From Paracoccaceae bacterium (GTDB taxonomy: Bacteria > Pseudomonadota > Alphaproteobacteria > Rhodobacterales > Rhodobacteraceae), in assembly GCA_046589965.1 (NCBI GenBank), contig JBKJVF010000232.1, positions 1 through 41,481 of the forward strand: DNA of 41,481 nt, given 5' to 3'. This document shows, in pieces, positions 1 to 41,481 of the stretch. The position numbers were made by a program, and so were the translations under genes. Every line of letters starts with the position of its first letter. Positions within the stretch are counted from its first letter, which is position 1. A model generated the notes under the pieces. It was not told the DNA's origin. It saw only the letters and a program-made list of their open reading frames with translations, and did no database searches.

Positions 1-960
1 ATGTGCAAGGCCTGCGACTATACGATCCACGGCGCGCAGCACCATTTCGGGTGGGACAATTCCCTGCCCCCGGCGCTGCGCGTCGCCCCCGGCTCGACCA
101 TCGAGTTCCACTGTCACGATTCCTCGGCGGGCCAGCTTGGCCCGTCGTCGACGCTGCAAAGCGTGGTTGACCTCGACTTCGGCAAGATCAACCCAGTGTC
201 CGGGCCGATCTTTGTCGATGGTGCGATGCCGGGCGACGTGCTGAAGGTGACGCTAGAGGGGTTTGCGCCCAAGGTGTTCGACGGCAAGGGCTTTGGCTGG
301 ACGGCGAACATTCCCGGCTTTGGGCTGCTCGCCGACCAGTTCACCGATCCGGCCCTATGCCTGTGGAGCTATGATCCCACCAGCATGGAGCCTGCCCTTT
401 GGGGCAAATCCGCCCGCGTGCCGCTGAAACCCTTCTCCGGTACGATCGGCAACGCTCCCGCAGAGGCGGGCCACCATTCCGTCGTCCCACCGCGCAGGGT
501 CGGCGGGAATCTCGACATCCGGGACCTGACCTCGGGTGTCACCCTTTACTTGCCGGTGGAGGTGGAAGGGGCGCTGTTCAGCGTGGGTGACACCCATGCC
601 GCACAAGGCGATGGCGAGGTGTGCGGGACGGCCATTGAGTCCCCGATGAACGTGGTCCTGACGCTGGATCTGGTGAAGAACCAGCCGCTGAAGACGCCAC
701 GCTTCACAACTCCCGGCCCGGTCACCCGGCATTTGGACGCCAAAGGCTATGAAGCGACGACCGGCATCGGGCCAGACCTGATGACAGCGGCCAAAGATGC
801 GGTCTCGGGGATGATCGGCCTTCTTCAGGCGCAACAGGGCATCTCGGCGGTCGACGCCTACATGCTCTGCTCTGTCTGCGGCGATCTGCGGATATCCGAG
901 GTCGTGGACATGCCGAACTGGGTCGTCAGCTTCTACTTTCCAAGGGTTGTCTTTGAATGA
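1..960 (+). CDS. acetamidase/formamidase family protein
   Basis: 319-aa ORF. HHFGWDNSLPPALRVAPGSTIEFHCHD and GDTHAAQGDGEVCGTAIE resemble the FmdA/AmdA family. The ATG is at window position 1, so the true start may lie upstream. The stop overlaps the next start (ATGA, 957-960). Confidence 0.85.
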   Translation: MCKACDYTIHGAQHHFGWDNSLPPALRVAPGSTIEFHCHDSSAGQLGPSSTLQSVVDLDFGKINPVSGPIFVDGAMPGDVLKVTLEGFAPKVFDGKGFGWTANIPGFGLLADQFTDPALCLWSYDPTSMEPALWGKSARVPLKPFSGTIGNAPAEAGHHSVVPPRRVGGNLDIRDLTSGVTLYLPVEVEGALFSVGDTHAAQGDGEVCGTAIESPMNVVLTLDLVKNQPLKTPRFTTPGPVTRHLDAKGYEATTGIGPDLMTAAKDAVSGMIGLLQAQQGISAVDAYMLCSVCGDLRISEVVDMPNWVVSFYFPRVVFE

Positions 961-2729
961 CACTTGCGGAAGCCTTGCCAACCTCCGGGGCTGTCGCGGC
1001 CCCGGTTCCCGTGCTGCGGGTAGAAGGCCTTTGCGTTTCGGTCCGCACTGAAGCTGGGTTGAAACCCTTGGTCGAGGACCTGTCCTTCACCCTGCACAAG
1101 GGCGAAACCCTTGCCATCGCAGGCGAAAGCGGATCGGGCAAATCCATCACCTCGCTCGCCATCATGGGCCTTCTGCCACCCCCCGCCGTGCGGGTGACGG
1201 GGGGGCGGGTGATGCTGGGGTCCGAGACCCTGACCGCCCTCCCCGAAGCCGCCCTCCGCGCCATCCGGGGCGACCGGATCGCGATGATCTTTCAAGAACC
1301 GATGACCTCGCTCAACCCGGTGATGACCGTTGGCGCCCAGTTGACCGAAGCCATCCGGGCGCATGACCCTGTCAGCCGCTCGGAGTCCGCAAAGCGCGCG
1401 GTTGAGGCGCTGAGGGCCGTTCGCCTGTCAGAACCGGAACGGCGGATGCGCCAGTATCCCCATGAGCTTTCCGGCGGCATGCGCCAACGCGTCATGATCG
1501 CCATGGCGCTGGCGCTGCGGCCTGAGGTGCTGATCGCGGATGAGCCCACCACTGCACTCGACGTCACCGTCCAGCGTGAGGTGCTGGATCTTCTGCGCGA
1601 CCTGCAACGAGACCTTGGCACGGCGATCATCCTGATCACGCATGACATGGGCGTGGTGGCGGAGATGGCTGACCGCGTCATCGTGATGCGGCAGGGACGT
1701 CAGGTTGAGACCGCGACGACCATCGACATTTTCGCCAGACCGAAAGCCGATTACACGCGCGCGCTTCTTGCAGCCGTGCCGCGCATGGGGCAGGGGGCCG
1801 CGCGTCCGCCAGTGACAAGCGAGCCCATCGCCAGGCTGACCGATGTTGTCGTCCGTTATCCGCTCCGCGGTGGCATTCTTGGTGGCATCACCCGGAATGT
1901 TCATGCGGTGGAACACGTCAGCTTTGACATACTGAAAGGTGAGACTTTCGCCCTGGTGGGAGAATCCGGCTGCGGCAAGTCAACCATCGCCAAGGCGCTG
2001 GTGGGCCTTGCCCCGCATCAGGGCCAGATCGAGATTGCCGGGCAATCCATGGAAACGCTTGATCCTGCGGGCCTCAAGGCCATGCGCCGCCGTGTGCAGA
2101 TGGTGTTTCAGGACCCGATGGCCGCGCTCAACCCTCGTATGCGGGTGGGCGAGCTGATTGCCGAACCGCTTGCGATCCATGGCATTGGCACCCCGGCGGA
2201 TCAGACCGGTCGCGCGCGCGACCTCATGGCTCGCGTGGGGCTGGAGGCGGCACAGCTTGACCGCTATCCGCATGAGTTTTCTGGCGGTCAGCGCCAGCGC
2301 ATCTGCATTGCGCGCGCGCTGGCACTGCAACCCGACCTCATCATTGCAGACGAAAGCGTTTCTGCCCTTGACGTGTCGGTTCAGGCCCGCGTGCTGGATC
2401 TGCTGCGCGATCTCCAGCGCGAATTTGGGGTGTCCTATCTCTTTATCAGCCACGATATGGCGGTGGTCAACAACGTGTCTGATCGGGTTGCCGTGATGTA
2501 TCTGGGTCAGATCGTCGAACTTGGAACGACGGCACAGATTTTCGGCAACCCGCAGCACCCCTACACTCGCCTGCTGATCGAGGCCGTTCCCATACCGGAC
2601 CCTGCCCGCGCGCGTGCGACCATCCCCCGCAGAGCGTCAGACTTGCCCAGTTCGTTGCACCCACCGGGCCACGCGCCGCAACGTTTGTCTTTGGTAGACA
2701 TTGGTGACGGCCACTTGGTTGCCACATAA
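957..2729 (+). CDS. ABC transporter ATP-binding protein with two fused ATPase domains (peptide/nickel DppD-DppF/GsiA-like)
   Basis: 590 aa with two Walker A motifs (GESGSGKS, GESGCGKS), two ABC signatures (LSGGMRQR, FSGGQRQR) and two Walker B motifs (LIADEPTTALD, IIADESVSALD). Confidence 0.9.
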   Translation: MTLAEALPTSGAVAAPVPVLRVEGLCVSVRTEAGLKPLVEDLSFTLHKGETLAIAGESGSGKSITSLAIMGLLPPPAVRVTGGRVMLGSETLTALPEAALRAIRGDRIAMIFQEPMTSLNPVMTVGAQLTEAIRAHDPVSRSESAKRAVEALRAVRLSEPERRMRQYPHELSGGMRQRVMIAMALALRPEVLIADEPTTALDVTVQREVLDLLRDLQRDLGTAIILITHDMGVVAEMADRVIVMRQGRQVETATTIDIFARPKADYTRALLAAVPRMGQGAARPPVTSEPIARLTDVVVRYPLRGGILGGITRNVHAVEHVSFDILKGETFALVGESGCGKSTIAKALVGLAPHQGQIEIAGQSMETLDPAGLKAMRRRVQMVFQDPMAALNPRMRVGELIAEPLAIHGIGTPADQTGRARDLMARVGLEAAQLDRYPHEFSGGQRQRICIARALALQPDLIIADESVSALDVSVQARVLDLLRDLQREFGVSYLFISHDMAVVNNVSDRVAVMYLGQIVELGTTAQIFGNPQHPYTRLLIEAVPIPDPARARATIPRRASDLPSSLHPPGHAPQRLSLVDIGDGHLVAT

Positions 2730-3821
2730 GCGGCCAGGTCGGACTACGTCCATCCAACAAACGAATTTAGAGTGTTCGCGAGTATTCTTCTACCCTTGGC
2801 TATCCATCAGTCGGCCACCCAAGACCCGCTATGGCGAAGACGCGAGGACAGGGTGGAATGACCCTTCGCGAATTGTCTTGACGGCGGCTTTGGATACTTT
2901 GTCGCGCGACGCGACGTGCCGCGCCGGATCACAAATGCGTAGCCCACCGGAACCTAACTCCAACACCCAGAAACGGTTCTTCATATCAGTCGTCGAACCT
3001 GAACGTAGCGAACGACCGCTTTCCGCCGAAACCAACCTTCCACTGAACCCAGAACAAACAACGAAAACAAAGTTCGAATCCAATTTCACGTCAACTCGGA
3101 CGCCAGTCGGCTCGAACTCCAATTAAGTGTGGCAAATATTCAAATTGCTACAGATACTTAGACGCTCAACACCGAATTGGCGCAGTCATCAGGTTTGGAG
3201 AAGACGTTCTCCAAGAAAACGTCTCAGGCCACCACGGTACCTAGACCAGTGCTCAGCCCGGCCCGCATAATCCCTGGAAACAGCGCAAAAAATTAGGCCA
3301 CAGCCGGATAGGGAGAACGCTTTCGTTGTGGCACGTGGCGGAGGAAACGCGACTGCGGACGAACCTTCTCTGGTGCATAAACTATTGTTTTTATTATATC
3401 TTATACCGGTCCGAATCCCATTTGACGAAACGTGACTGACATCCAGACAGGGCGATCTAGCCAACTTCGCCGTCATGATCGACCGACCGCTGAGAAAATG
3501 ACAGGCCGCCATCAATTTTTGTGAAGACCTCACCGAAGTGCCAACGCCAATGCTCGGACGTATCCACAAATCACAATGTTTCCAGCGGCCAGCATCGGAC
3601 TGAACCAACGCCACCAGTAGCGGACGGTGTCATGGCCGCTCTCGTTGCCATGCTCGTGGAGAAGGTCTTCGACGATGCTGAGCGACAGTGGGAAGCGGAT
3701 TTAGAGTATCACCGCCTGGCAGATGATATAGGGGCAGGTCTTTAAGTAGCGAAATGCGAGCGCTGGGTCATCTAGCGAGGGTAGTGGCGCTGAAGTCACG
3801 TGGCAACAAAAACTCCTTTGA

Positions 3822-4078
3822 CACGACCAGGTTCGGCTGCAACTGCAGGCGCTAGCCTACAACCTGGCGACCTTCTCGCGCTGTATCGAACAACCCGAGG
3901 CCATGGCCGATTGGTCTTTGACCAGCCTCCAACTGAAACTCATCAAGATCGGCGCCGCGTCGTCCGTCACACCCGCGCAATCACCTTTCAATTTGCGGAA
4001 GCTGCGGTCACCGGCCCGATGGTGCGCGCCATCCTCGCCGCCATCCGCCGCCTTCGAGCGCCACCGCTATGCGCGTAA
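3822..4078 (+). pseudogene. C-terminal remnant of a DDE transposase (IS1380-like), frameshifted
   Basis: Frame 3 reads QVRLQLQALAYNLATFSRCIEQPEAMADWSLTSLQLKLIKIGA. The homologous tail continues in frame 2 as RVVRHTRAITFQFAEAAVTGPMVRAILAAIRRLRAPP. This matches the characteristic end of IS1380-type transposases (..LAYNL..WSL..LR.KLIKIGA.VV.H.R...FQ.AE.AV). No intact N-terminal part and no terminal inverted repeats were seen. The family assignment is from memory. Confidence 0.55.
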
Positions 4079-4377
4079 CCGCAATCCTGGCCCAAAGTGA
4101 ACGAAAGCGGCACGACAGGCCAGTGAGCCGCGGTGAAAAACGGGCTCGCCGGGTAAGGATGGCCAAGCTTTGCTGCCCAGTCGACGCACATTCGAGCGCA
4201 CTGGCAAGCGCAGTCGAGGCCGGAAGGGCAAATCACTTGATTTGGAGGCAAAATCCGGCGACCTTGGTATCAAGCGGCAGGCCATTTGAGGAATTTTGGG
4301 CTAGATCTCCAGCGTCCCCTCAGCTGGCGCTTTCCTTCTCCGCCGCTTGGGTATGACTGTGGAAAGGAAGGCTGGAC

Positions 4378-4998
4378 ATGTTTGGCAACGCGCAGACGAT
4401 TTCGCTGATGACCATCCACGATGATTGTGCCGGTGAAGGGGCAAACCTAGCGTTTCCCAACATGTCCTCCTGCGCTGCCATCGTGTGCGTCCTGGGGGAC
4501 CGCTTGGTGGGTATTCACAAAACGCTAGGAGCGATCACAGGCAAGCAGCTCGCCCTATTCGAATATGCCAAATCCCTGATCGACAATGATACGGTTTACA
4601 AGATCGTCATTACCGGTTGGAAGGCAGGAGTGGGCTGTACCGTTGGGCACGATGCCGCGACTGTCCGCAACGCGCTCGGCAATCCGAATGTTGCCACATA
4701 TTTTTTCAATCTTGCGACCACGACGAAGGGTAGCCGCGACAGCGATGCGTACAAGACTGGCACGTCCAAAAGCAAAATGTCTGACCTGTGCACGTTCGCG
4801 GCGCGAAACGGCACAGACTTCCCGCGGATAACAGTTAAGCGCACCACCAAAGTGACCAACGCAAACATTGCGACGCCAACGCTTCGGGCGGCGGGCCACA
4901 AAGACGTCTCGCCAGCGTTCCGGTTCGGCGCGGTGGCTGAAGACGTGACCAGTTCGCATGATCACGCAATCAGCCAGAACAAGTTCACACAGGTCTGA
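4378..4998 (+). CDS. hypothetical protein (orphan, 206 aa)
   Basis: Strong SD (GGAAAGGAAGG) 6 nt before the ATG. Lower-GC context. No family recognised. Contains an SSCAAIVCVLGDRLVGIHKT Cys..His segment. Confidence 0.55.
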   Translation: MFGNAQTISLMTIHDDCAGEGANLAFPNMSSCAAIVCVLGDRLVGIHKTLGAITGKQLALFEYAKSLIDNDTVYKIVITGWKAGVGCTVGHDAATVRNALGNPNVATYFFNLATTTKGSRDSDAYKTGTSKSKMSDLCTFAARNGTDFPRITVKRTTKVTNANIATPTLRAAGHKDVSPAFRFGAVAEDVTSSHDHAISQNKFTQV

Positions 4999-5388
4999 GC
5001 TGGCACTCGGTTCGCGGAGGCGAAGTGCATTAAGGATGAGAACTCTACCCAATTAAAAATAATTGGCTGGCGGCTTTCCTCAATTGAACCGCGAGACCCA
5101 TCTGTCTAAATGCCAACTGCGGACTTTGGCCCACCGGAAAGCTCCGAAAATGGTTGACCGATGGCACGGCGTCGGAAAGTCTTTGCCGATAAGATGATGT
5201 TGCCAATGTTTTTGATCTCGTGGTTTGGACAGGTCCGGACAGTATCGATTGATGGAGGCTTGATGCGAAGAACCCTTGCGTGGACGTGACTTCTGTTTCT
5301 TATTCCGATCTCGCCGGTTGCGGCGCAAGAACGTCGGGTCGCCGATTTCACTTGGCAAGAGCTAGCCGTTCTGGCGGCGGCAGATGGA

Positions 5389-5937
5389 GTGGGCGACACT
5401 GCATTTGGCTACGAGATTGGACTTGCCAGCGGCGGCGACGAATTCGAGAAACGGGCTGACCAGCGCGCGCTGATCCAGTTTCTGCGGGACGAGGCAGCGC
5501 TGCGGACTTTAGGCGATTCAGGTTGGCGCGAGGATCTCTCCGCCATAATACTGAGTTTGTCGGTGGATGTTGCCGTCCCAACGTTCGATTTTGACGACAA
5601 GATGTTCCGATTCTGCATTCCATTGTAGGTCAATTTCGACCCGGACCCGGGTCTGGCAGGCTCGTCGCTCCAGATCGAATACATCCAGCTGGCAGTGGAT
5701 TTTTATGGGCACGACAGTGGTCTGTGGGCGTTCCTGCCGCAGAGCAGTGGCGATGAGACCGACCGGCCTTTCCGCGACGGGTATGCCGTCAATCCCGGTG
5801 CGCCGGGGGTCAGCATCAATGTCGGCAACACCGCTACGGAAAAGCTCAAGGACGAAGCCGACGCTGAACGCGTCTACCGCCCCTGTTTTCACGAGCATGT
5901 GGCTAGCCCCTACGGGCTATCAACCGTCCCCAAATAA
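5389..5937 (+). pseudogene. hypothetical ORF interrupted by an in-frame TAG (5626-5628)
   Basis: ORFs 5389-5628 and 5695-5937 are in the same frame and separated only by one TAG. Codon usage on this strand looks coding (GAC/GGC/CTG/ATC bias). The frame is open back to 5290 without an ATG, suggesting N-terminal truncation as well. Confidence 0.4.
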
Positions 5938-6039
5938 CTATCGTTGCCAATATCTTGCACAGGTCAGGTCTGACACCGCAGTGAGCTGCCGAACATCACG
6001 CAATTCGGTCCAAACCGCTCTGCCTGTACTAAAGTTTTG

Positions 6040-6160
6040 CACCCTCAAAGCAGCACGCCGGGATGGCCTTTGACCATCCCGGCGACGATGCCGTCGCGCG
6101 GACACGACTACATCAGGGCACCGGGAACAAGTGGGACGAGGGAACGAACCTGCCCGGCGA
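6040..6160 (-). ncRNA. candidate EcfG-dependent small RNA 2 (downstream of ndvB)
   Basis: An exact GGAAC-N16-CGTT lies at 6191..6167 (minus strand). There is no plausible ORF downstream. The C-rich core GUUCCCUCGUCCCACUUGUUCC (6145..6124) is followed by a 10-bp hairpin (GCCGGGAUGG/CCAUCCCGGC, 6083..6057) and then GUGCUGCUUUG. The ends are estimates. Confidence 0.35.
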
Positions 6161-6166
6161 GTGACC

Positions 6167-6191
6167 AACGCCCGCGGAACCAACTGGTTCC
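6167..6191 (-). promoter_or_regulatory. EcfG-type promoter motif GGAAC-N16-CGTT (drives candidate sRNA 2)
   Basis: The plus strand reads aacg(6167-6170)-N16-gttcc(6187-6191). It lies in the 304-nt gap between the ndvB stop and the TAG-interrupted ORF. Confidence 0.5.
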
Positions 6192-6241
6192 CACAATCTA
6201 TGACCACCAAAGTGTATGCCCAAAAACTCGACCATTGAGCC

Positions 6242-9200
6242 TCAGGGCAGAGCTGTTATGGCACCGGGCGGCGCGGCCCCCAGGGTCAGGTGAACCCGCG
6301 TCACTCCGTCAGCAAAGGGCATGTTGAACGCGCCGCCAGCGTGTTCGGCAGCCTCGCCATTGATGGCCACTTTCGCGATGCCATGGCCCGATCCTTCGGG
6401 ATTTGCCACGACAACCTCGACCGTTGCGCCTCGGTGGCGGACAGTGACCGAAACACCCGCCCACGCTTTCGGGATTGTGGGATCAATCACCAGATGATCG
6501 CCCGCCCGGGTCAGGCCCATGATCCCCTCGATCCCGGCGCGGTACATCCAGCCTGCGGCCCCTGTATACCATGACCAGCCAACGCGTCCTTCGTGGGGGG
6601 CGGTGGAATAGACATCCCCCGCAATCGCGTAAGGCTCGCCCCGGTATCGCGCTGCATCATCGGGTGTCAGGGCGTGATTGATCGGGTTCAGAATGACAAA
6701 CAGGTCCACTGCCTTGTCACCCTGCCCCAGCATCGCATAAGCCATCACCACCCACATCGCCGCATGGCTGTACTGCCCGCCATTTTCGCGCAGGCCGGGC
6801 GGGTAGCCCTTGATGTACCCCGGGTCGAGCGCGGTGCGGTCGAAGGGCGGTGCGAACAACAGCGCAAGCCCCGGGTCGCGGCGGATCAGCCGTTCACCGA
6901 CCTCGGCCATTGCCTGACTGGCACGTGCGGGGTCGCCAGCGCCCGAAAGCACCGCCCAGGACTGCGCGATGCTGTCGATCTGGCATTCGTCTGACGTGGC
7001 GGACCCCAGAAGGGAGCCATCATCAAAGGTGCCCCGCCGGTACCATTGCCCATCCCAGGCATTGGCCTCGATCGCGGCGCGCACGGTTTCAGCATGCGCA
7101 CGCCAGCGGGTCGCGCGCGCAGGATCGCGGACATCCGCCAGCGGTGCCAGCATCGTGACGGTCCGGATGAACAGCCATCCCAGCCAGACGCTGGTGCCTT
7201 GGCCATGTTCGCCGACGCGGTTCATCCCGTCGTTCCAGTCGCCGGTGCCGATCAGCGGCATCCCATTCGCGCCAGTCAGTTCAATGCACTGGTCGATGCC
7301 GCGCGCGCAATGCTCCCACACGCTGGCGGTCTGATCGGACGCGCCCGGCTGGAAAAAGCTGTCATGCGCACCCGCTGGCACCTGCGGTCCGTCCAGAAAC
7401 GGCACCATTTCGTCCAAGATAGCTTTATCGCCACTGACCGCAACATAGCGGGCCACGCCAAAGCCCAGCCAGACCCGGTCGTCCGAAATTCGGGTCCGCA
7501 CGCCCTGCCCGGAATGTGGCAACCACCAATGCTGCACATCGCCCTCGGGAAACTGCCGCCCCGCCGCGCGCAACAGGTGTTCGCGGGTCATTTCAGGCCG
7601 GCTGAAGGTCAGCGCCATGCCATCCTGCAACTGGTCGCGGAAGCCATAGGCACCACTCGCCTGATAAAAGCCCGCCCGCGCCCAGATGCGACAGGACAGT
7701 GTCTGATACAGCAACCAGCCATTCAGCAAGATGTCCATCGACCGGTCTGGTGTCTTGACCTGCACCGATCCAAGCAAGTCGCCCCAATGCGCGGAAACCT
7801 GATCTTGCACCGCATCCAGATCCGCGCTGCGAAACCGGGATATCAGATCGCGCGCGGCCTCGATGCTCTCCGCCTGTCCCAGCAGCAGTTGGACCTCGAC
7901 CCTTTGGCCGGGGGCAAGGGTGACAATGCGTTGCTGTGCGGCGCAAGGATCGAACCCTGCCCCGACACGCCCCGACAGCTTTTCCCCGCGCAATCCACGC
8001 GGATCGGCCATGCTGCCGCCTGTGCCCAAGACTTCAGCGCGGTCGCATGTGTGGCCGTGAACCTGCGACCCCATATCGGCGAAGGCGACGCGCCCGGGAA
8101 ACGCCATCGCAAAGGGGTTTCTCGCCATCAGGGCGCCCGTCTCGGGATCGCGCTCGGTGGTGACGGTCGCTGCCGACACGTTGCGCGATGTCCCCAAGAC
8201 CCATTCGGCATAACTCGTCACGGACAAACGACGCGGACGATCCGACCGGTTGTGCAAGGTCAGCCGGGTTATCCGCAAGGGCGCATCCATCGGCACTGTC
8301 TGCACCATGCTGGAGGCAATCCCCCCTTGCTGGTAATCAAACCGCGAATATCCAAACCCGTGCCGCGCGACATAAGTCCCTTTGCCCCGCATCGGCAGCG
8401 CGGTCGGCGTCCAGATCGCGCCGCTGTCTAGGTCGCGCAGATAGATCGCCTCGCCGGGGGCGTCGGTGACCGGGTCGTTTGACCAGGGCGTCAACAGGTT
8501 TTCGCGGCTGTTGCCCGCCCAAACCGCACCTGCCCCCTCAGCCGACACCACGAAACCAAAGTCCGGATTGGCGATCACGTTGACCCATGGCGCGGGCGTC
8601 GTTGCACCGCGCTTCAGCACGGTCACGTATTCCCGGCCCCCGGCATCAAAGCCGCCCGTGCCGTTCCAGAACTCCAGTTCCGGCAGGTCCGGCTCCGCGA
8701 TCGGTTCTGTCGGCATGGCCACCGGCTCTGGCAGCTTCAGGGGTGCGAGTGCTGGCAACGCATCCAACTGCTGGCTGATATCCCCCCGGCTTGCGGTCAG
8801 TACGACCCGCGCCACCGAAAGCAGCAACGCACGGGTTTCCGGCGTGACCAGATCGGCGCGCAGCACATGCACGACGCCTTGCGTGCGCGTCGCACCCTCA
8901 GTCCGCGGGCGGGAATGCGCTGTGCGCACCGCGGCCTCGATGGCGATCTGCAAGTCCTGCACATAGGACGACGACCGATCATTCAGAATGACCAGGTCTA
9001 CGGCCAACTGGCGTGCCCGCCAGTATTCGTGGGCGGCAAGAATCTGGCGCACCTGGCCCACATCTGTCGTGTCATCGATCCGCATCAGAACGATCGGCAG
9101 GTCACCTGAAATGCTGTGCGGCCACAGCCCCGATTGCGGCCCTGCGCCCGCTATGATGCGTCCCGAATGTACCCGCAGCCGTGGATCGCCGCGCAAGATC

Positions 9201-12200
9201 ATGCCCGCAAGTGTCTGAAAATCCGCAGCTTCGGTGTTCGAGATGCTCAGATGGCGCAATTGCACCTGCGCTTGCGTCCAAGCCAGCGTGGATGCGCGTT
9301 CAAAGGCCGACGGATCGCGGTGGCGATCCACCAGGTCCAGAAGGGCCACATGATTGTCGGCCACCATGGTCCAGAAGGTGACCCGCGCCATCCCGCCTGG
9401 CGGGACCAGGACCCGGCGGCGGATCGAAAAGATCGGGTCAAGGACTGTCCCCGTGGTGCCCGACAAAGGTTCTGTCGCCATCGCCGCCCGCGCCAGACGC
9501 CCACCTCGCCCGATGAACCGCGCGCGGTCCGTTTCGTGTTGCATGGGGGCCGTCTCGTCGCCCTCCACGACCGCAATATGGGCCGCCCAAACCTCCGGCT
9601 CGCTTGGCGAACGACGCCGGCGGGTCGCGATCAGCACCCCGAGTTCCGGCATGAAGTCGGTAACGACAAACATCTTGGAAAAGGCCGGATGCGCAAGGTC
9701 GGCCGAATGCGGGGCCAGCGCCAGTTCCATATAGGAAGTAAGGTCGATCTCGCGGGCCGTCCGGCCAGAGTTGTTCAGGGTGACACGTCGCGCCTCGGCA
9801 TCATCTTCGGCCGAAACCACCACTTCGGTCACGGATGCCAGGGTGCGTGCATGTGCGATGAAACTGGCTTGATGCTCGCTGAAGACAGCGCTGTGCAACT
9901 GGGGCACCGCACCGGTCGGCCCTGACGCCGCCGACCAGAGTTCGCGCCGTTGCGGGTCATGCAGAAAGATGAACGCGCCCAGATCGTCGACCGTCATATC
10001 GCCGCGCCAGCGGGTAACGTCGAGGTCACGCCAGCGGCTGTAGCCCGCACCCGTCGGCGTCACCATCACGCCATACCGCCCGTTGGACAAAAGATGCCCC
10101 GTCGGAAGCGCAGTGGCCGGGGCGTCGAACCGCCGGGTCCGCGGCATATCTGTCGGGTCTGCGGCCCGGATCGCGACCTCTTCGGCGCGCGGGCGCGCCA
10201 CCGCCACGTCGCGCGGCACGCGTTCCTGCAACAGCAGATCTACCGCCTGCATCATCGGGACCGCATGGAACCGGGTCCGGAACAGTCCATCCAGCGCGAC
10301 ATTGGCGATGGCGGTAATCGTCATGCCCTGATGATGCGCCATGAAGCTGCGGACAATCGCGCAGTCCTTGTCTTCCGGCAACCGGGCCGGGGTAAAATCC
10401 ACCGCCTCATAAAAACCAAAGCGCCCCTCGGCCCCCATCGCGGCAAGACGCGTGTAGTTCTGTACCGCGCCCGCAGGGTCCACCATTGCGGCAAGACCGG
10501 TGGCATAGGGCGCAATCACCAGGTTCTGGCTCAACCCACGTTTCAACCCAAGGCCCGGCACACCGAAGTTCGAATACTGGTAGGTCATTTCCAGATCACG
10601 GGCGTTGTAGGCGGACTCCGATATCCCCCACGGAACGCCATGCGCCGCACCATAAGATTGCTGACGGGCCACGATCAGCCTTGTCGTCTGGGCCAGCACC
10701 GAACCCGCCGGTGCCCGCATGACCAGCGATGGCATCAGGTATTCAAACATCGACCCCGACCACGAGATCAGCGCCGCACCGGTGCCGACGGGCGTGGCCG
10801 ATCGTCCCAGCCGGAACCAGTGCCGCGTGCGGACGTCCTTTTTTGCGATCGCGAAGAGGCTCGCCAGACGTGCTTCGGACGCCAGAAGATCATAGCAGTT
10901 GGGATCGACGGAATTGGTGGCAACTGAGTACCCGATCGACAACAGCTCTTTGTCGGGATCGAGCATAAACGCAAAGTCCATCTCCATGGCGAAGCGGTCG
11001 GCGGTGTCGGCAAGGGCAGCAAGCTGCCCCGCATGCGACGTGCCCGCACCTGGGCTTTCGGTCAGTCTTTTGACCATGGCCGCAGTCCAATAGCCAAGCT
11101 CGGTCCCCGCCCCCACAAGTGCGATGACAGCCTGATGCGCAAGTTCGGCATGCCGCAAAAGACTGTCGCGATCTGGTTCCTCCAGACTCGCGTCGATGGC
11201 ATCAAGGGCTTTGCTGCATGAGGCGCAGGCCGAGGCAAGCTTTTCGGTGCGCGCAAGTTCGATCCGCGCCAAGGCCAGCATGTCGCGCACCCCTGCAAAC
11301 AGCTGTTCGTCGCCTTGCGTCTGCACCGCCCATTCCCGGCACGATTGCGCCACCGCGATCAGATGGCCGGCCAGGTTTCCGCTATCGACGGACGACACAT
11401 AGGCCGGGTCCAGCACACGCAGGTCGGTCGTGTCGTACCAGTTGTAAAGATGGCCTCGGAACCGTTCCATCCGGCCCATCGTGTCCAGCGTTTCTTGCAG
11501 ACGTCGGATGGCGTCGGCCTCGGAAATCCAACCCATCTCGCGCGCAGCCGCCACCGACAGAAGGTATAGCCCGATATTGGTCGGCGACGTCCTGTGCGCA
11601 ATTGCGGGGTATGGGATTTCCTGAAAGTTGTCGGGCGGCAGGAAGTGGTCTTTTTCGGTCACGAAGGTTTCAAAGAAACGCCACGTGCGCCGCGCGATCA
11701 GCCGCAATGCCACAAGGTCGGTCGGGGTAATGGCATCCACGACCTTGGCGCGTTGCGGGCGGCTGATGCGTTCGGCAACCAATGGTGCCAGCGCCCAGAT
11801 AATAGCGAATGGCACAACAAGTGGCCAAACTGCCGGGTTCACGACAAGCACGACTGCTGCAGACACCAGGGCAAGTACGACCCCACCGGCCATGAACCAG
11901 TACTGCCCGACCAGCCCCGGACGACCCGACGCCCCCGCCTGTGCCGCGGTCAGCCATTCCAGAAAATGCCGCCGGGTGAAAGCCAGCCTGCGAACGGTGC
12001 GACCGATGGCATCGCCCATGCGCCACGCCTGATCGGCCAGAAACACGATGCTTAGCGTGACCTGCGCCAGCGCAAACAAGGTGTCCGAGCCCAAAGCCGC
12101 AAAATGCGGACGCAGGCTCAGCCCAAGGCGACGCGGCACGATGGCATGCGGCAAACCCAACAGCCGCGGCAATGACACCATCGCCAAGATGACAAGGGTC

Positions 12201-14683
12201 CAGATCGCCGCCTGCGTCAGGGGCAGCATCCAGCCCGCCACCAATGCGGCAAAGGTGAAGGGTCCCACCAACGAGCGGCGCAGGTTGTCGGTCATCTTCC
12301 ACAGCCCGACCGTTGGCACCCCGCCGCGCTCGGTTTTGCGCGCCCCGAAAATCCAGGGCAGCAATTGCCAGTCGCCGCGCGCCCAACGATGCTGGCGTTT
12401 AACAGCGACATCAACGCGGGCGGGGAAATCCTCGATCACCTCGATGTCCGACGCCAGCGCCGCCCGCGCAAATGTGCCTTCGAAAAGATCATGGCTCAAC
12501 ATCGTGTTGTCGGGCACCCGCCCGTCCATCGCCGCCATGAAGGCGTCAACGTCATAAATGCCCTTGCCCGTAAAGGACCCCTCACCAAAAAGGTCCTGAT
12601 AGACGTCCGATATCGCCGCCGCATATGGCTCGATCCCGCCGGGACTGGAAAAGACGCATTGATAGAGCGATCCCTCCAACCCCACGGGCAGCGCGGGCGT
12701 CACGCGCGGCTGCAAGATACCGTAGCCTTCGGTCACCCGCTGCAGGGCCGGATCGAAGATCGCTGCATTCATCGGATGCGCCATCTTGCCGATCAACGCC
12801 CGAACCGTATCACGCGGCAATCGCGTATCGGCATCCAGCGTGATGACGTATCGCACATCGGCCGGCACGCGGTCATAGCCGGCTTCAAATGTCGTGTCGG
12901 TGGCCCCGCGCAGCAGGCGGTTCAGCTCGTGCAGCTTGCCGCGCTTGCGCTCCCACCCCATCCAGACGCCTTCGGACGGGTTCCACAGCCGCCGACGGTG
13001 CAACAGCAGGAACCTGCTTCCATGCTCCATCGGATAGCGTTGGTTCAGTTGCTCCACCGCTTCGGCAGCGGTGCGGATCAGGCCGGCGTCCTGCGCCAGC
13101 GTCTCGGTGGCGGCGTCCGGGCCATCCGTCAACAGCGCATAATGGACCGCGCCATCGATGCTCGACAGATAATGGACCTCAAGCCGTTCTATCTGTTCCA
13201 GAAGGTCGCGTTCATCCGCCAGAAGGACAGGAACCGCAACCAGCGTCCGCAGGTGTCCCGGCACGCCGCCGGTCAGTTGCATTCCCGGCAAGGGATGCGG
13301 GGCGACCGTGCGCGTGACAATGTCGTTGACCAGAGCAGTCCCAAGGTCAGAAGCGGGGAAAACACCCAGAACCGCCAAAGGCAATATCATCCATAGCGGC
13401 GCGCCGACCAGCCAGAGCGCTGACAGCAAGACCACGAGTGATGCAAACGCGATGATCCCGACATAACTGCCAAGCCCCCAGGCCGCGATGGCGCGAAAGA
13501 GGCGCGACCGAAATCGCGGCACATAGGCAACTGCTGCCTCAAGGGACGCCCGGCCGCGCCCCAAAAGCACATAGCCCGGGTCTTTTTCGCGTGCAGTGGT
13601 GCCTTTCGCGGCCAGCGCCAGCACCGCGTCCACGACGGCCAGTTCATCCGGGAGGCTGCCCGCACCTTTGCCCCGCGCGACCCCGCGGGCCACTTCTTCG
13701 ATGGCCGTGCGGTAACTGTTGCGGGTCGCGAAATCCATCGCGGCAAAGTCGGATCCTTCGAGGAGCCTCGCATCGACCAGACTGACCGCCTCGAAGAACT
13801 CCGCCCAGTCAAGTTCGGAAATGACCCGCATGCTGGTGACGATATTACGCATAGTGACGTTGGACGCGCCCTGTCGCTGCAACGCGCGTTGCACAACCTC
13901 GTCAACATCGGTGCCCTGCCTGCGCAGCCGGTCTTCGAGCCACCCATGAAGCGGGGTTTCGACGGGATCCAGACCACGCAGCCGCCGCGCGAGTTGCCCC
14001 GCGATGATTTCCGGCAGCGGAGCGTTGTCATAGGCAGCAACCGCGATGTGCAACGGCATCGCGGGCCCCGATGTGCCGGTCACCCTGTCCACCAAGGCGT
14101 CAGCCTCGGCCCGCAGCGTTTGCGCTTCAGCAATCTGCACCGCCAAACGGCGCATGTTTTCAATCAGCACGATCCGCAAGGTAATCGCGACCGCCCAGAT
14201 CTCGCCGATCATCAAAGGCGTTCGTCGCTGATAGGCCTGGACGAACCGCGTCAGGACAGGGCCTGAGATCAAGCTGTCGGTATGCGCAACATAGGACCAC
14301 GCGATTGAGAAAACGCGCGGATAGCCAGCAAGATGCCCTTCGTCCAGCTTGGGCAATTGACGGTAAAAGCCAGGCGGCAAATCCTCGGTGATTTGCCGCA
14401 GCTGAAGTTCAACCAGGTGGAAATTGTCCAGCAGCCATTCAGCCGCAGGTGTGACCACCCGCCCACGCTGCAATTCGGCCGCACTCGCACGGTAGGTGGT
14501 CAGCAATATTTGGGCGTTGTGCTTGAGCCGGCGTATCAGGCTCGGCACAGGTGGGGCATTGGGCGTGACCCTCTGCGCATCGGCAAGGGTTTCGGCATGA
14601 TGCTCCAGCCGTTCAGTCCCGAAAAGATCTGCCCGTATTGGCGCTGCGTCGCGCCAGGTCGAAATGGTCTTTGCTGGTCTCAA
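6242..14683 (-). CDS. ndvB: cyclic beta-1,2-glucan synthase (NdvB/ChvB/Cgs; GT84 glycosyltransferase plus GH94 phosphorylase-like C-terminal domain)
   Basis: 2813-aa ORF. Conserved N-terminus APIRADLFGTERLEHHAETLADAQ, several TM blocks, the processive-GT motif QHRWARGDWQLLPW and a long C-terminal glycoside phosphorylase-like region. Size and architecture match the known synthases of about 2.8-2.9 k aa. The only start codon between an in-frame TAG (9 codons upstream) and the conserved N-terminus is TTG at 14683. Confidence 0.97.
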   Translation of the reverse strand: MRPAKTISTWRDAAPIRADLFGTERLEHHAETLADAQRVTPNAPPVPSLIRRLKHNAQILLTTYRASAAELQRGRVVTPAAEWLLDNFHLVELQLRQITEDLPPGFYRQLPKLDEGHLAGYPRVFSIAWSYVAHTDSLISGPVLTRFVQAYQRRTPLMIGEIWAVAITLRIVLIENMRRLAVQIAEAQTLRAEADALVDRVTGTSGPAMPLHIAVAAYDNAPLPEIIAGQLARRLRGLDPVETPLHGWLEDRLRRQGTDVDEVVQRALQRQGASNVTMRNIVTSMRVISELDWAEFFEAVSLVDARLLEGSDFAAMDFATRNSYRTAIEEVARGVARGKGAGSLPDELAVVDAVLALAAKGTTAREKDPGYVLLGRGRASLEAAVAYVPRFRSRLFRAIAAWGLGSYVGIIAFASLVVLLSALWLVGAPLWMILPLAVLGVFPASDLGTALVNDIVTRTVAPHPLPGMQLTGGVPGHLRTLVAVPVLLADERDLLEQIERLEVHYLSSIDGAVHYALLTDGPDAATETLAQDAGLIRTAAEAVEQLNQRYPMEHGSRFLLLHRRRLWNPSEGVWMGWERKRGKLHELNRLLRGATDTTFEAGYDRVPADVRYVITLDADTRLPRDTVRALIGKMAHPMNAAIFDPALQRVTEGYGILQPRVTPALPVGLEGSLYQCVFSSPGGIEPYAAAISDVYQDLFGEGSFTGKGIYDVDAFMAAMDGRVPDNTMLSHDLFEGTFARAALASDIEVIEDFPARVDVAVKRQHRWARGDWQLLPWIFGARKTERGGVPTVGLWKMTDNLRRSLVGPFTFAALVAGWMLPLTQAAIWTLVILAMVSLPRLLGLPHAIVPRRLGLSLRPHFAALGSDTLFALAQVTLSIVFLADQAWRMGDAIGRTVRRLAFTRRHFLEWLTAAQAGASGRPGLVGQYWFMAGGVVLALVSAAVVLVVNPAVWPLVVPFAIIWALAPLVAERISRPQRAKVVDAITPTDLVALRLIARRTWRFFETFVTEKDHFLPPDNFQEIPYPAIAHRTSPTNIGLYLLSVAAAREMGWISEADAIRRLQETLDTMGRMERFRGHLYNWYDTTDLRVLDPAYVSSVDSGNLAGHLIAVAQSCREWAVQTQGDEQLFAGVRDMLALARIELARTEKLASACASCSKALDAIDASLEEPDRDSLLRHAELAHQAVIALVGAGTELGYWTAAMVKRLTESPGAGTSHAGQLAALADTADRFAMEMDFAFMLDPDKELLSIGYSVATNSVDPNCYDLLASEARLASLFAIAKKDVRTRHWFRLGRSATPVGTGAALISWSGSMFEYLMPSLVMRAPAGSVLAQTTRLIVARQQSYGAAHGVPWGISESAYNARDLEMTYQYSNFGVPGLGLKRGLSQNLVIAPYATGLAAMVDPAGAVQNYTRLAAMGAEGRFGFYEAVDFTPARLPEDKDCAIVRSFMAHHQGMTITAIANVALDGLFRTRFHAVPMMQAVDLLLQERVPRDVAVARPRAEEVAIRAADPTDMPRTRRFDAPATALPTGHLLSNGRYGVMVTPTGAGYSRWRDLDVTRWRGDMTVDDLGAFIFLHDPQRRELWSAASGPTGAVPQLHSAVFSEHQASFIAHARTLASVTEVVVSAEDDAEARRVTLNNSGRTAREIDLTSYMELALAPHSADLAHPAFSKMFVVTDFMPELGVLIATRRRRSPSEPEVWAAHIAVVEGDETAPMQHETDRARFIGRGGRLARAAMATEPLSGTTGTVLDPIFSIRRRVLVPPGGMARVTFWTMVADNHVALLDLVDRHRDPSAFERASTLAWTQAQVQLRHLSISNTEAADFQTLAGMILRGDPRLRVHSGRIIAGAGPQSGLWPHSISGDLPIVLMRIDDTTDVGQVRQILAAHEYWRARQLAVDLVILNDRSSSYVQDLQIAIEAAVRTAHSRPRTEGATRTQGVVHVLRADLVTPETRALLLSVARVVLTASRGDISQQLDALPALAPLKLPEPVAMPTEPIAEPDLPELEFWNGTGGFDAGGREYVTVLKRGATTPAPWVNVIANPDFGFVVSAEGAGAVWAGNSRENLLTPWSNDPVTDAPGEAIYLRDLDSGAIWTPTALPMRGKGTYVARHGFGYSRFDYQQGGIASSMVQTVPMDAPLRITRLTLHNRSDRPRRLSVTSYAEWVLGTSRNVSAATVTTERDPETGALMARNPFAMAFPGRVAFADMGSQVHGHTCDRAEVLGTGGSMADPRGLRGEKLSGRVGAGFDPCAAQQRIVTLAPGQRVEVQLLLGQAESIEAARDLISRFRSADLDAVQDQVSAHWGDLLGSVQVKTPDRSMDILLNGWLLYQTLSCRIWARAGFYQASGAYGFRDQLQDGMALTFSRPEMTREHLLRAAGRQFPEGDVQHWWLPHSGQGVRTRISDDRVWLGFGVARYVAVSGDKAILDEMVPFLDGPQVPAGAHDSFFQPGASDQTASVWEHCARGIDQCIELTGANGMPLIGTGDWNDGMNRVGEHGQGTSVWLGWLFIRTVTMLAPLADVRDPARATRWRAHAETVRAAIEANAWDGQWYRRGTFDDGSLLGSATSDECQIDSIAQSWAVLSGAGDPARASQAMAEVGERLIRRDPGLALLFAPPFDRTALDPGYIKGYPPGLRENGGQYSHAAMWVVMAYAMLGQGDKAVDLFVILNPINHALTPDDAARYRGEPYAIAGDVYSTAPHEGRVGWSWYTGAAGWMYRAGIEGIMGLTRAGDHLVIDPTIPKAWAGVSVTVRHRGATVEVVVANPEGSGHGIAKVAINGEAAEHAGGAFNMPFADGVTRVHLTLGAAPPGAITALP

Positions 14684-14880
14684 GCCGACAGGCGCATGGT
14701 CACAGAACTATGGTCCCCGGAACGCGCGTCCCCTGTGGGGCCGGGGGTCGACTTTTCAACAGATTTGGAGCTAGTTTGGTCAATCGGTTCCGGCAAATTG
14801 ACGGCATGTCCGACGCCGTTCGCTGATCGCAACCGTAGCGCCATCTCGTTCCATTTCTTCTCGATGCTTGTCCAGTCCAT
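14680..14880 (-). CDS. small CsbD-like protein / upstream ORF translationally coupled to ndvB (66 aa)
   Basis: ATG at 14880 is preceded by GGAAGGAG with 7-nt spacing. The N-terminus MDWTSIEKKWNEM parallels the CsbD start MNWDTIEGSWKQ at 17775. Its TGA (14682..14680) overlaps the ndvB TTG (14683..14681). Confidence 0.55.
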   Translation of the reverse strand: MDWTSIEKKWNEMALRLRSANGVGHAVNLPEPIDQTSSKSVEKSTPGPTGDARSGDHSSVTMRLSA

Positions 14881-14931
14881 CAGCCACTCCTTCCAAATTT
14901 GGGAGGGGACCTCATCGTCCCGCATCAAACA

Positions 14932-14956
14932 AACGCGATGCATTCACTTTGGTTCC
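14932..14956 (-). promoter_or_regulatory. EcfG-type promoter motif GGAAC-N16-CGTT upstream of the small ORF and ndvB
   Basis: The plus strand reads aacg(14932-14935)-N16-gttcc(14952-14956). It lies 52 nt upstream of the ATG at 14880. Confidence 0.7.
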
Positions 14957-15039
14957 TGCAATGCGCGGGACATCCACAGAAAGTGCAGAGACGCTTGGTC
15001 GGCACGGCTGACGTGGGATGCCATGAAGAAAGTTCATGC

Positions 15040-15068
15040 AAAAAAAGGGGGTAGGTTTCCCCACCCCC
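15040..15068 (-). terminator. Rho-independent terminator after the DUF481 gene
   Basis: The minus strand reads GGGGGTGGGGAAACCTACCCCC followed by TTTTTTT. Confidence 0.7.
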
Positions 15069-15117
15069 AGTCATATGAAAAAGGTCGTCCTGGTAACAGA
15101 AAGTGCGACGTGTCGTC

Positions 15118-15951
15118 TTAGAAACCGTACACCAGCGAAACACCAAGTTTGTTTTCGCTGCGCACCGCACGGCTATCGTTGTATTCCGTGAGGTAGCTCA
15201 CACGGGTAGCAAACGCGTCGGACATCTGAAAATTGACGCCCAGGTCATTGTTGACCCGAAGCGCGGAGTCAGACTTCAAAACGTCGGTGTCCATCGTCGC
15301 GAAGATCGTGTCGTTGAACTTGTGATAGAACCGCGAAGACGCGATGTATCCGATCTCGGTGTCGTTGCCGCCAGCGCCGTTCTCAAGATAGCTGGCACCG
15401 ACGCCAGCCTGCAGGCGCCAGGTCGTCTGGGGCGTATTGATGACCCGGTAGCCCGGACCAAAACCGAGGAAACCGTCGGTCGCAGTCTCGGTCGCCAGCG
15501 TCGCCAAGCCATCTGTCACAACACGGCCAAGGGCGAACCCGTAGAAATTCTCGGAAAAGTAGTAGTTCGCGTCATAGACGCCGAACACGCTTTCCTCGGA
15601 TTTCACGCCGTCAGTTTCGGAAAACTCAAGGATCATGCCGATCGTCTGGACAAAGGGTCCGGACGCATGACGAATGCGAGCGCCGAGTGTGAAGTCGCTG
15701 CTATCCGATGCACCTGAAGTACCGGAATAGCCAAGCGATGCCGACCCCGACAACCCTTCGCGATACTCCGGACTGCCAAAGCGGTACTCGTCGTTTGCGC
15801 GCTCGATGTCGATGCGGGCCTGGCGCTCGATGTCGTTGATTTCATCATTCACATCACGAATGCCGGTCAATGTCGTCTGTGCCGTCGCCGTGGCCCCCGC
15901 GATCATCAAAGCGATCATCGAGATGCCTGCCAAATGTAGTGTTTTTTTCAT
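15118..15951 (-). CDS. DUF481 family outer-membrane beta-barrel protein (YdiY-like)
   Basis: Signal peptide MKKTLHLAGISMIALMIAGATATAQ. Alternating beta-strand pattern with a C-terminal ..LGVSLVYGF. AAAGGA SD. Confidence 0.8.
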   Translation of the reverse strand: MKKTLHLAGISMIALMIAGATATAQTTLTGIRDVNDEINDIERQARIDIERANDEYRFGSPEYREGLSGSASLGYSGTSGASDSSDFTLGARIRHASGPFVQTIGMILEFSETDGVKSEESVFGVYDANYYFSENFYGFALGRVVTDGLATLATETATDGFLGFGPGYRVINTPQTTWRLQAGVGASYLENGAGGNDTEIGYIASSRFYHKFNDTIFATMDTDVLKSDSALRVNNDLGVNFQMSDAFATRVSYLTEYNDSRAVRSENKLGVSLVYGF

Positions 15952-16001
15952 GCCGTCGTCCTTTCTGAACGCGAAATGCTTGCCGCGCCCTTCGCAGAGA
16001 G

Positions 16002-16026
16002 AACCGCCAGCTCGCCATTAAGTTCC
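16002..16026 (-). promoter_or_regulatory. near-consensus EcfG-type motif GGAAC-N16-GGTT upstream of the DUF481 gene
   Basis: The plus strand reads aacc(16002-16005)-N16-gttcc(16022-16026), about 50 nt upstream of the ATG at 15951. Confidence 0.5.
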
Positions 16027-16163
16027 ACACAAAGAAGAACTATTTTTCTGAGCCGACGCATGGGGTTGCCAAGAGCGAATGGTCAGCTGTCGGCGGTTTT
16101 CAACCTGGGGACCCGGGCGCAGCCAACGGTCGCCCCAGAGCACTTGGCGCCTTCGTCCGATTG

Positions 16164-16188
16164 GGAACCGTTCGCGGCGAAATCAGTT
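16164..16188 (+). promoter_or_regulatory. near-consensus EcfG-type motif GGAAC-N16-AGTT upstream of the two-domain PRC-barrel gene
   Basis: GGAAC(16164-16168)-N16-AGTT(16185-16188), about 50 nt upstream of the ATG at 16239. Confidence 0.45.
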
Positions 16189-16238
16189 GATGGTCCAAGG
16201 GCGCTCTGCCCTCCCTTATGTGAATGTGGAGATTTCTG

Positions 16239-17129
16239 ATGAAAAAACTAATGCTGACAACTGCGGTTCTGACCGCAATGACCCTGCCCGCCATGGCGCA
16301 GGACGGCGTTTTCCGTAACGAGATTACTGCTGGTGCTGTGCGGGCCTCCGACTTGATCGGCGCGCGCATCTATGCGTCCGAGGCTGCGATTGACGCCGAC
16401 GAATATGCAGGCGTCCAGGAAGGCTGGGACGACATCGGCGAGATCAATGATGTGATCATTACGCGTGAAGGCAACATCGAGGCGGTTCTGGTCGATATCG
16501 GTGGGTTCCTTGGTATGGGTGAGCGGCAAGTCGCCGTCGACATGGCTGCATTGCGCTTCGTCTCGGACGGCGCGACCGCGGATAATGCGGACGACTGGTT
16601 CGTGGTCATGAATGCGGACCGTACGATCCTCGAAGGTGCACCCGAATGGTCGATGACTGCGTCTGACATGAACGCGACCGCGACGACCAACACCGAAGCG
16701 GCAACCAATGACGCAGCGGTGACCACGGCCGAACAGACCGACCAGGCCGCCGCGACGGTCGATCCCGAGGCACCTGCCGCGGCCAATGATGGCGCGATGG
16801 CTGATGGCGCGGCCGGCAACGGCCTTGTCCGTGACGGTTACACCAGCCTGGCTGGCACCGACCTGACCGCCGACATGCTGAAAGGCGCGACCGTTTATGA
16901 CGCCGAAGATGCGAATGTCGGCGAAGTCGGCGAGTTGATCCTGAGCGAGGACGGTCAGGTTGAACAGATGGTGATCGACGTAGGTGGCTTTCTCGGCATG
17001 GGCGAAAAGCCTGTCGCCTTGGCGCTCGACCAGGTGGAGATCCTGCGTCAGAACGACGGCAACGACGTCCGCGTTTACGTGTCGCTGTCGAAAGACGAAC
17101 TTGAAGCGATGCCCGACTACAAAATGTGA
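16239..17129 (+). CDS. PRC-barrel domain protein (two PRC barrels, secreted)
   Basis: Start chosen at MKKLMLTTAVLTAMTLPAMAQ (GGAG 7 nt upstream). Two repeats of the ..VLVDIGGFLGMGERQVAV.. / ..MVIDVGGFLGMGEKPVAL.. motif are separated by an Ala/Thr/Asp-rich linker. Confidence 0.85.
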   Translation: MKKLMLTTAVLTAMTLPAMAQDGVFRNEITAGAVRASDLIGARIYASEAAIDADEYAGVQEGWDDIGEINDVIITREGNIEAVLVDIGGFLGMGERQVAVDMAALRFVSDGATADNADDWFVVMNADRTILEGAPEWSMTASDMNATATTNTEAATNDAAVTTAEQTDQAAATVDPEAPAAANDGAMADGAAGNGLVRDGYTSLAGTDLTADMLKGATVYDAEDANVGEVGELILSEDGQVEQMVIDVGGFLGMGEKPVALALDQVEILRQNDGNDVRVYVSLSKDELEAMPDYKM

Positions 17130-17152
17130 TCTGATACGGATCACGATGGAAA

Positions 17153-17176
17153 GGCCCGCATGTGGCGGGCCTTTTT
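17153..17176 (+). terminator. Rho-independent terminator after the PRC-barrel gene
   Basis: GGCCCGC-loop-GCGGGCC followed by TTTTT. Confidence 0.75.
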
Positions 17177-17212
17177 CATGCGTCGACCCCCAGACCGTCT
17201 GGCGCATGAATA

Positions 17213-17238
17213 GGGGCTGCAGGTAACCCTGCAGCCCC
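17213..17238 (-). terminator. perfect hairpin downstream of the DUF1328 gene
   Basis: GGGGCTGCAGG-taac-CCTGCAGCCCC. The U-tract is poor. Confidence 0.5.
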
Positions 17239-17266
17239 TTGCTGTATCGTCCGGTAAAGTCAGTAT

Positions 17267-17440
17267 TCAGAGCGGCGGACGTCCCCGCATCGCCCGGGCA
17301 ATCATCGCGACCACAAACAGCACGATGAACACAAAGAACAGGATTTGCGCGATTCCGGCAGACGTACCGGCTATGCCGCCAAAGCCGAGTGCGGCGGCGA
17401 TAAGCGCGATGACGAGAAAGGTCAGTGCCCAGCCCAACAT
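17267..17440 (-). CDS. DUF1328 (UPF0391) small membrane protein
   Basis: Start chosen at [25 protein letters not shown], the family hallmark, with GAGGAG SD upstream. Confidence 0.85.
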
Positions 17441-17485
17441 GGTGGTCTCCTCAGAATTGATGGCGTCAGTTGCCATTGGGTTACC

Positions 17486-17511
17486 AACGCCACAGCCTTA
17501 AGGGTGGTTCC
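17486..17511 (-). promoter_or_regulatory. EcfG-type promoter motif GGAAC-N17-CGTT upstream of the DUF1328 gene
   Basis: The plus strand reads aacg(17486-17489)-N17-gttcc(17507-17511). Confidence 0.7.
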
Positions 17512-17518
17512 GATAAAG

Positions 17519-17548
17519 AAAAAACCCCCGGCAAGGGCTGCCGGGGGT
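17519..17548 (-). terminator. Rho-independent terminator after csbD
   Basis: The minus strand reads ACCCCCGGCAGCCCTTGCCGGGGG followed by TTTTTT. Confidence 0.8.
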
Positions 17549-17577
17549 CTAACTAGATACGATCCACACTCGTTAAG

Positions 17578-17775
17578 TCAGAGGCCACGATACCAGTTGT
17601 CGACTTCCTGCTCGGCGACGTCACGGGTATGGCCATATTTCTTCTGCAACAGACCGACTATCTCATCGCGGCGGCCTTTGATGCTGCTCCACTCGTCGCC
17701 GGTAATGTCGCCCCATTTCGATTGTGCGCGACCGGCAATTTGCTTCCAGCTGCCTTCAATAGTGTCCCAATTCAT
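17578..17775 (-). CDS. csbD: CsbD family general stress protein
   Basis: MNWDTIEGSWKQIAGRAQSKWGDITGDEWSSIKGRRDEIVGLLQKKYGHTRDVAEQEV matches the CsbD family. GGAAAGGA SD. The longer ORF-track start is rejected. Confidence 0.9.
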   Translation of the reverse strand: MNWDTIEGSWKQIAGRAQSKWGDITGDEWSSIKGRRDEIVGLLQKKYGHTRDVAEQEVDNWYRGL

Positions 17776-17811
17776 ATCGGTATCCTTTCCAAAAAGCGGA
17801 TGTACCGAAAC

Positions 17812-17836
17812 AACGCGCGCGCGCAGAAAAGGTTCC
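17812..17836 (-). promoter_or_regulatory. EcfG-type promoter motif GGAAC-N16-CGTT upstream of csbD
   Basis: The plus strand reads aacg(17812-17815)-N16-gttcc(17832-17836), just after the kinase stop codon. Confidence 0.75.
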
Positions 17837-17851
17837 CCTTTGGGCGGTCCG

Positions 17852-19621
17852 TCAGGCCGCTGAAGCATCCGCATCCAATGCGTCATGGGACGAAAGCAGG
17901 GGGAAATCGATGCGGACGAAATAGCTGCCGTCACGCTCTCCGACATTCAGGGTGCCTGACAATTGCGTGGCAAACGCCGACAGAAGCTGTTGGCCCAACC
18001 CTGTGTTGTCGGGGTCGGGCGACAGGGTCGGTCTGCGGCTTTCCGACATCGTGTTGACCACTTCCAGCGCGGCGCGGCCTGCCCCTGCCTCGTGGAACGA
18101 AACGGTCAGCAGGGTCTTTTGGTTTGCATTCTGACCCGAATGTTTCAGGGCATTGGTCAGGGCCTCGGTCAATATCAGCGACAGGGGCACCGCCTGATCG
18201 GGCGTCATCCGGATCCGGTCAAAGCTGGTCTTTGTCTCGATTTGACGGTCGTCCGATGCGCCCCCGCGCACCACCTGTGCCACGATGGTCTGCAACAGCT
18301 CATCCGCCAGCACATCCGTCAGCCCACTGGTCTGGTAAAGTTCGCGGTGCACGATCGCCAGACTCATGACCCGATCATGGAGCCCTTTCAGCAATTGCCG
18401 GGCCTCTGGCGCCACGGATTTGCGCATCTGCAGGTTCATGATCGAGGCGATAAGCTGCAGGTTGTTTTTGACCCGGTGATGAACCTCGCGCAGGAGCACC
18501 TCTTTTTGGTGCAACGAGTTTTCCAGTTCGGCCTCGTCATGCATGACCGACGACATCATCCGCTCATAAGCCTTGCCGACATCACGCAGTTCATTGGGTG
18601 CCAGGCTCAGATCCGGTGGCTTGACGATGCGGCTGCCGTCCGCAAATGCGATGATGGACGCGCGCAAGGCCCGAACATGGCGCAGCACCTGATATTCCGC
18701 CGTCAACCACGCCACCAGCAAACTCGCCAACCACATGGCAAAGGGAAAGACCCATAACGGCACCAATCCAGCCAGCGGCGAACTCGACGCGACGACTGCG
18801 GGCCAGGATGCAAGGACGTACAAGGTCCCGGGAACGATCGGAACCACAGTAAAGGTCCTCCGGTCTCCCAACGGCGTACTGGCCATGAAAGTTGCGGGCG
18901 GCTTATCCACAAATTCCACCAGCGGCATGCCCACGGGAAGCCTTTCGCCAATGGTCTCGATCCCGTAGATCGTCGTCAACACCGTGCCTTCGCCGTCAAA
19001 GGTGATCAGTGCCAACGGTTCAGACAGCTCCAGTTCTTTTTGCATCAAGCTGGGGGATGGATGCTCCAGCACCCTGTGCGGCAGTGACAAGGACACGTAA
19101 CCCAAAACCTCGCCCCCTTCGTCAAAGACCGGATGCGAAAAAATCAGCACGGACTCGCCGCTAACGGGCCCCTTGGGATTAACCTTCATCATAGGTTTGG
19201 GGTCTGCGTTCAATTTTACCAGGGCGGGGTTAAGGCCAAAGTCAAGCGCAACTCCTATGGAGGCGCAGGTTGTTTTTCCATCAGGTTGAATGAAGCCGGC
19301 AAAGCTGATCAAGGGTTCGCTTGCCACCAGCCCCCGCATGACTTCCACGCATGCCGCGCTGTCGTCGATGATGGGACGCACCGTCGTCGCCGTTGCCGCC
19401 GCAAGGCCTTTTGCAAGGTTTATCGCGGCAATTTGCGGCGTCGCTGCCAGAAGTGTTTCCCCAAAAAGCGCGGTTTGCCACCGCGCCTGCGCCTCCGATT
19501 CAAATTTTTCCGTCTGGAAAAAGGCCAGCAGCGCCAGGGGAGTAAGCGCAAGTGCCACGGCCGCCAACAATCGCACGCCAAGCCGACCGAAAAGTTGGCC
19601 GCGCAACGCGCGAGTGATCAT
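17852..19621 (-). CDS. HisKA_2/HWE-type sensor histidine kinase (PhyK-like GSR kinase)
   Basis: 589 aa. N-terminal TM, a periplasmic segment of about 250 aa and a second TM. H-box HHRVKNNLQLIASIMNLQ and a C-terminal ATPase region (LTEALTNALKHS, GLGQQLL). The start overlaps the ecfG stop (ATGA). Confidence 0.88.
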   Translation of the reverse strand: MITRALRGQLFGRLGVRLLAAVALALTPLALLAFFQTEKFESEAQARWQTALFGETLLAATPQIAAINLAKGLAAATATTVRPIIDDSAACVEVMRGLVASEPLISFAGFIQPDGKTTCASIGVALDFGLNPALVKLNADPKPMMKVNPKGPVSGESVLIFSHPVFDEGGEVLGYVSLSLPHRVLEHPSPSLMQKELELSEPLALITFDGEGTVLTTIYGIETIGERLPVGMPLVEFVDKPPATFMASTPLGDRRTFTVVPIVPGTLYVLASWPAVVASSSPLAGLVPLWVFPFAMWLASLLVAWLTAEYQVLRHVRALRASIIAFADGSRIVKPPDLSLAPNELRDVGKAYERMMSSVMHDEAELENSLHQKEVLLREVHHRVKNNLQLIASIMNLQMRKSVAPEARQLLKGLHDRVMSLAIVHRELYQTSGLTDVLADELLQTIVAQVVRGGASDDRQIETKTSFDRIRMTPDQAVPLSLILTEALTNALKHSGQNANQKTLLTVSFHEAGAGRAALEVVNTMSESRRPTLSPDPDNTGLGQQLLSAFATQLSGTLNVGERDGSYFVRIDFPLLSSHDALDADASAA

Positions 19622-20196
19622 GCGACTGCCAACCCGGATTGAAACACAACCCCCAAAGTCACGGCTTCGGTCAGGACAGGATTTCCGGTTGGACTGCTCA
19701 TCCCCATCATGTTTGCCAACTGCGCCCGGGCGCGACTTGCGCGGCTTTTGGCCGTGCCGGTCGCCACACCCATCATCTGCGCGGCTTCCTCGTAGGAATA
19801 TCCGTTTGCGCCAACAAGGGTCAGCACCTCGCGATGTTCGGCAGAAAGCTTGTTGAAGGCGACCATGAATTCACCCAAGGCAAGCCGTCCGTCATGCTGA
19901 GGCAATACCGCAAGCTTGCTTGCGTGAATGCCGTCGGGATCGGACACTTCGCGGCTGACCTTGCGGTGATAGGAAAAGAACGTGTTGCGCAGGATGGTGA
20001 ACAACCACGCCCGCAAATCCGTGCCGGGCGTAAACTTGTCGATGTTCGACCAAGCCTTGACGATCGTATCCTGAACCAGGTCATCCGCTGTGGCGTGATT
20101 GCGCGCCAACGACATTGCGAACGCACGCAAGTCGCGGATATGGAGGGTGATGTTGTCGCGCGGGTCGGCGCTGCCGCTTTCTAGCGATGCTTTCAT
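19618..20196 (-). CDS. ecfG: ECF sigma factor EcfG (general stress response sigma factor)
   Basis: DLVQDTIVKAWSNIDKFTPGTDLRAWLFTILRNTFFSYHRK (region 2) and YSYEEAAQMMGVATGTAKSRASRAR (region 4). Lies between nepR and the kinase with ATGA overlaps on both sides. Confidence 0.9.
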   Translation of the reverse strand: MKASLESGSADPRDNITLHIRDLRAFAMSLARNHATADDLVQDTIVKAWSNIDKFTPGTDLRAWLFTILRNTFFSYHRKVSREVSDPDGIHASKLAVLPQHDGRLALGEFMVAFNKLSAEHREVLTLVGANGYSYEEAAQMMGVATGTAKSRASRARAQLANMMGMSSPTGNPVLTEAVTLGVVFQSGLAVA

Positions 20197-20393
20197 GACT
20201 TCCCTTCCCGGTCCTTCAGCTGTGCCAAAAGCTGGATGAACCTGTCCGGCACTTCTTCTGTCAGCGTGGCATTATATACCCGCCTCAGGTTGTCTTCGAT
20301 CTCACGTGCCAAGGCTATCTGCGCGCTGCGCTTCGGCTTGACAACGTGGACGGTTTGTTCGCTGTCGATCTTCTTTGCCATGTCCCCTGACAC
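20193..20393 (-). CDS. nepR: NepR family anti-sigma factor
   Basis: 66 aa, with IEDNLRRVYNATLTEEVPDRFIQLLAQLKD matching the NepR signature. The start is ambiguous: GTG at 20393 or ATG at 20381. Confidence 0.85.
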   Translation of the reverse strand: MSGDMAKKIDSEQTVHVVKPKRSAQIALAREIEDNLRRVYNATLTEEVPDRFIQLLAQLKDREGKS

Positions 20394-20421
20394 TATTTTT
20401 TGCCCCGTGATAGTTTGTCAT

Positions 20422-20447
20422 GGAACTTAACGCGGCACTAGAGCGTT
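20422..20447 (+). promoter_or_regulatory. EcfG-type promoter GGAAC-N17-CGTT for phyR
   Basis: GGAAC(20422-20426)-N17-CGTT(20444-20447), 40 nt before the phyR ATG. Confidence 0.8.
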
Positions 20448-20454
20448 GGGTTCC
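20429..20454 (-). promoter_or_regulatory. EcfG-type promoter GGAAC-N17-CGTT for nepR-ecfG-kinase
   Basis: The plus strand reads aacg(20429-20432)-N17-gttcc(20450-20454). It fully interdigitates with the phyR promoter on the other strand. Confidence 0.8.
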
Positions 20455-20486
20455 ATCGAACTGATCAAAAAAGTGGGGAAGTGCAG

Positions 20487-21296
20487 ATGCCGTTTCAGGA
20501 AAAGCAAAGTGTCAGCGAGACAATTGGAAAAAATCTTCCATTTCTGCGCCGGTACGGTCGTGCGTTGACGGGAAACCAAAGCTCCGGTGATCGTTTTGCT
20601 GCGGCTACTCTGGAAGCGATACTTGCAGACCAGTCATTGATATCAGATGCAACCGATCACAAGGCGGCGCTCTTCAAGGCCTTTCATAGTCTTTGGTCCG
20701 GCACAGGCGCAATCTTGGGGACGCCCGACAGTTCCCTCTCGGCACGAGCCCAAGACCACATGGCGATGCTGACCCCGAACTCGCGCGAGGCTCTGCTGCT
20801 GAGCATCATCGAAGGTTTTACCACTGACCAGATTGCCTACATTCTGCAGACCGATCAGGAGGACGTCTCAGGCCTTGTGGCGGTTGCGTTCGCGGACATG
20901 GAGGCGTCGGTTGCGGGTGCGGTGATGGTGATCGAGGACGAGGCGATCATTGCCGCCGATATCGTAGACATCGTCCGAGGCGCCGGCCACCGCGTGACAG
21001 GCACCGCGCGCACCAAAGCGGAGGCTGTTGCCCTTGCCTTGCGTGATCGTCCGGACCTGATCCTTGCCGATATCCAGTTGGCGGACAAGTCATCGGGGAT
21101 CGACGCGGTCAACGAAATCCTGATCGAGTTTCCGCAGACGCCGGTGATCTTCATCACGGCCTTCCCAGACCGGCTGTTGACAGGTGAACGGCCGGAACCA
21201 GCCTTTGTGATCACAAAGCCGTTTTCCGAAGAACAGGTGCGCTCTGCCGTCGGGCAGGCCATGTTCTTTTCTTCGACGGAAACGCTGACCACTTGA
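20487..21296 (+). CDS. phyR: PhyR anti-anti-sigma response regulator (sigma-like N-domain plus receiver)
   Basis: LPFLRRYGRALTGNQSSGDRFAAATLEAIL is the PhyR N-terminal signature. The C-terminal receiver has VMVIEDEAIIAADI, LILADIQLAD and VITKPF. Start taken at the ATG 6 nt after GGGGAAG. Confidence 0.92.
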   Translation: MPFQEKQSVSETIGKNLPFLRRYGRALTGNQSSGDRFAAATLEAILADQSLISDATDHKAALFKAFHSLWSGTGAILGTPDSSLSARAQDHMAMLTPNSREALLLSIIEGFTTDQIAYILQTDQEDVSGLVAVAFADMEASVAGAVMVIEDEAIIAADIVDIVRGAGHRVTGTARTKAEAVALALRDRPDLILADIQLADKSSGIDAVNEILIEFPQTPVIFITAFPDRLLTGERPEPAFVITKPFSEEQVRSAVGQAMFFSSTETLTT

Positions 21297-21303
21297 AATC
21301 TCG

Positions 21304-21329
21304 GGAACTTTAACCGGCCATCAGATGTT
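21304..21329 (+). promoter_or_regulatory. near-consensus EcfG-like motif GGAAC-N17-TGTT (orphan; would be antisense to the receiver-like gene)
   Basis: It sits 8 nt after the phyR stop and is followed by the 10-bp hairpin GGCAGCGTCC/GGACGCTGCC (21334-21360). It could be a chance match. Confidence 0.25.
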
Positions 21330-21426
21330 GGGTTGGCAGCGTCCAGATCGCGGACGCTGCCGATAAGAGGGACTGGAGATGGCGTTTGATCTGCTGGTGC
21401 GAAATGAGCCCCTTGCGTCCCGGCGT

Positions 21427-21786
21427 CTACCCAAAAGCCCGATTTCGCGGCAATATCCGCTCCAGCAAGGCAGCGACCGTTGCATCCGAAAAGGGCCGGT
21501 CAAGCAGAAAGCTTCGGCCATCCTCGGCAAGGTCGGCCGCCTCGCCCATGAACACGCAGAGCGTGTTGCTGTCACTCAGTGGGGCCGACAGTTGGCTGCG
21601 TCTGAACTTTTCCGGGTTCATATGAAGAAAAGCCGCCTCGACAGCCCCTTTGCCCGAAATGGCCCGCACACCCTCGGCAGCCGAAGGTGCCGTGATGACT
21701 TCGGCGAAAGGGTCATACTCGCGGATGCTTTGCGCAAGGTCTTCGGCGATGACGCCAAATGGTTCAATGATGAGAAAAACTGACAT
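21427..21786 (-). CDS. stand-alone receiver-fold protein lacking canonical phospho-acceptor residues (pseudo-receiver)
   Basis: 119 aa. Aligns by eye to CheY-like receivers: FLIIEPFGVIAEDL (DD pocket becomes EP), AAFLHMNPE (acceptor Asp position is His), CVFMGEA (Thr/Ser position is Met) and LLDRPFSDATVAALLERI (Lys becomes Arg). Codon bias favours this strand over the antisense ORF 21379-21783. Confidence 0.55.
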   Translation of the reverse strand: MSVFLIIEPFGVIAEDLAQSIREYDPFAEVITAPSAAEGVRAISGKGAVEAAFLHMNPEKFRRSQLSAPLSDSNTLCVFMGEAADLAEDGRSFLLDRPFSDATVAALLERILPRNRAFG

Positions 21787-21881
21787 GCCTCAAACGGCCC
21801 CCGGGCTGCGATTTCGCACAGTCTTCGCAGACTTCGCGATGGGAAAAATTAAACCATGACATACAATTCAAAGTTTCTGCG

Positions 21882-22616
21882 ATGCCCCAAGGTATAGATT
21901 GCGCACAGTGTCCCCTCCGGGTGATGCCGCTTTTCGTGCCGTTCACGGGCGAAGAACTGGCCTTCATGCGCCGGTTCAAGATGCGCGAAACGACGTTCCA
22001 GCGCCATGACATCGTGTTGTTCGAAGGCCAGCGGTCACCGGCCCTTTACACCGTGCTGTCGGGCATGGGGACGCGATCTGTGCTTTTGGACGACGGCCGC
22101 AGGCAGGTGATCAACTTCGTCTTTCCGGGCGACTTTATCGGTCTGCAATCGGGTCTGATGGGCGAGATGAAGCATACCGTCACGGCAACAAGCGATCTGA
22201 TCCTGTGCACCTTTGACCGCGCACGTCTTTGGGAGGTATTTCAGTCCAACGCACCGCGCGCCTATGACCTGACATGGATTGCGGCGGTTGAGGAACACTT
22301 TCTGGGCGAAACCATCGCGACCTTGGGCCAACGCGACGCGCTGGAGCGACTGACCTGGGCGATGCTGCGGATCTGGCGTCGCTTGTCGGCAGTCGGCTTG
22401 ATGCGGGATGGGTCCGTCCCGCTCCCCTTCCGCCAGCAAGACTTTGCCGAGGCCCTTGGTCTGTCGCTGGTCCATACCAACAAGACGGTTGCTGCAATCC
22501 GCAGGCTCGGGCTGGCGCAGTGGCAAGGCGGTCGCCTGTTCATCCCTGACACCAAACGCCTGGCGACAGCCGCAGGGGTGGCTGATGAATATGAAGAAAA
22601 GCGCCCCATTCTTTAG
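21882..22616 (+). CDS. Crp/Fnr family transcriptional regulator
   Basis: 244 aa. The cNMP-binding-like core has LFEGQRSPALYTVLSGMG and INFVFPGDFIG. The C-terminal HTH reads QQDFAEALGLSLVHTNKTVAAIRRLG. Confidence 0.85.
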   Translation: MPQGIDCAQCPLRVMPLFVPFTGEELAFMRRFKMRETTFQRHDIVLFEGQRSPALYTVLSGMGTRSVLLDDGRRQVINFVFPGDFIGLQSGLMGEMKHTVTATSDLILCTFDRARLWEVFQSNAPRAYDLTWIAAVEEHFLGETIATLGQRDALERLTWAMLRIWRRLSAVGLMRDGSVPLPFRQQDFAEALGLSLVHTNKTVAAIRRLGLAQWQGGRLFIPDTKRLATAAGVADEYEEKRPIL

Positions 22617-22623
22617 GGCTGCG

Positions 22624-22648
22624 GGCAGACCCGGGTAGGGTCTGCCCA
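22624..22648. terminator. hairpin between the convergent crp-like and GSP26 genes
   Basis: GGGCAGACCC-gggta-GGGTCTGCCC. No clear U-tract on either side. Confidence 0.45.
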
Positions 22649-22658
22649 CAACATCTGT

Positions 22659-23150
22659 TCAAAGATTGACGACCCCACGGTCACCCATATCCGGCGCCTG
22701 TTTTGACACCAGGCTGAACAGGAATTTCGCAGAAGATACGATCGGGTTCGGCCCATCCCAGTAATCTGCACGGTCCGGATCGATCTTGATGGCCACCACA
22801 TGCGCCGCCTCCGGTCCATCGGGCCAGAAAGCTTCAGCACCGGGTGACCAAAGACGCTTTACCAGCGCCACGTCATCGTGAATTTCCGCCTTGCCCGCGA
22901 CGGCCACATGATCGGAGCTGCCTTGATAGGCCAAAAGGACCGTGCCGTTGCCACCGACATCTTGCGCCGCACTGGACGTGGATTCGGTCAGAATGTAGAT
23001 CGCACCCTCGTCCTGCTTGGCGATCGACGACATCGGACGGGCGCGTGGCGCGCTGGCGGATTGGGTCACGAACATGCAGATATCAATTTTCTTGATCATG
23101 TCCCAGACACGCGTCGTGTCTGTCTCGTGCTTAATATCATCTGATCGCAT
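22659..23150 (-). CDS. pyridoxamine 5'-phosphate oxidase-like general stress protein 26 family
   Basis: 163 aa. VWDMIKKIDICMFVT..ARPM...AIYILTE and ..YWDGPN.. resemble COG3871/GSP26. GAGG SD. Confidence 0.8.
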   Translation of the reverse strand: MRSDDIKHETDTTRVWDMIKKIDICMFVTQSASAPRARPMSSIAKQDEGAIYILTESTSSAAQDVGGNGTVLLAYQGSSDHVAVAGKAEIHDDVALVKRLWSPGAEAFWPDGPEAAHVVAIKIDPDRADYWDGPNPIVSSAKFLFSLVSKQAPDMGDRGVVNL

Positions 23151-23197
23151 AAGGCACCTCGTTTACCTGTGAAGCGGCCTGTAGCCGCATGCAGATC

Positions 23198-23223
23198 AAC
23201 GTGGTGCAAGGCATGCCGGTTCC
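23198..23223 (-). promoter_or_regulatory. EcfG-type promoter motif GGAAC-N17-CGTT upstream of the GSP26 gene
   Basis: The plus strand reads aacg(23198-23201)-N17-gttcc(23219-23223). The -35 straddles the 10-bp inverted repeat GCATGCCGGT(23211-23220)/ACCGGCATGC(23239-23248), which follows the DUF3618 gene. Confidence 0.7.
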
Positions 23224-23277
23224 AGCCTTTGTGACCGGACCGGCATGCGGTAACTTGGGACCGGGGTCCCGAACTCG

Positions 23278-24198
23278 CTAAAAAACACCTCTTTGGTCAG
23301 CACCGCCTGGCGCCATGGGGCGCGACAGTGACGACATCATTTCCTGGGTCGCGATCTGGGCTGACGCGGCGATGCGCTGCCGTTCATCCTGAAAGACCCG
23401 CGTCAATTCGTCGACGATCTGGTCGCGGGTGCGACCAAGGTAGCGGTCTTCGACCGTGGATCGCGGCAATAGCAAAGCCAACGCTGCCCCTGCACCTGCC
23501 AGAGCCATGGCACTTGTCAAAGGCCGATCCTGCATCACTTCGGACGTCTTGCGGCGTGCTGCCAGATGCGCGTCATACCCCTGTTCCCGCGCCGCGAGGG
23601 CGGCGTTTCGCGTCGTCTCGCTTAGCCCTTCCAGACCCCTGCCCAACGCACGACGCACGTCTTTTGTCAGGGCGGAAAGGACCTCGGCCTTGCGATGGGC
23701 AAGTTCACCGGCTGAGGCAGATCCCTTGCGGGTCGCCTTGTTGATCTGATCCAGCATCACGGCGGCGCGACTGCGCAGCTTGTCCGCCTCGATCGTCCAG
23801 TCGTCCAGAGCGGCCGGTACCGGCATTTGTGGGTCGGTCACAGGACCCCCTTCGTCTTCCCAACGTGTCATCGCTTCGAACCTCGTTCCTGCCAAAGTTG
23901 ATTTCTCTGGCGTGTCATCGCCCTGGTTCGGACGCCCCAGGACCAGCCAGGCCAGACCCACTGCCGACATAGCCACGGCCATGGGGTTTCCACGGATCAC
24001 GCCTTCAAGCGTGGCCGTATGTTTGCCCGCATTCCTGGTTACGAACGACGCCGCGTCCTGCCACAGACTGTCCGGGGAAAACCGGTCCCGCAGCGCAGAA
24101 AACGCTGTGGCAACGTCTTGGCGGTCGCGCTCAAGGCGGGCCTCGATATCATGCGGGACTTGCGACCCGCGTTCATGAATGGACGTCTGCTGTTGCAC
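23278..24198 (-). CDS. DUF3618 domain protein
   Basis: PHDIEARLERDRQDVATAFSALRDRFSP resembles the DUF3618 N-terminus, and there is a central TM segment. Overlaps the upstream gene by 26 nt. Confidence 0.65.
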   Translation of the reverse strand: MQQQTSIHERGSQVPHDIEARLERDRQDVATAFSALRDRFSPDSLWQDAASFVTRNAGKHTATLEGVIRGNPMAVAMSAVGLAWLVLGRPNQGDDTPEKSTLAGTRFEAMTRWEDEGGPVTDPQMPVPAALDDWTIEADKLRSRAAVMLDQINKATRKGSASAGELAHRKAEVLSALTKDVRRALGRGLEGLSETTRNAALAAREQGYDAHLAARRKTSEVMQDRPLTSAMALAGAGAALALLLPRSTVEDRYLGRTRDQIVDELTRVFQDERQRIAASAQIATQEMMSSLSRPMAPGGADQRGVF

Positions 24199-24604
24199 CG
24201 GGTTTCACCATAGTTTTGAGGGTTTCTGCATCGCGTTGCAGATTTTTGATGCTGCGTGTCGGCGCAAGGTTCTCAGCCGTCATTTGCCGCCGGGCATAAA
24301 GCACCAGCACAATGGCCAGAACAAACAAGGAAACACCGACGGCAACGCTTGCCCAGACGGCTGAAAGGCCCAGCAGCACCAGCGCAGCAACCGCCGCGCC
24401 AGCCAGAACGTTCAGGGCCGTGATGCCAAGGATGACAGCAACGACAACCGCCACCAGTGCACCGATCATGTCGCGCAGGCTGCGCTTGGCTTCGGCCTGG
24501 GCAAGGGCGACTTCGCCCCTGACCAGACGAGACAAGCCAGACAACAGGTCAGACACCAGGTCGGGCGCCGACTCCTGCCGGAACGGACCGTCGCGGGAGA
24601 TCAT
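24173..24604 (-). CDS. phage-holin-family (Holin-X/YqjE-like) membrane protein
   Basis: 143 aa. LLSGLSRLVRGEVALAQAEAKRS is followed by two long hydrophobic helices. ATGA overlap with the upstream gene. Confidence 0.7.
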   Translation of the reverse strand: MISRDGPFRQESAPDLVSDLLSGLSRLVRGEVALAQAEAKRSLRDMIGALVAVVVAVILGITALNVLAGAAVAALVLLGLSAVWASVAVGVSLFVLAIVLVLYARRQMTAENLAPTRSIKNLQRDAETLKTMVKPGATADVHS

Positions 24605-25164
24605 GAACGCCCCCCGTCATAAGGTTGGCCGGATTGGTACGAGGTCTGACCAACGTGCCGGTCCGCAAAACCGTAGCCATCTTGACGGCGCTGCGAGGAC
24701 CGCAGAAACCGCGCCAGCGCAAATCCAGCGACTGCAGCACCCGCAGCAAACACACCGGGGTTGCGGCGCGCCATGTCGCGCAGGTCAGATGCGATTTCGT
24801 TGACACTCCGGTCGCGCAGCGTGCCGGCAGCGGATGACACACCGTTGGCGACGGCGGACAGCACTTTTGCCTGCACAGATCCTGCCTCGGGCTCTTCGGC
24901 GGCGCGGCGCAGGGTTTCGGCCAGACGGTCACCGCTTTCGCTCAACGCGTCGCGGGCATCATCCATCCGCTCAACCGCAGAGTCGCGGACCGCAGCAGCG
25001 GCGTCAGACGCTTTTGCAGACAGGTCGGACGCGACCGCACGAACCTTTTCGGACGCCTTTTCGCTCATGTCGGCAACTTTGGATTTGGCGTCATCCATGG
25101 CATTTTCAGCGGCATGCATGGTGGCGTCAGCATTTTCTTTCATGGTGTTGTTGTTCGGGGTCAT
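24601..25164 (-). CDS. stress protein with an Ala/Asp/Ser-rich helical region and a C-terminal membrane anchor (LEA/YqjD-like)
   Basis: 187 aa with a low-complexity helical N-part. The anchor is NPGVFAAGAAVAGFALARFL. GGAG lies 6 nt before the ATG. Confidence 0.6.
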   Translation of the reverse strand: MTPNNNTMKENADATMHAAENAMDDAKSKVADMSEKASEKVRAVASDLSAKASDAAAAVRDSAVERMDDARDALSESGDRLAETLRRAAEEPEAGSVQAKVLSAVANGVSSAAGTLRDRSVNEIASDLRDMARRNPGVFAAGAAVAGFALARFLRSSQRRQDGYGFADRHVGQTSYQSGQPYDGGRS

Positions 25165-25235
25165 GATCTTCTCCAGCGTTTTCGGTGTTCAAAACAATCC
25201 TGTTTCACGTATGCTCGCCTAGGTCGGCGAACGTC

Positions 25236-25697
25236 TCAGGTCGGCAGTTCAGGAGATGCCAACAGCGACACAAGCTGGCCTCTCATCTCGTGCAATGCCG
25301 CATCATGGCCTTGCGGCAAGCTTGTCGCGATCGCCCGGTCGAACGCCTCAAGGACGTAGTCTTCACCTGACCGGATCTGTTTCATCGTGTCGGCATCGAT
25401 GTGATCGAACATGGCACGCATCGACACGACGGCGCGGTTCACCGTCCCCATGAACGACCCTTCGGCATCAGGAACGGCACCCATTTCACGAACCATCTGA
25501 TCAAGTCGCGCCAAGTGACGGGTGTGCAGCGCCAAAAACCTTTGAACGACTGCTCCAAACGAAGGTTCCGCTTTTTCCGCCATCTTTTCGAACCCACGAT
25601 GGGTGTCCACGGTCTGCCTATGCAGGTCGATAAGGGCGTCCAGGCTCTCACCCGCGGGGTCATTATTTGCGGCGGACGTTGAATCGTAACTCGTCAT
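25236..25697 (-). CDS. PA2169/DUF2383-like four-helix-bundle (ferritin-like) protein
   Basis: 153 aa. LIDLHRQTVDTHRGFEKMAEKAEP and SGEDYVLEAFDRAI resemble the PA2169 family. GGAG SD. Confidence 0.7.
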   Translation of the reverse strand: MTSYDSTSAANNDPAGESLDALIDLHRQTVDTHRGFEKMAEKAEPSFGAVVQRFLALHTRHLARLDQMVREMGAVPDAEGSFMGTVNRAVVSMRAMFDHIDADTMKQIRSGEDYVLEAFDRAIATSLPQGHDAALHEMRGQLVSLLASPELPT

Positions 25698-25734
25698 GTC
25701 GCACTCCGTATTTGCGATTGATCGTTGCAGGGAT

Positions 25735-25759
25735 AACGCAGCCAGGCCCTGCCGGTTCC
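25735..25759 (-). promoter_or_regulatory. EcfG-type promoter motif GGAAC-N16-CGTT upstream of the PA2169-like operon
   Basis: The plus strand reads aacg(25735-25738)-N16-gttcc(25755-25759). It probably serves the 25697-23278 four-gene operon, because no motif was found in the internal 71-nt gap. Confidence 0.75.
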
Positions 25760-25796
25760 CACGAAAGGGACGTTTGGAAATACTCTGGGCTTGGCC

Positions 25797-25821
25797 GGAA
25801 CCAATCGAAAGCTCGGGCGTT
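25797..25821 (+). promoter_or_regulatory. EcfG-type promoter motif GGAAC-N16-CGTT (drives candidate sRNA 1)
   Basis: GGAAC(25797-25801)-N16-CGTT(25818-25821). It lies back to back (37 nt apart) with the promoter at 25735-25759. Confidence 0.7.
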
Positions 25822-25827
25822 AATAAA

Positions 25828-25947
25828 GCGAACCGGTCTGGATCAGCTTTTCCCTAGGCTGTTTCTGTTCCCTCTCCCGCCGGTTCCACGCTCTCTTCCC
25901 CAGAGAATGTGACTGAGGCCGCAGGTTTGTCCTGCGGCCTTTTTTTT
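25828..25947 (+). ncRNA. candidate EcfG-dependent small RNA 1 (about 120 nt, C-rich anti-SD-like loops)
   Basis: It lies between an exact EcfG motif and a strong intrinsic terminator. There is no ORF: the only ATG is followed immediately by TGA. Predicted stems are AGCGAACCGG/CCGGTTccaCGCT, CAGC-UUUUCCCUAG-GCUG and UCUCU-UCCCC-AGAGA. The core is GUUCCCUCUCCCGCCGGUUCC (25867-25887). The 5' end is estimated from -10 spacing. Confidence 0.55.
25917..25947 (+). terminator. Rho-independent terminator of candidate sRNA 1
   Basis: GGCCGCAGG-tttgt-CCTGCGGCC followed by eight T. Confidence 0.85.
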
Positions 25948-25981
25948 CGCATGCGGCAGTGGCAGATGCCGACAGTGATCG

Positions 25982-26007
25982 GGAACTGATGTCTGCCAAG
26001 CGGTGTT
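25982..26007 (+). promoter_or_regulatory. near-consensus EcfG-type motif GGAAC-N17-TGTT upstream of the DUF892 gene
   Basis: GGAAC(25982-25986)-N17-TGTT(26004-26007), 53 nt before the ATG at 26060. Confidence 0.5.
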
Positions 26008-26059
26008 GGTTTTCGTGCCTTGGAACGATCACCAACGCAAACCTTGAAAGGATCAAGTT

Positions 26060-26596
26060 ATGGCCACGACCAAAACCGCCGCAGCTGCACGTCCGGCAAG
26101 CGACACGATCGAAAGCTCGCCCCTGGGTGCGCTCTTCGAGCATGCCTTGAAGGACATCTATTACTCCGAAAAGAAGATCTACAAATCGCTTCCCAAGATG
26201 ATCAAGGCGGCATCAGACCCCGGCTTGAAAGAAGCCCTGACGATGCACCGTGAAGAAACGGCGGGGCAGATCGAGGTTCTTGAACAAGTGTTCGAAAACA
26301 TTGGCAAGCGCGCCAAGGCCGAGAAGTGTGATGCGATCGACGGCATCCTGGACGAAGGCAACGGCCTTCTGGAAGATTTCGGCAAGACGGACGCTGGGGA
26401 CGCTGCAATCGTGTTCTCGTGTCAGGCGATCGAACATTATGAGATTACGCGTTACGGCTCGATGATCGCCTTTGCCAACGCCCTTGGCTATTCCGAAGCC
26501 GCTGACATGATTTCGGGGATTTTGGCTCAGGAGCATGCCGCCGACGTAAAGCTGAGCGAAATCGCAGAAGGCTACATCAACCAAGCTGCGGCTTGA
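26060..26596 (+). CDS. DUF892 ferritin-like protein (YciE/YciF family)
   Basis: LFEHALKDIYYSEKKIYKSLPKMIKAA..LKEALTMHREETAGQIEVLEQVFE matches the YciE/YciF family. Confidence 0.9.
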   Translation: MATTKTAAAARPASDTIESSPLGALFEHALKDIYYSEKKIYKSLPKMIKAASDPGLKEALTMHREETAGQIEVLEQVFENIGKRAKAEKCDAIDGILDEGNGLLEDFGKTDAGDAAIVFSCQAIEHYEITRYGSMIAFANALGYSEAADMISGILAQEHAADVKLSEIAEGYINQAAA

Positions 26597-26605
26597 TGCG
26601 ATCAT

Positions 26606-26634
26606 CGGCCGACCTGCGGTTAGCGGGTCGGCCG
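26606..26634. terminator. 12-bp hairpin between the convergent DUF892 and AI-2E genes
   Basis: CGGCCGACCTGC-ggtta-GCGGGTCGGCCG. No U-tract. Confidence 0.4.
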
Positions 26635-26662
26635 AATTCCATTATACTGCACGACACATGCT

Positions 26663-28672
26663 CTAGCGCTGCGCCGCGGCGCTCACGGGAGTGCTCCGCA
26701 TCAGCCGTGGCTGGCCTTCGCGCCGCAAAGATTTCTTGTTCGGCTCGGTCACGGCGCGCGGCGCCTCATCGCGAAATGCCTCAGCCAACAAATCGCTGAT
26801 ATTCGTTGAACAGAAATCCGCACCAATCGCCATGATCTCGGTCATCTTGGCCTCTGACACACGGCGTTCAAATGGCATGGGCGCGTCATCGCCAATTGAT
26901 TGCCAGACCGCCAGCCCGACCCGCATCTTGGGTGCTGATCGTTTCAATCGCCGAATATGCAACAGCGAGGCACGTGACGGCGCGATATCGAGAAAATTGA
27001 GGACCACGCAGTCGGCACCCGTCGCCGCTATACGGGCAAAGCGGCTCGGCGTCAGATCTCGGTGGGAAAACACATCGACGATCGCCCCATCAGCGGCGGC
27101 GGCCTGACCCAGCATTCTGGCCGCGATATCGTCCAGACGGGTCCGGCCACCCAGCACCACCATGTGATACCCATCGCCTGGCAACTCCACCGGGGCGGCG
27201 GCGTCATCCTCGGCCTCGTCGGCTTGCTCGGGTGCTGCGCGTTCCTGTTCGACGATGGGATCCAGCTCTACCAGAAACTGCATGGCCGCATCGACAAAAC
27301 GACTTTCCTGGGCGGGCGAAAGAACGCCCCGCTCATAGTCCGATTGTGCGAGCATCACTGCCGGAATGCCAACGTCGCGATGATAGTCCGAAAGGTATTC
27401 GTCCTCCAGAATTTCCTCGGCGCGCAGGGTGCTTTCTACCGTGTCACCGACAAGGAGCCGCTGGTACAGCCGAGAATGCGCCGCCAAGACCGGGCGATCA
27501 CCGAACAAGACGTCGAACGCCTGGAACTGCGGAATGTAGCGTCCGACGACCACAAGGCACACCGTCAACGGAGTTGACATGACCAGGCCCAGCGGACCCC
27601 AGACCCATGTCCAAAAGATCGCCGCCACAATGATCGCCAATGGCGTGACACCGGTCCGCGAGCCGTAAAGCCAAGGTTCAATCACGTTGGAGCTGATCAA
27701 CTCGATGGTCAAAAACAGCGCCGCAGTCCAAAGCACTGTCGACCAGCCGGGTGAAACGGCGAATGCAAGGAACAGCGGAAATATGGCCGACAGGATCGGG
27801 CCGATATAGGGCACAAATCGCAAGACGAGGGTCAGCAGACCCCATAGCAGCGCATTCGGCACCCCGATCAGCCACAATCCGATCCCGATCGGGAAAGCAT
27901 AGATGACATTGACCAGCAGCTGGATCAGAAGATATCGCCCCACGCGTGTCCCTGCATCTTCGATGACCTGCGTCGTTCGATTTATGTCATTGGCCCCGAC
28001 TAGCCGGATGAATCGGTCGCGCAGTTCATCCCGCTCCAGCAACATGAAGATGACGACCACGACAACCAATCCTGCCATGGCAATCGGGCTGATGAGGGGC
28101 AAGGCCAATTCCTGCAGCGTCTCGAACGGGCCGCGACGCTCCACCACTTCAACGGCAATTGCCTGTTCCGGCGCGTCCGCCCCACTTCCCGGGGGAAGTG
28201 CCGTGGTCATTTCCGCGTTGATCGTGCTGACCATCCGGGACAGGCGCGAAACAAGTCCATTCTCCGACCCGGTTTCCTGCAAGGCATTCAGTTTGGTGAC
28301 AATGTTTCCCTGAAATGTCGGCAGTTGCTGCGCCAGTTGCCCGATCTGGCTGGTGACGACCAGAACGAAGATCCCGATGACGGCAAAAGCAAAGGTGACG
28401 ACAGACAGGACGGCGGCAATCATCGGCAGACCGAACTTGCGCAGATAACTGACCAATGGCGAAAGCGCGAAGGTGATCAGCATGGCGATAGCAAGCGGCA
28501 GGAACACGTCCCTGCCAAGGTGCAAAGACGCCACGATTGCAATGAGCGTGATGATCGCGACGCCGGTAGAACTTCCTGCAGCTGGCGGATTGGACTGGTC
28601 ACCGGGATCCCCCCCACCCCACACGCGCGCGTTGTCAGAGGTTACCTCGGCCACCGTCGTCTGATTTGCCAT
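26663..28672 (-). CDS. AI-2E (PerM/UPF0118) family transporter with a long C-terminal cytoplasmic extension
   Basis: Start chosen at MANQTTV (AAGGGGA SD). The TM core has LPLAIAMLITFALSPLV and ..VPYIGPILSAIF... After the last TM there are about 270 further residues, including VVLGGRTRLDDIAARML...ADCVVLNFLD, which looks like a Rossmann or B12-binding-like fold. Confidence 0.8.
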   Translation of the reverse strand: MANQTTVAEVTSDNARVWGGGDPGDQSNPPAAGSSTGVAIITLIAIVASLHLGRDVFLPLAIAMLITFALSPLVSYLRKFGLPMIAAVLSVVTFAFAVIGIFVLVVTSQIGQLAQQLPTFQGNIVTKLNALQETGSENGLVSRLSRMVSTINAEMTTALPPGSGADAPEQAIAVEVVERRGPFETLQELALPLISPIAMAGLVVVVVIFMLLERDELRDRFIRLVGANDINRTTQVIEDAGTRVGRYLLIQLLVNVIYAFPIGIGLWLIGVPNALLWGLLTLVLRFVPYIGPILSAIFPLFLAFAVSPGWSTVLWTAALFLTIELISSNVIEPWLYGSRTGVTPLAIIVAAIFWTWVWGPLGLVMSTPLTVCLVVVGRYIPQFQAFDVLFGDRPVLAAHSRLYQRLLVGDTVESTLRAEEILEDEYLSDYHRDVGIPAVMLAQSDYERGVLSPAQESRFVDAAMQFLVELDPIVEQERAAPEQADEAEDDAAAPVELPGDGYHMVVLGGRTRLDDIAARMLGQAAAADGAIVDVFSHRDLTPSRFARIAATGADCVVLNFLDIAPSRASLLHIRRLKRSAPKMRVGLAVWQSIGDDAPMPFERRVSEAKMTEIMAIGADFCSTNISDLLAEAFRDEAPRAVTEPNKKSLRREGQPRLMRSTPVSAAAQR

Positions 28673-28705
28673 CAAGTCGTCCCCTTTTGCGCGCTGGTAA
28701 GCCAG

Positions 28706-28730
28706 AACGCCGCAAACTGGTTTCGGTTCC
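28706..28730 (-). promoter_or_regulatory. EcfG-type promoter motif GGAAC-N16-CGTT upstream of the AI-2E transporter gene
   Basis: The plus strand reads aacg(28706-28709)-N16-gttcc(28726-28730). Confidence 0.75.
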
Positions 28731-28763
28731 GCGCGCATCCATTGATCGCTGGCCCGAATTCCC

Positions 28764-28788
28764 GGAACTTGCCCGCTCCACGCGCGTT
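28764..28788 (+). promoter_or_regulatory. EcfG-type promoter motif GGAAC-N16-CGTT upstream of the small PRC-barrel gene
   Basis: GGAAC(28764-28768)-N16-CGTT(28785-28788), 48 nt before the ATG at 28836. Confidence 0.75.
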
Positions 28789-28835
28789 TCTTTGGCGAGC
28801 AAGCAAGCTCTTTTCTGCACAAAGGAACCATCGCT

Positions 28836-29132
28836 ATGGATCACACCCTTCACCAACCGCTGGACGCCAGCGACATGACCGAAGCCAATCTCGTCGATGC
28901 CGTCATCTACGGCGCTGACGATTACGAAATCGGAACCGTGGCCCACGTTCATGGCAGCGGTCCTGCCAGCCAGGTCATCGTCGATGTGGGCGGATTTCTG
29001 GGAATTGGCAGCAAGATGGTGGCACTGAACGCAAGCCAGTTGCAGTTCATGCGCGACGAAGACGGTGTTGTGCACGCGGTCACCGCCTGGACGAAGGATC
29101 AGGTGGAGCAACTTCCCGAACACCACCACTGA
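28836..29132 (+). CDS. PRC-barrel domain protein (single domain, 98 aa)
   Basis: ANLVDAVIYGADDYEIGTVAHV...VIVDVGGFLGIGSKMVAL is the same motif as in the 16239 gene. AAAGGAA SD. Confidence 0.85.
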   Translation: MDHTLHQPLDASDMTEANLVDAVIYGADDYEIGTVAHVHGSGPASQVIVDVGGFLGIGSKMVALNASQLQFMRDEDGVVHAVTAWTKDQVEQLPEHHH

Positions 29133-29136
29133 CGCC

Positions 29137-29174
29137 AAAAAAACGTCGCTCGCGCAGGGACACTGCGCGAGCGA
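29137..29174 (-). terminator. 12-bp hairpin with a U-tract on the minus strand (downstream of galU); also follows the PRC-barrel gene
   Basis: TCGCTCGCGCAG-ggaca-CTGCGCGAGCGA, flanked by AAAAAAA on the plus strand (T7 on the minus strand). Confidence 0.6.
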
Positions 29175-29278
29175 TCATTTGAGCCTATTTGCGAAGATTT
29201 ATGCCAGCGTTGGCGATAATGTGGCCGCATTCTTGCGGCTTTCTCTGCAATCGGTCACCGCCAAATTCGTCACCTAAG

Positions 29279-30199
29279 TCAACGCAGGCTGACGGCAACG
29301 TTGGCGGGGCTACTGGGGCGCTCAGGGCTTTGGCGCAATGCTGCATCCGGCCAAACGGCAGTGCGACGCGGCGCCCCCTTTTTCTGCGCACTGACAATGG
29401 CCTGCCGTGCAAGCGATGCGGCCAATAGACCTTCGTGATTTCCGCAATCATACCGCTCACCCGAAAATCGGAATGCTGTCAGCGGCAGTGCATTCGCAGC
29501 GATCGCGATTGCGTCCGTCAGTTGGATCTCGCCTCCCGCGCCGGGGGGGGTATGTGCCAGAACGTCAAAGATCATGGGGTCAAGGATGTACCGTCCAACG
29601 GCGGCAAGCGTCGAAGGCGCTGATCCCGCGGCAGGTTTCTCGACCATTGCCGTCACGGGAACGCACCGCCCCGAAGGCCCCGACTTGATCTGAAAAATAC
29701 CGTACTGACAGGTTTCGTCCGTGGTGACCTGCATCGCCGCAACCATCTGACCCGCACGATAGTCAGCCGCCATCTCGCTCAGACAATCTGCGCCAAAGAT
29801 CACGTCGTCGGGCAGGATCACGCCAAACGGCCCGTCCAGCGTCTTTCCCTTGCAGCACAGGATCGCATCGCCAAGTCCATTGGCGCTTTCCTGAATGATA
29901 AAATCCACCACGACCGCGCCGCCCTGTTTGCCAGCCACCGCCACCGGGGCAGTGTTCTGCAGACTGTGGATGGCGTAGCTGTCATCGGCTGCGAGAAAAT
30001 CTCGGATCGCCGTCTTCGTAGGACTGACCACGACCAGAATACGTTCTGCCCCTGCCGCGACGGCCTCCCGCATGGCAAAATTGATCGCCACTTCGTCAAA
30101 GACGGGCAGCAACTCCTTTGCCGTCACACGGGTCAGCGGAAGCAAGCGCGTGCCCTTGCCAGCAGCAGGGATAATCACGGTCCTAAGGGCGTTGGTCAT
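29279..30199 (-). CDS. galU: UTP--glucose-1-phosphate uridylyltransferase
   Basis: Start chosen at MTNALRTVIIPAAGKGTRLLPLTRVTAKELLPV, the GalU signature, with AAAGGA SD. The ORF-track N-terminal extension is rejected. Confidence 0.9.
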   Translation of the reverse strand: MTNALRTVIIPAAGKGTRLLPLTRVTAKELLPVFDEVAINFAMREAVAAGAERILVVVSPTKTAIRDFLAADDSYAIHSLQNTAPVAVAGKQGGAVVVDFIIQESANGLGDAILCCKGKTLDGPFGVILPDDVIFGADCLSEMAADYRAGQMVAAMQVTTDETCQYGIFQIKSGPSGRCVPVTAMVEKPAAGSAPSTLAAVGRYILDPMIFDVLAHTPPGAGGEIQLTDAIAIAANALPLTAFRFSGERYDCGNHEGLLAASLARQAIVSAQKKGAPRRTAVWPDAALRQSPERPSSPANVAVSLR

Positions 30200-30238
30200 C
30201 GGGATATCCTTTGGTTTGCCGGAAAGGTTCACCTCGAC

Positions 30239-30264
30239 AACAGGTGAACTCCTGAACTGGTTCC
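30239..30264 (-). promoter_or_regulatory. near-consensus EcfG-type motif GGAAC-N17-TGTT upstream of galU
   Basis: The plus strand reads aaca(30239-30242)-N17-gttcc(30260-30264). An 8-bp inverted repeat GTTCACCT(30227-30234)/AGGTGAAC(30242-30249) overlaps the -10/start region. Confidence 0.45.
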
Positions 30265-30536
30265 CTGCCCATGCACGCAAATCCAAACAGTTTTTCGCCC
30301 GACCCGGATGACATCCGGGCGCTGGATGCCCCGCCAGTTCAGCGGCAATCAAAACAGGCGATGCGCGACGGAAAGCCACCACTCCGATGATTGCAGCCGT
30401 CCATACGCCGGGTGAGCGAGGATGGAGATTGGCCCGCGCAGACCGTCAGGCCCGAGGTCTGTGATGCGCCCGCCGACGGAACGCAAACCGACCTTCGCGA
30501 ATTGGTCACCGAACAATGTATCAAGGAATGACGACC

Positions 30537-30788
30537 ATGGGGATTATCTGGACACTCATCATCGGCTTTGTCGCCGGTGTGATCGCAAAATTCGTGACAC
30601 CGGGGGACGACGAACCATCAGGCTTCGTGCTGACCACCATTCTTGGCATCATTGGCGCCATTATCGCCTCGTACCTTGGTCAAAGCCTTGGGTGGTATGA
30701 CGCGGGCGAAGGCGCTGGCGTGATCGGCGCCGCCATCGGTGCGATCATTGTCCTTTTCGTCTGGGGCTTCGTGCGTCGCCGCGCGTGA
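30537..30788 (+). CDS. GlsB/YeaQ/YmgE family stress-response membrane protein
   Basis: MGIIWTLIIGFVAGVIAKFVTPG...ILGIIGAIIASYLG matches the family. AAGGAA SD. Confidence 0.9.
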   Translation: MGIIWTLIIGFVAGVIAKFVTPGDDEPSGFVLTTILGIIGAIIASYLGQSLGWYDAGEGAGVIGAAIGAIIVLFVWGFVRRRA

Positions 30789-30819
30789 CCCCGACCCGAC
30801 AGGCGAAAGGACGTCAATC

Positions 30820-31332
30820 ATGTCAATGGCTTCACCTTCATTGCTGGCGCTGCTTGGGCTCGTTGCATTTGCCGGTTTCCAAAACAGAAGTCGGATCAGC
30901 GACATGCTGGCCGACGCGCGGGAAAGCACGCGTGCCGATGCCCCAGCAGTCCCACTCGGCCCAAGTCTCGAAAGCCGTGAGGACCCGGGCGCCGCAGGCG
31001 GGTTCCTGCCGGACATCGTGCGCGTGTTCCAGGGCGGTTCGACGGGCGGTGCCTTGTCCGGCGGACTGGGCGATCTTGTGGCGCGCTTCAAATCGTCGGG
31101 CTGGGGCAGAAGCGTGAACAGTTGGGTCGAAACGGGGCCGAACCTCCCGATGGAGGCCAGCGATCTTCGAAGCGTGATTGGCGATGAGACGTTAGAAGAG
31201 TTAAGCGTCAGGACCGGCATGTCACCGGAACAACTGCTGTTGCGCTTGAACTTCGCATTGCCACAGGTTGTGGACCAGTTGACGCCCGCGGGCCGTATCC
31301 CGACGCAGGTCGAGGCGTTGTCCATGATCTAG
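30820..31332 (+). CDS. YidB/DUF937 family protein
   Basis: The C-terminal LEELSVRTGMSPEQLLLRLNFALPQVVDQLTPAGRIP resembles DUF937. GAAAGGA SD. Confidence 0.75.
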   Translation: MSMASPSLLALLGLVAFAGFQNRSRISDMLADARESTRADAPAVPLGPSLESREDPGAAGGFLPDIVRVFQGGSTGGALSGGLGDLVARFKSSGWGRSVNSWVETGPNLPMEASDLRSVIGDETLEELSVRTGMSPEQLLLRLNFALPQVVDQLTPAGRIPTQVEALSMI

Positions 31333-31462
31333 CTTGGCGCTGCGACCGGGCGGCGTCGATCCGCCATGAGCCTTCTCAAAATGCGGAAGCGGTCCCCATC
31401 TTTGAAATATTCCGGCGCGACGTTCTGCGCCATATGTCCCCTCGATAGCTAGGAAATACAAC

Positions 31463-32617
31463 ATGACCAATCACTTCGCTCTTGGCATGAGCAAGGCGAC
31501 TGCCTTGACCAGGGCTGGCAAACTCGTCGAGGCAACCGTCCTAATTCAGTCCTTGATGACCGACACTCCACCTGCGGAGGACGATACGGTGATCGAGGGA
31601 ACTTTCACGCGACTGAAAGATGGCGAACCACAGGATGTCGCCGAGCCCGTAAAAGCACCCCGCGCGGCCAAGTCGCCGCCAAAGCGATCAACTTTGAAGG
31701 AAACGCTGCGCAAGATTGGCGCGGGCGGCATGCCGGACCATGGGCTGACAGCACATCGCCAACCACACGTCCCCGCCAATGCGAGCTTTGAGTCACATAC
31801 CCACTCCGCCAAAGCGGGTCGACGGGATTACAAGCTCTATATTCCGGCATCACGACCGGCATCGAAGATGCCCCTTATCGTCATGTTGCATGGCTGCACG
31901 CAGTCACCTGACGATTTTGCGGTCGGAACCGGCATGAACGCGCTGGCAGAAGAGCACGGGTTTGTCGTGGCATATCCGGGCCAACCGACTGGTGCCAATG
32001 CCAACAAATGCTGGAACTGGTTCAAGCCGGATGATCAGGCGCGCGCGCAGGGCGAGCCCGCATTGATCGCAGGCATCGTGCAGGACATCCTGGCCGATCA
32101 TCCGGTCGATCCGGCACGGGTGTTTGTGGCCGGTCTGTCTGCTGGCGGTGCAGCGGCGGCAATCGTCGCGTCCGCATATCCCGACGTCTTCAGCGCGGCT
32201 GGCATTCATTCGGGTCTGCCGGTGGGCGCAGCGACCGACATCCCCCAGGCGTTTGCCGCAATGCGCAATGGCGCGGTCGGTGCGTCGATTGCGCATCCGG
32301 TCCCGACCATCGTCATCCACGGGCTTGCCGATACCACGGTCAACCCAAGCAACGGCAAAGCGGCCCTTGCCCAGGCGCTTGATGCCTTCGGCCCGCTGAA
32401 ATCCAGCACACGCAAGGGTCAGTCCTCGGGGGGCAGATCGTACCGCCAGACCACCTATTCGCGTCCGGATGGGACAGCAGTGGGGGAACATTGGGAAATC
32501 GCTGCGGCTGGTCATGCTTGGGCAGGTGGATCATCCGAAGGCAGCTTTACGGACCCCACCGGCCCGTCAGCCTCCGCAGAAATGGTGCGCTTTTTCATGC
32601 AGCAAAAGCAGTCTTAA
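31463..32617 (+). CDS. PHB depolymerase family esterase (LpqC-like)
   Basis: YKLYIPAS...PLIVMLHGCTQSPDDFAVGTGMNALAEEHGFVVAYPGQ...NKCWNWF and GLSAGGAAA (nucleophile elbow). Confidence 0.85.
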   Translation: MTNHFALGMSKATALTRAGKLVEATVLIQSLMTDTPPAEDDTVIEGTFTRLKDGEPQDVAEPVKAPRAAKSPPKRSTLKETLRKIGAGGMPDHGLTAHRQPHVPANASFESHTHSAKAGRRDYKLYIPASRPASKMPLIVMLHGCTQSPDDFAVGTGMNALAEEHGFVVAYPGQPTGANANKCWNWFKPDDQARAQGEPALIAGIVQDILADHPVDPARVFVAGLSAGGAAAAIVASAYPDVFSAAGIHSGLPVGAATDIPQAFAAMRNGAVGASIAHPVPTIVIHGLADTTVNPSNGKAALAQALDAFGPLKSSTRKGQSSGGRSYRQTTYSRPDGTAVGEHWEIAAAGHAWAGGSSEGSFTDPTGPSASAEMVRFFMQQKQS

Positions 32618-32707
32618 GGATAACGCAGGCCGGGGTCTGACTGATCGCGCGGCGGGGCCGGGACCTCACGGTCTTGCCGCGCGAATGCTGCCGTGTCGCA
32701 CCAGGAT

Positions 32708-32733
32708 GGAACCGCGTCGGCGTGACTGGCGTT
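32708..32733 (+). promoter_or_regulatory. EcfG-type promoter motif GGAAC-N17-CGTT upstream of the osmoprotectant ABC operon
   Basis: GGAAC(32708-32712)-N17-CGTT(32730-32733), 55 nt before the ATG at 32788. Confidence 0.75.
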
Positions 32734-32787
32734 TGGTTTGAGCGCCAACGCGTCTGTCCACATGCCAACAAACAAGGAATACATTTC

Positions 32788-33708
32788 ATGTTCAGCCAGT
32801 ATTATCGTCGCACGGTCCTTGGCATGGTGGCCGCCGTCTCGCTGAGTGCCAGCGCGCTTGCACAAGACGCGGTGCGCGTGTCGTCCAAACTCGACGCCGA
32901 GGGGGGACTGCTTGGCAGCATGATCATCCAGGTGCTGGAAGCCAACGGAATCACGACCGAAAACAAATTGCAGCTGGGCGCGACCAAAATCGTGCGCGAG
33001 GCGTTGGTCGCGGGTGAAATCGACATCTACCCGGAATACACCGGCAATGCGGGGTTCTTTTTCAGCAATGATACCGACCCTGCCTGGAAGGACGCAGGAC
33101 AGGCAGCCGCGATGGCCGCCGAACTTGACCTTGCCAACAACATTGTCTGGTTGAAACCGGCACCCGCCAACAACACCTGGGCAATCGCTTTGCGCAAGGA
33201 TCTGGCCGACAGCAATCAATTGGCATCCATGGAAGACCTGAGCGCCTACATCCTTGAAGGTGGCGATTTCAAACTTGCCGCCTCGGCCGAGTTTGTGGAA
33301 AGCCCAGCCGCCCTGCCGGCCTTTCAGTCGGCTTACGGGTTTATGCTGGCGGCTGACCAGATGCTTGTCCTGGCAGGTGGCGACACGTCCGCGACCATCC
33401 GTGCGGCGGCCGAAGGTACGTCGGGCGTCAACGCCGCGATGGTTTACGGCACCGACGGTGCCATCGCCGCGCTGAATTTGGTCGTCATGACCGACAGCAA
33501 GGGTGCGCAGGCGGTCTATGAACCGGCACCGACCATCCGTGCAGAGGTGCTGGAGGCCTACCCGCAGATCAGGGACCTGCTTGACCCCGTCTTTGCCACA
33601 CTCGATGCCGCCACCTTGCAGGGGCTGAACGCCAAAATTCAGGTCGAGGGTCAGGATTACAGCGCGGTCGCAACTGAATATCTGACCGCCGAAGAGTTCC
33701 TGAAGTAG
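32788..33708 (+). CDS. osmoprotectant (glycine betaine-type) ABC substrate-binding protein, OsmF/YehZ-like
   Basis: Signal peptide followed by VRVSSKLDAEGGLLGSMIIQVLEANG...GEIDIYPEYTGN. 306 aa, comparable to YehZ. AAGGAA SD. Confidence 0.85.
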   Translation: MFSQYYRRTVLGMVAAVSLSASALAQDAVRVSSKLDAEGGLLGSMIIQVLEANGITTENKLQLGATKIVREALVAGEIDIYPEYTGNAGFFFSNDTDPAWKDAGQAAAMAAELDLANNIVWLKPAPANNTWAIALRKDLADSNQLASMEDLSAYILEGGDFKLAASAEFVESPAALPAFQSAYGFMLAADQMLVLAGGDTSATIRAAAEGTSGVNAAMVYGTDGAIAALNLVVMTDSKGAQAVYEPAPTIRAEVLEAYPQIRDLLDPVFATLDAATLQGLNAKIQVEGQDYSAVATEYLTAEEFLK

Positions 33709-33770
33709 GTCGCGGGACCATCCGACTTCCCGATCAGGGGGGTCCCTGCCCTTTCCTGAAAGTCCGCGCA

Positions 33771-34925
33771 TTGATCAAGAATCGTCCACTTTTGTTGCAG
33801 GTTGCGTTGGTCATTTTTGGCGCGGTGGCGTTACCGTTTCTGACGCATGCACCCAACAGGCTGATCTCGGGCCAGCCAGTGCCATTCTGGCTGGTCCCGG
33901 ATGCTTTGGCATGGGTGCTGATGGCGCCTGCGCTATTGCTGGTGGTCGCTGTGACGTTGGAGCTGACCACCGGCCTTGCCCGAGGTTTAGGACTGGTGAC
34001 CGTCTTGTTCATTGCGGGTCTGGTGCATGCGGCGGCGGTCGGTGCAGACGACCTCGCGCTAACAGCGTCGTCTGATGCGGCACGCACGTCTTTCGGTTCT
34101 GGTTTTTGGGTGATGGCGCTGGCCGCAGCCCTGATGTTGGCAGATCTGACCGCGCGCGCCGGCCTGTCACCTTTTGCTCGGGTTCTTGCAGGGCTTTTGG
34201 CGGTGACGCCGATTGGGGTCATGATCTTCAGTGGCCATCTGAATGCGATGTCGATCATGGTGGAATATGCCAACAAGGCGGACCTTTTCCAGCAGGCCGT
34301 CGGACAGCATTTGGTGATCGTGCTGGCCGCCATGGTGCCGACGCTGCTTATTGGCGTTCCGCTCGGCGTGCTTGCCCATCGCAGGGCGGGGCTGGGTGGA
34401 CCAATCCTGTCAGTCCTGAACATCATTCAGACGATCCCGTCGATCGCGATGTTCGGCCTTTTGTTGGCACCGCTGTCGGCTCTTGCCGTGGCGGTCCCAT
34501 CTCTGCAGGCCCTTGGCATCAGCGGCATCGGCCTGGCCCCTGCGATCATTGCGCTGACGCTCTATTCGATCTTGCCGATTGTCCGCAACACGTCCGAGGG
34601 GCTGGCAGATGTGCCCCGTGGTGTGATCGACGCCGCAGAAGGCATGGGCATGACGCGCCGCCAGCTTTTCTGGCGCATCGAAGTTCCCTTGTCGTTGCCG
34701 ATCTTTCTGTCTGGGCTGCGGATCACCGTGGTGCAGGCCATCGGTCTGACCGCGGTGGCCGCACTGATTGGCGCCGGGGGCCTTGGCGCAATCATGTTCC
34801 AGGGTCTGTTTTCAAACGCCTTGGACCTCGTGTTGCTGGGCGCGCTGCCCATCATCGCCATCGCCGTCCTGGCGGATGCACTGTTCAAACTGGCGCTGGC
34901 CCTCTCGCAAAGGCGCATCCAATGA
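33771..34925 (+). CDS. osmoprotectant ABC permease, YehY-like (long form, 384 aa)
   Basis: Multi-TM protein. The binding-protein-dependent permease core has LNIIQTIPSIAMFGLL and GMTRRQLFWRIEVPL. The TTG start from the ORF track is uncertain. Confidence 0.8.
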   Translation: MIKNRPLLLQVALVIFGAVALPFLTHAPNRLISGQPVPFWLVPDALAWVLMAPALLLVVAVTLELTTGLARGLGLVTVLFIAGLVHAAAVGADDLALTASSDAARTSFGSGFWVMALAAALMLADLTARAGLSPFARVLAGLLAVTPIGVMIFSGHLNAMSIMVEYANKADLFQQAVGQHLVIVLAAMVPTLLIGVPLGVLAHRRAGLGGPILSVLNIIQTIPSIAMFGLLLAPLSALAVAVPSLQALGISGIGLAPAIIALTLYSILPIVRNTSEGLADVPRGVIDAAEGMGMTRRQLFWRIEVPLSLPIFLSGLRITVVQAIGLTAVAALIGAGGLGAIMFQGLFSNALDLVLLGALPIIAIAVLADALFKLALALSQRRIQ

Positions 34926-35848
34926 TCGATTTCTTCGATGTCTCCAAGTCCTTCGGCCCGAATACAGTCGTCAGCGGCCTGACCCTGTCGATAAAGAAGG
35001 GCGAGTTTTGCGTGCTGATCGGTCCATCAGGGTCCGGCAAATCCACCATTCTCAAGATGATCAACCGGTTGGAAGAACACAGTTCTGGCGAAATTCACTT
35101 CGCTGGAGAGCCCGTTCGTTCTTTTGCCCCGGAAATTCTGCGCCGCCGGATCGGCTATGCCATCCAGTCGGTTGGCCTTTTCCCCCACTGGAGCGTGGCC
35201 GACAACATCGCCACCGTGCCCCGGCTGTTGCACTGGGACCCGGCGCGCATCGCCACGCGTACGACAGAACTTTTGCAGATGCTGAATCTGGATGCGACGC
35301 GCATCCGCGATGCCTATCCACATCAGTTGTCCGGTGGCCAGCAGCAGCGCGTGGGTGTCGCACGCGCATTGGCGGCCGATCCGGATGTCCTTTTGATGGA
35401 TGAACCCTTCGGCGCACTCGACCCCATCACCCGCGACAGTCTGCAAGCCGAGATGGTCCGCATTCATGCCCAGACCGGCAAGACCATCGTCTTTGTGACC
35501 CATGACATGGACGAGTCCTTGCGCCTTGCGACCCGCGTCGTGGTGCTGGACAAAGGCTTGGTCGTGCAATCGGCCAGTCCGCGAGACCTTCTGGACAAGC
35601 CTGCGGATGACTTCGTGCGCGCCTTCCTTGGAAAAGACGACTACGGCTTGAAGCTCTTGTCGGTAGAGCAGGTCCATGAGCGGATGCGCCCGCTCGTCAT
35701 TCCGTGCGGCCCAGACACGGTGGTGCCTGACGACAGTCTGCGTCTGGCCCTGTCGCGGATGGTGGGGGCAAAAAACAACCGCATCGCGGTGGTCGGCCCA
35801 ACGGGCGCGCAGGTTGGAACCGTTTTTCTTGACGATCTTGCGTCATGA
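34922..35848 (+). CDS. osmoprotectant ABC ATP-binding protein, YehX-like
   Basis: Start at [11 protein letters not shown] (ATGA overlap with the permease). Walker [10 protein letters not shown], signature LSGGQQQR and Walker [12 protein letters not shown]. The 5' part of ORF 34106-35848 is rejected. Confidence 0.9.
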
Positions 35849-36615
35849 CGGGCGTAGCTTTGCGCGCCCCCTTTCGAACCACACCAGTTGCGCGCTTTGC
35901 AGTCGGGTTGGCGGTCTATCTGGTCTTCGTTTTCGCCCTGCCCTACAGCGCGCCCGTTTTTTCTGCACTTTTCCCGGAACTTGAACGGCCAATCTACGAA
36001 CAGCAAAGCTTTGTGACGCTGGTGTGGGCACATCTTGCGCTTGTGGCGGGTGCAAGCGTCATCGCGACGGTGATCGGCATCGGCGCGGGGATCTACGTCA
36101 CGCGGCCACAGGGTCGCGAATTTCGTCGCATGGTGGAAACGCTGTCGGCCATGGGACAGACCTTTCCGCCCGTGGCTGTGCTTGCGCTGACCGTTCCCGT
36201 GATCGGATTTGGATTTTGGCCAGCACTGGTTGCCTTGTCACTCTACGGCATCCTGCCGATCTGCGAGAACACCATCTCCGGCCTTGAAGCGGTTTCACCC
36301 GCCGCACGCGAAGCTGCCGAGGGCCTAGGGATGAGCCGTGGACAGCAGCTATTTCAGGTGGAACTGCCCCTTGCCGCACCGATCCTGATCGCCGGCATTC
36401 GAACCTCGGTGACCATCAACATCGGCACTGCTGCAATCGCATCGACGGTCGGTGCGGTATCGCTGGGGTCACCCATCATCATCGGCCTGAACGGCAGCAA
36501 CACAGCCTACGTTCTGCAAGGTGCGTTGCTGGTTGCAGGTCTGGCCATTGTGGTGGACCTCGGGTTCAGCGTGGTCGCGGCAAAAGTCGCCCGCTGGCGG
36601 CAAGCATCGAGCTGA
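35845..36615 (+). CDS. osmoprotectant ABC permease, YehW-like
   Basis: 256 aa with TM helices. [18 protein letters not shown] is the permease EAA-type loop. ATGA overlap with the ATPase. Confidence 0.85.
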
Positions 36616-36707
36616 TGACCGTGCGACTTTCCTAGATTTTCCGTCCGCAAAGGGTGCGCCCATAGCCGCTTTCATAGCGGAGCTGATGCTGCGTCGGATG
36701 CTTTACC

Positions 36708-36733
36708 GGAACGAACGGCGCTTACCATGCGTT
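36708..36733 (+). promoter_or_regulatory. EcfG-type promoter motif GGAAC-N17-CGTT upstream of the YihY/BrkB gene
   Basis: GGAAC(36708-36712)-N17-CGTT(36730-36733). Confidence 0.7.
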
Positions 36734-36814
36734 GGCTGAACTGGGGGCCCAGATCACAGGCACGCGCCCTTGGGGGAATTGCCCTGCAATCCGACGGCTC
36801 GAAAGGAAACTACC

Positions 36815-37663
36815 GTGATTTCACTCTCCAGCATCACGCAGATCGTCAGACCGGTTTATGCCGAAATGGACCGAAAAAACTTCAGCCTGATCGCGGCTGG
36901 GGTTGGACTGTTCGGCATGATCGCGCTGTTTCCGGCACTGGCGGCCATCGTCATGTTGTGGAGCCTTTTTGCCGATCCCTCGGACGCCGGTGCGCTTGTG
37001 GCGCTCGGTGCCAATACATTGCCGCCCGATGTGTCGAAGGTCATGTCCGATCAGATCGAACGCGTGATTGCGGCGGGGTCTGACCAAAGTTTCGGATGGG
37101 CACTGCTGCTGACTCTAGCACTTTCGCTATGGTCGGCGCGGGCTGGCGTGGCAGCCTTGATGCGGGGCCTTAATGCCGTGCATGACACGCAGCCAAGGCC
37201 AAGCTGGTTTGCGGAAACACTCGCATCCCTGACGCTGACAGTTGTGTTAAGCGGGTTGGCACTGGTCCAGATCGCGGCGATGGTCATCGCGCCGATCGTG
37301 ATGGCCGTCATCCCGCTTGGGACCGGGGCGGAGATTGCGGCGGATGCTGTGCGGTGGCTTTTGACCACGGCAGTGGCGATCCTGGCCCTTGGCGCTGTCT
37401 ATCGCTACGGCCCCAATTTGCCCGATCCCAAACCCGCCTGGATCACACCGGGTGCGATCCTGGCGGTCGTCTTGCTGCTGCTGATGTCGATTGCCTTTTC
37501 CGTGTATCTGGCCCGGTTCGGCAACTACAACAAGGTCTATGGATCGATCGGTGCGGCAGTGGCCTTGCTGATCTGGTTTTATCTTTCGGCACTGGTGGTT
37601 TTGCTGGGCGGGGCGCTCAATGCCGAACTGGTCCGACGTGGCATGCTGCCGTTTAAATCATGA
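36815..37663 (+). CDS. YihY/virulence factor BrkB family membrane protein
   Basis: GTG start 5 nt after GAAAGGAAA. LIAAGVGLFGMIALFPALAA, SLWSARAGVAALMRGLN and YGSIGAAVALLIWFYLSALVVLLGGALN resemble the family. Confidence 0.8.
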   Translation: MISLSSITQIVRPVYAEMDRKNFSLIAAGVGLFGMIALFPALAAIVMLWSLFADPSDAGALVALGANTLPPDVSKVMSDQIERVIAAGSDQSFGWALLLTLALSLWSARAGVAALMRGLNAVHDTQPRPSWFAETLASLTLTVVLSGLALVQIAAMVIAPIVMAVIPLGTGAEIAADAVRWLLTTAVAILALGAVYRYGPNLPDPKPAWITPGAILAVVLLLLMSIAFSVYLARFGNYNKVYGSIGAAVALLIWFYLSALVVLLGGALNAELVRRGMLPFKS

Positions 37664-37762
37664 CGCGATGGGCACATCTCGACACGGCCAATGTCAGTCT
37701 TTTCCCTGCCTATGAGCGTCCATGTGATCGCCAATGCAGGTGTCGGCGGCTCGCCCCGCCGG

Positions 37763-37787
37763 GGAACAAACCCGACGTATTTTTGTT
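37763..37787 (+). promoter_or_regulatory. near-consensus EcfG-type motif GGAAC-N16-TGTT upstream of the KGG gene
   Basis: GGAAC(37763-37767)-N16-TGTT(37784-37787), 49 nt before the ATG at 37836. Confidence 0.5.
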
Positions 37788-37835
37788 TTGATTTCGTGCG
37801 TGACGGCAGGCGCATGACATCAAACGGAGCCTTCC

Positions 37836-37997
37836 ATGAACAAGACAAAATCTGACGGCAAAGCGACAAAAGGCAGCTCAAACTTCAAGGATGATCCGGC
37901 GCGCGCTGCAGAAGCCGGTCGCAAGGGCGGCCAAAGCTCAGGGGCCGACACCAAAGGCGACAAGGGTGCCAAAACGCAATCGGCAGGCCGCAAATAG
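37836..37997 (+). CDS. KGG-repeat general stress protein (YciG/GsiB-like, 53 aa)
   Basis: Not in the ORF track because it is shorter than 60 aa. Sequence: MNKTKSDGKATKGSSNFKDDPARAAEAGRKGGQSSGADTKGDKGAKTQSAGRK. AAEAGRKGGQ is the KGG motif. GGAG lies 7 nt upstream and a strong terminator follows. Confidence 0.8.
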   Translation: MNKTKSDGKATKGSSNFKDDPARAAEAGRKGGQSSGADTKGDKGAKTQSAGRK

Positions 37998-38012
37998 CCA
38001 AGTAGTTGATTG

Positions 38013-38047
38013 GCGCAGAACCCACACCGTGGGTTCTGCGCTTTTTC
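38013..38047 (+). terminator. Rho-independent terminator after the KGG gene
   Basis: GCGCAGAACCCA-caccg-TGGGTTCTGCGC followed by TTTTT. Confidence 0.85.
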
Positions 38048-38071
38048 TATTTTCGAATATTGAGTCTGGGC

Positions 38072-38311
38072 TCAAGGGCGCCTGTTGCTGTCAGGCGTCA
38101 CACGAACCGAGTGATCTTCGAACATTGAACCAAGCCGGGTCAGCTGCCACAGCGCGCAGAGTCCGACGATGATATAAACCAGACGCGACAAGGCCGCCGT
38201 CTGACCGCCGAAAATTGTCGCCACCAGATCGAATTCGAAAGCCCCGACAAGCAGTCAGTTTATGCCGCCAATGATAAGAAGTACTTGGGTGATGAAGTTA
38301 AGTGTACGCAT
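38072..38311 (-). pseudogene. DUF378 (YuzA-like) membrane protein gene with an in-frame TGA at the conserved Trp codon
   Basis: MRTLNFITQVLLIIGGIN-TGA-LLVGAFEFDLVATIFGGQTAALSRLVYIIVGLCALWQL is one continuous frame. The DUF378 consensus has ..GG.NWGL.G.F.F.LVA..FG at this point, so the TGA (38257..38255) replaces TGG. AAGGA SD lies 7 nt before the ATG at 38311. Confidence 0.7.
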
Positions 38312-38355
38312 GTGCAGTCCTTTTTGTTGTAACCACAGGTCAAACCGCCCATCGC

Positions 38356-39498
38356 TCAGATTGTTCCGGTTGCTGCCTGATGCGAAGGCTGCGTGCGGAC
38401 TCCAGTGGTCACAACGGGCAATCGCGCAAATGTCGCCAATGCCTGCCCGACAACCTGATCCATGTTGAAATACCGGTAATTCGCCAACCTGCCCACAAAC
38501 CAGACATGACGCAGTTTCTGCGCGAGCGCGTCATACTTCCGGTACAACTCAAAGTTTTCCTCGCGCGGAATTGGATAGTAAGGGTCGCCGGTCGCACTGG
38601 GATATTCATACACGACACTGGTCCGCCTATGGCGCTGCCCGGTCAGGTGTTTGAATTCCGTGACGCGCGTAAAATCCTCGGTCTGCGGATAGTTGATCGT
38701 CGCCACTGGCTGGACGTGTTCCGCGTCGATGGTCTGATGCACAAAGCGAAGCGAGCGATATGGCAACTTGCCAAAGCAGTGGCCAAAGTATTCATCGATC
38801 GGCCCGGTAAAAATCAGGCGCTTGTATTTGACCTTCGACTGGACTGCGGCAAAAGATGTTCCCAGACGCAGGTCGATATTGGGATGATCAAGCATGCGCT
38901 CGAACATGCGGGTGTATCCCTCGGCGGGCATCAGCTGAAAGCTGTCGGTAAAATAGCGATCGTCGTCGTTTACGCGTGTGGGGATGCGCGCCGTGACCGA
39001 CTTGTCGAGCTGCGATGGATCAAGCCCCCATTGCTTGCGTGTGTATCCGCGAAAAAACTTTTCATAAAGCTCGCGACCCACGGTGGACAGCACGACATCT
39101 TCGGAGGTTTTGATATCGGGTATGTCGATCCGCCGTTCGGCAAGAAAGGTCGGGACATCTGCTTCGGTCAGGTCAAGGCCGTATAGCCGGTTGATCGTGG
39201 TGCGGTTGATGGGGATCGGCACCAGCGTGCCGTCCACCTTCGCAAGCACACGATGTTCATAGGGTCGCCATTTGGTAAACTGCGACAGATAGTCCACGAT
39301 CATGGCGGAATTGGTGTGAAAGATGTGCGGGCCGTATTCGTGGATCAGCACGCCTGCGTCATCTCGACGATCATAAGCATTGCCGCCGATATGCGGTCGC
39401 TGGTCCACCACCATCACTCTTTCGCCGCGTTGCGACGCGATCCGCTCTGCCATGACGCTACCGGCAAATCCGGCGCCGACGATCAGCCAATCATACAT
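38356..39498 (-). CDS. glf: UDP-galactopyranose mutase
   Basis: Start at MYDWLIVGAGFAGSVMAERIA (FAD GxGxxG). HIGGNAYD and HEYGPHIFHT are Glf hallmarks. Overlaps the upstream gene's stop by 8 nt. Confidence 0.92.
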   Translation of the reverse strand: MYDWLIVGAGFAGSVMAERIASQRGERVMVVDQRPHIGGNAYDRRDDAGVLIHEYGPHIFHTNSAMIVDYLSQFTKWRPYEHRVLAKVDGTLVPIPINRTTINRLYGLDLTEADVPTFLAERRIDIPDIKTSEDVVLSTVGRELYEKFFRGYTRKQWGLDPSQLDKSVTARIPTRVNDDDRYFTDSFQLMPAEGYTRMFERMLDHPNIDLRLGTSFAAVQSKVKYKRLIFTGPIDEYFGHCFGKLPYRSLRFVHQTIDAEHVQPVATINYPQTEDFTRVTEFKHLTGQRHRRTSVVYEYPSATGDPYYPIPREENFELYRKYDALAQKLRHVWFVGRLANYRYFNMDQVVGQALATFARLPVVTTGVRTQPSHQAATGTI

Positions 39499-40759
39499 GC
39501 CGGGCCACCCCCGAGCGCTGCGAGGAACGCGCCTGCATCTGGGCAGGCATCTTGGATTGCGGAACGAGCAGACCCTTGATCGCATCGTTCATGACGGCCC
39601 ACGTCTTGTCCCAGGACATGCCCGCCAGAATGTCATCGACCCGTCGGCCAAGACCCGGGGCCGGGACGGTCAGACTTTGACGCAGGACCTCGGGCATGGT
39701 TGCGGCATCGGCAATGGCGACCACACCGTTTTGGCCGTAAGGCGTCACGACATCGGCGATTGCGGTCGAGGCAAGCCGTAACCCTGCCGCCAGAAACTCG
39801 GGTGTCTTTGTCGGACTGATGAAACGGGTGGCTTCATTCAGTGCAAAGGGCATCCATCCGGCCTGCCAGTTGGCAAGATAGGCCGGCAACGCGTCATAGG
39901 ATTTGGCCCCAAGCCAATGCAGGTTCTCACCGCGTGGCAGCTCGTCATGGCTGATCTTGACCACCGGCCCCAGCATCACGAACTGAGTCTCCGGCAGCGC
40001 AGCGGCCGTCGACCTTACCAGATCGAGATCCATCCGTTCGTCGATCACCCCGAAAAACCCGATGCGCGGTTTGGGCAGATGACGCTGGTCCTCGGGGTCC
40101 GGAATGGGTCTGCGGGCCTTGCCGAAATGCGCCGCATCGATGCTGCTTGGCAGACAAAAGACCTTGGGGTGACGGCGACGTTTGGCCTCGTAGAGGCTGC
40201 GCCCCCCGGTAAAGACCAGATCGCACATGGCGAACAGCCGGTCCTCAAGAAATCCAAGCGCGTCTGGGGCAAAGCGAAAGGCGCTCAGTTCGTCCATGCA
40301 GTCATAGACACAGACATCGGCCGCAAGATGCGCCGAAAAAGACAGCGCCATCGGCGTGTAGTACCAGGTGATCAGGGTGCTGTGCGGCATGCCCGCAATC
40401 ATCGCGTCCAAAAGCCCGCGGATCGCGCCGTCGACATCGGCAGTGCCATGCTCAAGTTCAGGCGTGACAATCAGCAACCCGCTTGAATCCTTGCGCAGAT
40501 GAAGGCGGTCCGGGCCGTCGTGACGGGTCATCTCCTCGAAATAGACGACCGTCTTTGTCGCTGCGGCGCGGCGCAGAAGGTGGTGTGGACGCTGGACAAC
40601 CAGGTCCCAACGCAGATGGGAAAAGCACACAAGCAACTGGGGCGTCGCGGGCTGCGCGCCGGAATTGAGAGAGTCCATGTCGATCTTCTTGAAGGATGGT
40701 TGCGAGGCGTCAGCGCCTTGCAAGCTCAACCAACGAAACGACAATGTGTTCCCTGACAT
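39491..40759 (-). CDS. glycosyltransferase (frequent Glf partner; possible galactofuranosyltransferase)
   Basis: LLVCFSHLRWDLVVQRPHHLLRRAA is an N-terminal motif I associate with glf-linked GT genes. The start is uncertain: ATG at 40759 or 40678. Confidence 0.65.
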   Translation of the reverse strand: MSGNTLSFRWLSLQGADASQPSFKKIDMDSLNSGAQPATPQLLVCFSHLRWDLVVQRPHHLLRRAAATKTVVYFEEMTRHDGPDRLHLRKDSSGLLIVTPELEHGTADVDGAIRGLLDAMIAGMPHSTLITWYYTPMALSFSAHLAADVCVYDCMDELSAFRFAPDALGFLEDRLFAMCDLVFTGGRSLYEAKRRRHPKVFCLPSSIDAAHFGKARRPIPDPEDQRHLPKPRIGFFGVIDERMDLDLVRSTAAALPETQFVMLGPVVKISHDELPRGENLHWLGAKSYDALPAYLANWQAGWMPFALNEATRFISPTKTPEFLAAGLRLASTAIADVVTPYGQNGVVAIADAATMPEVLRQSLTVPAPGLGRRVDDILAGMSWDKTWAVMNDAIKGLLVPQSKMPAQMQARSSQRSGVARHV

Positions 40760-40768
40760 GTCGCTCGA

Positions 40769-41481
40769 TCAGCTGCCGACCATTTCGCCGCCATTGGGAT
40801 GCAGCGTTTGCCCCGTCATGTAAGACGAATCCTCACAGGCAAGGAACAACGCACAGGGGGCAACCTCGGCGGGCTGACCGGGACGGCCAAGGGGTGTATC
40901 CATGCCGAAACTCTCAACCTTTTCGGCGTCGAACGTCGATGGGATCAAAGGTGTCCAGATCGGGCCGGGCGCAATTGCGTTCACCCGGATGCCTTGCGGC
41001 GCAAGCATGGCTGACAGCGCACGGGTAAAGGCAAGGATCGCCCCTTTGGTGGAGGCGTAGTCGACCAGCTCTTTTTGCCCGCGAAAGGCAGTGATCGATG
41101 TGGTGTTGATGATTGCATCGCCCGCCTGCATCTGCGGCAGACAGCCCTGCGTGACGTAGAATTGCGCAAAGATGTTGGTCGCAAAGGTCTCGTGAAGCTG
41201 GTCAGTGGAGATGCCCTCCAGCCGTTTTTGCGGATACTGCACTGCGGCATTGTTGACCACGATGTGGACGCGCCCGAATTCCTGCAGGGTCTGCTCGACG
41301 GCGTCTTGTGCCGCCGACGGATCGCCCAGATCGCCCGCAATCGACAGCACGCGGACGCCTTCATCCTTGATCAGTCTGACCGTGTCCTCGGCGTCCTCTA
41401 CCTCGTCCTTGTAATGAATGCACACATTCGCGCCTTCGCGCGCAAATAGTATGGCGATGGCGCGACCGATGCCGCTATCGC
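40769..41481 (-). CDS. SDR family oxidoreductase (YhdF/YdaD general-stress-protein-39-like), 5' end outside the window
   Basis: The reading frame runs to the window edge (..DSGIGRAIAILFAREGANV..). NNAA, the catalytic Y..ASKGAI (YASTKGAI), IRVNAIAPGPIWTPL and HPNGGE match the family. Confidence 0.88.
   Translation of the reverse strand, partial: DSGIGRAIAILFAREGANVCIHYKDEVEDAEDTVRLIKDEGVRVLSIAGDLGDPSAAQDAVEQTLQEFGRVHIVVNNAAVQYPQKRLEGISTDQLHETFATNIFAQFYVTQGCLPQMQAGDAIINTTSITAFRGQKELVDYASTKGAILAFTRALSAMLAPQGIRVNAIAPGPIWTPLIPSTFDAEKVESFGMDTPLGRPGQPAEVAPCALFLACEDSSYMTGQTLHPNGGEMVGS

Follow-up and report, generated by a model that had tools for sequence, protein, structure and literature searches.

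Results

The window is a general-stress-response island with ndvB apparently in its EcfG regulon

The window, by which we mean the whole 41,481-nt stretch of DNA analyzed, represents a general-stress-response (GSR) island from an alphaproteobacterium that resembles Paracoccaceae; its NdvB and PhyR have their nearest named homologues in Paracoccaceae (Cypionkella, Tabrizicola, and Cereibacter). The GSR core comprises phyR (20481..21296), ecfG (19618..20196), and an HWE/HisKA_2 kinase gene (17852..19621). Exact EcfG-type motifs (GGAAC-N16/17-CGTT) occur 14 times in the window against an expectation of 0.79, a count reached by none of 100 shuffles; by chance, the motif has a density of about 0.02 per kb. 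At 11 of these promoters, a ribosome-binding site (RBS) and a start codon follow within about 40 to 60 nt, and one promoter lies inside coding sequence. The only two that lack a downstream RBS and start codon, at 6191(-) and 25797(+), precede noncoding, strongly folding DNA. The first belongs to a minus-strand element 3′ of ndvB, referred to here as unit 2, and the second to a comparator that we call sRNA 1. Unit 2 and the GSR kinase gene are about 11.7 kb apart, within the same EcfG-promoter-dense island.

EcfG sites elsewhere in the window include those at 17486-17511, 17812-17836, 23198-23223, 28706-28788, 32708-32733, and 36708-36733; the motifs drive CsbD-like, PRC-barrel, DUF2383, DUF892, pyridoxamine-oxidase-like, AI-2E transporter, and other genes. 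Divergent, overlapping, and palindromic EcfG promoters are found between nepR and phyR (20422-20454). An exact motif within the DUF2383 coding sequence, at 25545-25569(-), is either an internal promoter for downstream genes or a chance match. Between the housekeeping genes upstream of approximately 2730 and unit 2, which sits at the edge of the GSR island, positions 2700-6000 have a G+C content of 52 to 60%, compared with 62 to 67% in the flanks, and hold no genes recognizable by Pfam. Two ORF fragments in this region, 5389-5628 and 5695-5937(+), look like a single ORF broken by a frameshift.

The ndvB-type gene (6242..14683, minus strand) is a 2813-aa ORF whose homologues are named cyclic β-1,2-glucan synthetase and carry GH94 domains. 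Upstream of it lie an ORF of about 66 aa and, at 14956..14932(-), an exact EcfG promoter; the same combination of EcfG promoter and small ORF precedes ndvB in three related contigs (L003, L087, and L088). Because this arrangement is repeated in relatives, the cyclic β-1,2-glucan synthase appears to belong to the GSR regulon of the clade, and the ndvB operon would thus be in the same EcfG regulon as the genes listed above. Within 14683-14956(-), the small ORF begins MDWTSIEKKWNEMA, and its leader has CCCCUCCC upstream of the RBS GGAAGGAG.

Unit 2 has an EcfG-type promoter and a predicted three-hairpin fold

An exact GGAAC-N16-CGTT promoter occupies 6191..6167 on the minus strand, its -35 box beginning 50 nt past the ndvB stop codon (TGA, 6244..6242). 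An earlier, sequence-only reading of this DNA had described a promoter at this place in a 304-nt gap; the motif and its distance from ndvB can be read directly in the sequence, the gap measures 304 nt (5938..6241), and every element listed in that reading is present where it had been located. With a start about 6 to 8 nt past the -10 box and an end at the tail of the third hairpin, the predicted transcript spans 6045..6160(-) and has a length of about 110 to 116 nt. Its minimum free energy is -57 to -61 kcal/mol.

The predicted fold consists of three hairpins. In stem-loop 1 (6119..6159, minus strand), a 5′-terminal stem, GCCGGGCAGG/CUUG..CCCGGU, closes an exposed C-rich loop, UCGUUCCCUCGUCCC (6133..6147, minus strand), which is predicted to be unpaired and represents a putative seed. 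Stem-loop 2 (6087..6114, minus strand; GAUGU-A-GUCGUG...CGCGAC-G-GCAUC) has 11 pairs. Stem-loop 3 (6056..6084, minus strand) is a GC-rich hairpin, CGCCGGGAUGGUC/GGCCAUCCCGGCG, that we read as the 3′ end and terminator common to ndvB and unit 2. The hairpin with a weak U-tract noticed in the sequence-only reading is thus present, but it is 12 to 13 bp long and extends over 6084..6056, rather than being 10 bp long at 6083..6057. The tail that follows it, GUGCUGCUUUGA, is U-poor and interrupted and was not called by a simple terminator scan; with its U-tract eroded, the window copy may terminate inefficiently or be partly decayed. Hairpin 3 is unique in the window, and a repeated palindromic element was ruled out by its single occurrence.

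An orthologue of unit 2 is conserved behind ndvB in a second lineage

Contigs of relatives were collected by position, via NdvB homologues. One metagenome contig, L001, in which the NdvB C terminus is 86% identical to that of the window, carries an orthologue of unit 2 directly past the ndvB stop codon. Its promoter, GGAAC-N17-CGTT, lies 57 nt after the stop, with a spacer that has diverged and is one base longer. There follow 19 nt, the loop UUCGUUCCCCUGUCCC in a closing stem, a second hairpin, and CGCCGGGGUGGUC...GCCAUCCCGGCG with U7, so that hairpin 3 and U7 form a canonical terminator in this copy. A Rho-independent terminator with a U-tail, as expected of an Hfq-dependent base-pairing sRNA, is thus seen in L001, and the window copy has the interrupted tail GUGCUGCUUUGA at this place. 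Compared by blastn with the window, the L001 intergenic region gives just two matches, one to the RNA block and one to the phyR end; the block is 73% identical over 104 nt (E 6e-11; L001 1530-1631). Identity is highest in the hairpins (70% in stem-loop 1, 63% in stem-loop 2, and 86% in stem-loop 3) and lower around them (47% from the ndvB stop to the promoter, 56% in the promoter spacer, and 50% over the 100 nt past the hairpin, which we take to be about the level of unrelated sequence). The -35 and -10 boxes, the 16-nt C-rich loop, and the three hairpins are therefore what the two lineages have kept, and the flanks and downstream genes are not.

Both copies adopt the same predicted three-hairpin fold (z = -3.8 in the window and -4.1 in L001). 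Over the 33 proposed pairs, the two-sequence alignment has 98.5% paired cells, compared with 32 to 59% when the partners are slid. Among the 33 pairs, one change is compensatory, seven are one-sided and preserve pairing, and one pair is broken; helix covariation from two sequences is supportive rather than conclusive, and a shuffle control is uninformative at n = 2. In stem-loop 1, the L001 stem reads GCCGGCGAAG/CUUG..GCCGGU and holds one compensatory G-C to C-G pair, one G-U to A-U change, and the broken pair, whereas in stem-loop 2 five of the 11 pairs vary on one side and all are still paired in L001 (100% of cells). The C-rich loop is nearly invariant, with the form UUCGUUCCC-YY-GUCCC, and in the predicted ensembles of both copies the unpaired probability over UUCGUUCCCUCGUCCC is mostly at least 0.8 (mostly 0.8 to 0.9 or higher). 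Since the L001 orthologue keeps the promoter boxes, the C-rich loop, the three helices, and the terminator, the proposal of the sequence-only reading that the unit is sRNA-like, is driven by an EcfG promoter, and has a C-rich seed is supported.

The linkage between ndvB and unit 2 survives rearrangement: in L001, ndvB and the unit abut phyR, with 0.6 kb separating the unit from that gene, whereas their place in the window is on the kinase side of the GSR core. A third, truncated instance occurs in L003, a contig of a Cypionkella metagenome-assembled genome (GCA_053580715.1, contig JBMDUQ010000236.1; NdvB 73% identical), where GGAAC stands 53 nt past the ndvB stop and the contig ends 14 nt into the promoter. 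Known full copies number two (the window and L001), with the L003 copy cut off after the -35 box; organisms of the clade also include the one behind JGI contig Ga0672962_0015007. Unit 2 is absent after ndvB in other relatives whose NdvB is 70 to 77% identical (L002, L087, L088, and L095-97), in which the 3′ side of ndvB offers just 26 to 93 nt, or unrelated sequence, and we therefore consider the unit to be confined to a narrow clade.

A genome-collection scan and a metagenome scan added no orthologue. A covariance model of unit 2 (R2) gives the two copies scores of 137.5 and 126.5 bits and finds only these in 1.34 Mb. Scanning a genome collection with the NdvB C terminus gave matches of 52 to 67% identity from mixed phyla, none with unit 2. 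A metagenome pattern scan for the promoter plus loop returned two matches, both chance occurrences inside coding repeats, and plasmid searches with blastn and tblastn yielded no close relative. In Rfam, the window has no match at gathering scores, and 5800-6400 has none at E <= 10; the L001 copy yields only far sub-threshold matches, for example tfoR at 23.6 bits against 70. No Rfam family, including CcsR, the alpha-r sRNAs, and suhB/MmgR, matches unit 2. One further metagenome contig, L004, ends in Illumina adapter at 2450-2484 (AGATCGGAAGAGC), which makes whatever follows its ndvB fragment unreliable.

Unit 2 and sRNA 1 lack detectable homology

sRNA 1 (25797..25950, plus strand) has its EcfG promoter at 25797-25821 and an RNA of about 25826-25950, with a fold z of -5.4. 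With orthologues in L088, L089, L093, and L095-97, the family spans five lineages, the window included (copies at L088 11870-11748(-), L089 5441-5565, L093 8403-8525, and L095 15721-15848), and its members always stand beside DUF2383, DUF892, or AI-2E transporter genes. The family is marked by the invariant stems GAACCG/CGGUUC and GGCCGCAGG/CCUGCGGCC, by a second stem-loop whose loop has the form YUUCCCUG, and by a strong terminator. In two copies, TGTT replaces CGTT as the -10 box. The Rfam suhB/MmgR family gives a sub-threshold match to the 3′ half of the window sRNA 1, at 30 bits where the gathering score is 41.

The sequence-only reading had suggested that the two RNAs are paralogues that inherited a C-rich core of 21 to 22 nt. 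The two stretches exist as described, GTTCCCTCGTCCCACTTGTTCC at 6145..6124(-) in unit 2 and GTTCCCTCTCCCGCCGGTTCC at 25867..25887(+) in sRNA 1, downstream of the GGAAC-N16-CGTT at 25797..25821. The two RNAs are also similar in length, and each has an exact EcfG promoter, three hairpins, and a C-rich single strand just ahead of the 3′ strand of the 5′ stem. Measured against dinucleotide shuffles, a comparison that the earlier reading had itself proposed, the local alignment of the cores (score 25) is modestly above chance, being reached by just 15 of 2000 shuffles (p about 0.0075), but two unrelated places in the window score equally well against sRNA 1. The 8-mer GTTCCCTC is present four times in the window, against 1.1 expected.

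Comparison of the families rather than of the two window copies argues against common descent. A covariance model of the sRNA 1 family (R1; five sequences, 21 base pairs) scores its members at 111 to 122 bits, whereas unit 2 receives -2.5 bits (E 6 over 601 nt with the filters off). In the other direction, R2 misses the window sRNA 1, and its sole match to any sRNA 1 copy is to that of L093, at 11.4 bits (E 3.4). The GTTCC at the 3′ end of the core is in each RNA the 3′ strand of the closing stem; it is missing in L001, which has GAAGCC together with a compensatory change in the stem, and the sRNA 1 orthologues of L088 and L089 have not retained the core segment. Cross-comparisons of orthologues lose significance or align other parts, the best alignment of the L001 unit 2 with the window sRNA 1 falling at a T-tract instead of the core. 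The linker of the L093 sRNA 1, CCUUGUCCCACCGGUUCC, does resemble CCUCGUCCCACUUGUUCC of unit 2, a likeness reached by 37 of 1000 shuffles, but the stems, second stem-loops, and terminators of the two RNAs have no common sequence. No test supports a deep paralogy of unit 2 and sRNA 1, and we consider it unlikely. What they have in common appears to be a kind of seed, UCCC single strands at varying positions, rather than a homologous block, and unit 2 would belong to the same functional class as sRNA 1 while being not detectably homologous to it. For RNAs of this kind, a short common C-rich core is thus not evidence of paralogy. Weak R1 matches at 17144-17246 were rejected as sRNA candidates; two convergent terminators account for them, and the region (17140-17246) contains two back-to-back terminator hairpins between a PRC-barrel gene and a gene for a 57-aa membrane protein.

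Other readings of the conserved block

The 50 nt that separate the unit 2 promoter from the ndvB stop contain no hairpin, T-tract, or terminator, and the L001 layout is alike; ndvB and unit 2 would therefore have to share hairpin 3 as their 3′ end. A link to the ndvB 3′ region, which the sequence-only reading had raised as processing from it or action on it, is plausible on this ground. The block could then be merely the ndvB 3′ UTR and its terminator, the motif being unused and any small RNA arising by read-through or processing, and the facts that the terminal hairpin is the best-conserved part and that the block always travels with ndvB fit such a reading. We nevertheless regard it as quite improbable. 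An exact GGAAC-N16/17-CGTT stands at the same offset in two lineages despite a diverged spacer and a chance density of only about one in 50 kb, conservation extends to the 16-nt loop and two additional helices, features that a terminator can do without, and other relatives terminate ndvB within 26 to 93 nt without the block.

The weak U-tract of the window copy could let transcription continue into 5937..5389, and ORFs lie downstream on both strands, so that the block might be a cis-acting leader for a downstream minus-strand gene or, as had also been suggested, an antisense RNA to the decayed plus-strand ORF at 5389-5937. We discarded this very unlikely reading because the downstream DNA and its ORFs are unrelated between the window and L001, leaving nothing conserved behind the unit; in addition, a strong terminator directly follows the unit in L001, and the ORFs further on are implausible in composition and match nothing in Pfam. 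That unit 2 encodes a small protein is extremely improbable and was likewise dismissed: gene callers place a 62-aa ORF over the L001 copy and a 90-aa TTG ORF overlaps the window copy, but in the window AUG-UAG interrupts the L001 frame, the two copies have no conserved ORF spanning the unit, the window ORF begins upstream of the promoter and has no RBS, and the substitutions keep helices rather than codons, with no Pfam match.

Discussion

In this study, we find that the unit downstream of ndvB is a real, conserved feature, most likely a new GsrN-like, EcfG-driven sRNA in the ndvB 3′ UTR. That it is a genuine small-RNA gene of the alphaproteobacterial GSR seems probable to us, judging from the promoter, the fold, and their conservation in L001. 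EcfG-dependent sRNAs are, to our knowledge, known in detail only from Caulobacter GsrN, those outside the Caulobacteraceae being predictions.

GsrN of Caulobacter crescentus is a sigma-T/EcfG-dependent sRNA that base-pairs, through its loop, with a G-tract of the katG leader, and the GsrN family has been delimited by BLASTn homology (Tien et al. 2018, PMC5869019). GsrN-like sRNAs have been predicted beside GSR loci in Rhizobiaceae, Brucella, and Bradyrhizobiaceae on the basis of intergenic GSR-dependent transcription, proximity to ecfG-nepR-phyR, a near-consensus EcfG site, and a C-rich 5′ loop (Tien et al. 2018, Fig. 9, PMC5869019). At the sequence level, unit 2 has three of these properties, namely the EcfG site, the proximity to ecfG-nepR-phyR, and an exposed C-rich loop, the last as a prediction. 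Like GsrN, it combines a GGAAC-N16-CGTT promoter (for GsrN, from the sequence in Supplementary file 1 of that work) and a place in the GSR regulon with a length of about 100 nt and a 5′ stem-loop presenting an unpaired C-rich tract, followed by a probable 3′ intrinsic terminator, and by analogy we propose that it, too, may act through its C-rich loop on G-rich mRNA leaders.

The resemblance does not extend to sequence. Local alignment of GsrN with unit 2 scores 14 (window) and 13 (L001), against a shuffle mean of 15.4, with 833 to 928 of 1000 shuffles as good, so unit 2 is not a GsrN in the strict sense of sequence homology; sRNA 1 likewise shows no sequence resemblance to Caulobacter GsrN. 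The two differ in architecture, the 5′ domain of GsrN being a multiloop with an inner hairpin and that of unit 2 a simple hairpin, and in setting, GsrN being a free-standing gene distal to the GSR locus and unit 2 lying within the ndvB 3′ UTR. The GsrN-like predictions come from other orders and were compared by description, whereas the clade of unit 2 is Paracoccaceae-like. sRNA 1, with a 5′ stem, an inner hairpin, and a C-rich linker, fits the GsrN-like description better than unit 2 does. It resembles unit 2 in its EcfG promoter, three hairpins, UCCC-type single strands, and location in the same GSR island, but it is anchored to DUF2383/DUF892 genes rather than to the ndvB 3′ end, and its invariant stems are missing in unit 2.

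The nesting of unit 2 behind ndvB recalls DapZ and MicL of enterobacteria, 3′-UTR sRNAs that have their own promoter and a terminator common with the mRNA. At the sequence level, unit 2 shows the same features, lying on the same strand directly past the coding sequence with no intervening terminator and a promoter of its own at the 3′ end of the gene. Unlike in DapZ and MicL, this promoter lies past the stop codon instead of within the coding sequence, and the mRNA and the sRNA appear to depend on the same sigma factor. A C-rich loop also likens unit 2 to CcsR, alpha-r14/NfeR1, and suhB/MmgR of Rhodobacteraceae and rhizobia, which carry C/U-rich anti-Shine-Dalgarno-like motifs in hairpin loops, but those RNAs are driven by other regulators. 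A link to suhB/MmgR was considered and rejected, as the sub-threshold match is that of sRNA 1 only and the literature places SuhB under a LysR-type regulator rather than EcfG.

From promoter use and RNA ends to base pairing by the loop and any target, the steps of the following scheme are ones that we infer. Under stress, sigma-EcfG would start transcription near 6160 from the promoter at 6191..6167, as the motif and its conservation suggest. The RNA of about 110 nt is predicted to fold into the three hairpins also kept in L001, hairpin 1 presenting the unpaired loop UUCGUUCCCUCGUCCC, which could pair with G-rich, Shine-Dalgarno-like stretches of target mRNAs. If unit 2 behaves like Caulobacter GsrN and other sRNAs with a UCCC seed, such pairing would alter the translation or stability of the target. 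Read-through transcripts of EcfG-driven ndvB and the independent sRNA would share hairpin 3 as their 3′ end. When the loop was scanned for duplexes against start regions in the window and the 14 EcfG-gene leaders, nothing was clearly better than with shuffled loops; for the best leader, 0.04 of the shuffles were at least as good, uncorrected for 14 leaders.

We tentatively raise the possibility, doubtful as it is, that the GSR of this clade has a two-sRNA arm, one member of which resides in the EcfG-driven ndvB 3′ UTR, and that the seed is delivered both as an sRNA and as an mRNA tail, possibly by processing. If so, this two-way delivery would couple envelope or osmotic glucan synthesis to the regulation of targets with G-rich leaders.

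Should unit 2 prove real, the class of EcfG-dependent sRNAs would extend to the Paracoccaceae, and a single GSR island could carry two unrelated C-rich sRNAs. It would also illustrate how an sRNA driven by an alternative sigma factor can nest in the 3′ UTR of a gene belonging to that regulon, in this case the cyclic β-1,2-glucan synthase gene, and would thereby provide a simple circuit in which one sigma factor yields an enzyme mRNA and a regulator from a single locus.

Another EcfG-driven noncoding unit was seen in L002 at 17377-17528(+), between a PRC-barrel gene and a Crp gene. It has loops CCCCUCCC and UUUCCCUGUCC and a long terminator, and the sRNA 1 model matches it at a borderline level (16.7 bits, E 0.02).

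Follow-up and report, generated by a model that had tools for sequence, protein, structure and literature searches.

Given that general stress response regulons are normally scattered, as an earlier note on this DNA had stated and as the Caulobacter SigT regulon illustrates (dispersed from CC_0163 to CC_3477; PMC3073932, Table 1), do the many EcfG-type promoter motifs around a phyR-nepR-ecfG-kinase locus of a Paracoccaceae (Rhodobacterales) bacterium represent a contiguous regulon, and is such clustering peculiar to its genome? The locus lies on contig JBKJVF010000232.1, and the window denotes the whole stretch analysed (41,481 nucleotides).

EcfG-type motifs exceed chance expectation

The strict motif, GGAAC-N16/17-CGTT, occurs at 14 sites in the window against about 0.8 expected (0.79 from dinucleotide-preserving shuffles, which reached 3 at most, and 0.84 from first-order Markov simulation). 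A relaxed variant ending in NGTT adds 8 sites; strict and relaxed sites together number 22 over the whole window against 2.35 expected, and the earlier estimates of fewer than one strict and two to three relaxed chance matches were thus right. The 13 strict sites and 6 NGTT variants listed in the earlier note were all present at their coordinates; a fourteenth strict site, 25545-25569 (-), had been missed, and two further relaxed sites were found at 38343 (-) and 40728 (-). The equation of this pattern with a published consensus also held, the sigma-EcfG/SigT promoter being given as GGAAC-N15-17-CGTT (PMC5869019).

When spacers of 8-27 nt were scanned in the window, N16 gave 8 sites, N17 gave 6 and any other length 0-2. 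Bases outside the search pattern were strongly biased, with C after GGAAC at 80-84% and G before CGTT at 75-83% of sites, and the spacer sequences between the boxes were unrelated to each other. Non-coding DNA makes up 14% of the window and holds 21 of the 22 sites; among 26 one-mismatch sites, 8 are intergenic, with the mismatch always at the C of CGTT, and the remaining 18 are all intragenic. After start codons had been refined, 19 sites were found to have a start codon with a ribosome-binding site 33-81 nt downstream, which upholds the main part of the earlier placement claim. The exceptions are 25797 (sRNA), 6167 (sRNA-like, without an ORF) and 25545 (intragenic); 17812 and 37763 lack a long ORF downstream but precede short genes for small stress proteins, csbD and KGG, and count neither as sRNA units nor as orphans. 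The island had been delimited at 14680-38047, and 13 strict sites do fall there, with 1 in 1-14679 and 0 further right, but the cluster is wider, extending over ~6.2-40.8 kb from the cyclic-glucan synthase operon on the left to the glycosyltransferase-glf operon on the right.

The regulators share a predicted composite promoter

17852-19621 (-): PhyK-like HWE/HisKA_2 sensor histidine kinase (Pfam HisKA_2 1.2e-21, HWE_HK, HATPase_c)
19618-20196 (-): ECF sigma factor EcfG (Pfam Sigma70_r2, r4_2; NCBIfam PRK12546 271.8 bits, cut-off 270)
20193-20381 (-): anti-sigma factor NepR, 62 aa from ATG 20381 (Pfam NepR 4.4e-14)
20422-20454: 33-bp composite of two overlapping, opposed strict EcfG motifs, 20422-20447 (+) for phyR and 20429-20454 (-) for nepR-ecfG-kinase
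20487-21296 (+): PhyR anti-anti-sigma response regulator (Pfam PhyR_sigma2, PhyR_sigma-like, Response_reg)

Pfam and NCBIfam confirmed the presence of phyR-nepR-ecfG-kinase in a canonical arrangement. PhyR scored 337.5 bits against its NCBIfam family (cut-off 240), and the kinase aligned end to end with the NCBIfam PhyK model at 203 bits, under the equivalog cut-off. The ecfG start overlaps the nepR stop, and the nepR start codon, with a ribosome-binding site, lies 47 nt past its motif. The kinase is the final gene of the nepR-ecfG-kinase operon, and the lack of an EcfG motif directly upstream of its orthologues (0/76) is consistent with this operon-internal position.

A strict motif precedes nepR in 70/75 and phyR in 70/78 orthologues, and the composite keeps an identical 7-nt offset in 65 of 81 family loci. 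A motif ahead of the nepR-ecfG operon is expected of an autoregulated ECF sigma factor, and earlier literature has considered a palindromic EcfG site (bioRxiv 10.1101/641647).

Predicted EcfG-type promoters head stress and envelope genes

To the left of the regulators, the following features were annotated.

6242-14683 (-): cyclic beta-1,2-glucan synthase, Cgs/NdvB type, 2813 aa (Pfam GH94, GT2, glucoamylase)
14932-14956 (-): strict motif ahead of cgs and of a 66-aa ORF (14680-14880)
16002-16026 (-): relaxed motif (GGTT), predicted promoter of a DUF481 outer-membrane protein gene (15118-15951)
16164-16188 (+): relaxed motif (AGTT), predicted promoter of a secreted PRC-barrel protein gene (16239-17129)
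17486-17511 (-): strict motif, predicted promoter of a DUF1328 small membrane protein gene (17267-17440)
17812-17836 (-): strict motif, predicted promoter of csbD (17578-17775), start codon 36 nt downstream

The 66-aa ORF begins at ATG 14880, 51 nt past motif 14932 and behind a GGAAGGAG ribosome-binding site, and the TTG start codon of cgs shares bases with the stop of this ORF (TTGA); Cgs matches the GH94 supersandwich (4e-147) and catalytic (4.5e-111) domains. The DUF481 gene (Pfam DUF481 2e-33; terminator 15068-15047) has its ATG 50 nt past the motif. Strict motifs precede 17 of 19 orthologues of the PRC-barrel gene (Pfam PRC 7.8e-16), 51/58 of DUF1328 and 42/44 of csbD (Pfam CsbD 2e-16; terminator 17550-17522).

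The central part carries seven further predicted promoters of protein genes.

21304-21329 (+): relaxed motif (TGTT), for a 134-aa hypothetical gene (21379-21783)
23198-23223 (-): strict motif, for a PNPOx-like general stress protein gene (22659-23150; Pfam Pyrid_ox_like 5.7e-31)
25735-25759 (-): strict motif, for a DUF2383 gene (25236-25697)
25982-26007 (+): relaxed motif (TGTT), for a DUF892 (YciE/YciF-like) gene (26060-26596; Pfam DUF892 1.9e-51)
28706-28730 (-): strict motif, for an AI-2E family transporter gene (26663-28672)
28764-28788 (+): strict motif, for a 98-aa PRC-like protein gene (28836-29132)
30239-30264 (-): relaxed motif (TGTT), for a GalU-like UTP-glucose-1-phosphate uridylyltransferase gene (29279-30199)

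Transcription from 21304 possibly reads through into a Crp/Fnr regulator gene (21882-22616), whose orthologues have no motif upstream (0/44); in relatives L001-L011, a strict motif just past phyR matches the 21304 position. The 25735 unit probably continues through an apolipoprotein-like gene (24601-25164), Holin-X (24173-24604) and a gene for a 306-aa protein (23278-24198). Strict motifs precede 13/17 DUF2383 orthologues, and their absence upstream of Holin-X (0/18) and the 306-aa gene (0/28) fits operon-internal genes. The motifs at 28706 and 28764 stand back to back, a divergent pair kept in L001 and L002; the AI-2E gene (Pfam AI-2E_transport 3.8e-47) starts at ATG 28672, 33 nt past its motif. 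The GalU-like protein matches Pfam NTP_transferase and scores 209 bits against NCBIfam galU, under the cut-off; its gene is followed by a terminator (29174-29146).

On the right, a motif-free stretch separates these units from five more predicted promoters.

30537-32617 (+): transglycosylase-associated (YmgE-like), YidB-like and PHB-depolymerase-type esterase genes (Pfam)
32708-32733 (+): strict motif, for an osmF-yehYXW-type glycine betaine ABC transporter operon (32788-36615)
36708-36733 (+): strict motif, for a BrkB/YihY family membrane protein gene (36815-37663)
37763-37787 (+): relaxed motif (TGTT), for a 53-aa KGG-repeat stress protein gene (37836-37997; Pfam KGG 4.4e-07)
38343-38367 (-): relaxed motif (GGTT), for a DUF378 gene (38090-38311)
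40728-40752 (-): relaxed motif (GGTT), for a TuaH-like glycosyltransferase gene (39491-40678) and glf (38356-39498)

None of the three genes in 30537-32617 has an upstream site at one mismatch or fewer. OsmF scored 442.7 bits (NCBIfam, cut-off 400) and is followed by permease, ATPase and permease genes. The BrkB gene (Pfam Virul_fac_BrkB 1.7e-54) starts at GTG 36815, 81 nt past the motif, with a GAAAGGAA ribosome-binding site; none of the four BrkB homologues in relatives' loci has the motif. The DUF378 gene is broken by an in-frame TGA, and with Trp placed there it matches Pfam DUF378 at 82 bits. The weakest assignment is that of 40728, which may drive the TuaH-like/glf unit; glf encodes UDP-galactopyranose mutase (Pfam GLF 1.6e-77), and its neighbour matches NCBIfam TuaH at 4e-13, under the cut-off. 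The orthologue-promoter counts cover gene families other than OsmF, KGG, DUF378, cgs and glf, whose homologues are absent from the fetched family loci.

One site precedes a conserved small RNA

25797-25821 (+): strict motif, predicted promoter of an sRNA gene
25827-25949 (+): GsrN-like sRNA of ~123 nt, predicted to be EcfG-dependent (5' closing stem, C-rich loops, intrinsic terminator)
6167-6191 (-): strict motif lying 50 nt beyond the 3' end of cgs; a structured, C-rich unit of ~120 nt comes after it
25545-25569 (-): strict motif within the DUF2383 coding sequence

Two sRNA-like units had been proposed; one, at 25797, is clear. Its promoter has a -35 GGAACC and a -10 GCGTT invariant across 9 aligned genomes, no ORF was found in 25827-25949, and the terminator (25915-25941) precedes eight consecutive T residues. 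The fold has a z-score of -5.4, with compensatory changes in stem 1 of the consensus structure. Covariance-model matches of 102-123 bits were confined to the closest clade, and comparison with Rfam suhB/mmgR gave 30 bits, under the gathering score of 41. These features suggest that the 25797 site drives a conserved GsrN-like sRNA, which would depend on EcfG.

Whether the ~120-nt unit after 6167 is a second sRNA-like unit is uncertain. It contains no detected ORF, has a fold z-score of -4.1 and, like the 25827 sRNA, carries a GUUCCCUC motif; the 80 family loci contain no homologue. The 6167 site is palindromic, reading GGAACCAGTTGGTTCC, as is the phyR/nepR composite. The intragenic site at 25545 is probably the single chance match expected; L001 and L002 lack a motif at this position.

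Dense clustering is a family trait

The strict motif averaged 0.36 per kb in a set of 80 phyR loci from Paracoccaceae (+-10 kb), with 261 sites at N16, 239 at N17 and ~12 at other spacings; full-length loci had a median of 7 (range 2-11). Over an equal +-10 kb span the window has 11 strict and 16 relaxed sites, at the top of the family distribution. Away from phyR, random 50-kb windows of the related genome of Pseudorhodobacter turbinis held 0, 1, 1 and 2 strict motifs (4 in 200 kb) against 14 here, and 882 kb of unrelated DNA gave 3 matches. Within +-20 kb of phyR in other orders, we counted 6 strict motifs in Methylobacterium, 0 in Sphingomonas and 3 in S. meliloti, below the density of the window. 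The clustering, described earlier as unusual, therefore does exceed chance, random windows and other orders, but it is family-wide. Genes and promoter positions recur across Paracoccaceae phyR loci, making the island a family trait, and L001-L011 share with the window both the order of the genes and the placement of their promoters.

A recently acquired mobile "stress island", its density due to co-transfer of a self-contained module rather than to ancestry, is unlikely. GC content is 57-61% over 14-38 kb against 63-65% in cgs and the left flank, but the abundance of short genes and intergenic regions accounts for part of this difference. A remnant of an IS1380-type transposase was identified at ~3.8-4.1 kb, but neither the block nor the DNA next to it contains an integrase, tRNA, direct repeat or replication gene. 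The phyR locus and neighbouring stress genes reside on plasmids or chromids in several Rhodobacterales (D. shibae pDSHI02, R. litoralis, Gemmobacter fulvus p2, Ketogulonicigenium, the 1.58-Mb replicon of P. turbinis), and modules around phyR are shuffled in more distant genera. However, a search of the plasmid collection gave no near-identical DNA, and order and promoter positions are collinear with those of the closest relatives (protein identity 60-98%), which argues for vertical inheritance within the clade.

Less probable still is recognition of these motifs by another ECF sigma factor or by an EcfG paralogue from elsewhere in the genome, in which case the block would not be the regulon of the EcfG encoded beside it. 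Many ECF groups have GGAAC-type -35 and CGT-type -10 elements, which favours this reading, as do the several EcfG paralogues of many Alphaproteobacteria (PMC3892343, PMC4814048) and the narrow R. sphaeroides phyR phenotype (PMC5830050). Nevertheless, the identical motif heads nepR-ecfG and phyR in nearly all 80 relatives, a hallmark of ECF autoregulation, and its sequence is that of the SigT/EcfG consensus established by experiment (PMC5869019, bioRxiv 10.1101/641647). Agreement with known EcfG regulons extends to the gene families, including Transglycosylase-associated protein and CsbD (PMC3073932 Table 1, PMC7083833).

A sequence artefact without promoter function (a repeated element or compositional bias), to which the palindromic form of 6167 and the composite might point, is effectively refuted by unrelated spacers, enrichment at 16/17-nt spacing only, shuffles that never reached the observed count, and sites tied to start codons and conserved across genomes, orthologue promoters included, where surrounding DNA has diverged.

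A probable stress regulon around its regulators

The window very probably comprises a PhyR-NepR-EcfG partner-switch locus, in Alphaproteobacteria the master switch of general stress responses, amid ~20 contiguous units, each with an EcfG-type promoter (gGGAACC-N15/16-GCGTT, some -10 boxes being NGTT variants). Under the established family model, stress-activated HWE/HisKA_2 kinases would lead to phosphorylation of PhyR, PhyR-P would capture NepR, and the freed EcfG would guide RNA polymerase to the promoters of the block, raising its own operon and phyR via the 33-bp composite. The analysis shows the motifs with their statistics and positions, the identities of the genes and the conservation of the motif ahead of orthologues, whereas recognition of the sites by EcfG and their response to stress are inferred. 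Small general-stress proteins (CsbD, KGG, DUF1328, DUF378, DUF892, DUF2383, PNPOx-like, PRC-barrel) form one group of products; a second has envelope or osmotic roles (cyclic beta-1,2-glucan synthase, GalU-like, OsmF-type betaine transporter, AI-2E, BrkB, DUF481), and the GsrN-like sRNA completes the set.

Several observations count against the partner-switch regulon: the similar -35 elements of other ECF sigma factors, the intragenic position of 25545, the lack of an identifiable product after 6167, the motif-free BrkB homologues, and the motif-free Crp gene and three genes at 30.5-32.6 kb. So does the phyR mutant of R. sphaeroides, the only studied relative, which shows a membrane-stress phenotype without broad stress sensitivity (PMC5830050).

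Collectively, the dense clustering is real, yet common to the whole family and not peculiar to the source genome; the locus is real and well mapped, but of an expected kind.

EcfG-type motifs in the window exceed chance

An exact search of both strands of the window returned 14 strict motifs (GGAAC-N16/17-CGTT), against a mean of 0.79 and a maximum of 3 in dinucleotide-preserving shuffles of the same sequence. A first-order Markov model predicted 0.84 strict sites versus the 14 seen, and 2.35 strict plus relaxed sites (the latter GGAAC-N16/17-NGTT) versus 22, in agreement with the earlier note, which had estimated fewer than one strict and two to three relaxed sites by chance. All 13 strict coordinates and all 6 relaxed sites listed in that note were recovered, but the strict site at 25545-25569(-) had been left out, as had the relaxed sites at 38343(-) and 40728(-), which bring the relaxed total to 8. 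When spacers of 8-27 nt were compared, 16 nt accounted for 8 sites and 17 nt for 6, with 0-2 at every other length. The 26 one-mismatch sites comprised 8 intergenic ones, in which the mismatch always fell at the C of CGTT, and 18 intragenic ones. Thirteen of the 14 strict sites lay within 14680-38047; the remaining one fell in the leading 14.7 kb, and the stretch past 38 kb was empty. These spacer, one-mismatch and distribution controls argue against a compositional artefact, and chance or a repeat element as the source of the motifs is excluded by the shuffles and the spacer control.

The regulatory genes match a canonical partner switch

Regulatory genes of the window
17852-19621, minus strand: PhyK-like HisKA_2/HWE sensor kinase (Pfam HisKA_2 1.2e-21, HWE_HK 8.6e-08)
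19618-20196, minus strand: sigma factor EcfG (Pfam Sigma70_r2 and r4_2; NCBIfam PRK12546 equivalog, 271.8 bits, cut-off 270)
20193-20381, minus strand: anti-sigma factor NepR (Pfam NepR 4.4e-14); the gene overlaps the ecfG start
20487-21296, plus strand: response regulator PhyR (Pfam PhyR_sigma2 3e-23, PhyR_sigma-like 2.5e-13, Response_reg 2.8e-13), divergent from nepR
21882-22616: Crp/Fnr regulator, downstream of phyR

The sequence hallmarks of the ECF15 partner switch were found in the window: the PhyR fusion, nepR before ecfG, an EcfG-type sigma factor and an HWE/HisKA_2 kinase. PhyR scored 337.5 bits against the NCBIfam PhyR family (cut-off 240) and showed in Pfam a sigma-like domain at its N-terminus joined to a receiver domain at its C-terminus, while the kinase aligned end to end with the NCBIfam PhyK model at a score under the equivalog cut-off. 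In a species-representative genome set, the closest PhyR matches were all from Rhodobacterales, mostly Paracoccaceae, with identities of at most 85%, which places the source in that family as a member not yet sampled.

Strict motifs precede both regulators, at 20422(+) for phyR and 20429(-) for nepR-ecfG. The two promoters lie on opposite strands and overlap, offset by 7 nt, producing a 33-bp near-palindrome, and this exact offset recurred in 65 of 81 loci (80 relatives plus the window); in Erythrobacter, a similarly palindromic EcfG site has been discussed (bioRxiv 10.1101/641647). That a different sigma factor reads the motifs is unlikely, given that these autoregulatory sites at the regulators speak against it. 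We infer from sequence that the units of the block are EcfG-dependent and stress-induced.

Motifs head a nearly continuous run of transcription units

Predicted EcfG units
6242-14683, minus strand: cyclic beta-1,2-glucan synthase gene (cgs), 2813 aa
14680-14880, minus strand: 66-aa ORF with a strong ribosome-binding site, between an EcfG-type promoter and cgs
DUF481 outer-membrane protein
Secreted PRC-barrel protein
DUF1328 gene
Promoter 17812: CsbD gene, a short protein gene followed by a terminator
nepR-ecfG-kinase
phyR
134-aa hypothetical protein, possibly followed by Crp
PNPOx-like general stress protein
DUF2383 gene, then apolipoprotein-like, Holin-X and 306-aa genes
DUF892 gene
AI-2E transporter
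Small PRC-like protein
Promoter 30239: GalU-like uridylyltransferase
32788-36615, plus strand: OsmF-YehY-YehX-YehW-type glycine betaine ABC transporter operon, with a strict motif
BrkB/YihY gene
Promoter 37763: short gene for a 53-aa KGG protein
38090-38311, minus strand: DUF378 gene, with an EcfG-like promoter at 38343-38367
TuaH-like glycosyltransferase gene and UDP-galactopyranose mutase gene (glf)

After refinement of the starts, 19 sites lay 33-81 nt, mostly 33-54 nt, upstream of a start codon with a ribosome-binding site. The exceptions were 25797, which heads a predicted sRNA, 6167, which heads a structured unit with no ORF, and 25545, which is intragenic, missing in close relatives and in keeping with the one site that chance predicts. 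The promoters at 17812 and 37763, which lack a long ORF downstream, proved to head the short csbD and KGG genes. The island had been placed at 14680-38047; predicted EcfG units do occupy that interval, yet the block is wider, at about 6.2-40.8 kb. Its only motif-less genes are the Transglycosylase-associated, YidB and esterase genes at 30.5-32.6 kb, and Crp, upstream of which a search allowing up to one mismatch gave no site. The predicted targets would serve mainly envelope and osmotic protection or encode small general-stress proteins.

The 66-aa ORF ends in a TGA that shares bases with the TTG start codon of cgs (TTGA), and this overlap suggests that the two may be translationally coupled. 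The GalU-like enzyme would supply UDP-glucose, the substrate of Cgs, and both genes lie under predicted EcfG promoters. The DUF378 gene contains an in-frame TGA (codon 38255-38257) at the conserved Trp of the family (GGxNW), which reflects either a nonsense mutation, and hence a pseudogene, or a sequencing error; read with W at this codon, the product scored 82 bits against Pfam DUF378. Besides the phyR/nepR composites, about 55 pairs of back-to-back divergent promoters were counted across the 80 loci and the window, with -35 elements less than 100 nt and most often 30-39 nt apart; those of the window are 25735/25797 and 28706/28764.

Promoter positions are conserved in relatives

We compared the window with 80 related phyR loci (±10 kb, 1.39 Mb in total), in which the strict motif occurred 500 times, or 0.36 per kb. 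Spacers of 16 and 17 nt contributed 261 and 239 sites, versus about 12 at other spacings, and bases outside the search pattern were also biased, with C following GGAAC in 80-84% and G preceding CGTT in 75-83% of sites. For each orthologue group, a strict motif was counted if it lay within 200 nt upstream.

Orthologues with a strict motif upstream
DUF1328: 51/58
CsbD: 42/44
PRC-barrel: 17/19
DUF2383: 13/17
nepR: 70/75
phyR: 70/78 (relaxed motif, 78/78)
Kinase (control): 0/76
Crp (control): 0/44
Holin-X (control): 0/18
306-aa gene (control): 0/28

Where the window has the NGTT sites 16164 and 21304, the eleven closest relatives (L001-L011) carry strict sites, which validates the relaxed class. 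Synteny, for which the earlier note had proposed a check, was retained in these relatives, where promoter positions are the same as in the window. The shared order runs from PRC-barrel, DUF1328 and csbD through kinase-ecfG-nepR, phyR and Crp to the 306-aa/Holin-X/apolipoprotein-like/DUF2383 group, the sRNA, DUF892, AI-2E and the PRC-like protein. In genera further removed, these modules recur in a different arrangement about phyR, and the window has extra modules at both ends, namely cgs, DUF481, GalU-like, the OsmF operon, BrkB, KGG, DUF378 and glf.

Clustering is a trait of the lineage

The background DNA consisted of a related replicon (Pseudorhodobacter turbinis, 1.58 Mb) and unrelated metagenomic DNA. 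Four 50-kb windows of the replicon far from phyR held 1, 0, 2 and 1 strict sites, versus 14 in the window; these 4 sites in 200 kb, about 2 of which look promoter-like, represent the chance rate, compared with about 20 promoters in the block. The metagenomic set, which was anchored on BrkB and whose matches of at most 37% identity were of no use for the synteny of the right-hand promoters, served as a negative control and held 3 strict sites in 882 kb. Within the 80 loci, density was down to about 0.01-0.1 per kb at distances greater than +4 kb from phyR. In other orders, the 40 kb centred on phyR (±20 kb) held 6 strict sites in Methylobacterium bullatum, 5 of them within about 1.1 kb of phyR, and none in Sphingomonas parapaucimobilis; in S. 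meliloti only 3 lay within ±20 kb of rsiB1, whose flanking genes belong to haem and sugar metabolism.

The density described earlier as unusual is thus borne out against background DNA and other orders, but within its own family the window differs in degree only. Full-length family loci (±10 kb, n=44) held 2-11 strict sites, with a median of 7; the equivalent span of the window held 11 strict and 16 relaxed sites, either count being equalled by one locus alone. Gemmobacter fulvus p2 and D. shibae pDSHI02 carried 10 and 7 strict sites per 40 kb, and Cereibacter johrii (L032) carried 3 in 20.8 kb versus the 11 of the window. In Cereibacter (L032) and Sinirhodobacter (L020, L021, L041), the 2-3 strict sites within ±10 kb are essentially just the autoregulatory pair. 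Because relatives share gene order, promoter places and 2-11 strict sites per locus, clustering is a conserved trait of the lineage. We consider it very probable, judging from sequence comparison, that the window carries a canonical PhyR-NepR-EcfG switch set within a conserved block of genes that it controls directly.

A predicted GsrN-like sRNA lies within the block

Candidate RNA units
25827-25949, plus strand: sRNA of about 123 nt between DUF2383 and DUF892, with a strict promoter at 25797-25821
6040-6191, minus strand: structured C-rich unit of about 120 nt without an ORF, with the strict motif 6167 immediately 3' of cgs

The 25827-25949 sRNA contains no ORF, ends in a strong Rho-independent terminator and folds with z = -5.4 relative to shuffled sequences. 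Together with its promoter, whose motif is invariant, it is kept in nine genomes, and a covariance model located it in the closest clade only (L001, L002, L004-L006, L008, L010 and L011, with a truncated copy in L009). The predicted consensus fold presents UUCCCCC in the loop of stem 1 and has five pairs with compensatory change. In the accessible text of the GsrN study (PMC5869019), homologues are placed 'typically proximal' to the locus of the stress response, and Rhodobacterales are not among the lineages named in that text. The traits it gives for GsrN, an EcfG promoter, locus proximity, C-rich loops and a terminator, have counterparts here in a near-consensus promoter, a distance of 4.5 kb from phyR, a predicted C-rich 5' loop and a terminator, the likeness being one of features and not of compared sequence. 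The sRNA thus qualifies as GsrN-like by position and predicted structure.

No Rfam family matched the window at gathering thresholds. Assignment of the sRNA to RF00519 suhB/mmgR (alpha-r8) was rejected at 30 bits (E about 1e-4, gathering threshold 41); the match was mostly terminator, and the conserved UUUCCUCCCU segment was gapped in the alignment. The 6040-6191 unit, with a fold z of -4.1, has GUUCCCUC in common with the 25827 sRNA and may be either another sRNA or an element associated with the 3'-UTR; the 80 fetched loci contained no homologue.

Origin of the block

Recent acquisition by horizontal transfer has some support, in that GC content of the block is about 4-5 points below the flanks, an IS remnant lies nearby, although outside the block, and homologous loci are plasmid-borne in other genera. 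Collinearity of the block with L001-L011 contradicts it, as do the missing integration hallmarks: a tRNA scan of the window returned none, and no integrase was among its Pfam matches. The genomic island class was accordingly rejected, with no tRNA or integrase boundary and with collinearity in close relatives. A search of a plasmid collection for DNA nearly identical to 17-30 kb of the window gave no match. The stress locus and adjoining stress genes do occur on plasmids or chromids in D. shibae (pDSHI02), R. litoralis, Gemmobacter (p2) and Ketogulonicigenium (L163 and L166 being plasmid records). Between an ABC transporter gene and cgs, a 3.5-kb stretch (2730-6240, GC 57%) without convincing genes resembles degraded mobile DNA; at 3800-4078(+) it contains a weak match to the C-terminal part of an IS1380-type DDE transposase, apparently a remnant (Pfam E = 0.014).

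Relation to known systems and significance

In E. coli and B. subtilis, the general stress genes osmF-yehYXW, yciE/F/G, ymgE, csbD and ydaG are dispersed and stand under RpoS or SigB. We take the OsmF-type transporter, DUF892 (YciE/F), KGG (YciG), Transglycosylase-associated (YmgE), CsbD and PNPOx-like (YdaG/GSP26) families of the window to be their counterparts, here with a sigma factor of ECF group 15, unlike RpoS or SigB. Given RpoS dependence of the E. coli osmF-yehYXW operon, the OsmF operon of the window, with its strict motif, would represent convergent placement under a general-stress sigma factor.

The PhyR-NepR-sigma-EcfG systems of M. extorquens (PhyR), S. meliloti (RpoE2/RsiA1/RsiB1) and C. 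crescentus (SigT/NepR/PhyR/PhyK) share with the window the same four regulators, the divergent phyR and nepR-ecfG arrangement, the GGAAC-N16/17-CGTT consensus with regulator autoregulation, and similar kinds of target genes. In contrast to the Caulobacter SigT regulon, which is dispersed over the chromosome (PMC3073932), the window has about 20 target promoters in one stretch with the regulators. The R. sphaeroides locus RSP_1271-RSP_1274 belongs to the same family and has the order of the window (kinase, ecfG, nepR-like gene, divergent phyR, then Crp/Fnr); its study described neither regulon nor promoter motif (PMC5830050). A literature search for prior descriptions of the clustering, or of a Rhodobacterales EcfG regulon, returned none beyond that paper.

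The finding is genuine and provides a useful regulon map; it is no new system type and no new mechanism. A broader proposition, which we regard as tentative and rather unlikely, is that the direct EcfG regulon of Paracoccaceae and roseobacters is consolidated in one conserved, internally shuffling 'super-locus' of largely bidirectional promoter pairs that holds at least a third of the genuine EcfG promoters of the genome. The sparse strict sites of P. turbinis away from phyR lend it rough support. If true, its presence on chromids or plasmids, as in D. shibae pDSHI02, Gemmobacter p2 and R. litoralis, would make it a portable, self-regulating stress module and not a scattered regulon.

For Rhodobacterales, whose general stress regulon was hitherto undefined and in which the one genetic study reported an unexpectedly weak phyR phenotype in R. 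sphaeroides (PMC5830050), the window offers a compact, almost complete predicted map of promoters and transcription units. The family variation of 2-11 strict sites (±10 kb), least in Cereibacter and Sinirhodobacter, suggests a testable reason for the lesser role of PhyR in R. sphaeroides. Furthermore, the map brings forward candidate new EcfG targets, namely the cyclic glucan synthase with the GalU-like enzyme, the OsmF-type betaine transporter and the clade-specific GsrN-like sRNA.

Follow-up and report, generated by a model that had tools for sequence, protein, structure and literature searches.

The window analysed here is a stretch of 41,481 nt from a Paracoccaceae bacterium. On its minus strand lies ndvB, a gene for a cyclic-glucan synthase, which is preceded by a small ORF and by a motif of the type recognised by the sigma factor EcfG. 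All the elements that a preliminary description had picked out were found at their positions, including the exact GGAAC-N16-CGTT ahead of the small ORF and the TGA of the small ORF under the TTG of ndvB. The features are listed in Table 1.

Table 1. Features of the small ORF/ndvB unit, its upstream neighbour and the nearby regulatory genes.
Feature	Position	Strand	Details
PhyR	20481-21296		PhyR_sigma2, PhyR_sigma-like and Response_reg domains
NepR-like 66-aa ORF	20393-20193		4-nt overlap with ecfG
EcfG-type ECF sigma factor	20196-19618
DUF481 gene (Pfam)	15951-15118		Upstream neighbour
Intrinsic-terminator-like hairpin and T-run	15047..15068	-	GGGGGTGGGGAAACCTACCCCC TTTTTTT; terminates the DUF481 gene
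EcfG-type promoter GGAAC-N16-CGTT	14932..14956	-	-35 GGAAC 14956-14952; -10 CGTT 14935-14932
Shine-Dalgarno (SD) sequence of the small ORF	14887..14894	-	GGAAGGAG, followed by 6 nt (tggctg) and ATG at 14880
Small ORF	14680..14880	-	66 codons and TGA (14682-14680); begins MDWTSIEKKWNEMALRLRS
TTGA stop/start overlap	14680..14683	-	ndvB TTG 14683-14681 over small-ORF TGA 14682-14680; context gcTTGAga
ndvB, cyclic-glucan synthase	6242..14683	-	2813 aa; ends at 6242
TAG closing the ndvB frame	14708..14710	-	Nine codons 5' of the TTG

The ndvB product resembles known cyclic-glucan synthases in its size, which for these enzymes is about 2800-2900 aa, and in its multi-domain architecture. Pfam places a GT2-type transferase (Glyco_trans_2_3) at residues 612-835, a central glucoamylase-like domain (Glycoamylase, 5e-17), associated with cyclisation, at 1266-1474, and a C-terminal GH94 phosphorylase made up of a supersandwich domain at 2030-2269 (4e-147) and a catalytic domain at 2299-2723 (4.5e-111). 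The claim that the TTG is the only start codon available to this gene holds, since none of the 8 codons between it and the upstream TAG is ATG, GTG or TTG. Conserved sequence had been placed 14 codons downstream of the TTG, and PIRADLFG.ERLEHH indeed begins at codon 15. The earliest residue conserved among relatives is a W at codon 10, and the synthases of these relatives start 8-30 codons ahead of it. As also described, the TTG has no SD sequence.

The small ORF, by comparison, has a strong SD; the spacing of 7 nt given previously and the 6 nt given here differ by counting convention alone. The recorded gene call at this position, P0001 (87 aa, ATG at 14943), has its start within the promoter spacer, and the 66-codon version is therefore taken as the real gene. 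The terminator-like hairpin and T-run set the small ORF/ndvB unit apart from the DUF481 gene and, lying just 5' of the unit, would exclude read-through from upstream. A scan of 14400-15000 detected no terminator between the small ORF and ndvB.

The preliminary description had suggested comparing the ndvB 5' regions of related genomes, and in these the small ORF, the overlap and the position of the promoter are all kept. The small ORF lies directly 5' of the synthase gene in 31 related loci, mostly of Rhodobacterales (32 with the window). Three more homologs, chosen from long contigs, are likewise all directly 5' of a GH94 synthase of about 2820 aa; in two of these loci gene callers place a 4-nt overlap, and the third junction reads GTGA. 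A profile search with the small ORF matches 215 database proteins at E<=0.01 and 284 representative clusters (50% identity) at E<=0.001, and none of the 120 matches listed, of the 215, has a Pfam domain. Outside the Rhodobacterales, none of the loci compared (L035-L080) has a member of the family upstream of ndvB.

The family, which has no name, has the consensus MxWDQIExKWxxMTRRxRxD followed by a variable tail, with M1, W3, I6, W10 and R16 invariant. Column entropy over the first 20 codons is 0.75 at codon position 1, 0.60 at position 2 and 1.23 at position 3. The third positions are thus the most variable, which is how a protein evolves, and on this pattern these codons are under selection at the protein level. 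Past this region the tails have diverged beyond alignment across the family, with lengths from 37 to 84 aa. Within one clade, however, tail positions and length are kept, and 84 of the 120 proteins are exactly 64 aa long. AlphaFold2 predicts one helix at residues 3-22 (mean pLDDT 94 for residues 1-10 and 87 for 11-20) and no secondary structure in the remainder, where pLDDT is about 50. The small protein is thus predicted to consist of an N-terminal amphipathic helix and a disordered tail.

The N-terminus had been likened to CsbD, and this likeness stands for the helix but not for the protein as a whole. When the small ORF (A1) is aligned by hhalign with the CsbD protein encoded in the same window, the probability is 95.7% (E 1e-8, columns 1-30), against 0.2% for NepR as a negative control, and BLASTP finds 41% identity over 22 residues (E 2e-4). 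The N-terminal helix is, on these alignments, homologous to the N-terminus of CsbD. By contrast, neither the small ORF of the window nor a consensus-like homolog matches Pfam CsbD (PF05532) at E<=1, nor does any of 136 small-ORF representatives at E<=0.1, whereas the true CsbD of the window (17775-17581) matches it at 2e-16 over residues 4-55. A sequence search of the PDB at E<=10 returned no CsbD-like entry, its single match being a 26-residue peptide (E=0.03). Full membership of the CsbD family is rejected, given the Pfam result and a tail that is unalignable and predicted to be disordered after residue ~22. What the small ORF has in common with the CsbD-like general stress proteins (PF05532; YjbJ in E. 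coli) is an EcfG-type promoter, a length of ~65 aa and the N-terminal motif MNWDxIExxWxx...R. The two differ in that the small ORF is unrelated and variable past residue ~22, and in that csbD genes stand alone, while the small ORF is always in an operon with ndvB.

The joint between the two genes is conserved. The small ORF ends in TGA in 32/32 loci, and in 28 of these it shares bases with an NTG start of the synthase frame (23 GTGA, 4 TTGA and 1 ATGA); in the remaining four, stop and start lie within -5 to +14 nt of each other. At one locus, L002, they are 11 nt apart. An NTG would arise by chance from about 70% of the bases that precede a TGA stop, so the weight of this observation rests on frame and position and on G being preferred. 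The base before TGA is G in 23/32 loci, against about 30% expected, and the relative frame is that of the window in 30/31 loci (31/32 with the window), for which the binomial probability is 8e-9 if the loci are independent, although they are phylogenetically related. The relative frame differs at locus L023. In locus L022 the small ORF is a degenerate ORF of 31 codons, yet its stop still meets the ndvB start in a GTGA.

In the relatives, too, the two genes differ in their initiation signals. An SD core precedes 31/32 small ORFs, and the NTGA start of the synthase is without an SD in 25/29 loci. Among the neighbouring genes of the window, 19/25 (76%) have an SD, and of the six that do not, two belong to 4-nt overlaps of their own. 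Initiation without an SD is common among alphaproteobacterial genes, and its absence from ndvB is therefore no proof of coupling. The initiation region of the small ORF is predicted to be open, with an unpaired fraction of 0.475 against 0.358 in coding controls. The overlap junction barely differs from controls (0.40 against 0.36), and with no sequestering structure predicted there, ndvB could conceivably initiate at the UUG independently. The features by which translational coupling is recognised in sequence are nevertheless all present: the stop overlaps the start, the downstream gene has no SD, and the upstream initiation region is strong.

The promoter motif sits in a region rich in such sites. 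The window contains 8 copies of GGAAC-N16-CGTT where shuffles predict 0.33, and with a spacer of 16 or 17 nt there are 14 sites, nine of which lie 33-81 nt ahead of a plausible start codon. The genes behind them are mostly typical stress genes (CsbD, DUF1328, DUF892, DUF2383, GSP26-like, OpuAC and BrkB). The end of the -10 element of the small-ORF promoter is 51 nt before the ATG, and transcription of the unit would start near 14925. The genes for PhyR, NepR and EcfG are 5 kb away, and an HWE/HisKA_2 kinase is also encoded in the window. The motif is exact at the orthologous position in 10/30 relatives and has at most one mismatch in 14/30, mostly 49-59 nt before the ATG; most of the ten exact copies are 52-59 nt from it, and control windows contain an exact copy in 0/149 cases. 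Of the loci bearing the small ORF, only about half have a recognisable motif, which implies that control by EcfG is not universal and that other promoters may exist. The exact motif is also found 5' of ndvB in Reyranella, Rhizomicrobium and others that do not have the small ORF; such loci number 10, where about 0.18 would be expected. A crude scan of 14400-15300 revealed no sigma-70-like site.

The GGAAC-N16-CGTT consensus is documented, as is csbD as a direct target of EcfG (PMC7083833). The ndvB unit has the motif of the EcfG (PhyR-NepR-EcfG) regulon of Alphaproteobacteria and adjoins its core regulators and typical regulon genes. The known regulation of cyclic glucan is different, and is described in the Rhizobiaceae as control of ndvA by FeuPQ together with osmotic control, ndvA and ndvB being expressed less at high osmolarity. 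No report of ndvB, cgs or chvB as a target of EcfG or RpoE2 was found in the searchable literature.

On the basis of these observations, we hypothesise that the locus is a two-gene stress operon, consisting of a sigma-EcfG-type promoter, the small gene and a translationally coupled ndvB, and we consider this likely. Transcription from the promoter would yield an mRNA whose leader is roughly 45 nt long, and ribosomes would enter at the strong SD and make the 66-residue protein. General stress response transcription and the rate of translation of the small gene would then together set synthase output. Synthesis of the enzyme would probably be confined to the general stress response and to ribosomes fresh from the small gene. 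From the sequence we infer both that EcfG recognises the promoter and that translation of ndvB depends on translation of the small ORF. The proposal of the preliminary description, that ndvB depends on the stress sigma factor and on reinitiation, is to this extent supported.

The same arrangement could be a compact operon in which the two genes are co-transcribed, ndvB initiates at the UUG independently of any SD, and the overlap results from gene packing and has no regulatory effect. Overlaps of 4 nt are indeed frequent in the window (nepR/ecfG at 20193-20196, ecfG/kinase at 19618-19621, and at 957-960, 24601-24604 and 35845-35848), no strong structure is predicted at the junction, and an NTG over TGA often arises by chance. 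Against this, the genes keep their overlap, their frame and the favoured G although the tails have diverged past alignment, the degenerate ORF of L022 retains its GTGA, and the ndvB start is a weak codon with no SD in a neighbourhood where an SD is the rule; we regard the packing explanation as unlikely. It is less likely again that the small ORF encodes a regulatory leader peptide, functionless in itself, whose translation senses a signal and gates ndvB by stalling or attenuation, and we give this very little credence. The ORF is certainly short, with a strong SD, a poorly conserved tail and a tight joint to ndvB, and it is always at the 5' end of the mRNA. Selection, however, acts on the N-terminal 20 residues and not on the C-terminal, stall-proximal part, the N-terminus has homologs in a genuine protein family, and tail positions and length are kept within the 64-aa clade. 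There is also no match to an Rfam leader and no terminator or antiterminator, nor room for one, as the overlap leaves no intercistronic space.

A different doubt concerns the promoter. GGAAC-N16-CGTT may not be a working promoter here, or not the sole one, with ndvB expressed mainly from a housekeeping or other ECF promoter and outside stress control. Motifs of the GGAAC/CGT type can also serve other ECF sigma factors, and the loci with no recognisable motif point the same way. So do the descriptions of FeuPQ and osmolarity, not EcfG, in the Rhizobiaceae and of a limited role for PhyR, in membrane stress, in R. sphaeroides (PMC5830050). The motif is nevertheless exact, its distance from the ATG is within the range of the eight other sites in the window, it is kept at the orthologous position, unrelated lineages also have it 5' of ndvB, the gene for the cognate sigma factor is nearby, and the upstream terminator excludes read-through; we therefore think this explanation improbable. 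Finally, ORFs of 66 codons do arise by chance at 60% GC, and the small ORF could be such an ORF or an artefact, or part of an NdvB fusion made by frameshifting or created by a sequencing error. The comparative data refute this, and its probability is negligible: there are hundreds of homologs and 32 loci of the same architecture, the codon-position signature is that of a coding sequence, a slippery heptamer precedes the stop in none of the junction sequences, and the frame offset is the same across independently assembled genomes.

Within the two-gene stress operon, our guess is that the small protein may serve the synthase as a partner or modulator and be produced at a constant ratio to it. 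That it is a dedicated partner, over and above its part as a translational leader, with a CsbD-derived amphipathic helix and a disordered tail, is possible but rather doubtful. If so, coupling would place it beside the nascent giant enzyme, where it would bind the cytoplasmic face of the synthase or the membrane and would tune the stability, priming or output of the enzyme under stress.

As a mechanism, the translational coupling proposed is nothing out of the ordinary; the novelty lies in the protein family and in the connection of cyclic glucan with stress signalling. The closest known parallel is nepR-ecfG, present in the window and documented with a 4-bp overlap in Sphingopyxis granuli (PMC7083833), where the genes also have one strand and one transcript and the upstream stop lies over the downstream start. 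As in other coupled NTGA pairs, the small ORF/ndvB unit combines an upstream gene whose SD is strong and whose initiation region is open with a downstream gene that has no SD. It differs from nepR-ecfG in pairing a tiny protein of 66 aa with a membrane enzyme of 2813 aa and in the weak UUG start, the coupling here being suggested by the sequence.

The ndvB gene is preceded on the minus strand by a 66-codon ORF, whose stop codon overlaps the ndvB start. The preliminary description had drawn attention to four features here: a TTG as the only start available to ndvB, the overlap of this TTG with the TGA of the small ORF, a Shine-Dalgarno (SD) sequence in front of the small ORF, and an exact GGAAC-N16-CGTT motif 5' of it, of the type recognised by the general stress sigma factor EcfG. 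All are present, and all its factual statements are correct; the coordinates are collected in the table. The one refinement is that the recorded gene call for the small ORF (P0001, 87 aa) mis-starts. It begins at an ATG at 14943, between the -35 and -10 elements, hence off a transcript from that promoter, and the 87-aa version was therefore rejected in favour of the 66-codon one. In related contigs, gene callers vary in the synthase start, placing it at the NTGA start/stop overlap or codons downstream.

Features of the small ORF-ndvB unit and of the general stress genes in the window
Feature	Position	Strand	Remark
ndvB ORF	14683 to 6242	-	2813 codons
ndvB TTG start	14683-14681	-	overlaps small-ORF TGA (gcTTGAga)
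TAG in ndvB frame	14710-14708	-	no ATG, GTG or TTG in the 8 codons between TAG and TTG
Small ORF, MDWTSIEKKWNEMALRLRS...RLSA	ATG 14880, TGA 14682-14680	-	66 codons
SD GGAAGGAG	14894-14887	-	6 nt 5' of small-ORF ATG
EcfG-type promoter motif	GGAAC 14956-14952, CGTT 14935-14932	-	16-nt spacer
Terminator-like hairpin and T-run	15068-15047	-	3' end of upstream DUF481 gene
DUF1328	17440-17267		motif target
CsbD	17775-17581		motif target (GGAAC-N16-CGTT upstream); PF05532, E=2e-16
HWE/HisKA_2 histidine kinase	19621-17852	-	4-nt overlap with sigma gene
EcfG-type ECF sigma factor	20196-19618	-
nepR	20393-20193	-	4-nt overlap with sigma gene
Two GGAAC-N17-CGTT sites between phyR and nepR	20422-20447 / 20454-20429	+ / -	near-complete overlap
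phyR	20481-21296	+
GSP26-like Pyrid_ox_like protein	23150-22659		motif target
DUF2383	25697-25236		motif target
DUF892 gene	26060-26596		motif 238 nt upstream
AI-2E transporter	28672-26663		motif target
Possible PRC-barrel protein	28836-29132		motif target
OpuAC betaine-binding protein and ABC system	32788-36615		motif target
BrkB	36815-37663		motif target

The preliminary description had proposed a comparison of ndvB 5' regions in related genomes. All frames upstream of the synthase were read in related loci, and a conserved overlapping small ORF, starting M-x-W-(D/N)-x-I-E-x-x-W-x-x-M-x-R-R-x-R-x-D, was found in 31 of them as well as in the window. The carriers include Zhengella, Pannonibacter and one Hyphomicrobiales MAG. 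In the alignment of the small proteins (A1), residues M1, W3, I6, W10 and R16 are invariant; past residue 22 or so the proteins, which are 37–84 aa long, cannot be aligned. Over codons 1–20, column entropy is lowest at the second codon position (0.60), intermediate at the first (0.75) and highest at the third (1.23), and in the codons for I6, R16, V17 and R18 one or both of the first two positions are fixed or nearly so while the third is free, a pattern indicating selection on the translated peptide and not on RNA. An SD core is present in 31/32 small ORFs, and the region around their start is predicted to be less paired than stretches within coding sequence (unpaired fraction 0.475 vs 0.358, Wilcoxon p=6e-8). 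AlphaFold2, run on a 63-sequence alignment, predicts a single helix at residues 3–22, with mean pLDDT of 94 for residues 1–10, 87 for 11–20 and about 50 for the tail.

As a single query against an index of 5.8 billion proteins, the small ORF matched only itself, and the family surfaced only with a profile built from the ORFs read out of related loci. The A1 profile retrieved 215 proteins from this index at E≤0.01; among the 120 of these that were listed, all are annotated 'hypothetical protein' with no Pfam domain, and 84 are exactly 64 aa long. An exhaustive HMMER search gave 284 representative clusters (50% identity) at E≤0.001. Three homologs were picked from long contigs outside the fetched loci, and all three lie immediately 5' of a GH94 synthase of about 2820 aa. 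Searches of Pfam and NCBIfam gave no family match for the small ORF, and the one hit of a PDB profile search, over 14 residues of a 26-residue peptide, is spurious. By this comparative evidence the small ORF is a genuine gene, conserved among relatives. One database protein, P0236 (315 aa), carries the conserved N-terminal motif near its C-terminus, at residues 283–309, and could be the product of a miscalled or fused ORF; one member of the representative match set that includes P0236 has a PRC-barrel Pfam match.

The small protein had also been likened to CsbD at its N-terminus, a resemblance that holds for the N-terminal helix and fails for the whole protein. PF05532 matches the true CsbD of the window, but neither the small ORF nor its relatives (0/136 representatives), and CsbD-like entries are absent from the PDB sequence search with the small ORF. 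However, when A1 is aligned to the window's CsbD with hhalign, the probability is 95.7% over columns 1–30, compared with 0.2% for a NepR control, and BLASTP of the small protein against the same CsbD finds 9/22 identities. It is fairest to describe the N-terminal helix as CsbD-derived and the protein as lying outside the CsbD family as defined. It is a tractable case for finding out what a CsbD-type helix does.

For the synthase itself, 80 loci were fetched as relatives of its first 300 residues, the nearest being Rhodobacterales/Paracoccaceae at 76–78% identity. In all 80, conservation starts at W-x-D-x-x-P-I-R-x-D-L-F-G-x-E-R-L-E-H-H, and the relatives' ORFs open 8–30 codons upstream of the conserved W, often with GTG or TTG. 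The TTG in the window is 9 codons upstream of this W, as in the related locus L005, and as an ndvB start is consistent with the family pattern.

TGA is the stop of each of the 32 small ORFs, and 31/32 keep one frame relative to the synthase, with the distance from TGA to the conserved W changing in multiples of three only. An NTG in the synthase frame lies one base before the TGA in 28/32 (23 GTGA, 4 TTGA, 1 ATGA); the exceptions are two loci with TGATG (L001 and L004), one with an 11-nt gap (L002) and one with an 8-nt overlap in the other frame (L023). The figure of 28/32 is unremarkable alone, because with a TGA stop any base but C makes NTG. The frame relation (p=8e-9) and the excess of G (p=1.3e-6) are more informative, although these values treat the loci as independent and so overstate significance. 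Both persist although the tails of the small ORFs vary freely in length and sequence. In 8 loci, the window included, the NTGA codon is the sole canonical start for the synthase. In one Rhodobacterales locus (L022, at about 2000–2130) the conserved peptide is replaced by a 31-codon ORF, MTWNFILLTSTPALPTGRLFDRARRCVTCQA (MTWNFILL...), and the SD, the GTGA junction with the synthase start and an exact GGAAC-N17-CGTT upstream are all retained. Coupling seems here to have outlasted the peptide.

The promoter motif was analysed in a similar way. The window has 8 copies of GGAAC-N16-CGTT where 0.33 would be expected, and a further 6 sites have N17. The motif of the small ORF is 51 nt from its ATG, within the range of 33–81 nt found 5' of the start codons of the eight genes marked as motif targets in the table (DUF1328 to BrkB), which are of kinds typical of the regulon. 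Among 30 relatives with sufficient upstream sequence, the exact motif is found in 10 and the motif with at most one mismatch in 14, mostly 49–59 nt 5' of the ATG; in control windows the figures are 0/149 and 4/149. Of the cultured carriers of the locus, Cypionkella sinensis KCTC 52039 (L004) has the exact motif, Rhodovulum steppense DSM 21153 (L030) and C. psychrotolerans PAMC 27389 (L032) differ from it at one position, and in Pannonibacter phragmitetus DSM 14782 (L026) and Szabonella alba (L079) no motif can be recognised. Ten loci that have no conserved small ORF, against about 0.18 expected, also carry the exact motif, 160–240 nt 5' of the conserved synthase start. They come from Reyranella (L038, L040 and L041, all at an identical distance of -237), Rhizomicrobium (L044, L055 and L067), two other MAGs and two Rhodobacterales loci, with L072, L076 and L015 among these. 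Promoter and small ORF are thus separable features with overlapping distributions, and the window carries both. Judging by the motif distribution, cyclic glucan synthesis appears to be under stress control widely across the Alphaproteobacteria.

The regulators needed for such control are encoded nearby. The core general stress locus spans 17852–21296, within an island of stress genes at 17267–37663, and divergent motif pairs are found at 25735–25821 and 28706–28788. Published work on Sphingopyxis describes the same GGAAC-N16-CGTT consensus, direct targeting of csbD and a 4-bp nepR-ecfG overlap (PMC7083833), and a PhyR homolog of Rhodobacter sphaeroides has a role in membrane stress (PMC5830050).

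What is observed is the anatomy of the unit and its conservation, selection on the helix as coding sequence, and genes for the regulators. On this basis we consider it probable that stress-dependent transcription, translation of the small ORF and reinitiation at the UUG form one mechanism. Under stress, active EcfG would transcribe the small ORF-ndvB mRNA, ribosomes would load at the strong SD to make the 66-aa protein, and some of them, on reaching the UGA, would reinitiate at the overlapping UUG to make the synthase. Use of the promoter, reliance of ndvB translation on translation upstream and any role for the small protein are inferences. The protein-level conservation and the strict linkage to the synthase raise the possibility that the small protein acts as a partner of the synthase or modulates it, a suggestion we make tentatively.

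It is rather unlikely that ndvB initiates independently in a merely compact operon, a reading to which the window's other 4-nt overlaps, at least five, are relevant. The SD core is missing at the NTGA start in 25/29 loci; among neighbouring genes an SD is present in 19/25, and two of the six that have none are in 4-nt overlaps. Masking of the ndvB start by RNA structure was considered and is unsupported: predicted accessibility of the junction is barely above that of coding controls (0.40 vs 0.36). The junction is not buried, and plain termination-reinitiation is therefore favoured over an unmasking model. Use of a different or additional promoter is unlikely. A crude scan of 14400–15300 found no sigma-70 housekeeping promoter. 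We think it improbable that the small ORF is purely a leader peptide, as an Rfam scan of 14500–15150 matched no known riboswitch or leader. An artefact or frameshift is scarcely credible, and fusion of the small ORF with NdvB by frameshifting was rejected because a slippery sequence is absent from every junction.

Cyclic beta-1,2-glucans act in the envelope as osmoprotectants and serve in interactions with hosts. The enzyme that makes them is commonly regarded as standing alone, and known regulation of the pathway concerns mostly enzyme activity and the exporter. The openly searchable literature yielded no prior link of ndvB, cgs or chvB to EcfG, RpoE2, RpoE1 or PhyR, and no relevant report of translational coupling at cyclic-glucan genes. 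What appears to be new is an unnamed small-protein family tied to the synthase, and evidence that would place the synthase in the general stress regulon of several lineages. These point to two added layers of control: transcription from an EcfG-type promoter in several alphaproteobacterial lineages and, in Rhodobacterales, co-expression with a conserved protein of about 60 aa, as yet unnamed, made obligatory by the stop/start overlap. Both EcfG promoters and coupling at a stop/start junction are textbook matters and the mechanism is unsurprising; the finding is solid, testable and useful for annotation.

Some further sites deserve mention. An exact GGAAC-N16-CGTT at 6167–6191 (-), 51 nt 3' of the ndvB stop, includes a palindrome, GGAACCAGTTGGTTCC. 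The next 260 nt hold no ORF of 30 codons or more with an SD, and the site could reflect a small RNA made under stress, a binding site for a protein, or mere chance. The motif at 25545–25569 (-) falls within the DUF2383 gene as first delimited. Another, at 32708–32733 (+), falls within a 385-aa minus-strand ORF (32614–33771) that is probably not genuine, given the strong Pfam match of the OpuAC gene on the plus strand (32788–33708). Finally, the island contains an NTP_transferase gene of the sugar-nucleotide pyrophosphorylase type (29279–30382, -), which might supply UDP-glucose for the synthase; in the related locus L085, an NTP_transferase-family gene (4909–5778) immediately precedes the small ORF with its synthase.

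Follow-up and report, generated by a model that had tools for sequence, protein, structure and literature searches.

A candidate EcfG-dependent small RNA with C-rich unpaired elements near a general stress response locus in Rhodobacterales

Stress-induced small RNAs (sRNAs) with C-rich anti-Shine-Dalgarno (anti-SD) loops are known from Alphaproteobacteria, with CcsR1-4 and alpha-r14 as examples, and CcsR is carried by Rhodobacterales. The CcsR genes follow a DUF1127 gene as a tandem array and have an RpoHI/HII promoter. EcfG-dependent sRNAs are central to stress survival in Caulobacter, and have been predicted mainly by position in the Rhizobiales. GsrN of Caulobacter crescentus is a sigmaT/EcfG-dependent RNA of about 100 nt that ends in an intrinsic terminator; through the C-rich loop in its 5' part it binds to G-rich sites in mRNAs, with activation of katG, and it is stabilised by Hfq (Tien et al., 2018, PMC5869019). 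[quoted passage not shown] No EcfG-dependent sRNA described for Rhodobacterales was found in our literature searches.

The window analyzed here is a stretch of 41,481 nucleotides from Paracoccaceae bacterium (GCA_046589965.1 JBKJVF010000232.1:1-41481), in which a preliminary description had proposed a candidate GSR-dependent sRNA at positions 25797-25947. With a probability of roughly two in three, we read this segment as a stand-alone gene for a non-coding sRNA of ~119 nt, which would be EcfG-dependent and act in trans by pairing with G-rich ribosome-binding regions, in the manner of GsrN. It shares with GsrN an EcfG/SigT-type promoter, a length of ~100-120 nt, an intrinsic terminator, 5' C-rich exposure and a position near phyR-nepR-ecfG. 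The three features of GsrN-like RNAs in Tien et al. [quoted passage not shown] Unlike GsrN, the present RNA is from Rhodobacterales and is always divergent from a DUF2383 operon, and it has three C/U-rich elements of the CUUCCCU type, whereas GsrN has one poly-C loop. No sequence relationship between the two RNAs is known. The 5' domain agrees with the description given for the Rhizobiaceae GsrN-like candidates, in which a stem that includes the 5' terminus is accompanied by a small hairpin and by C-rich sequence left unpaired. More generally, the segment has the features of a trans-acting sRNA of the Hfq type: its own promoter, a U-tailed Rho-independent terminator, no ORF and a conserved, covarying structure.

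The promoter sequence at 25797-25821, GGAACCAATCGAAAGCTCGGGCGTT, conforms exactly to the EcfG pattern of Alphaproteobacteria, GGAAC-N16/17-CGTT (Table 1). A pattern search thus recovered the motif as it had been described, and also its arrangement back to back with the promoter of the PA2169-like (DUF2383) operon on the minus strand. In the window, 14 exact EcfG motifs were counted as compared to 0.79 expected, which is an 18-fold enrichment that was not reached by any of 100 shuffles. Among the 14 homologues of the sRNA gene presented below (alignment A4), the GGAAC of this promoter is kept in all, and the -10 element reads CGTT in 11, TGTT in two and GGTT in one. An antisense promoter within the sRNA gene, for which CGGTTCC of stem P1 would serve as a minus-strand -35 element, was considered and rejected, with no correctly spaced -10 element in 13 of the 14 homologues.

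The core GSR regulators (19618-21296) are located about 4.5 kb from the sRNA gene in the window, near it and not immediately adjacent. The same distance of about 4.5 kb to phyR-nepR-ecfG was found in all three genomes where it could be checked (the window, L149 and L150), and the gene order in L149, with a DUF2383 identity of 57%, and in L150 is sRNA, DUF2383 operon, Crp, phyR, nepR, ecfG and kinase. The window as a whole is a GSR island, in which the kinase, ecfG, nepR and phyR are found along with the 14 exact EcfG motifs. These motifs precede a 2813-codon ORF (14932), small membrane or CsbD-like genes (17486, 17812), a PNPOx gene (23198) and an AI-2E permease gene (28706), among others. The motif at 28764-28788 (+) was tried as the promoter of a second sRNA and rejected, since it drives a 98-codon ORF (28836-29132) that has no Pfam match and resembles a PRC-barrel protein by eye.

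Table 1. Coordinates of the putative sRNA gene, its predicted elements and the neighbouring genes in the window
Feature	Position	Strand	Detail
HWE/HisKA_2 kinase	17852-19621	-	
ecfG	19618-20196	-	Pfam; core GSR regulator
nepR	20196-20381	-	Pfam; core GSR regulator
phyR	20488-21296	+	Pfam; core GSR regulator
DUF2383 (PA2169-like) gene, first of the divergent operon	25236-25697	-	Pfam PF09537
Promoter of the divergent DUF2383 stress operon (GGAACCGGCAGGGCCTGGCTGCGTT)	25735-25759	-	Exact GGAAC-N16-CGTT; DUF2383 gene directly downstream
EcfG-type promoter of the sRNA	25797-25821	+	Exact GGAAC-N16-CGTT; -35 GGAAC 25797-25801, -10 CGTT 25818-25821
Predicted sRNA transcript, ~119 nt	25829-25947	+	5' end placed from promoter spacing
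5' domain closed by P1	25830-25886	+	GAACCG 25830-25835 pairs with CGGUUC 25881-25886
Inner hairpin P1a (CAGCUU / AGGCUG)	25844-25861	+	Loop UUCCCU 25850-25855; family consensus loop CUUCCCUC
Unpaired C-rich linker UUCCCUCUCCC	25868-25878	+	Unpaired in MFE and centroid folds; family consensus CUUGUCCC
Hairpin P2	25887-25911	+	Loop UCCCC 25897-25901; family consensus loop CUUCCCU
Intrinsic terminator, 11-bp stem and U8	25915-25947	+	Terminator scan
Near-consensus EcfG promoter of DUF892	25982-26007	+	GGAAC-N17-TGTT, one base off consensus
DUF892 gene, downstream neighbour outside the sRNA unit	26060-26596	+	Pfam PF05974, E = 1.9e-51

The promoter had been said to be followed by about 120 nt with no ORF and by a terminator with a 9-bp GC stem and T8, and both statements were borne out. 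No ORF of 12 or more codons was found in the window transcript. The terminator scan identified a core composed of GGCCGCAGG (25917-25925), the loop UUUGU, CCUGCGGCC (25931-25939) and T8 (25940-25947), of which the stem extends to 11 pairs over positions 25915-25941.

We searched for homologues from both flanking genes. The search anchored on DUF892, with one genome per GTDB species, yielded 80 loci, among which nhmmer and covariance model R1 identified the sRNA at the same place in four Rhodobacterales/Gemmobacter metagenome-assembled genomes (MAGs; L001, L003, L004, L009), where the DUF2383 operon is kept at 57-80% identity (tblastn). In four other loci (L022, L023, L029, L032), both flanking genes are present with a DUF2383 protein that is ~48-49% identical; the sRNA is absent from these, and only two back-to-back EcfG promoters are found between the flanking genes. 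The search anchored on DUF2383 gave nine homologues with 55-78% identity that were traced to contigs. Matches to R1 of 66-103 bits were obtained in L136/137, L138, L139/140, L141/142, L143/144, L145, L146 and L147, which are all of the loci down to 57% identity, and the sRNA was not found by R1 in L148 (55% identity). Each of the carriers (L001, L003, L004, L009, L136-L147 and the window) has a single copy by R1 and R2, with scores of 59-128 bits.

In total, the sRNA gene was identified in 14 loci including the window, with 13 clearly distinct sequences, of which 12 are from the 13 further loci. The conservation in relatives that had been proposed as a check is observed, in that promoter, fold and terminator are all conserved in these 13 related Rhodobacterales loci, which keep the DUF2383 operon. 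The sRNA gene is divergent from this operon in 14 of 14 loci and the unit has a length of 121-125 nt. All carriers so far are MAGs or metagenome contigs, and the clade is therefore narrow and uncultured as far as seen.

A pattern scan of metagenome DNA (GGTTCC-N20-45-GGCCGCAGG-N5-CCTGCGGCC) recovered no further copies of the sRNA; the matches, 55 out of 55, are 3' ends of protein genes, mostly on gut-metagenome contigs, and none of them has an EcfG motif. About 40 near-identical gut-metagenome contigs (within L081-L135) share the 3' end of a gene (ending in WNFRVSKGYVKDTFWNRLWFRLTH) together with a GGCCGCAGG/CCTGCGGCC terminator. This gene has the look of a widespread one, either mobile or strongly conserved, and is unrelated to the sRNA. 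In the plasmid collection, the sRNA had no counterpart, and a search with 20 kb of the window gave nothing meaningful. A possible second copy in the window at 17145-17246 (R1, 21 bits) was rejected as a pair of terminators between convergent genes. Two successive GC-rich hairpins are located here, between a gene on the plus strand, whose end is at 17129, and a small gene on the minus strand that has its EcfG promoter at 17486-17511, and they are probably the terminators of these two converging genes.

Folding of positions 25828-25948 gave a minimum free energy (MFE) of -51.3 kcal/mol, with a z-score of -5.8 relative to dinucleotide shuffles, none of which was as good (0 of 200), and the z-scores across five homologues range from -2.75 to -6.2. 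The predicted fold consists of a closing stem, P1, that encloses hairpin P1a and an unpaired strand, followed by hairpin P2 and then by the terminator (Table 1). When the sequences were folded singly, these hairpins were recovered in nearly all homologues. Of the hairpin loops that had been drawn by eye, UUCCCU was recovered as the loop of P1a and UUCCCC, as UCCCC, in P2, while CCCUCUCCC (within 25868-25878) turned out to belong to the unpaired strand inside the P1 loop.

Three unpaired C-rich elements recur in the family: the loop CUUCCCUC, the linker UUGUCCC and the loop CUUCCCU. The P1a loop (loop 1), with the consensus CUUCCCUC or CCUCCCU, is C-rich in 13 of the 14 predicted folds, the exception being L004. 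The linker, with the consensus CUUGUCCC, contains a run of CCC in 11 of the 14 homologues. The P2 loop (loop 2) is of the CUUCCCU type in 11 of the 14 and is not C-rich in L009, L141 and L146. At least two of the three elements are C-rich in each of the 14 homologues.

The stems were examined for covariation in alignment A6, in which 14 sequences were fitted to model R2, a model that includes P1a. Such fitting inflates the pairing counts, an effect that is partly offset by controls with slid partners and by an independent run with MAFFT and RNAalifold. Standard pairs fill 95.8% of the 356 cells in A6, as compared to 35-52% when the partners are slid by 1-3 columns. Changes on both sides were observed at eight pairs in 22 cells, values that none of 500 shuffles reached. 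P1a co-varies at five of its six pairs and P2 at two of five (A6). The sequence of the P1a stem differs in almost each homologue and yet it pairs, as exemplified by CAGCUU/AGGCUG, GAUCGGCC/GGCCGAUC, CCGCCUG/CGGGCGG, CCGUUUG/CGAACGG and CAUUCG/CGGAUG. In P2, compensatory changes from U-A to C-G have occurred in three homologues. The independent alignment of the 14 sequences recovered P1, P2 and the terminator, and contained four pairs with double changes. The covariation that the preliminary description suggested looking for was thereby found in the stems, most of all in P1a, and the compensatory changes support the fold as predicted.

The two remaining helices behave differently from P1a. The cells of P1 are paired in 98.8% of cases across the 14 sequences, with all four one-sided changes being G-U wobbles, and the terminator stem is invariant in 13 of the 14 homologues, with one compensatory change from G-C to A-U in L141. 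Since both stems are almost invariant, little evidence of covariation comes from either, and a sequence-specific protein or a constraint at the DNA level might instead be what keeps them constant.

We compared the sRNA to the known RNA families in Rfam 15. No family was identified in the window at its gathering score with cmscan, in agreement with the earlier remark that the sequence was recognized neither as GsrN nor as CcsR. Permissive scans gave recurrent matches below threshold to the 3' half of the RNA (P2 and the terminator). The best similarity was to MmgR/SuhB (RF00519), with 30.0 bits in the window, 34.9 in L138, 31.3 in L139 and 30.0 in L147 against a gathering score of 41, and weaker matches were to anti-hemB, ncS54, ar14, sX13, BjrC1505 and CcsR1; with a cut-off of E <= 10, no other Rfam family was matched. 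All of these are sRNAs with C-rich motifs, and the similarity is therefore one of class rather than of family.

MmgR/SuhB (alpha-r8) shares with the present RNA a small hairpin, a GACU sequence, a GC-rich terminator with a U-tail and a nearby C/U-rich sequence. It differs by its signature single-stranded UUUCCUCCCU block, whose positions are deleted when the window and L138 are aligned to the model, and the present RNA has an extra 5' domain of ~60 nt. SuhB is under the control of a LysR-type regulator, and the SuhB regulon is largely EcfG-independent (bioRxiv 10.64898/2025.12.09.693200). We rejected membership in the MmgR family on account of the score threshold, the missing UUUCCUCCCU motif and the different regulation. 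For the CcsR/alpha-r14 "cuckoo" RNAs, the scores were likewise far below the thresholds (RF02791, 13.2 versus 65.3 bits; RF02344, 21.9 versus 58.8 bits), and the CCUCCUCCC motif of these RNAs is absent from the sRNA sequence of the window. The C-rich loops and the alphaproteobacterial host are shared with CcsR/alpha-r14, with an anti-SD role of the present RNA as a candidate function only. Unlike CcsR1-4 of Rhodobacter sphaeroides, the present gene is single-copy and is not part of a tandem array that follows DUF1127.

If the segment is an sRNA gene of the GsrN kind, RNA polymerase with EcfG would start transcription a few bases after the -10 CGTT, which would place P1 at or near the 5' end, and would halt at the strong U8 terminator. 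The RNA would fold into a 5' domain (P1 around P1a and the unpaired linker), P2 and the terminator, and would thereby display up to three C/U-rich single-stranded elements in the P1a loop, the linker and the P2 loop. These elements would pair with G-rich, SD-like sequences in mRNAs, probably with the assistance of Hfq, and the sRNA would extend the general stress response by a post-transcriptional arm, like GsrN in Caulobacter. The direction of the putative regulation may follow either precedent, activation as by GsrN or repression as by most anti-SD sRNAs.

No statistically convincing target emerged when duplex scans were run on the window, L149 and L150 and the translation-initiation regions (TIRs) were ranked. 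Of all matches of loop 2 (CUUCCCCA) to either strand of the window, its own antisense aside, the best is the 8-bp one to UGGGGAAG, which is the Shine-Dalgarno sequence (SD) of phyR in the window, located 8-15 nt upstream of the start codon. In L150, the phyR SD UGAGGGAA matches UUCCCUCG of loop 1, and in L149 the phyR SD GGGGG matches a lineage-specific CCCCC of loop 1. A tract of A6-7 is located just upstream of the G-rich phyR SD in all three. Among the local TIRs, phyR ranks 6 of 17, 3 of 16 and 2 of 17 in the three genomes, and the three GSR regulators come near the top, with ecfG at rank one in the window, nepR at rank two in L149 and phyR at rank two in L150; none of these ranks is significant. 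A feedback on the general stress response, by pairing of the C-rich loops with the SD region of phyR and possibly of nepR-ecfG, is a speculative and on balance unlikely extension of the main reading. The phyR leaders (20455-20490 in the window; 15166-15200 (-) in L149; 15640-15675 (-) in L150) have an unusually G-rich SD (UGGGGAAG, GUGGGGG and GAGGGAA), and most of the other nearby GSR genes have GAAAGGA instead.

The invariant helices lead to the alternative that survives best, although we consider it improbable: a structured non-coding RNA that acts mainly by binding a protein, for example by titration, with GAACCG/CGGUUCC and GGCCGCAGG/CCUGCGGCC as the recognition elements. The near-invariance of P1 and the terminator stem among homologues with DUF2383 proteins that are only 57-80% identical, and with a P1a that drifts freely, fits such a role, and the duplex scans yielded no significant local mRNA target. 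On the other hand, recurrent unpaired C/U-rich sequence is the hallmark of the pairing seeds of GsrN, CcsR, sX13 and mmgR, and the weak similarities in Rfam are all to sRNAs with C-rich motifs. Invariant terminator stems are also found in base-pairing sRNAs, and no candidate protein partner is encoded adjacent to the gene.

A still smaller probability is assigned to a non-functional by-product, in which a duplicated EcfG promoter and a terminator merely insulate the divergent and tandem stress genes from one another. The two halves of P1 (GAACCG, 25830-25835; CGGUUCC, 25881-25887) look like the -35 box GGAACC, in both orientations, and the relatives that are devoid of the unit (L022, L023, L029 and L032) show only back-to-back -35 boxes, which makes an origin by local duplication possible. 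A junk spacer would however not be expected to keep its length of 121-125 nt and four helices with compensatory changes, nor its C-rich unpaired loops when the neighbouring proteins have diverged to 57% identity, and the unit is kept even where the downstream gene that it would insulate has been lost. The sRNA gene itself may descend from a duplicated promoter region.

The downstream gene, DUF892, bears on another reading, in which the unit is a cis-acting leader or attenuator of DUF892, with a stop at 25947 and read-through under some signal. The unit is co-oriented with DUF892, from which only ~110 nt separate it in the window, and DUF892 follows the unit in nine of the 14 loci. However, in L136/137, L143/144, L146 and L147 DUF892 is missing and replaced by a convergent AI-2E permease gene, and the promoter, RNA and terminator are intact in these lineages, which number at least four. 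DUF892 also has an EcfG-type promoter of its own between the terminator and the gene, in which the GGAAC and the GTGTT are invariant in all five of the aligned DUF892-bearing loci (alignment A3). The motif that had been noted at 25982 is thus present and conserved, although it is a near-consensus match (GGAAC-N17-TGTT) and not an exact one. Because the unit is kept without DUF892, and because a separate, conserved promoter for DUF892 comes after the terminator, the unit is not a DUF892 leader, and the concern that the segment might turn out to be the 5' UTR of this gene is answered in the same way. In addition, DUF892 is under the direct control of an EcfG promoter in the distant relatives with no sRNA, and the folds contain no evident anti-terminator alternative to the terminator with its 11-bp stem and U8. 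Synteny has largely refuted this reading, to which we give hardly more than a few chances in a hundred.

A gene for a small protein can be dismissed, since the ORFs of 13-31 codons that occur in some homologues are in different frames and strands and are mutually dissimilar, no ORF of 12 or more codons exists in five of the 14 (the window, L009, L137, L146 and L147), no ORF is conserved across the 14, and the indels within the family (alignment A4) are not multiples of three.

Each of the computational tests that were run supports the reading of the segment as a candidate GSR-dependent sRNA. It constitutes a new RNA family of narrow range and of a known kind, and it is the first such candidate in Rhodobacterales in the literature that we searched. 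The candidate offers a defined promoter, fold and set of seed elements, along with a covariance model that can be used for annotation. Its confirmation would mean that a third order of Alphaproteobacteria has either evolved or kept a post-transcriptional arm in its general stress response, and the sRNA would be a handle on the tuning of the many surrounding GSR genes of "unknown function". The scope is modest, with a narrow clade, carriers that are uncultured as far as found and a regulatory principle that is established.

A second arrangement of this type was observed in a MAG of Rhodobacter sp. (L020, 2108-2275 (+)), where an exact EcfG motif is followed by ~140 nt and then by a U7 terminator. 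The transcript contains GGUCCUUCCCUGCC and scores only 19 bits against model R1, and it may represent a different GSR-dependent sRNA.
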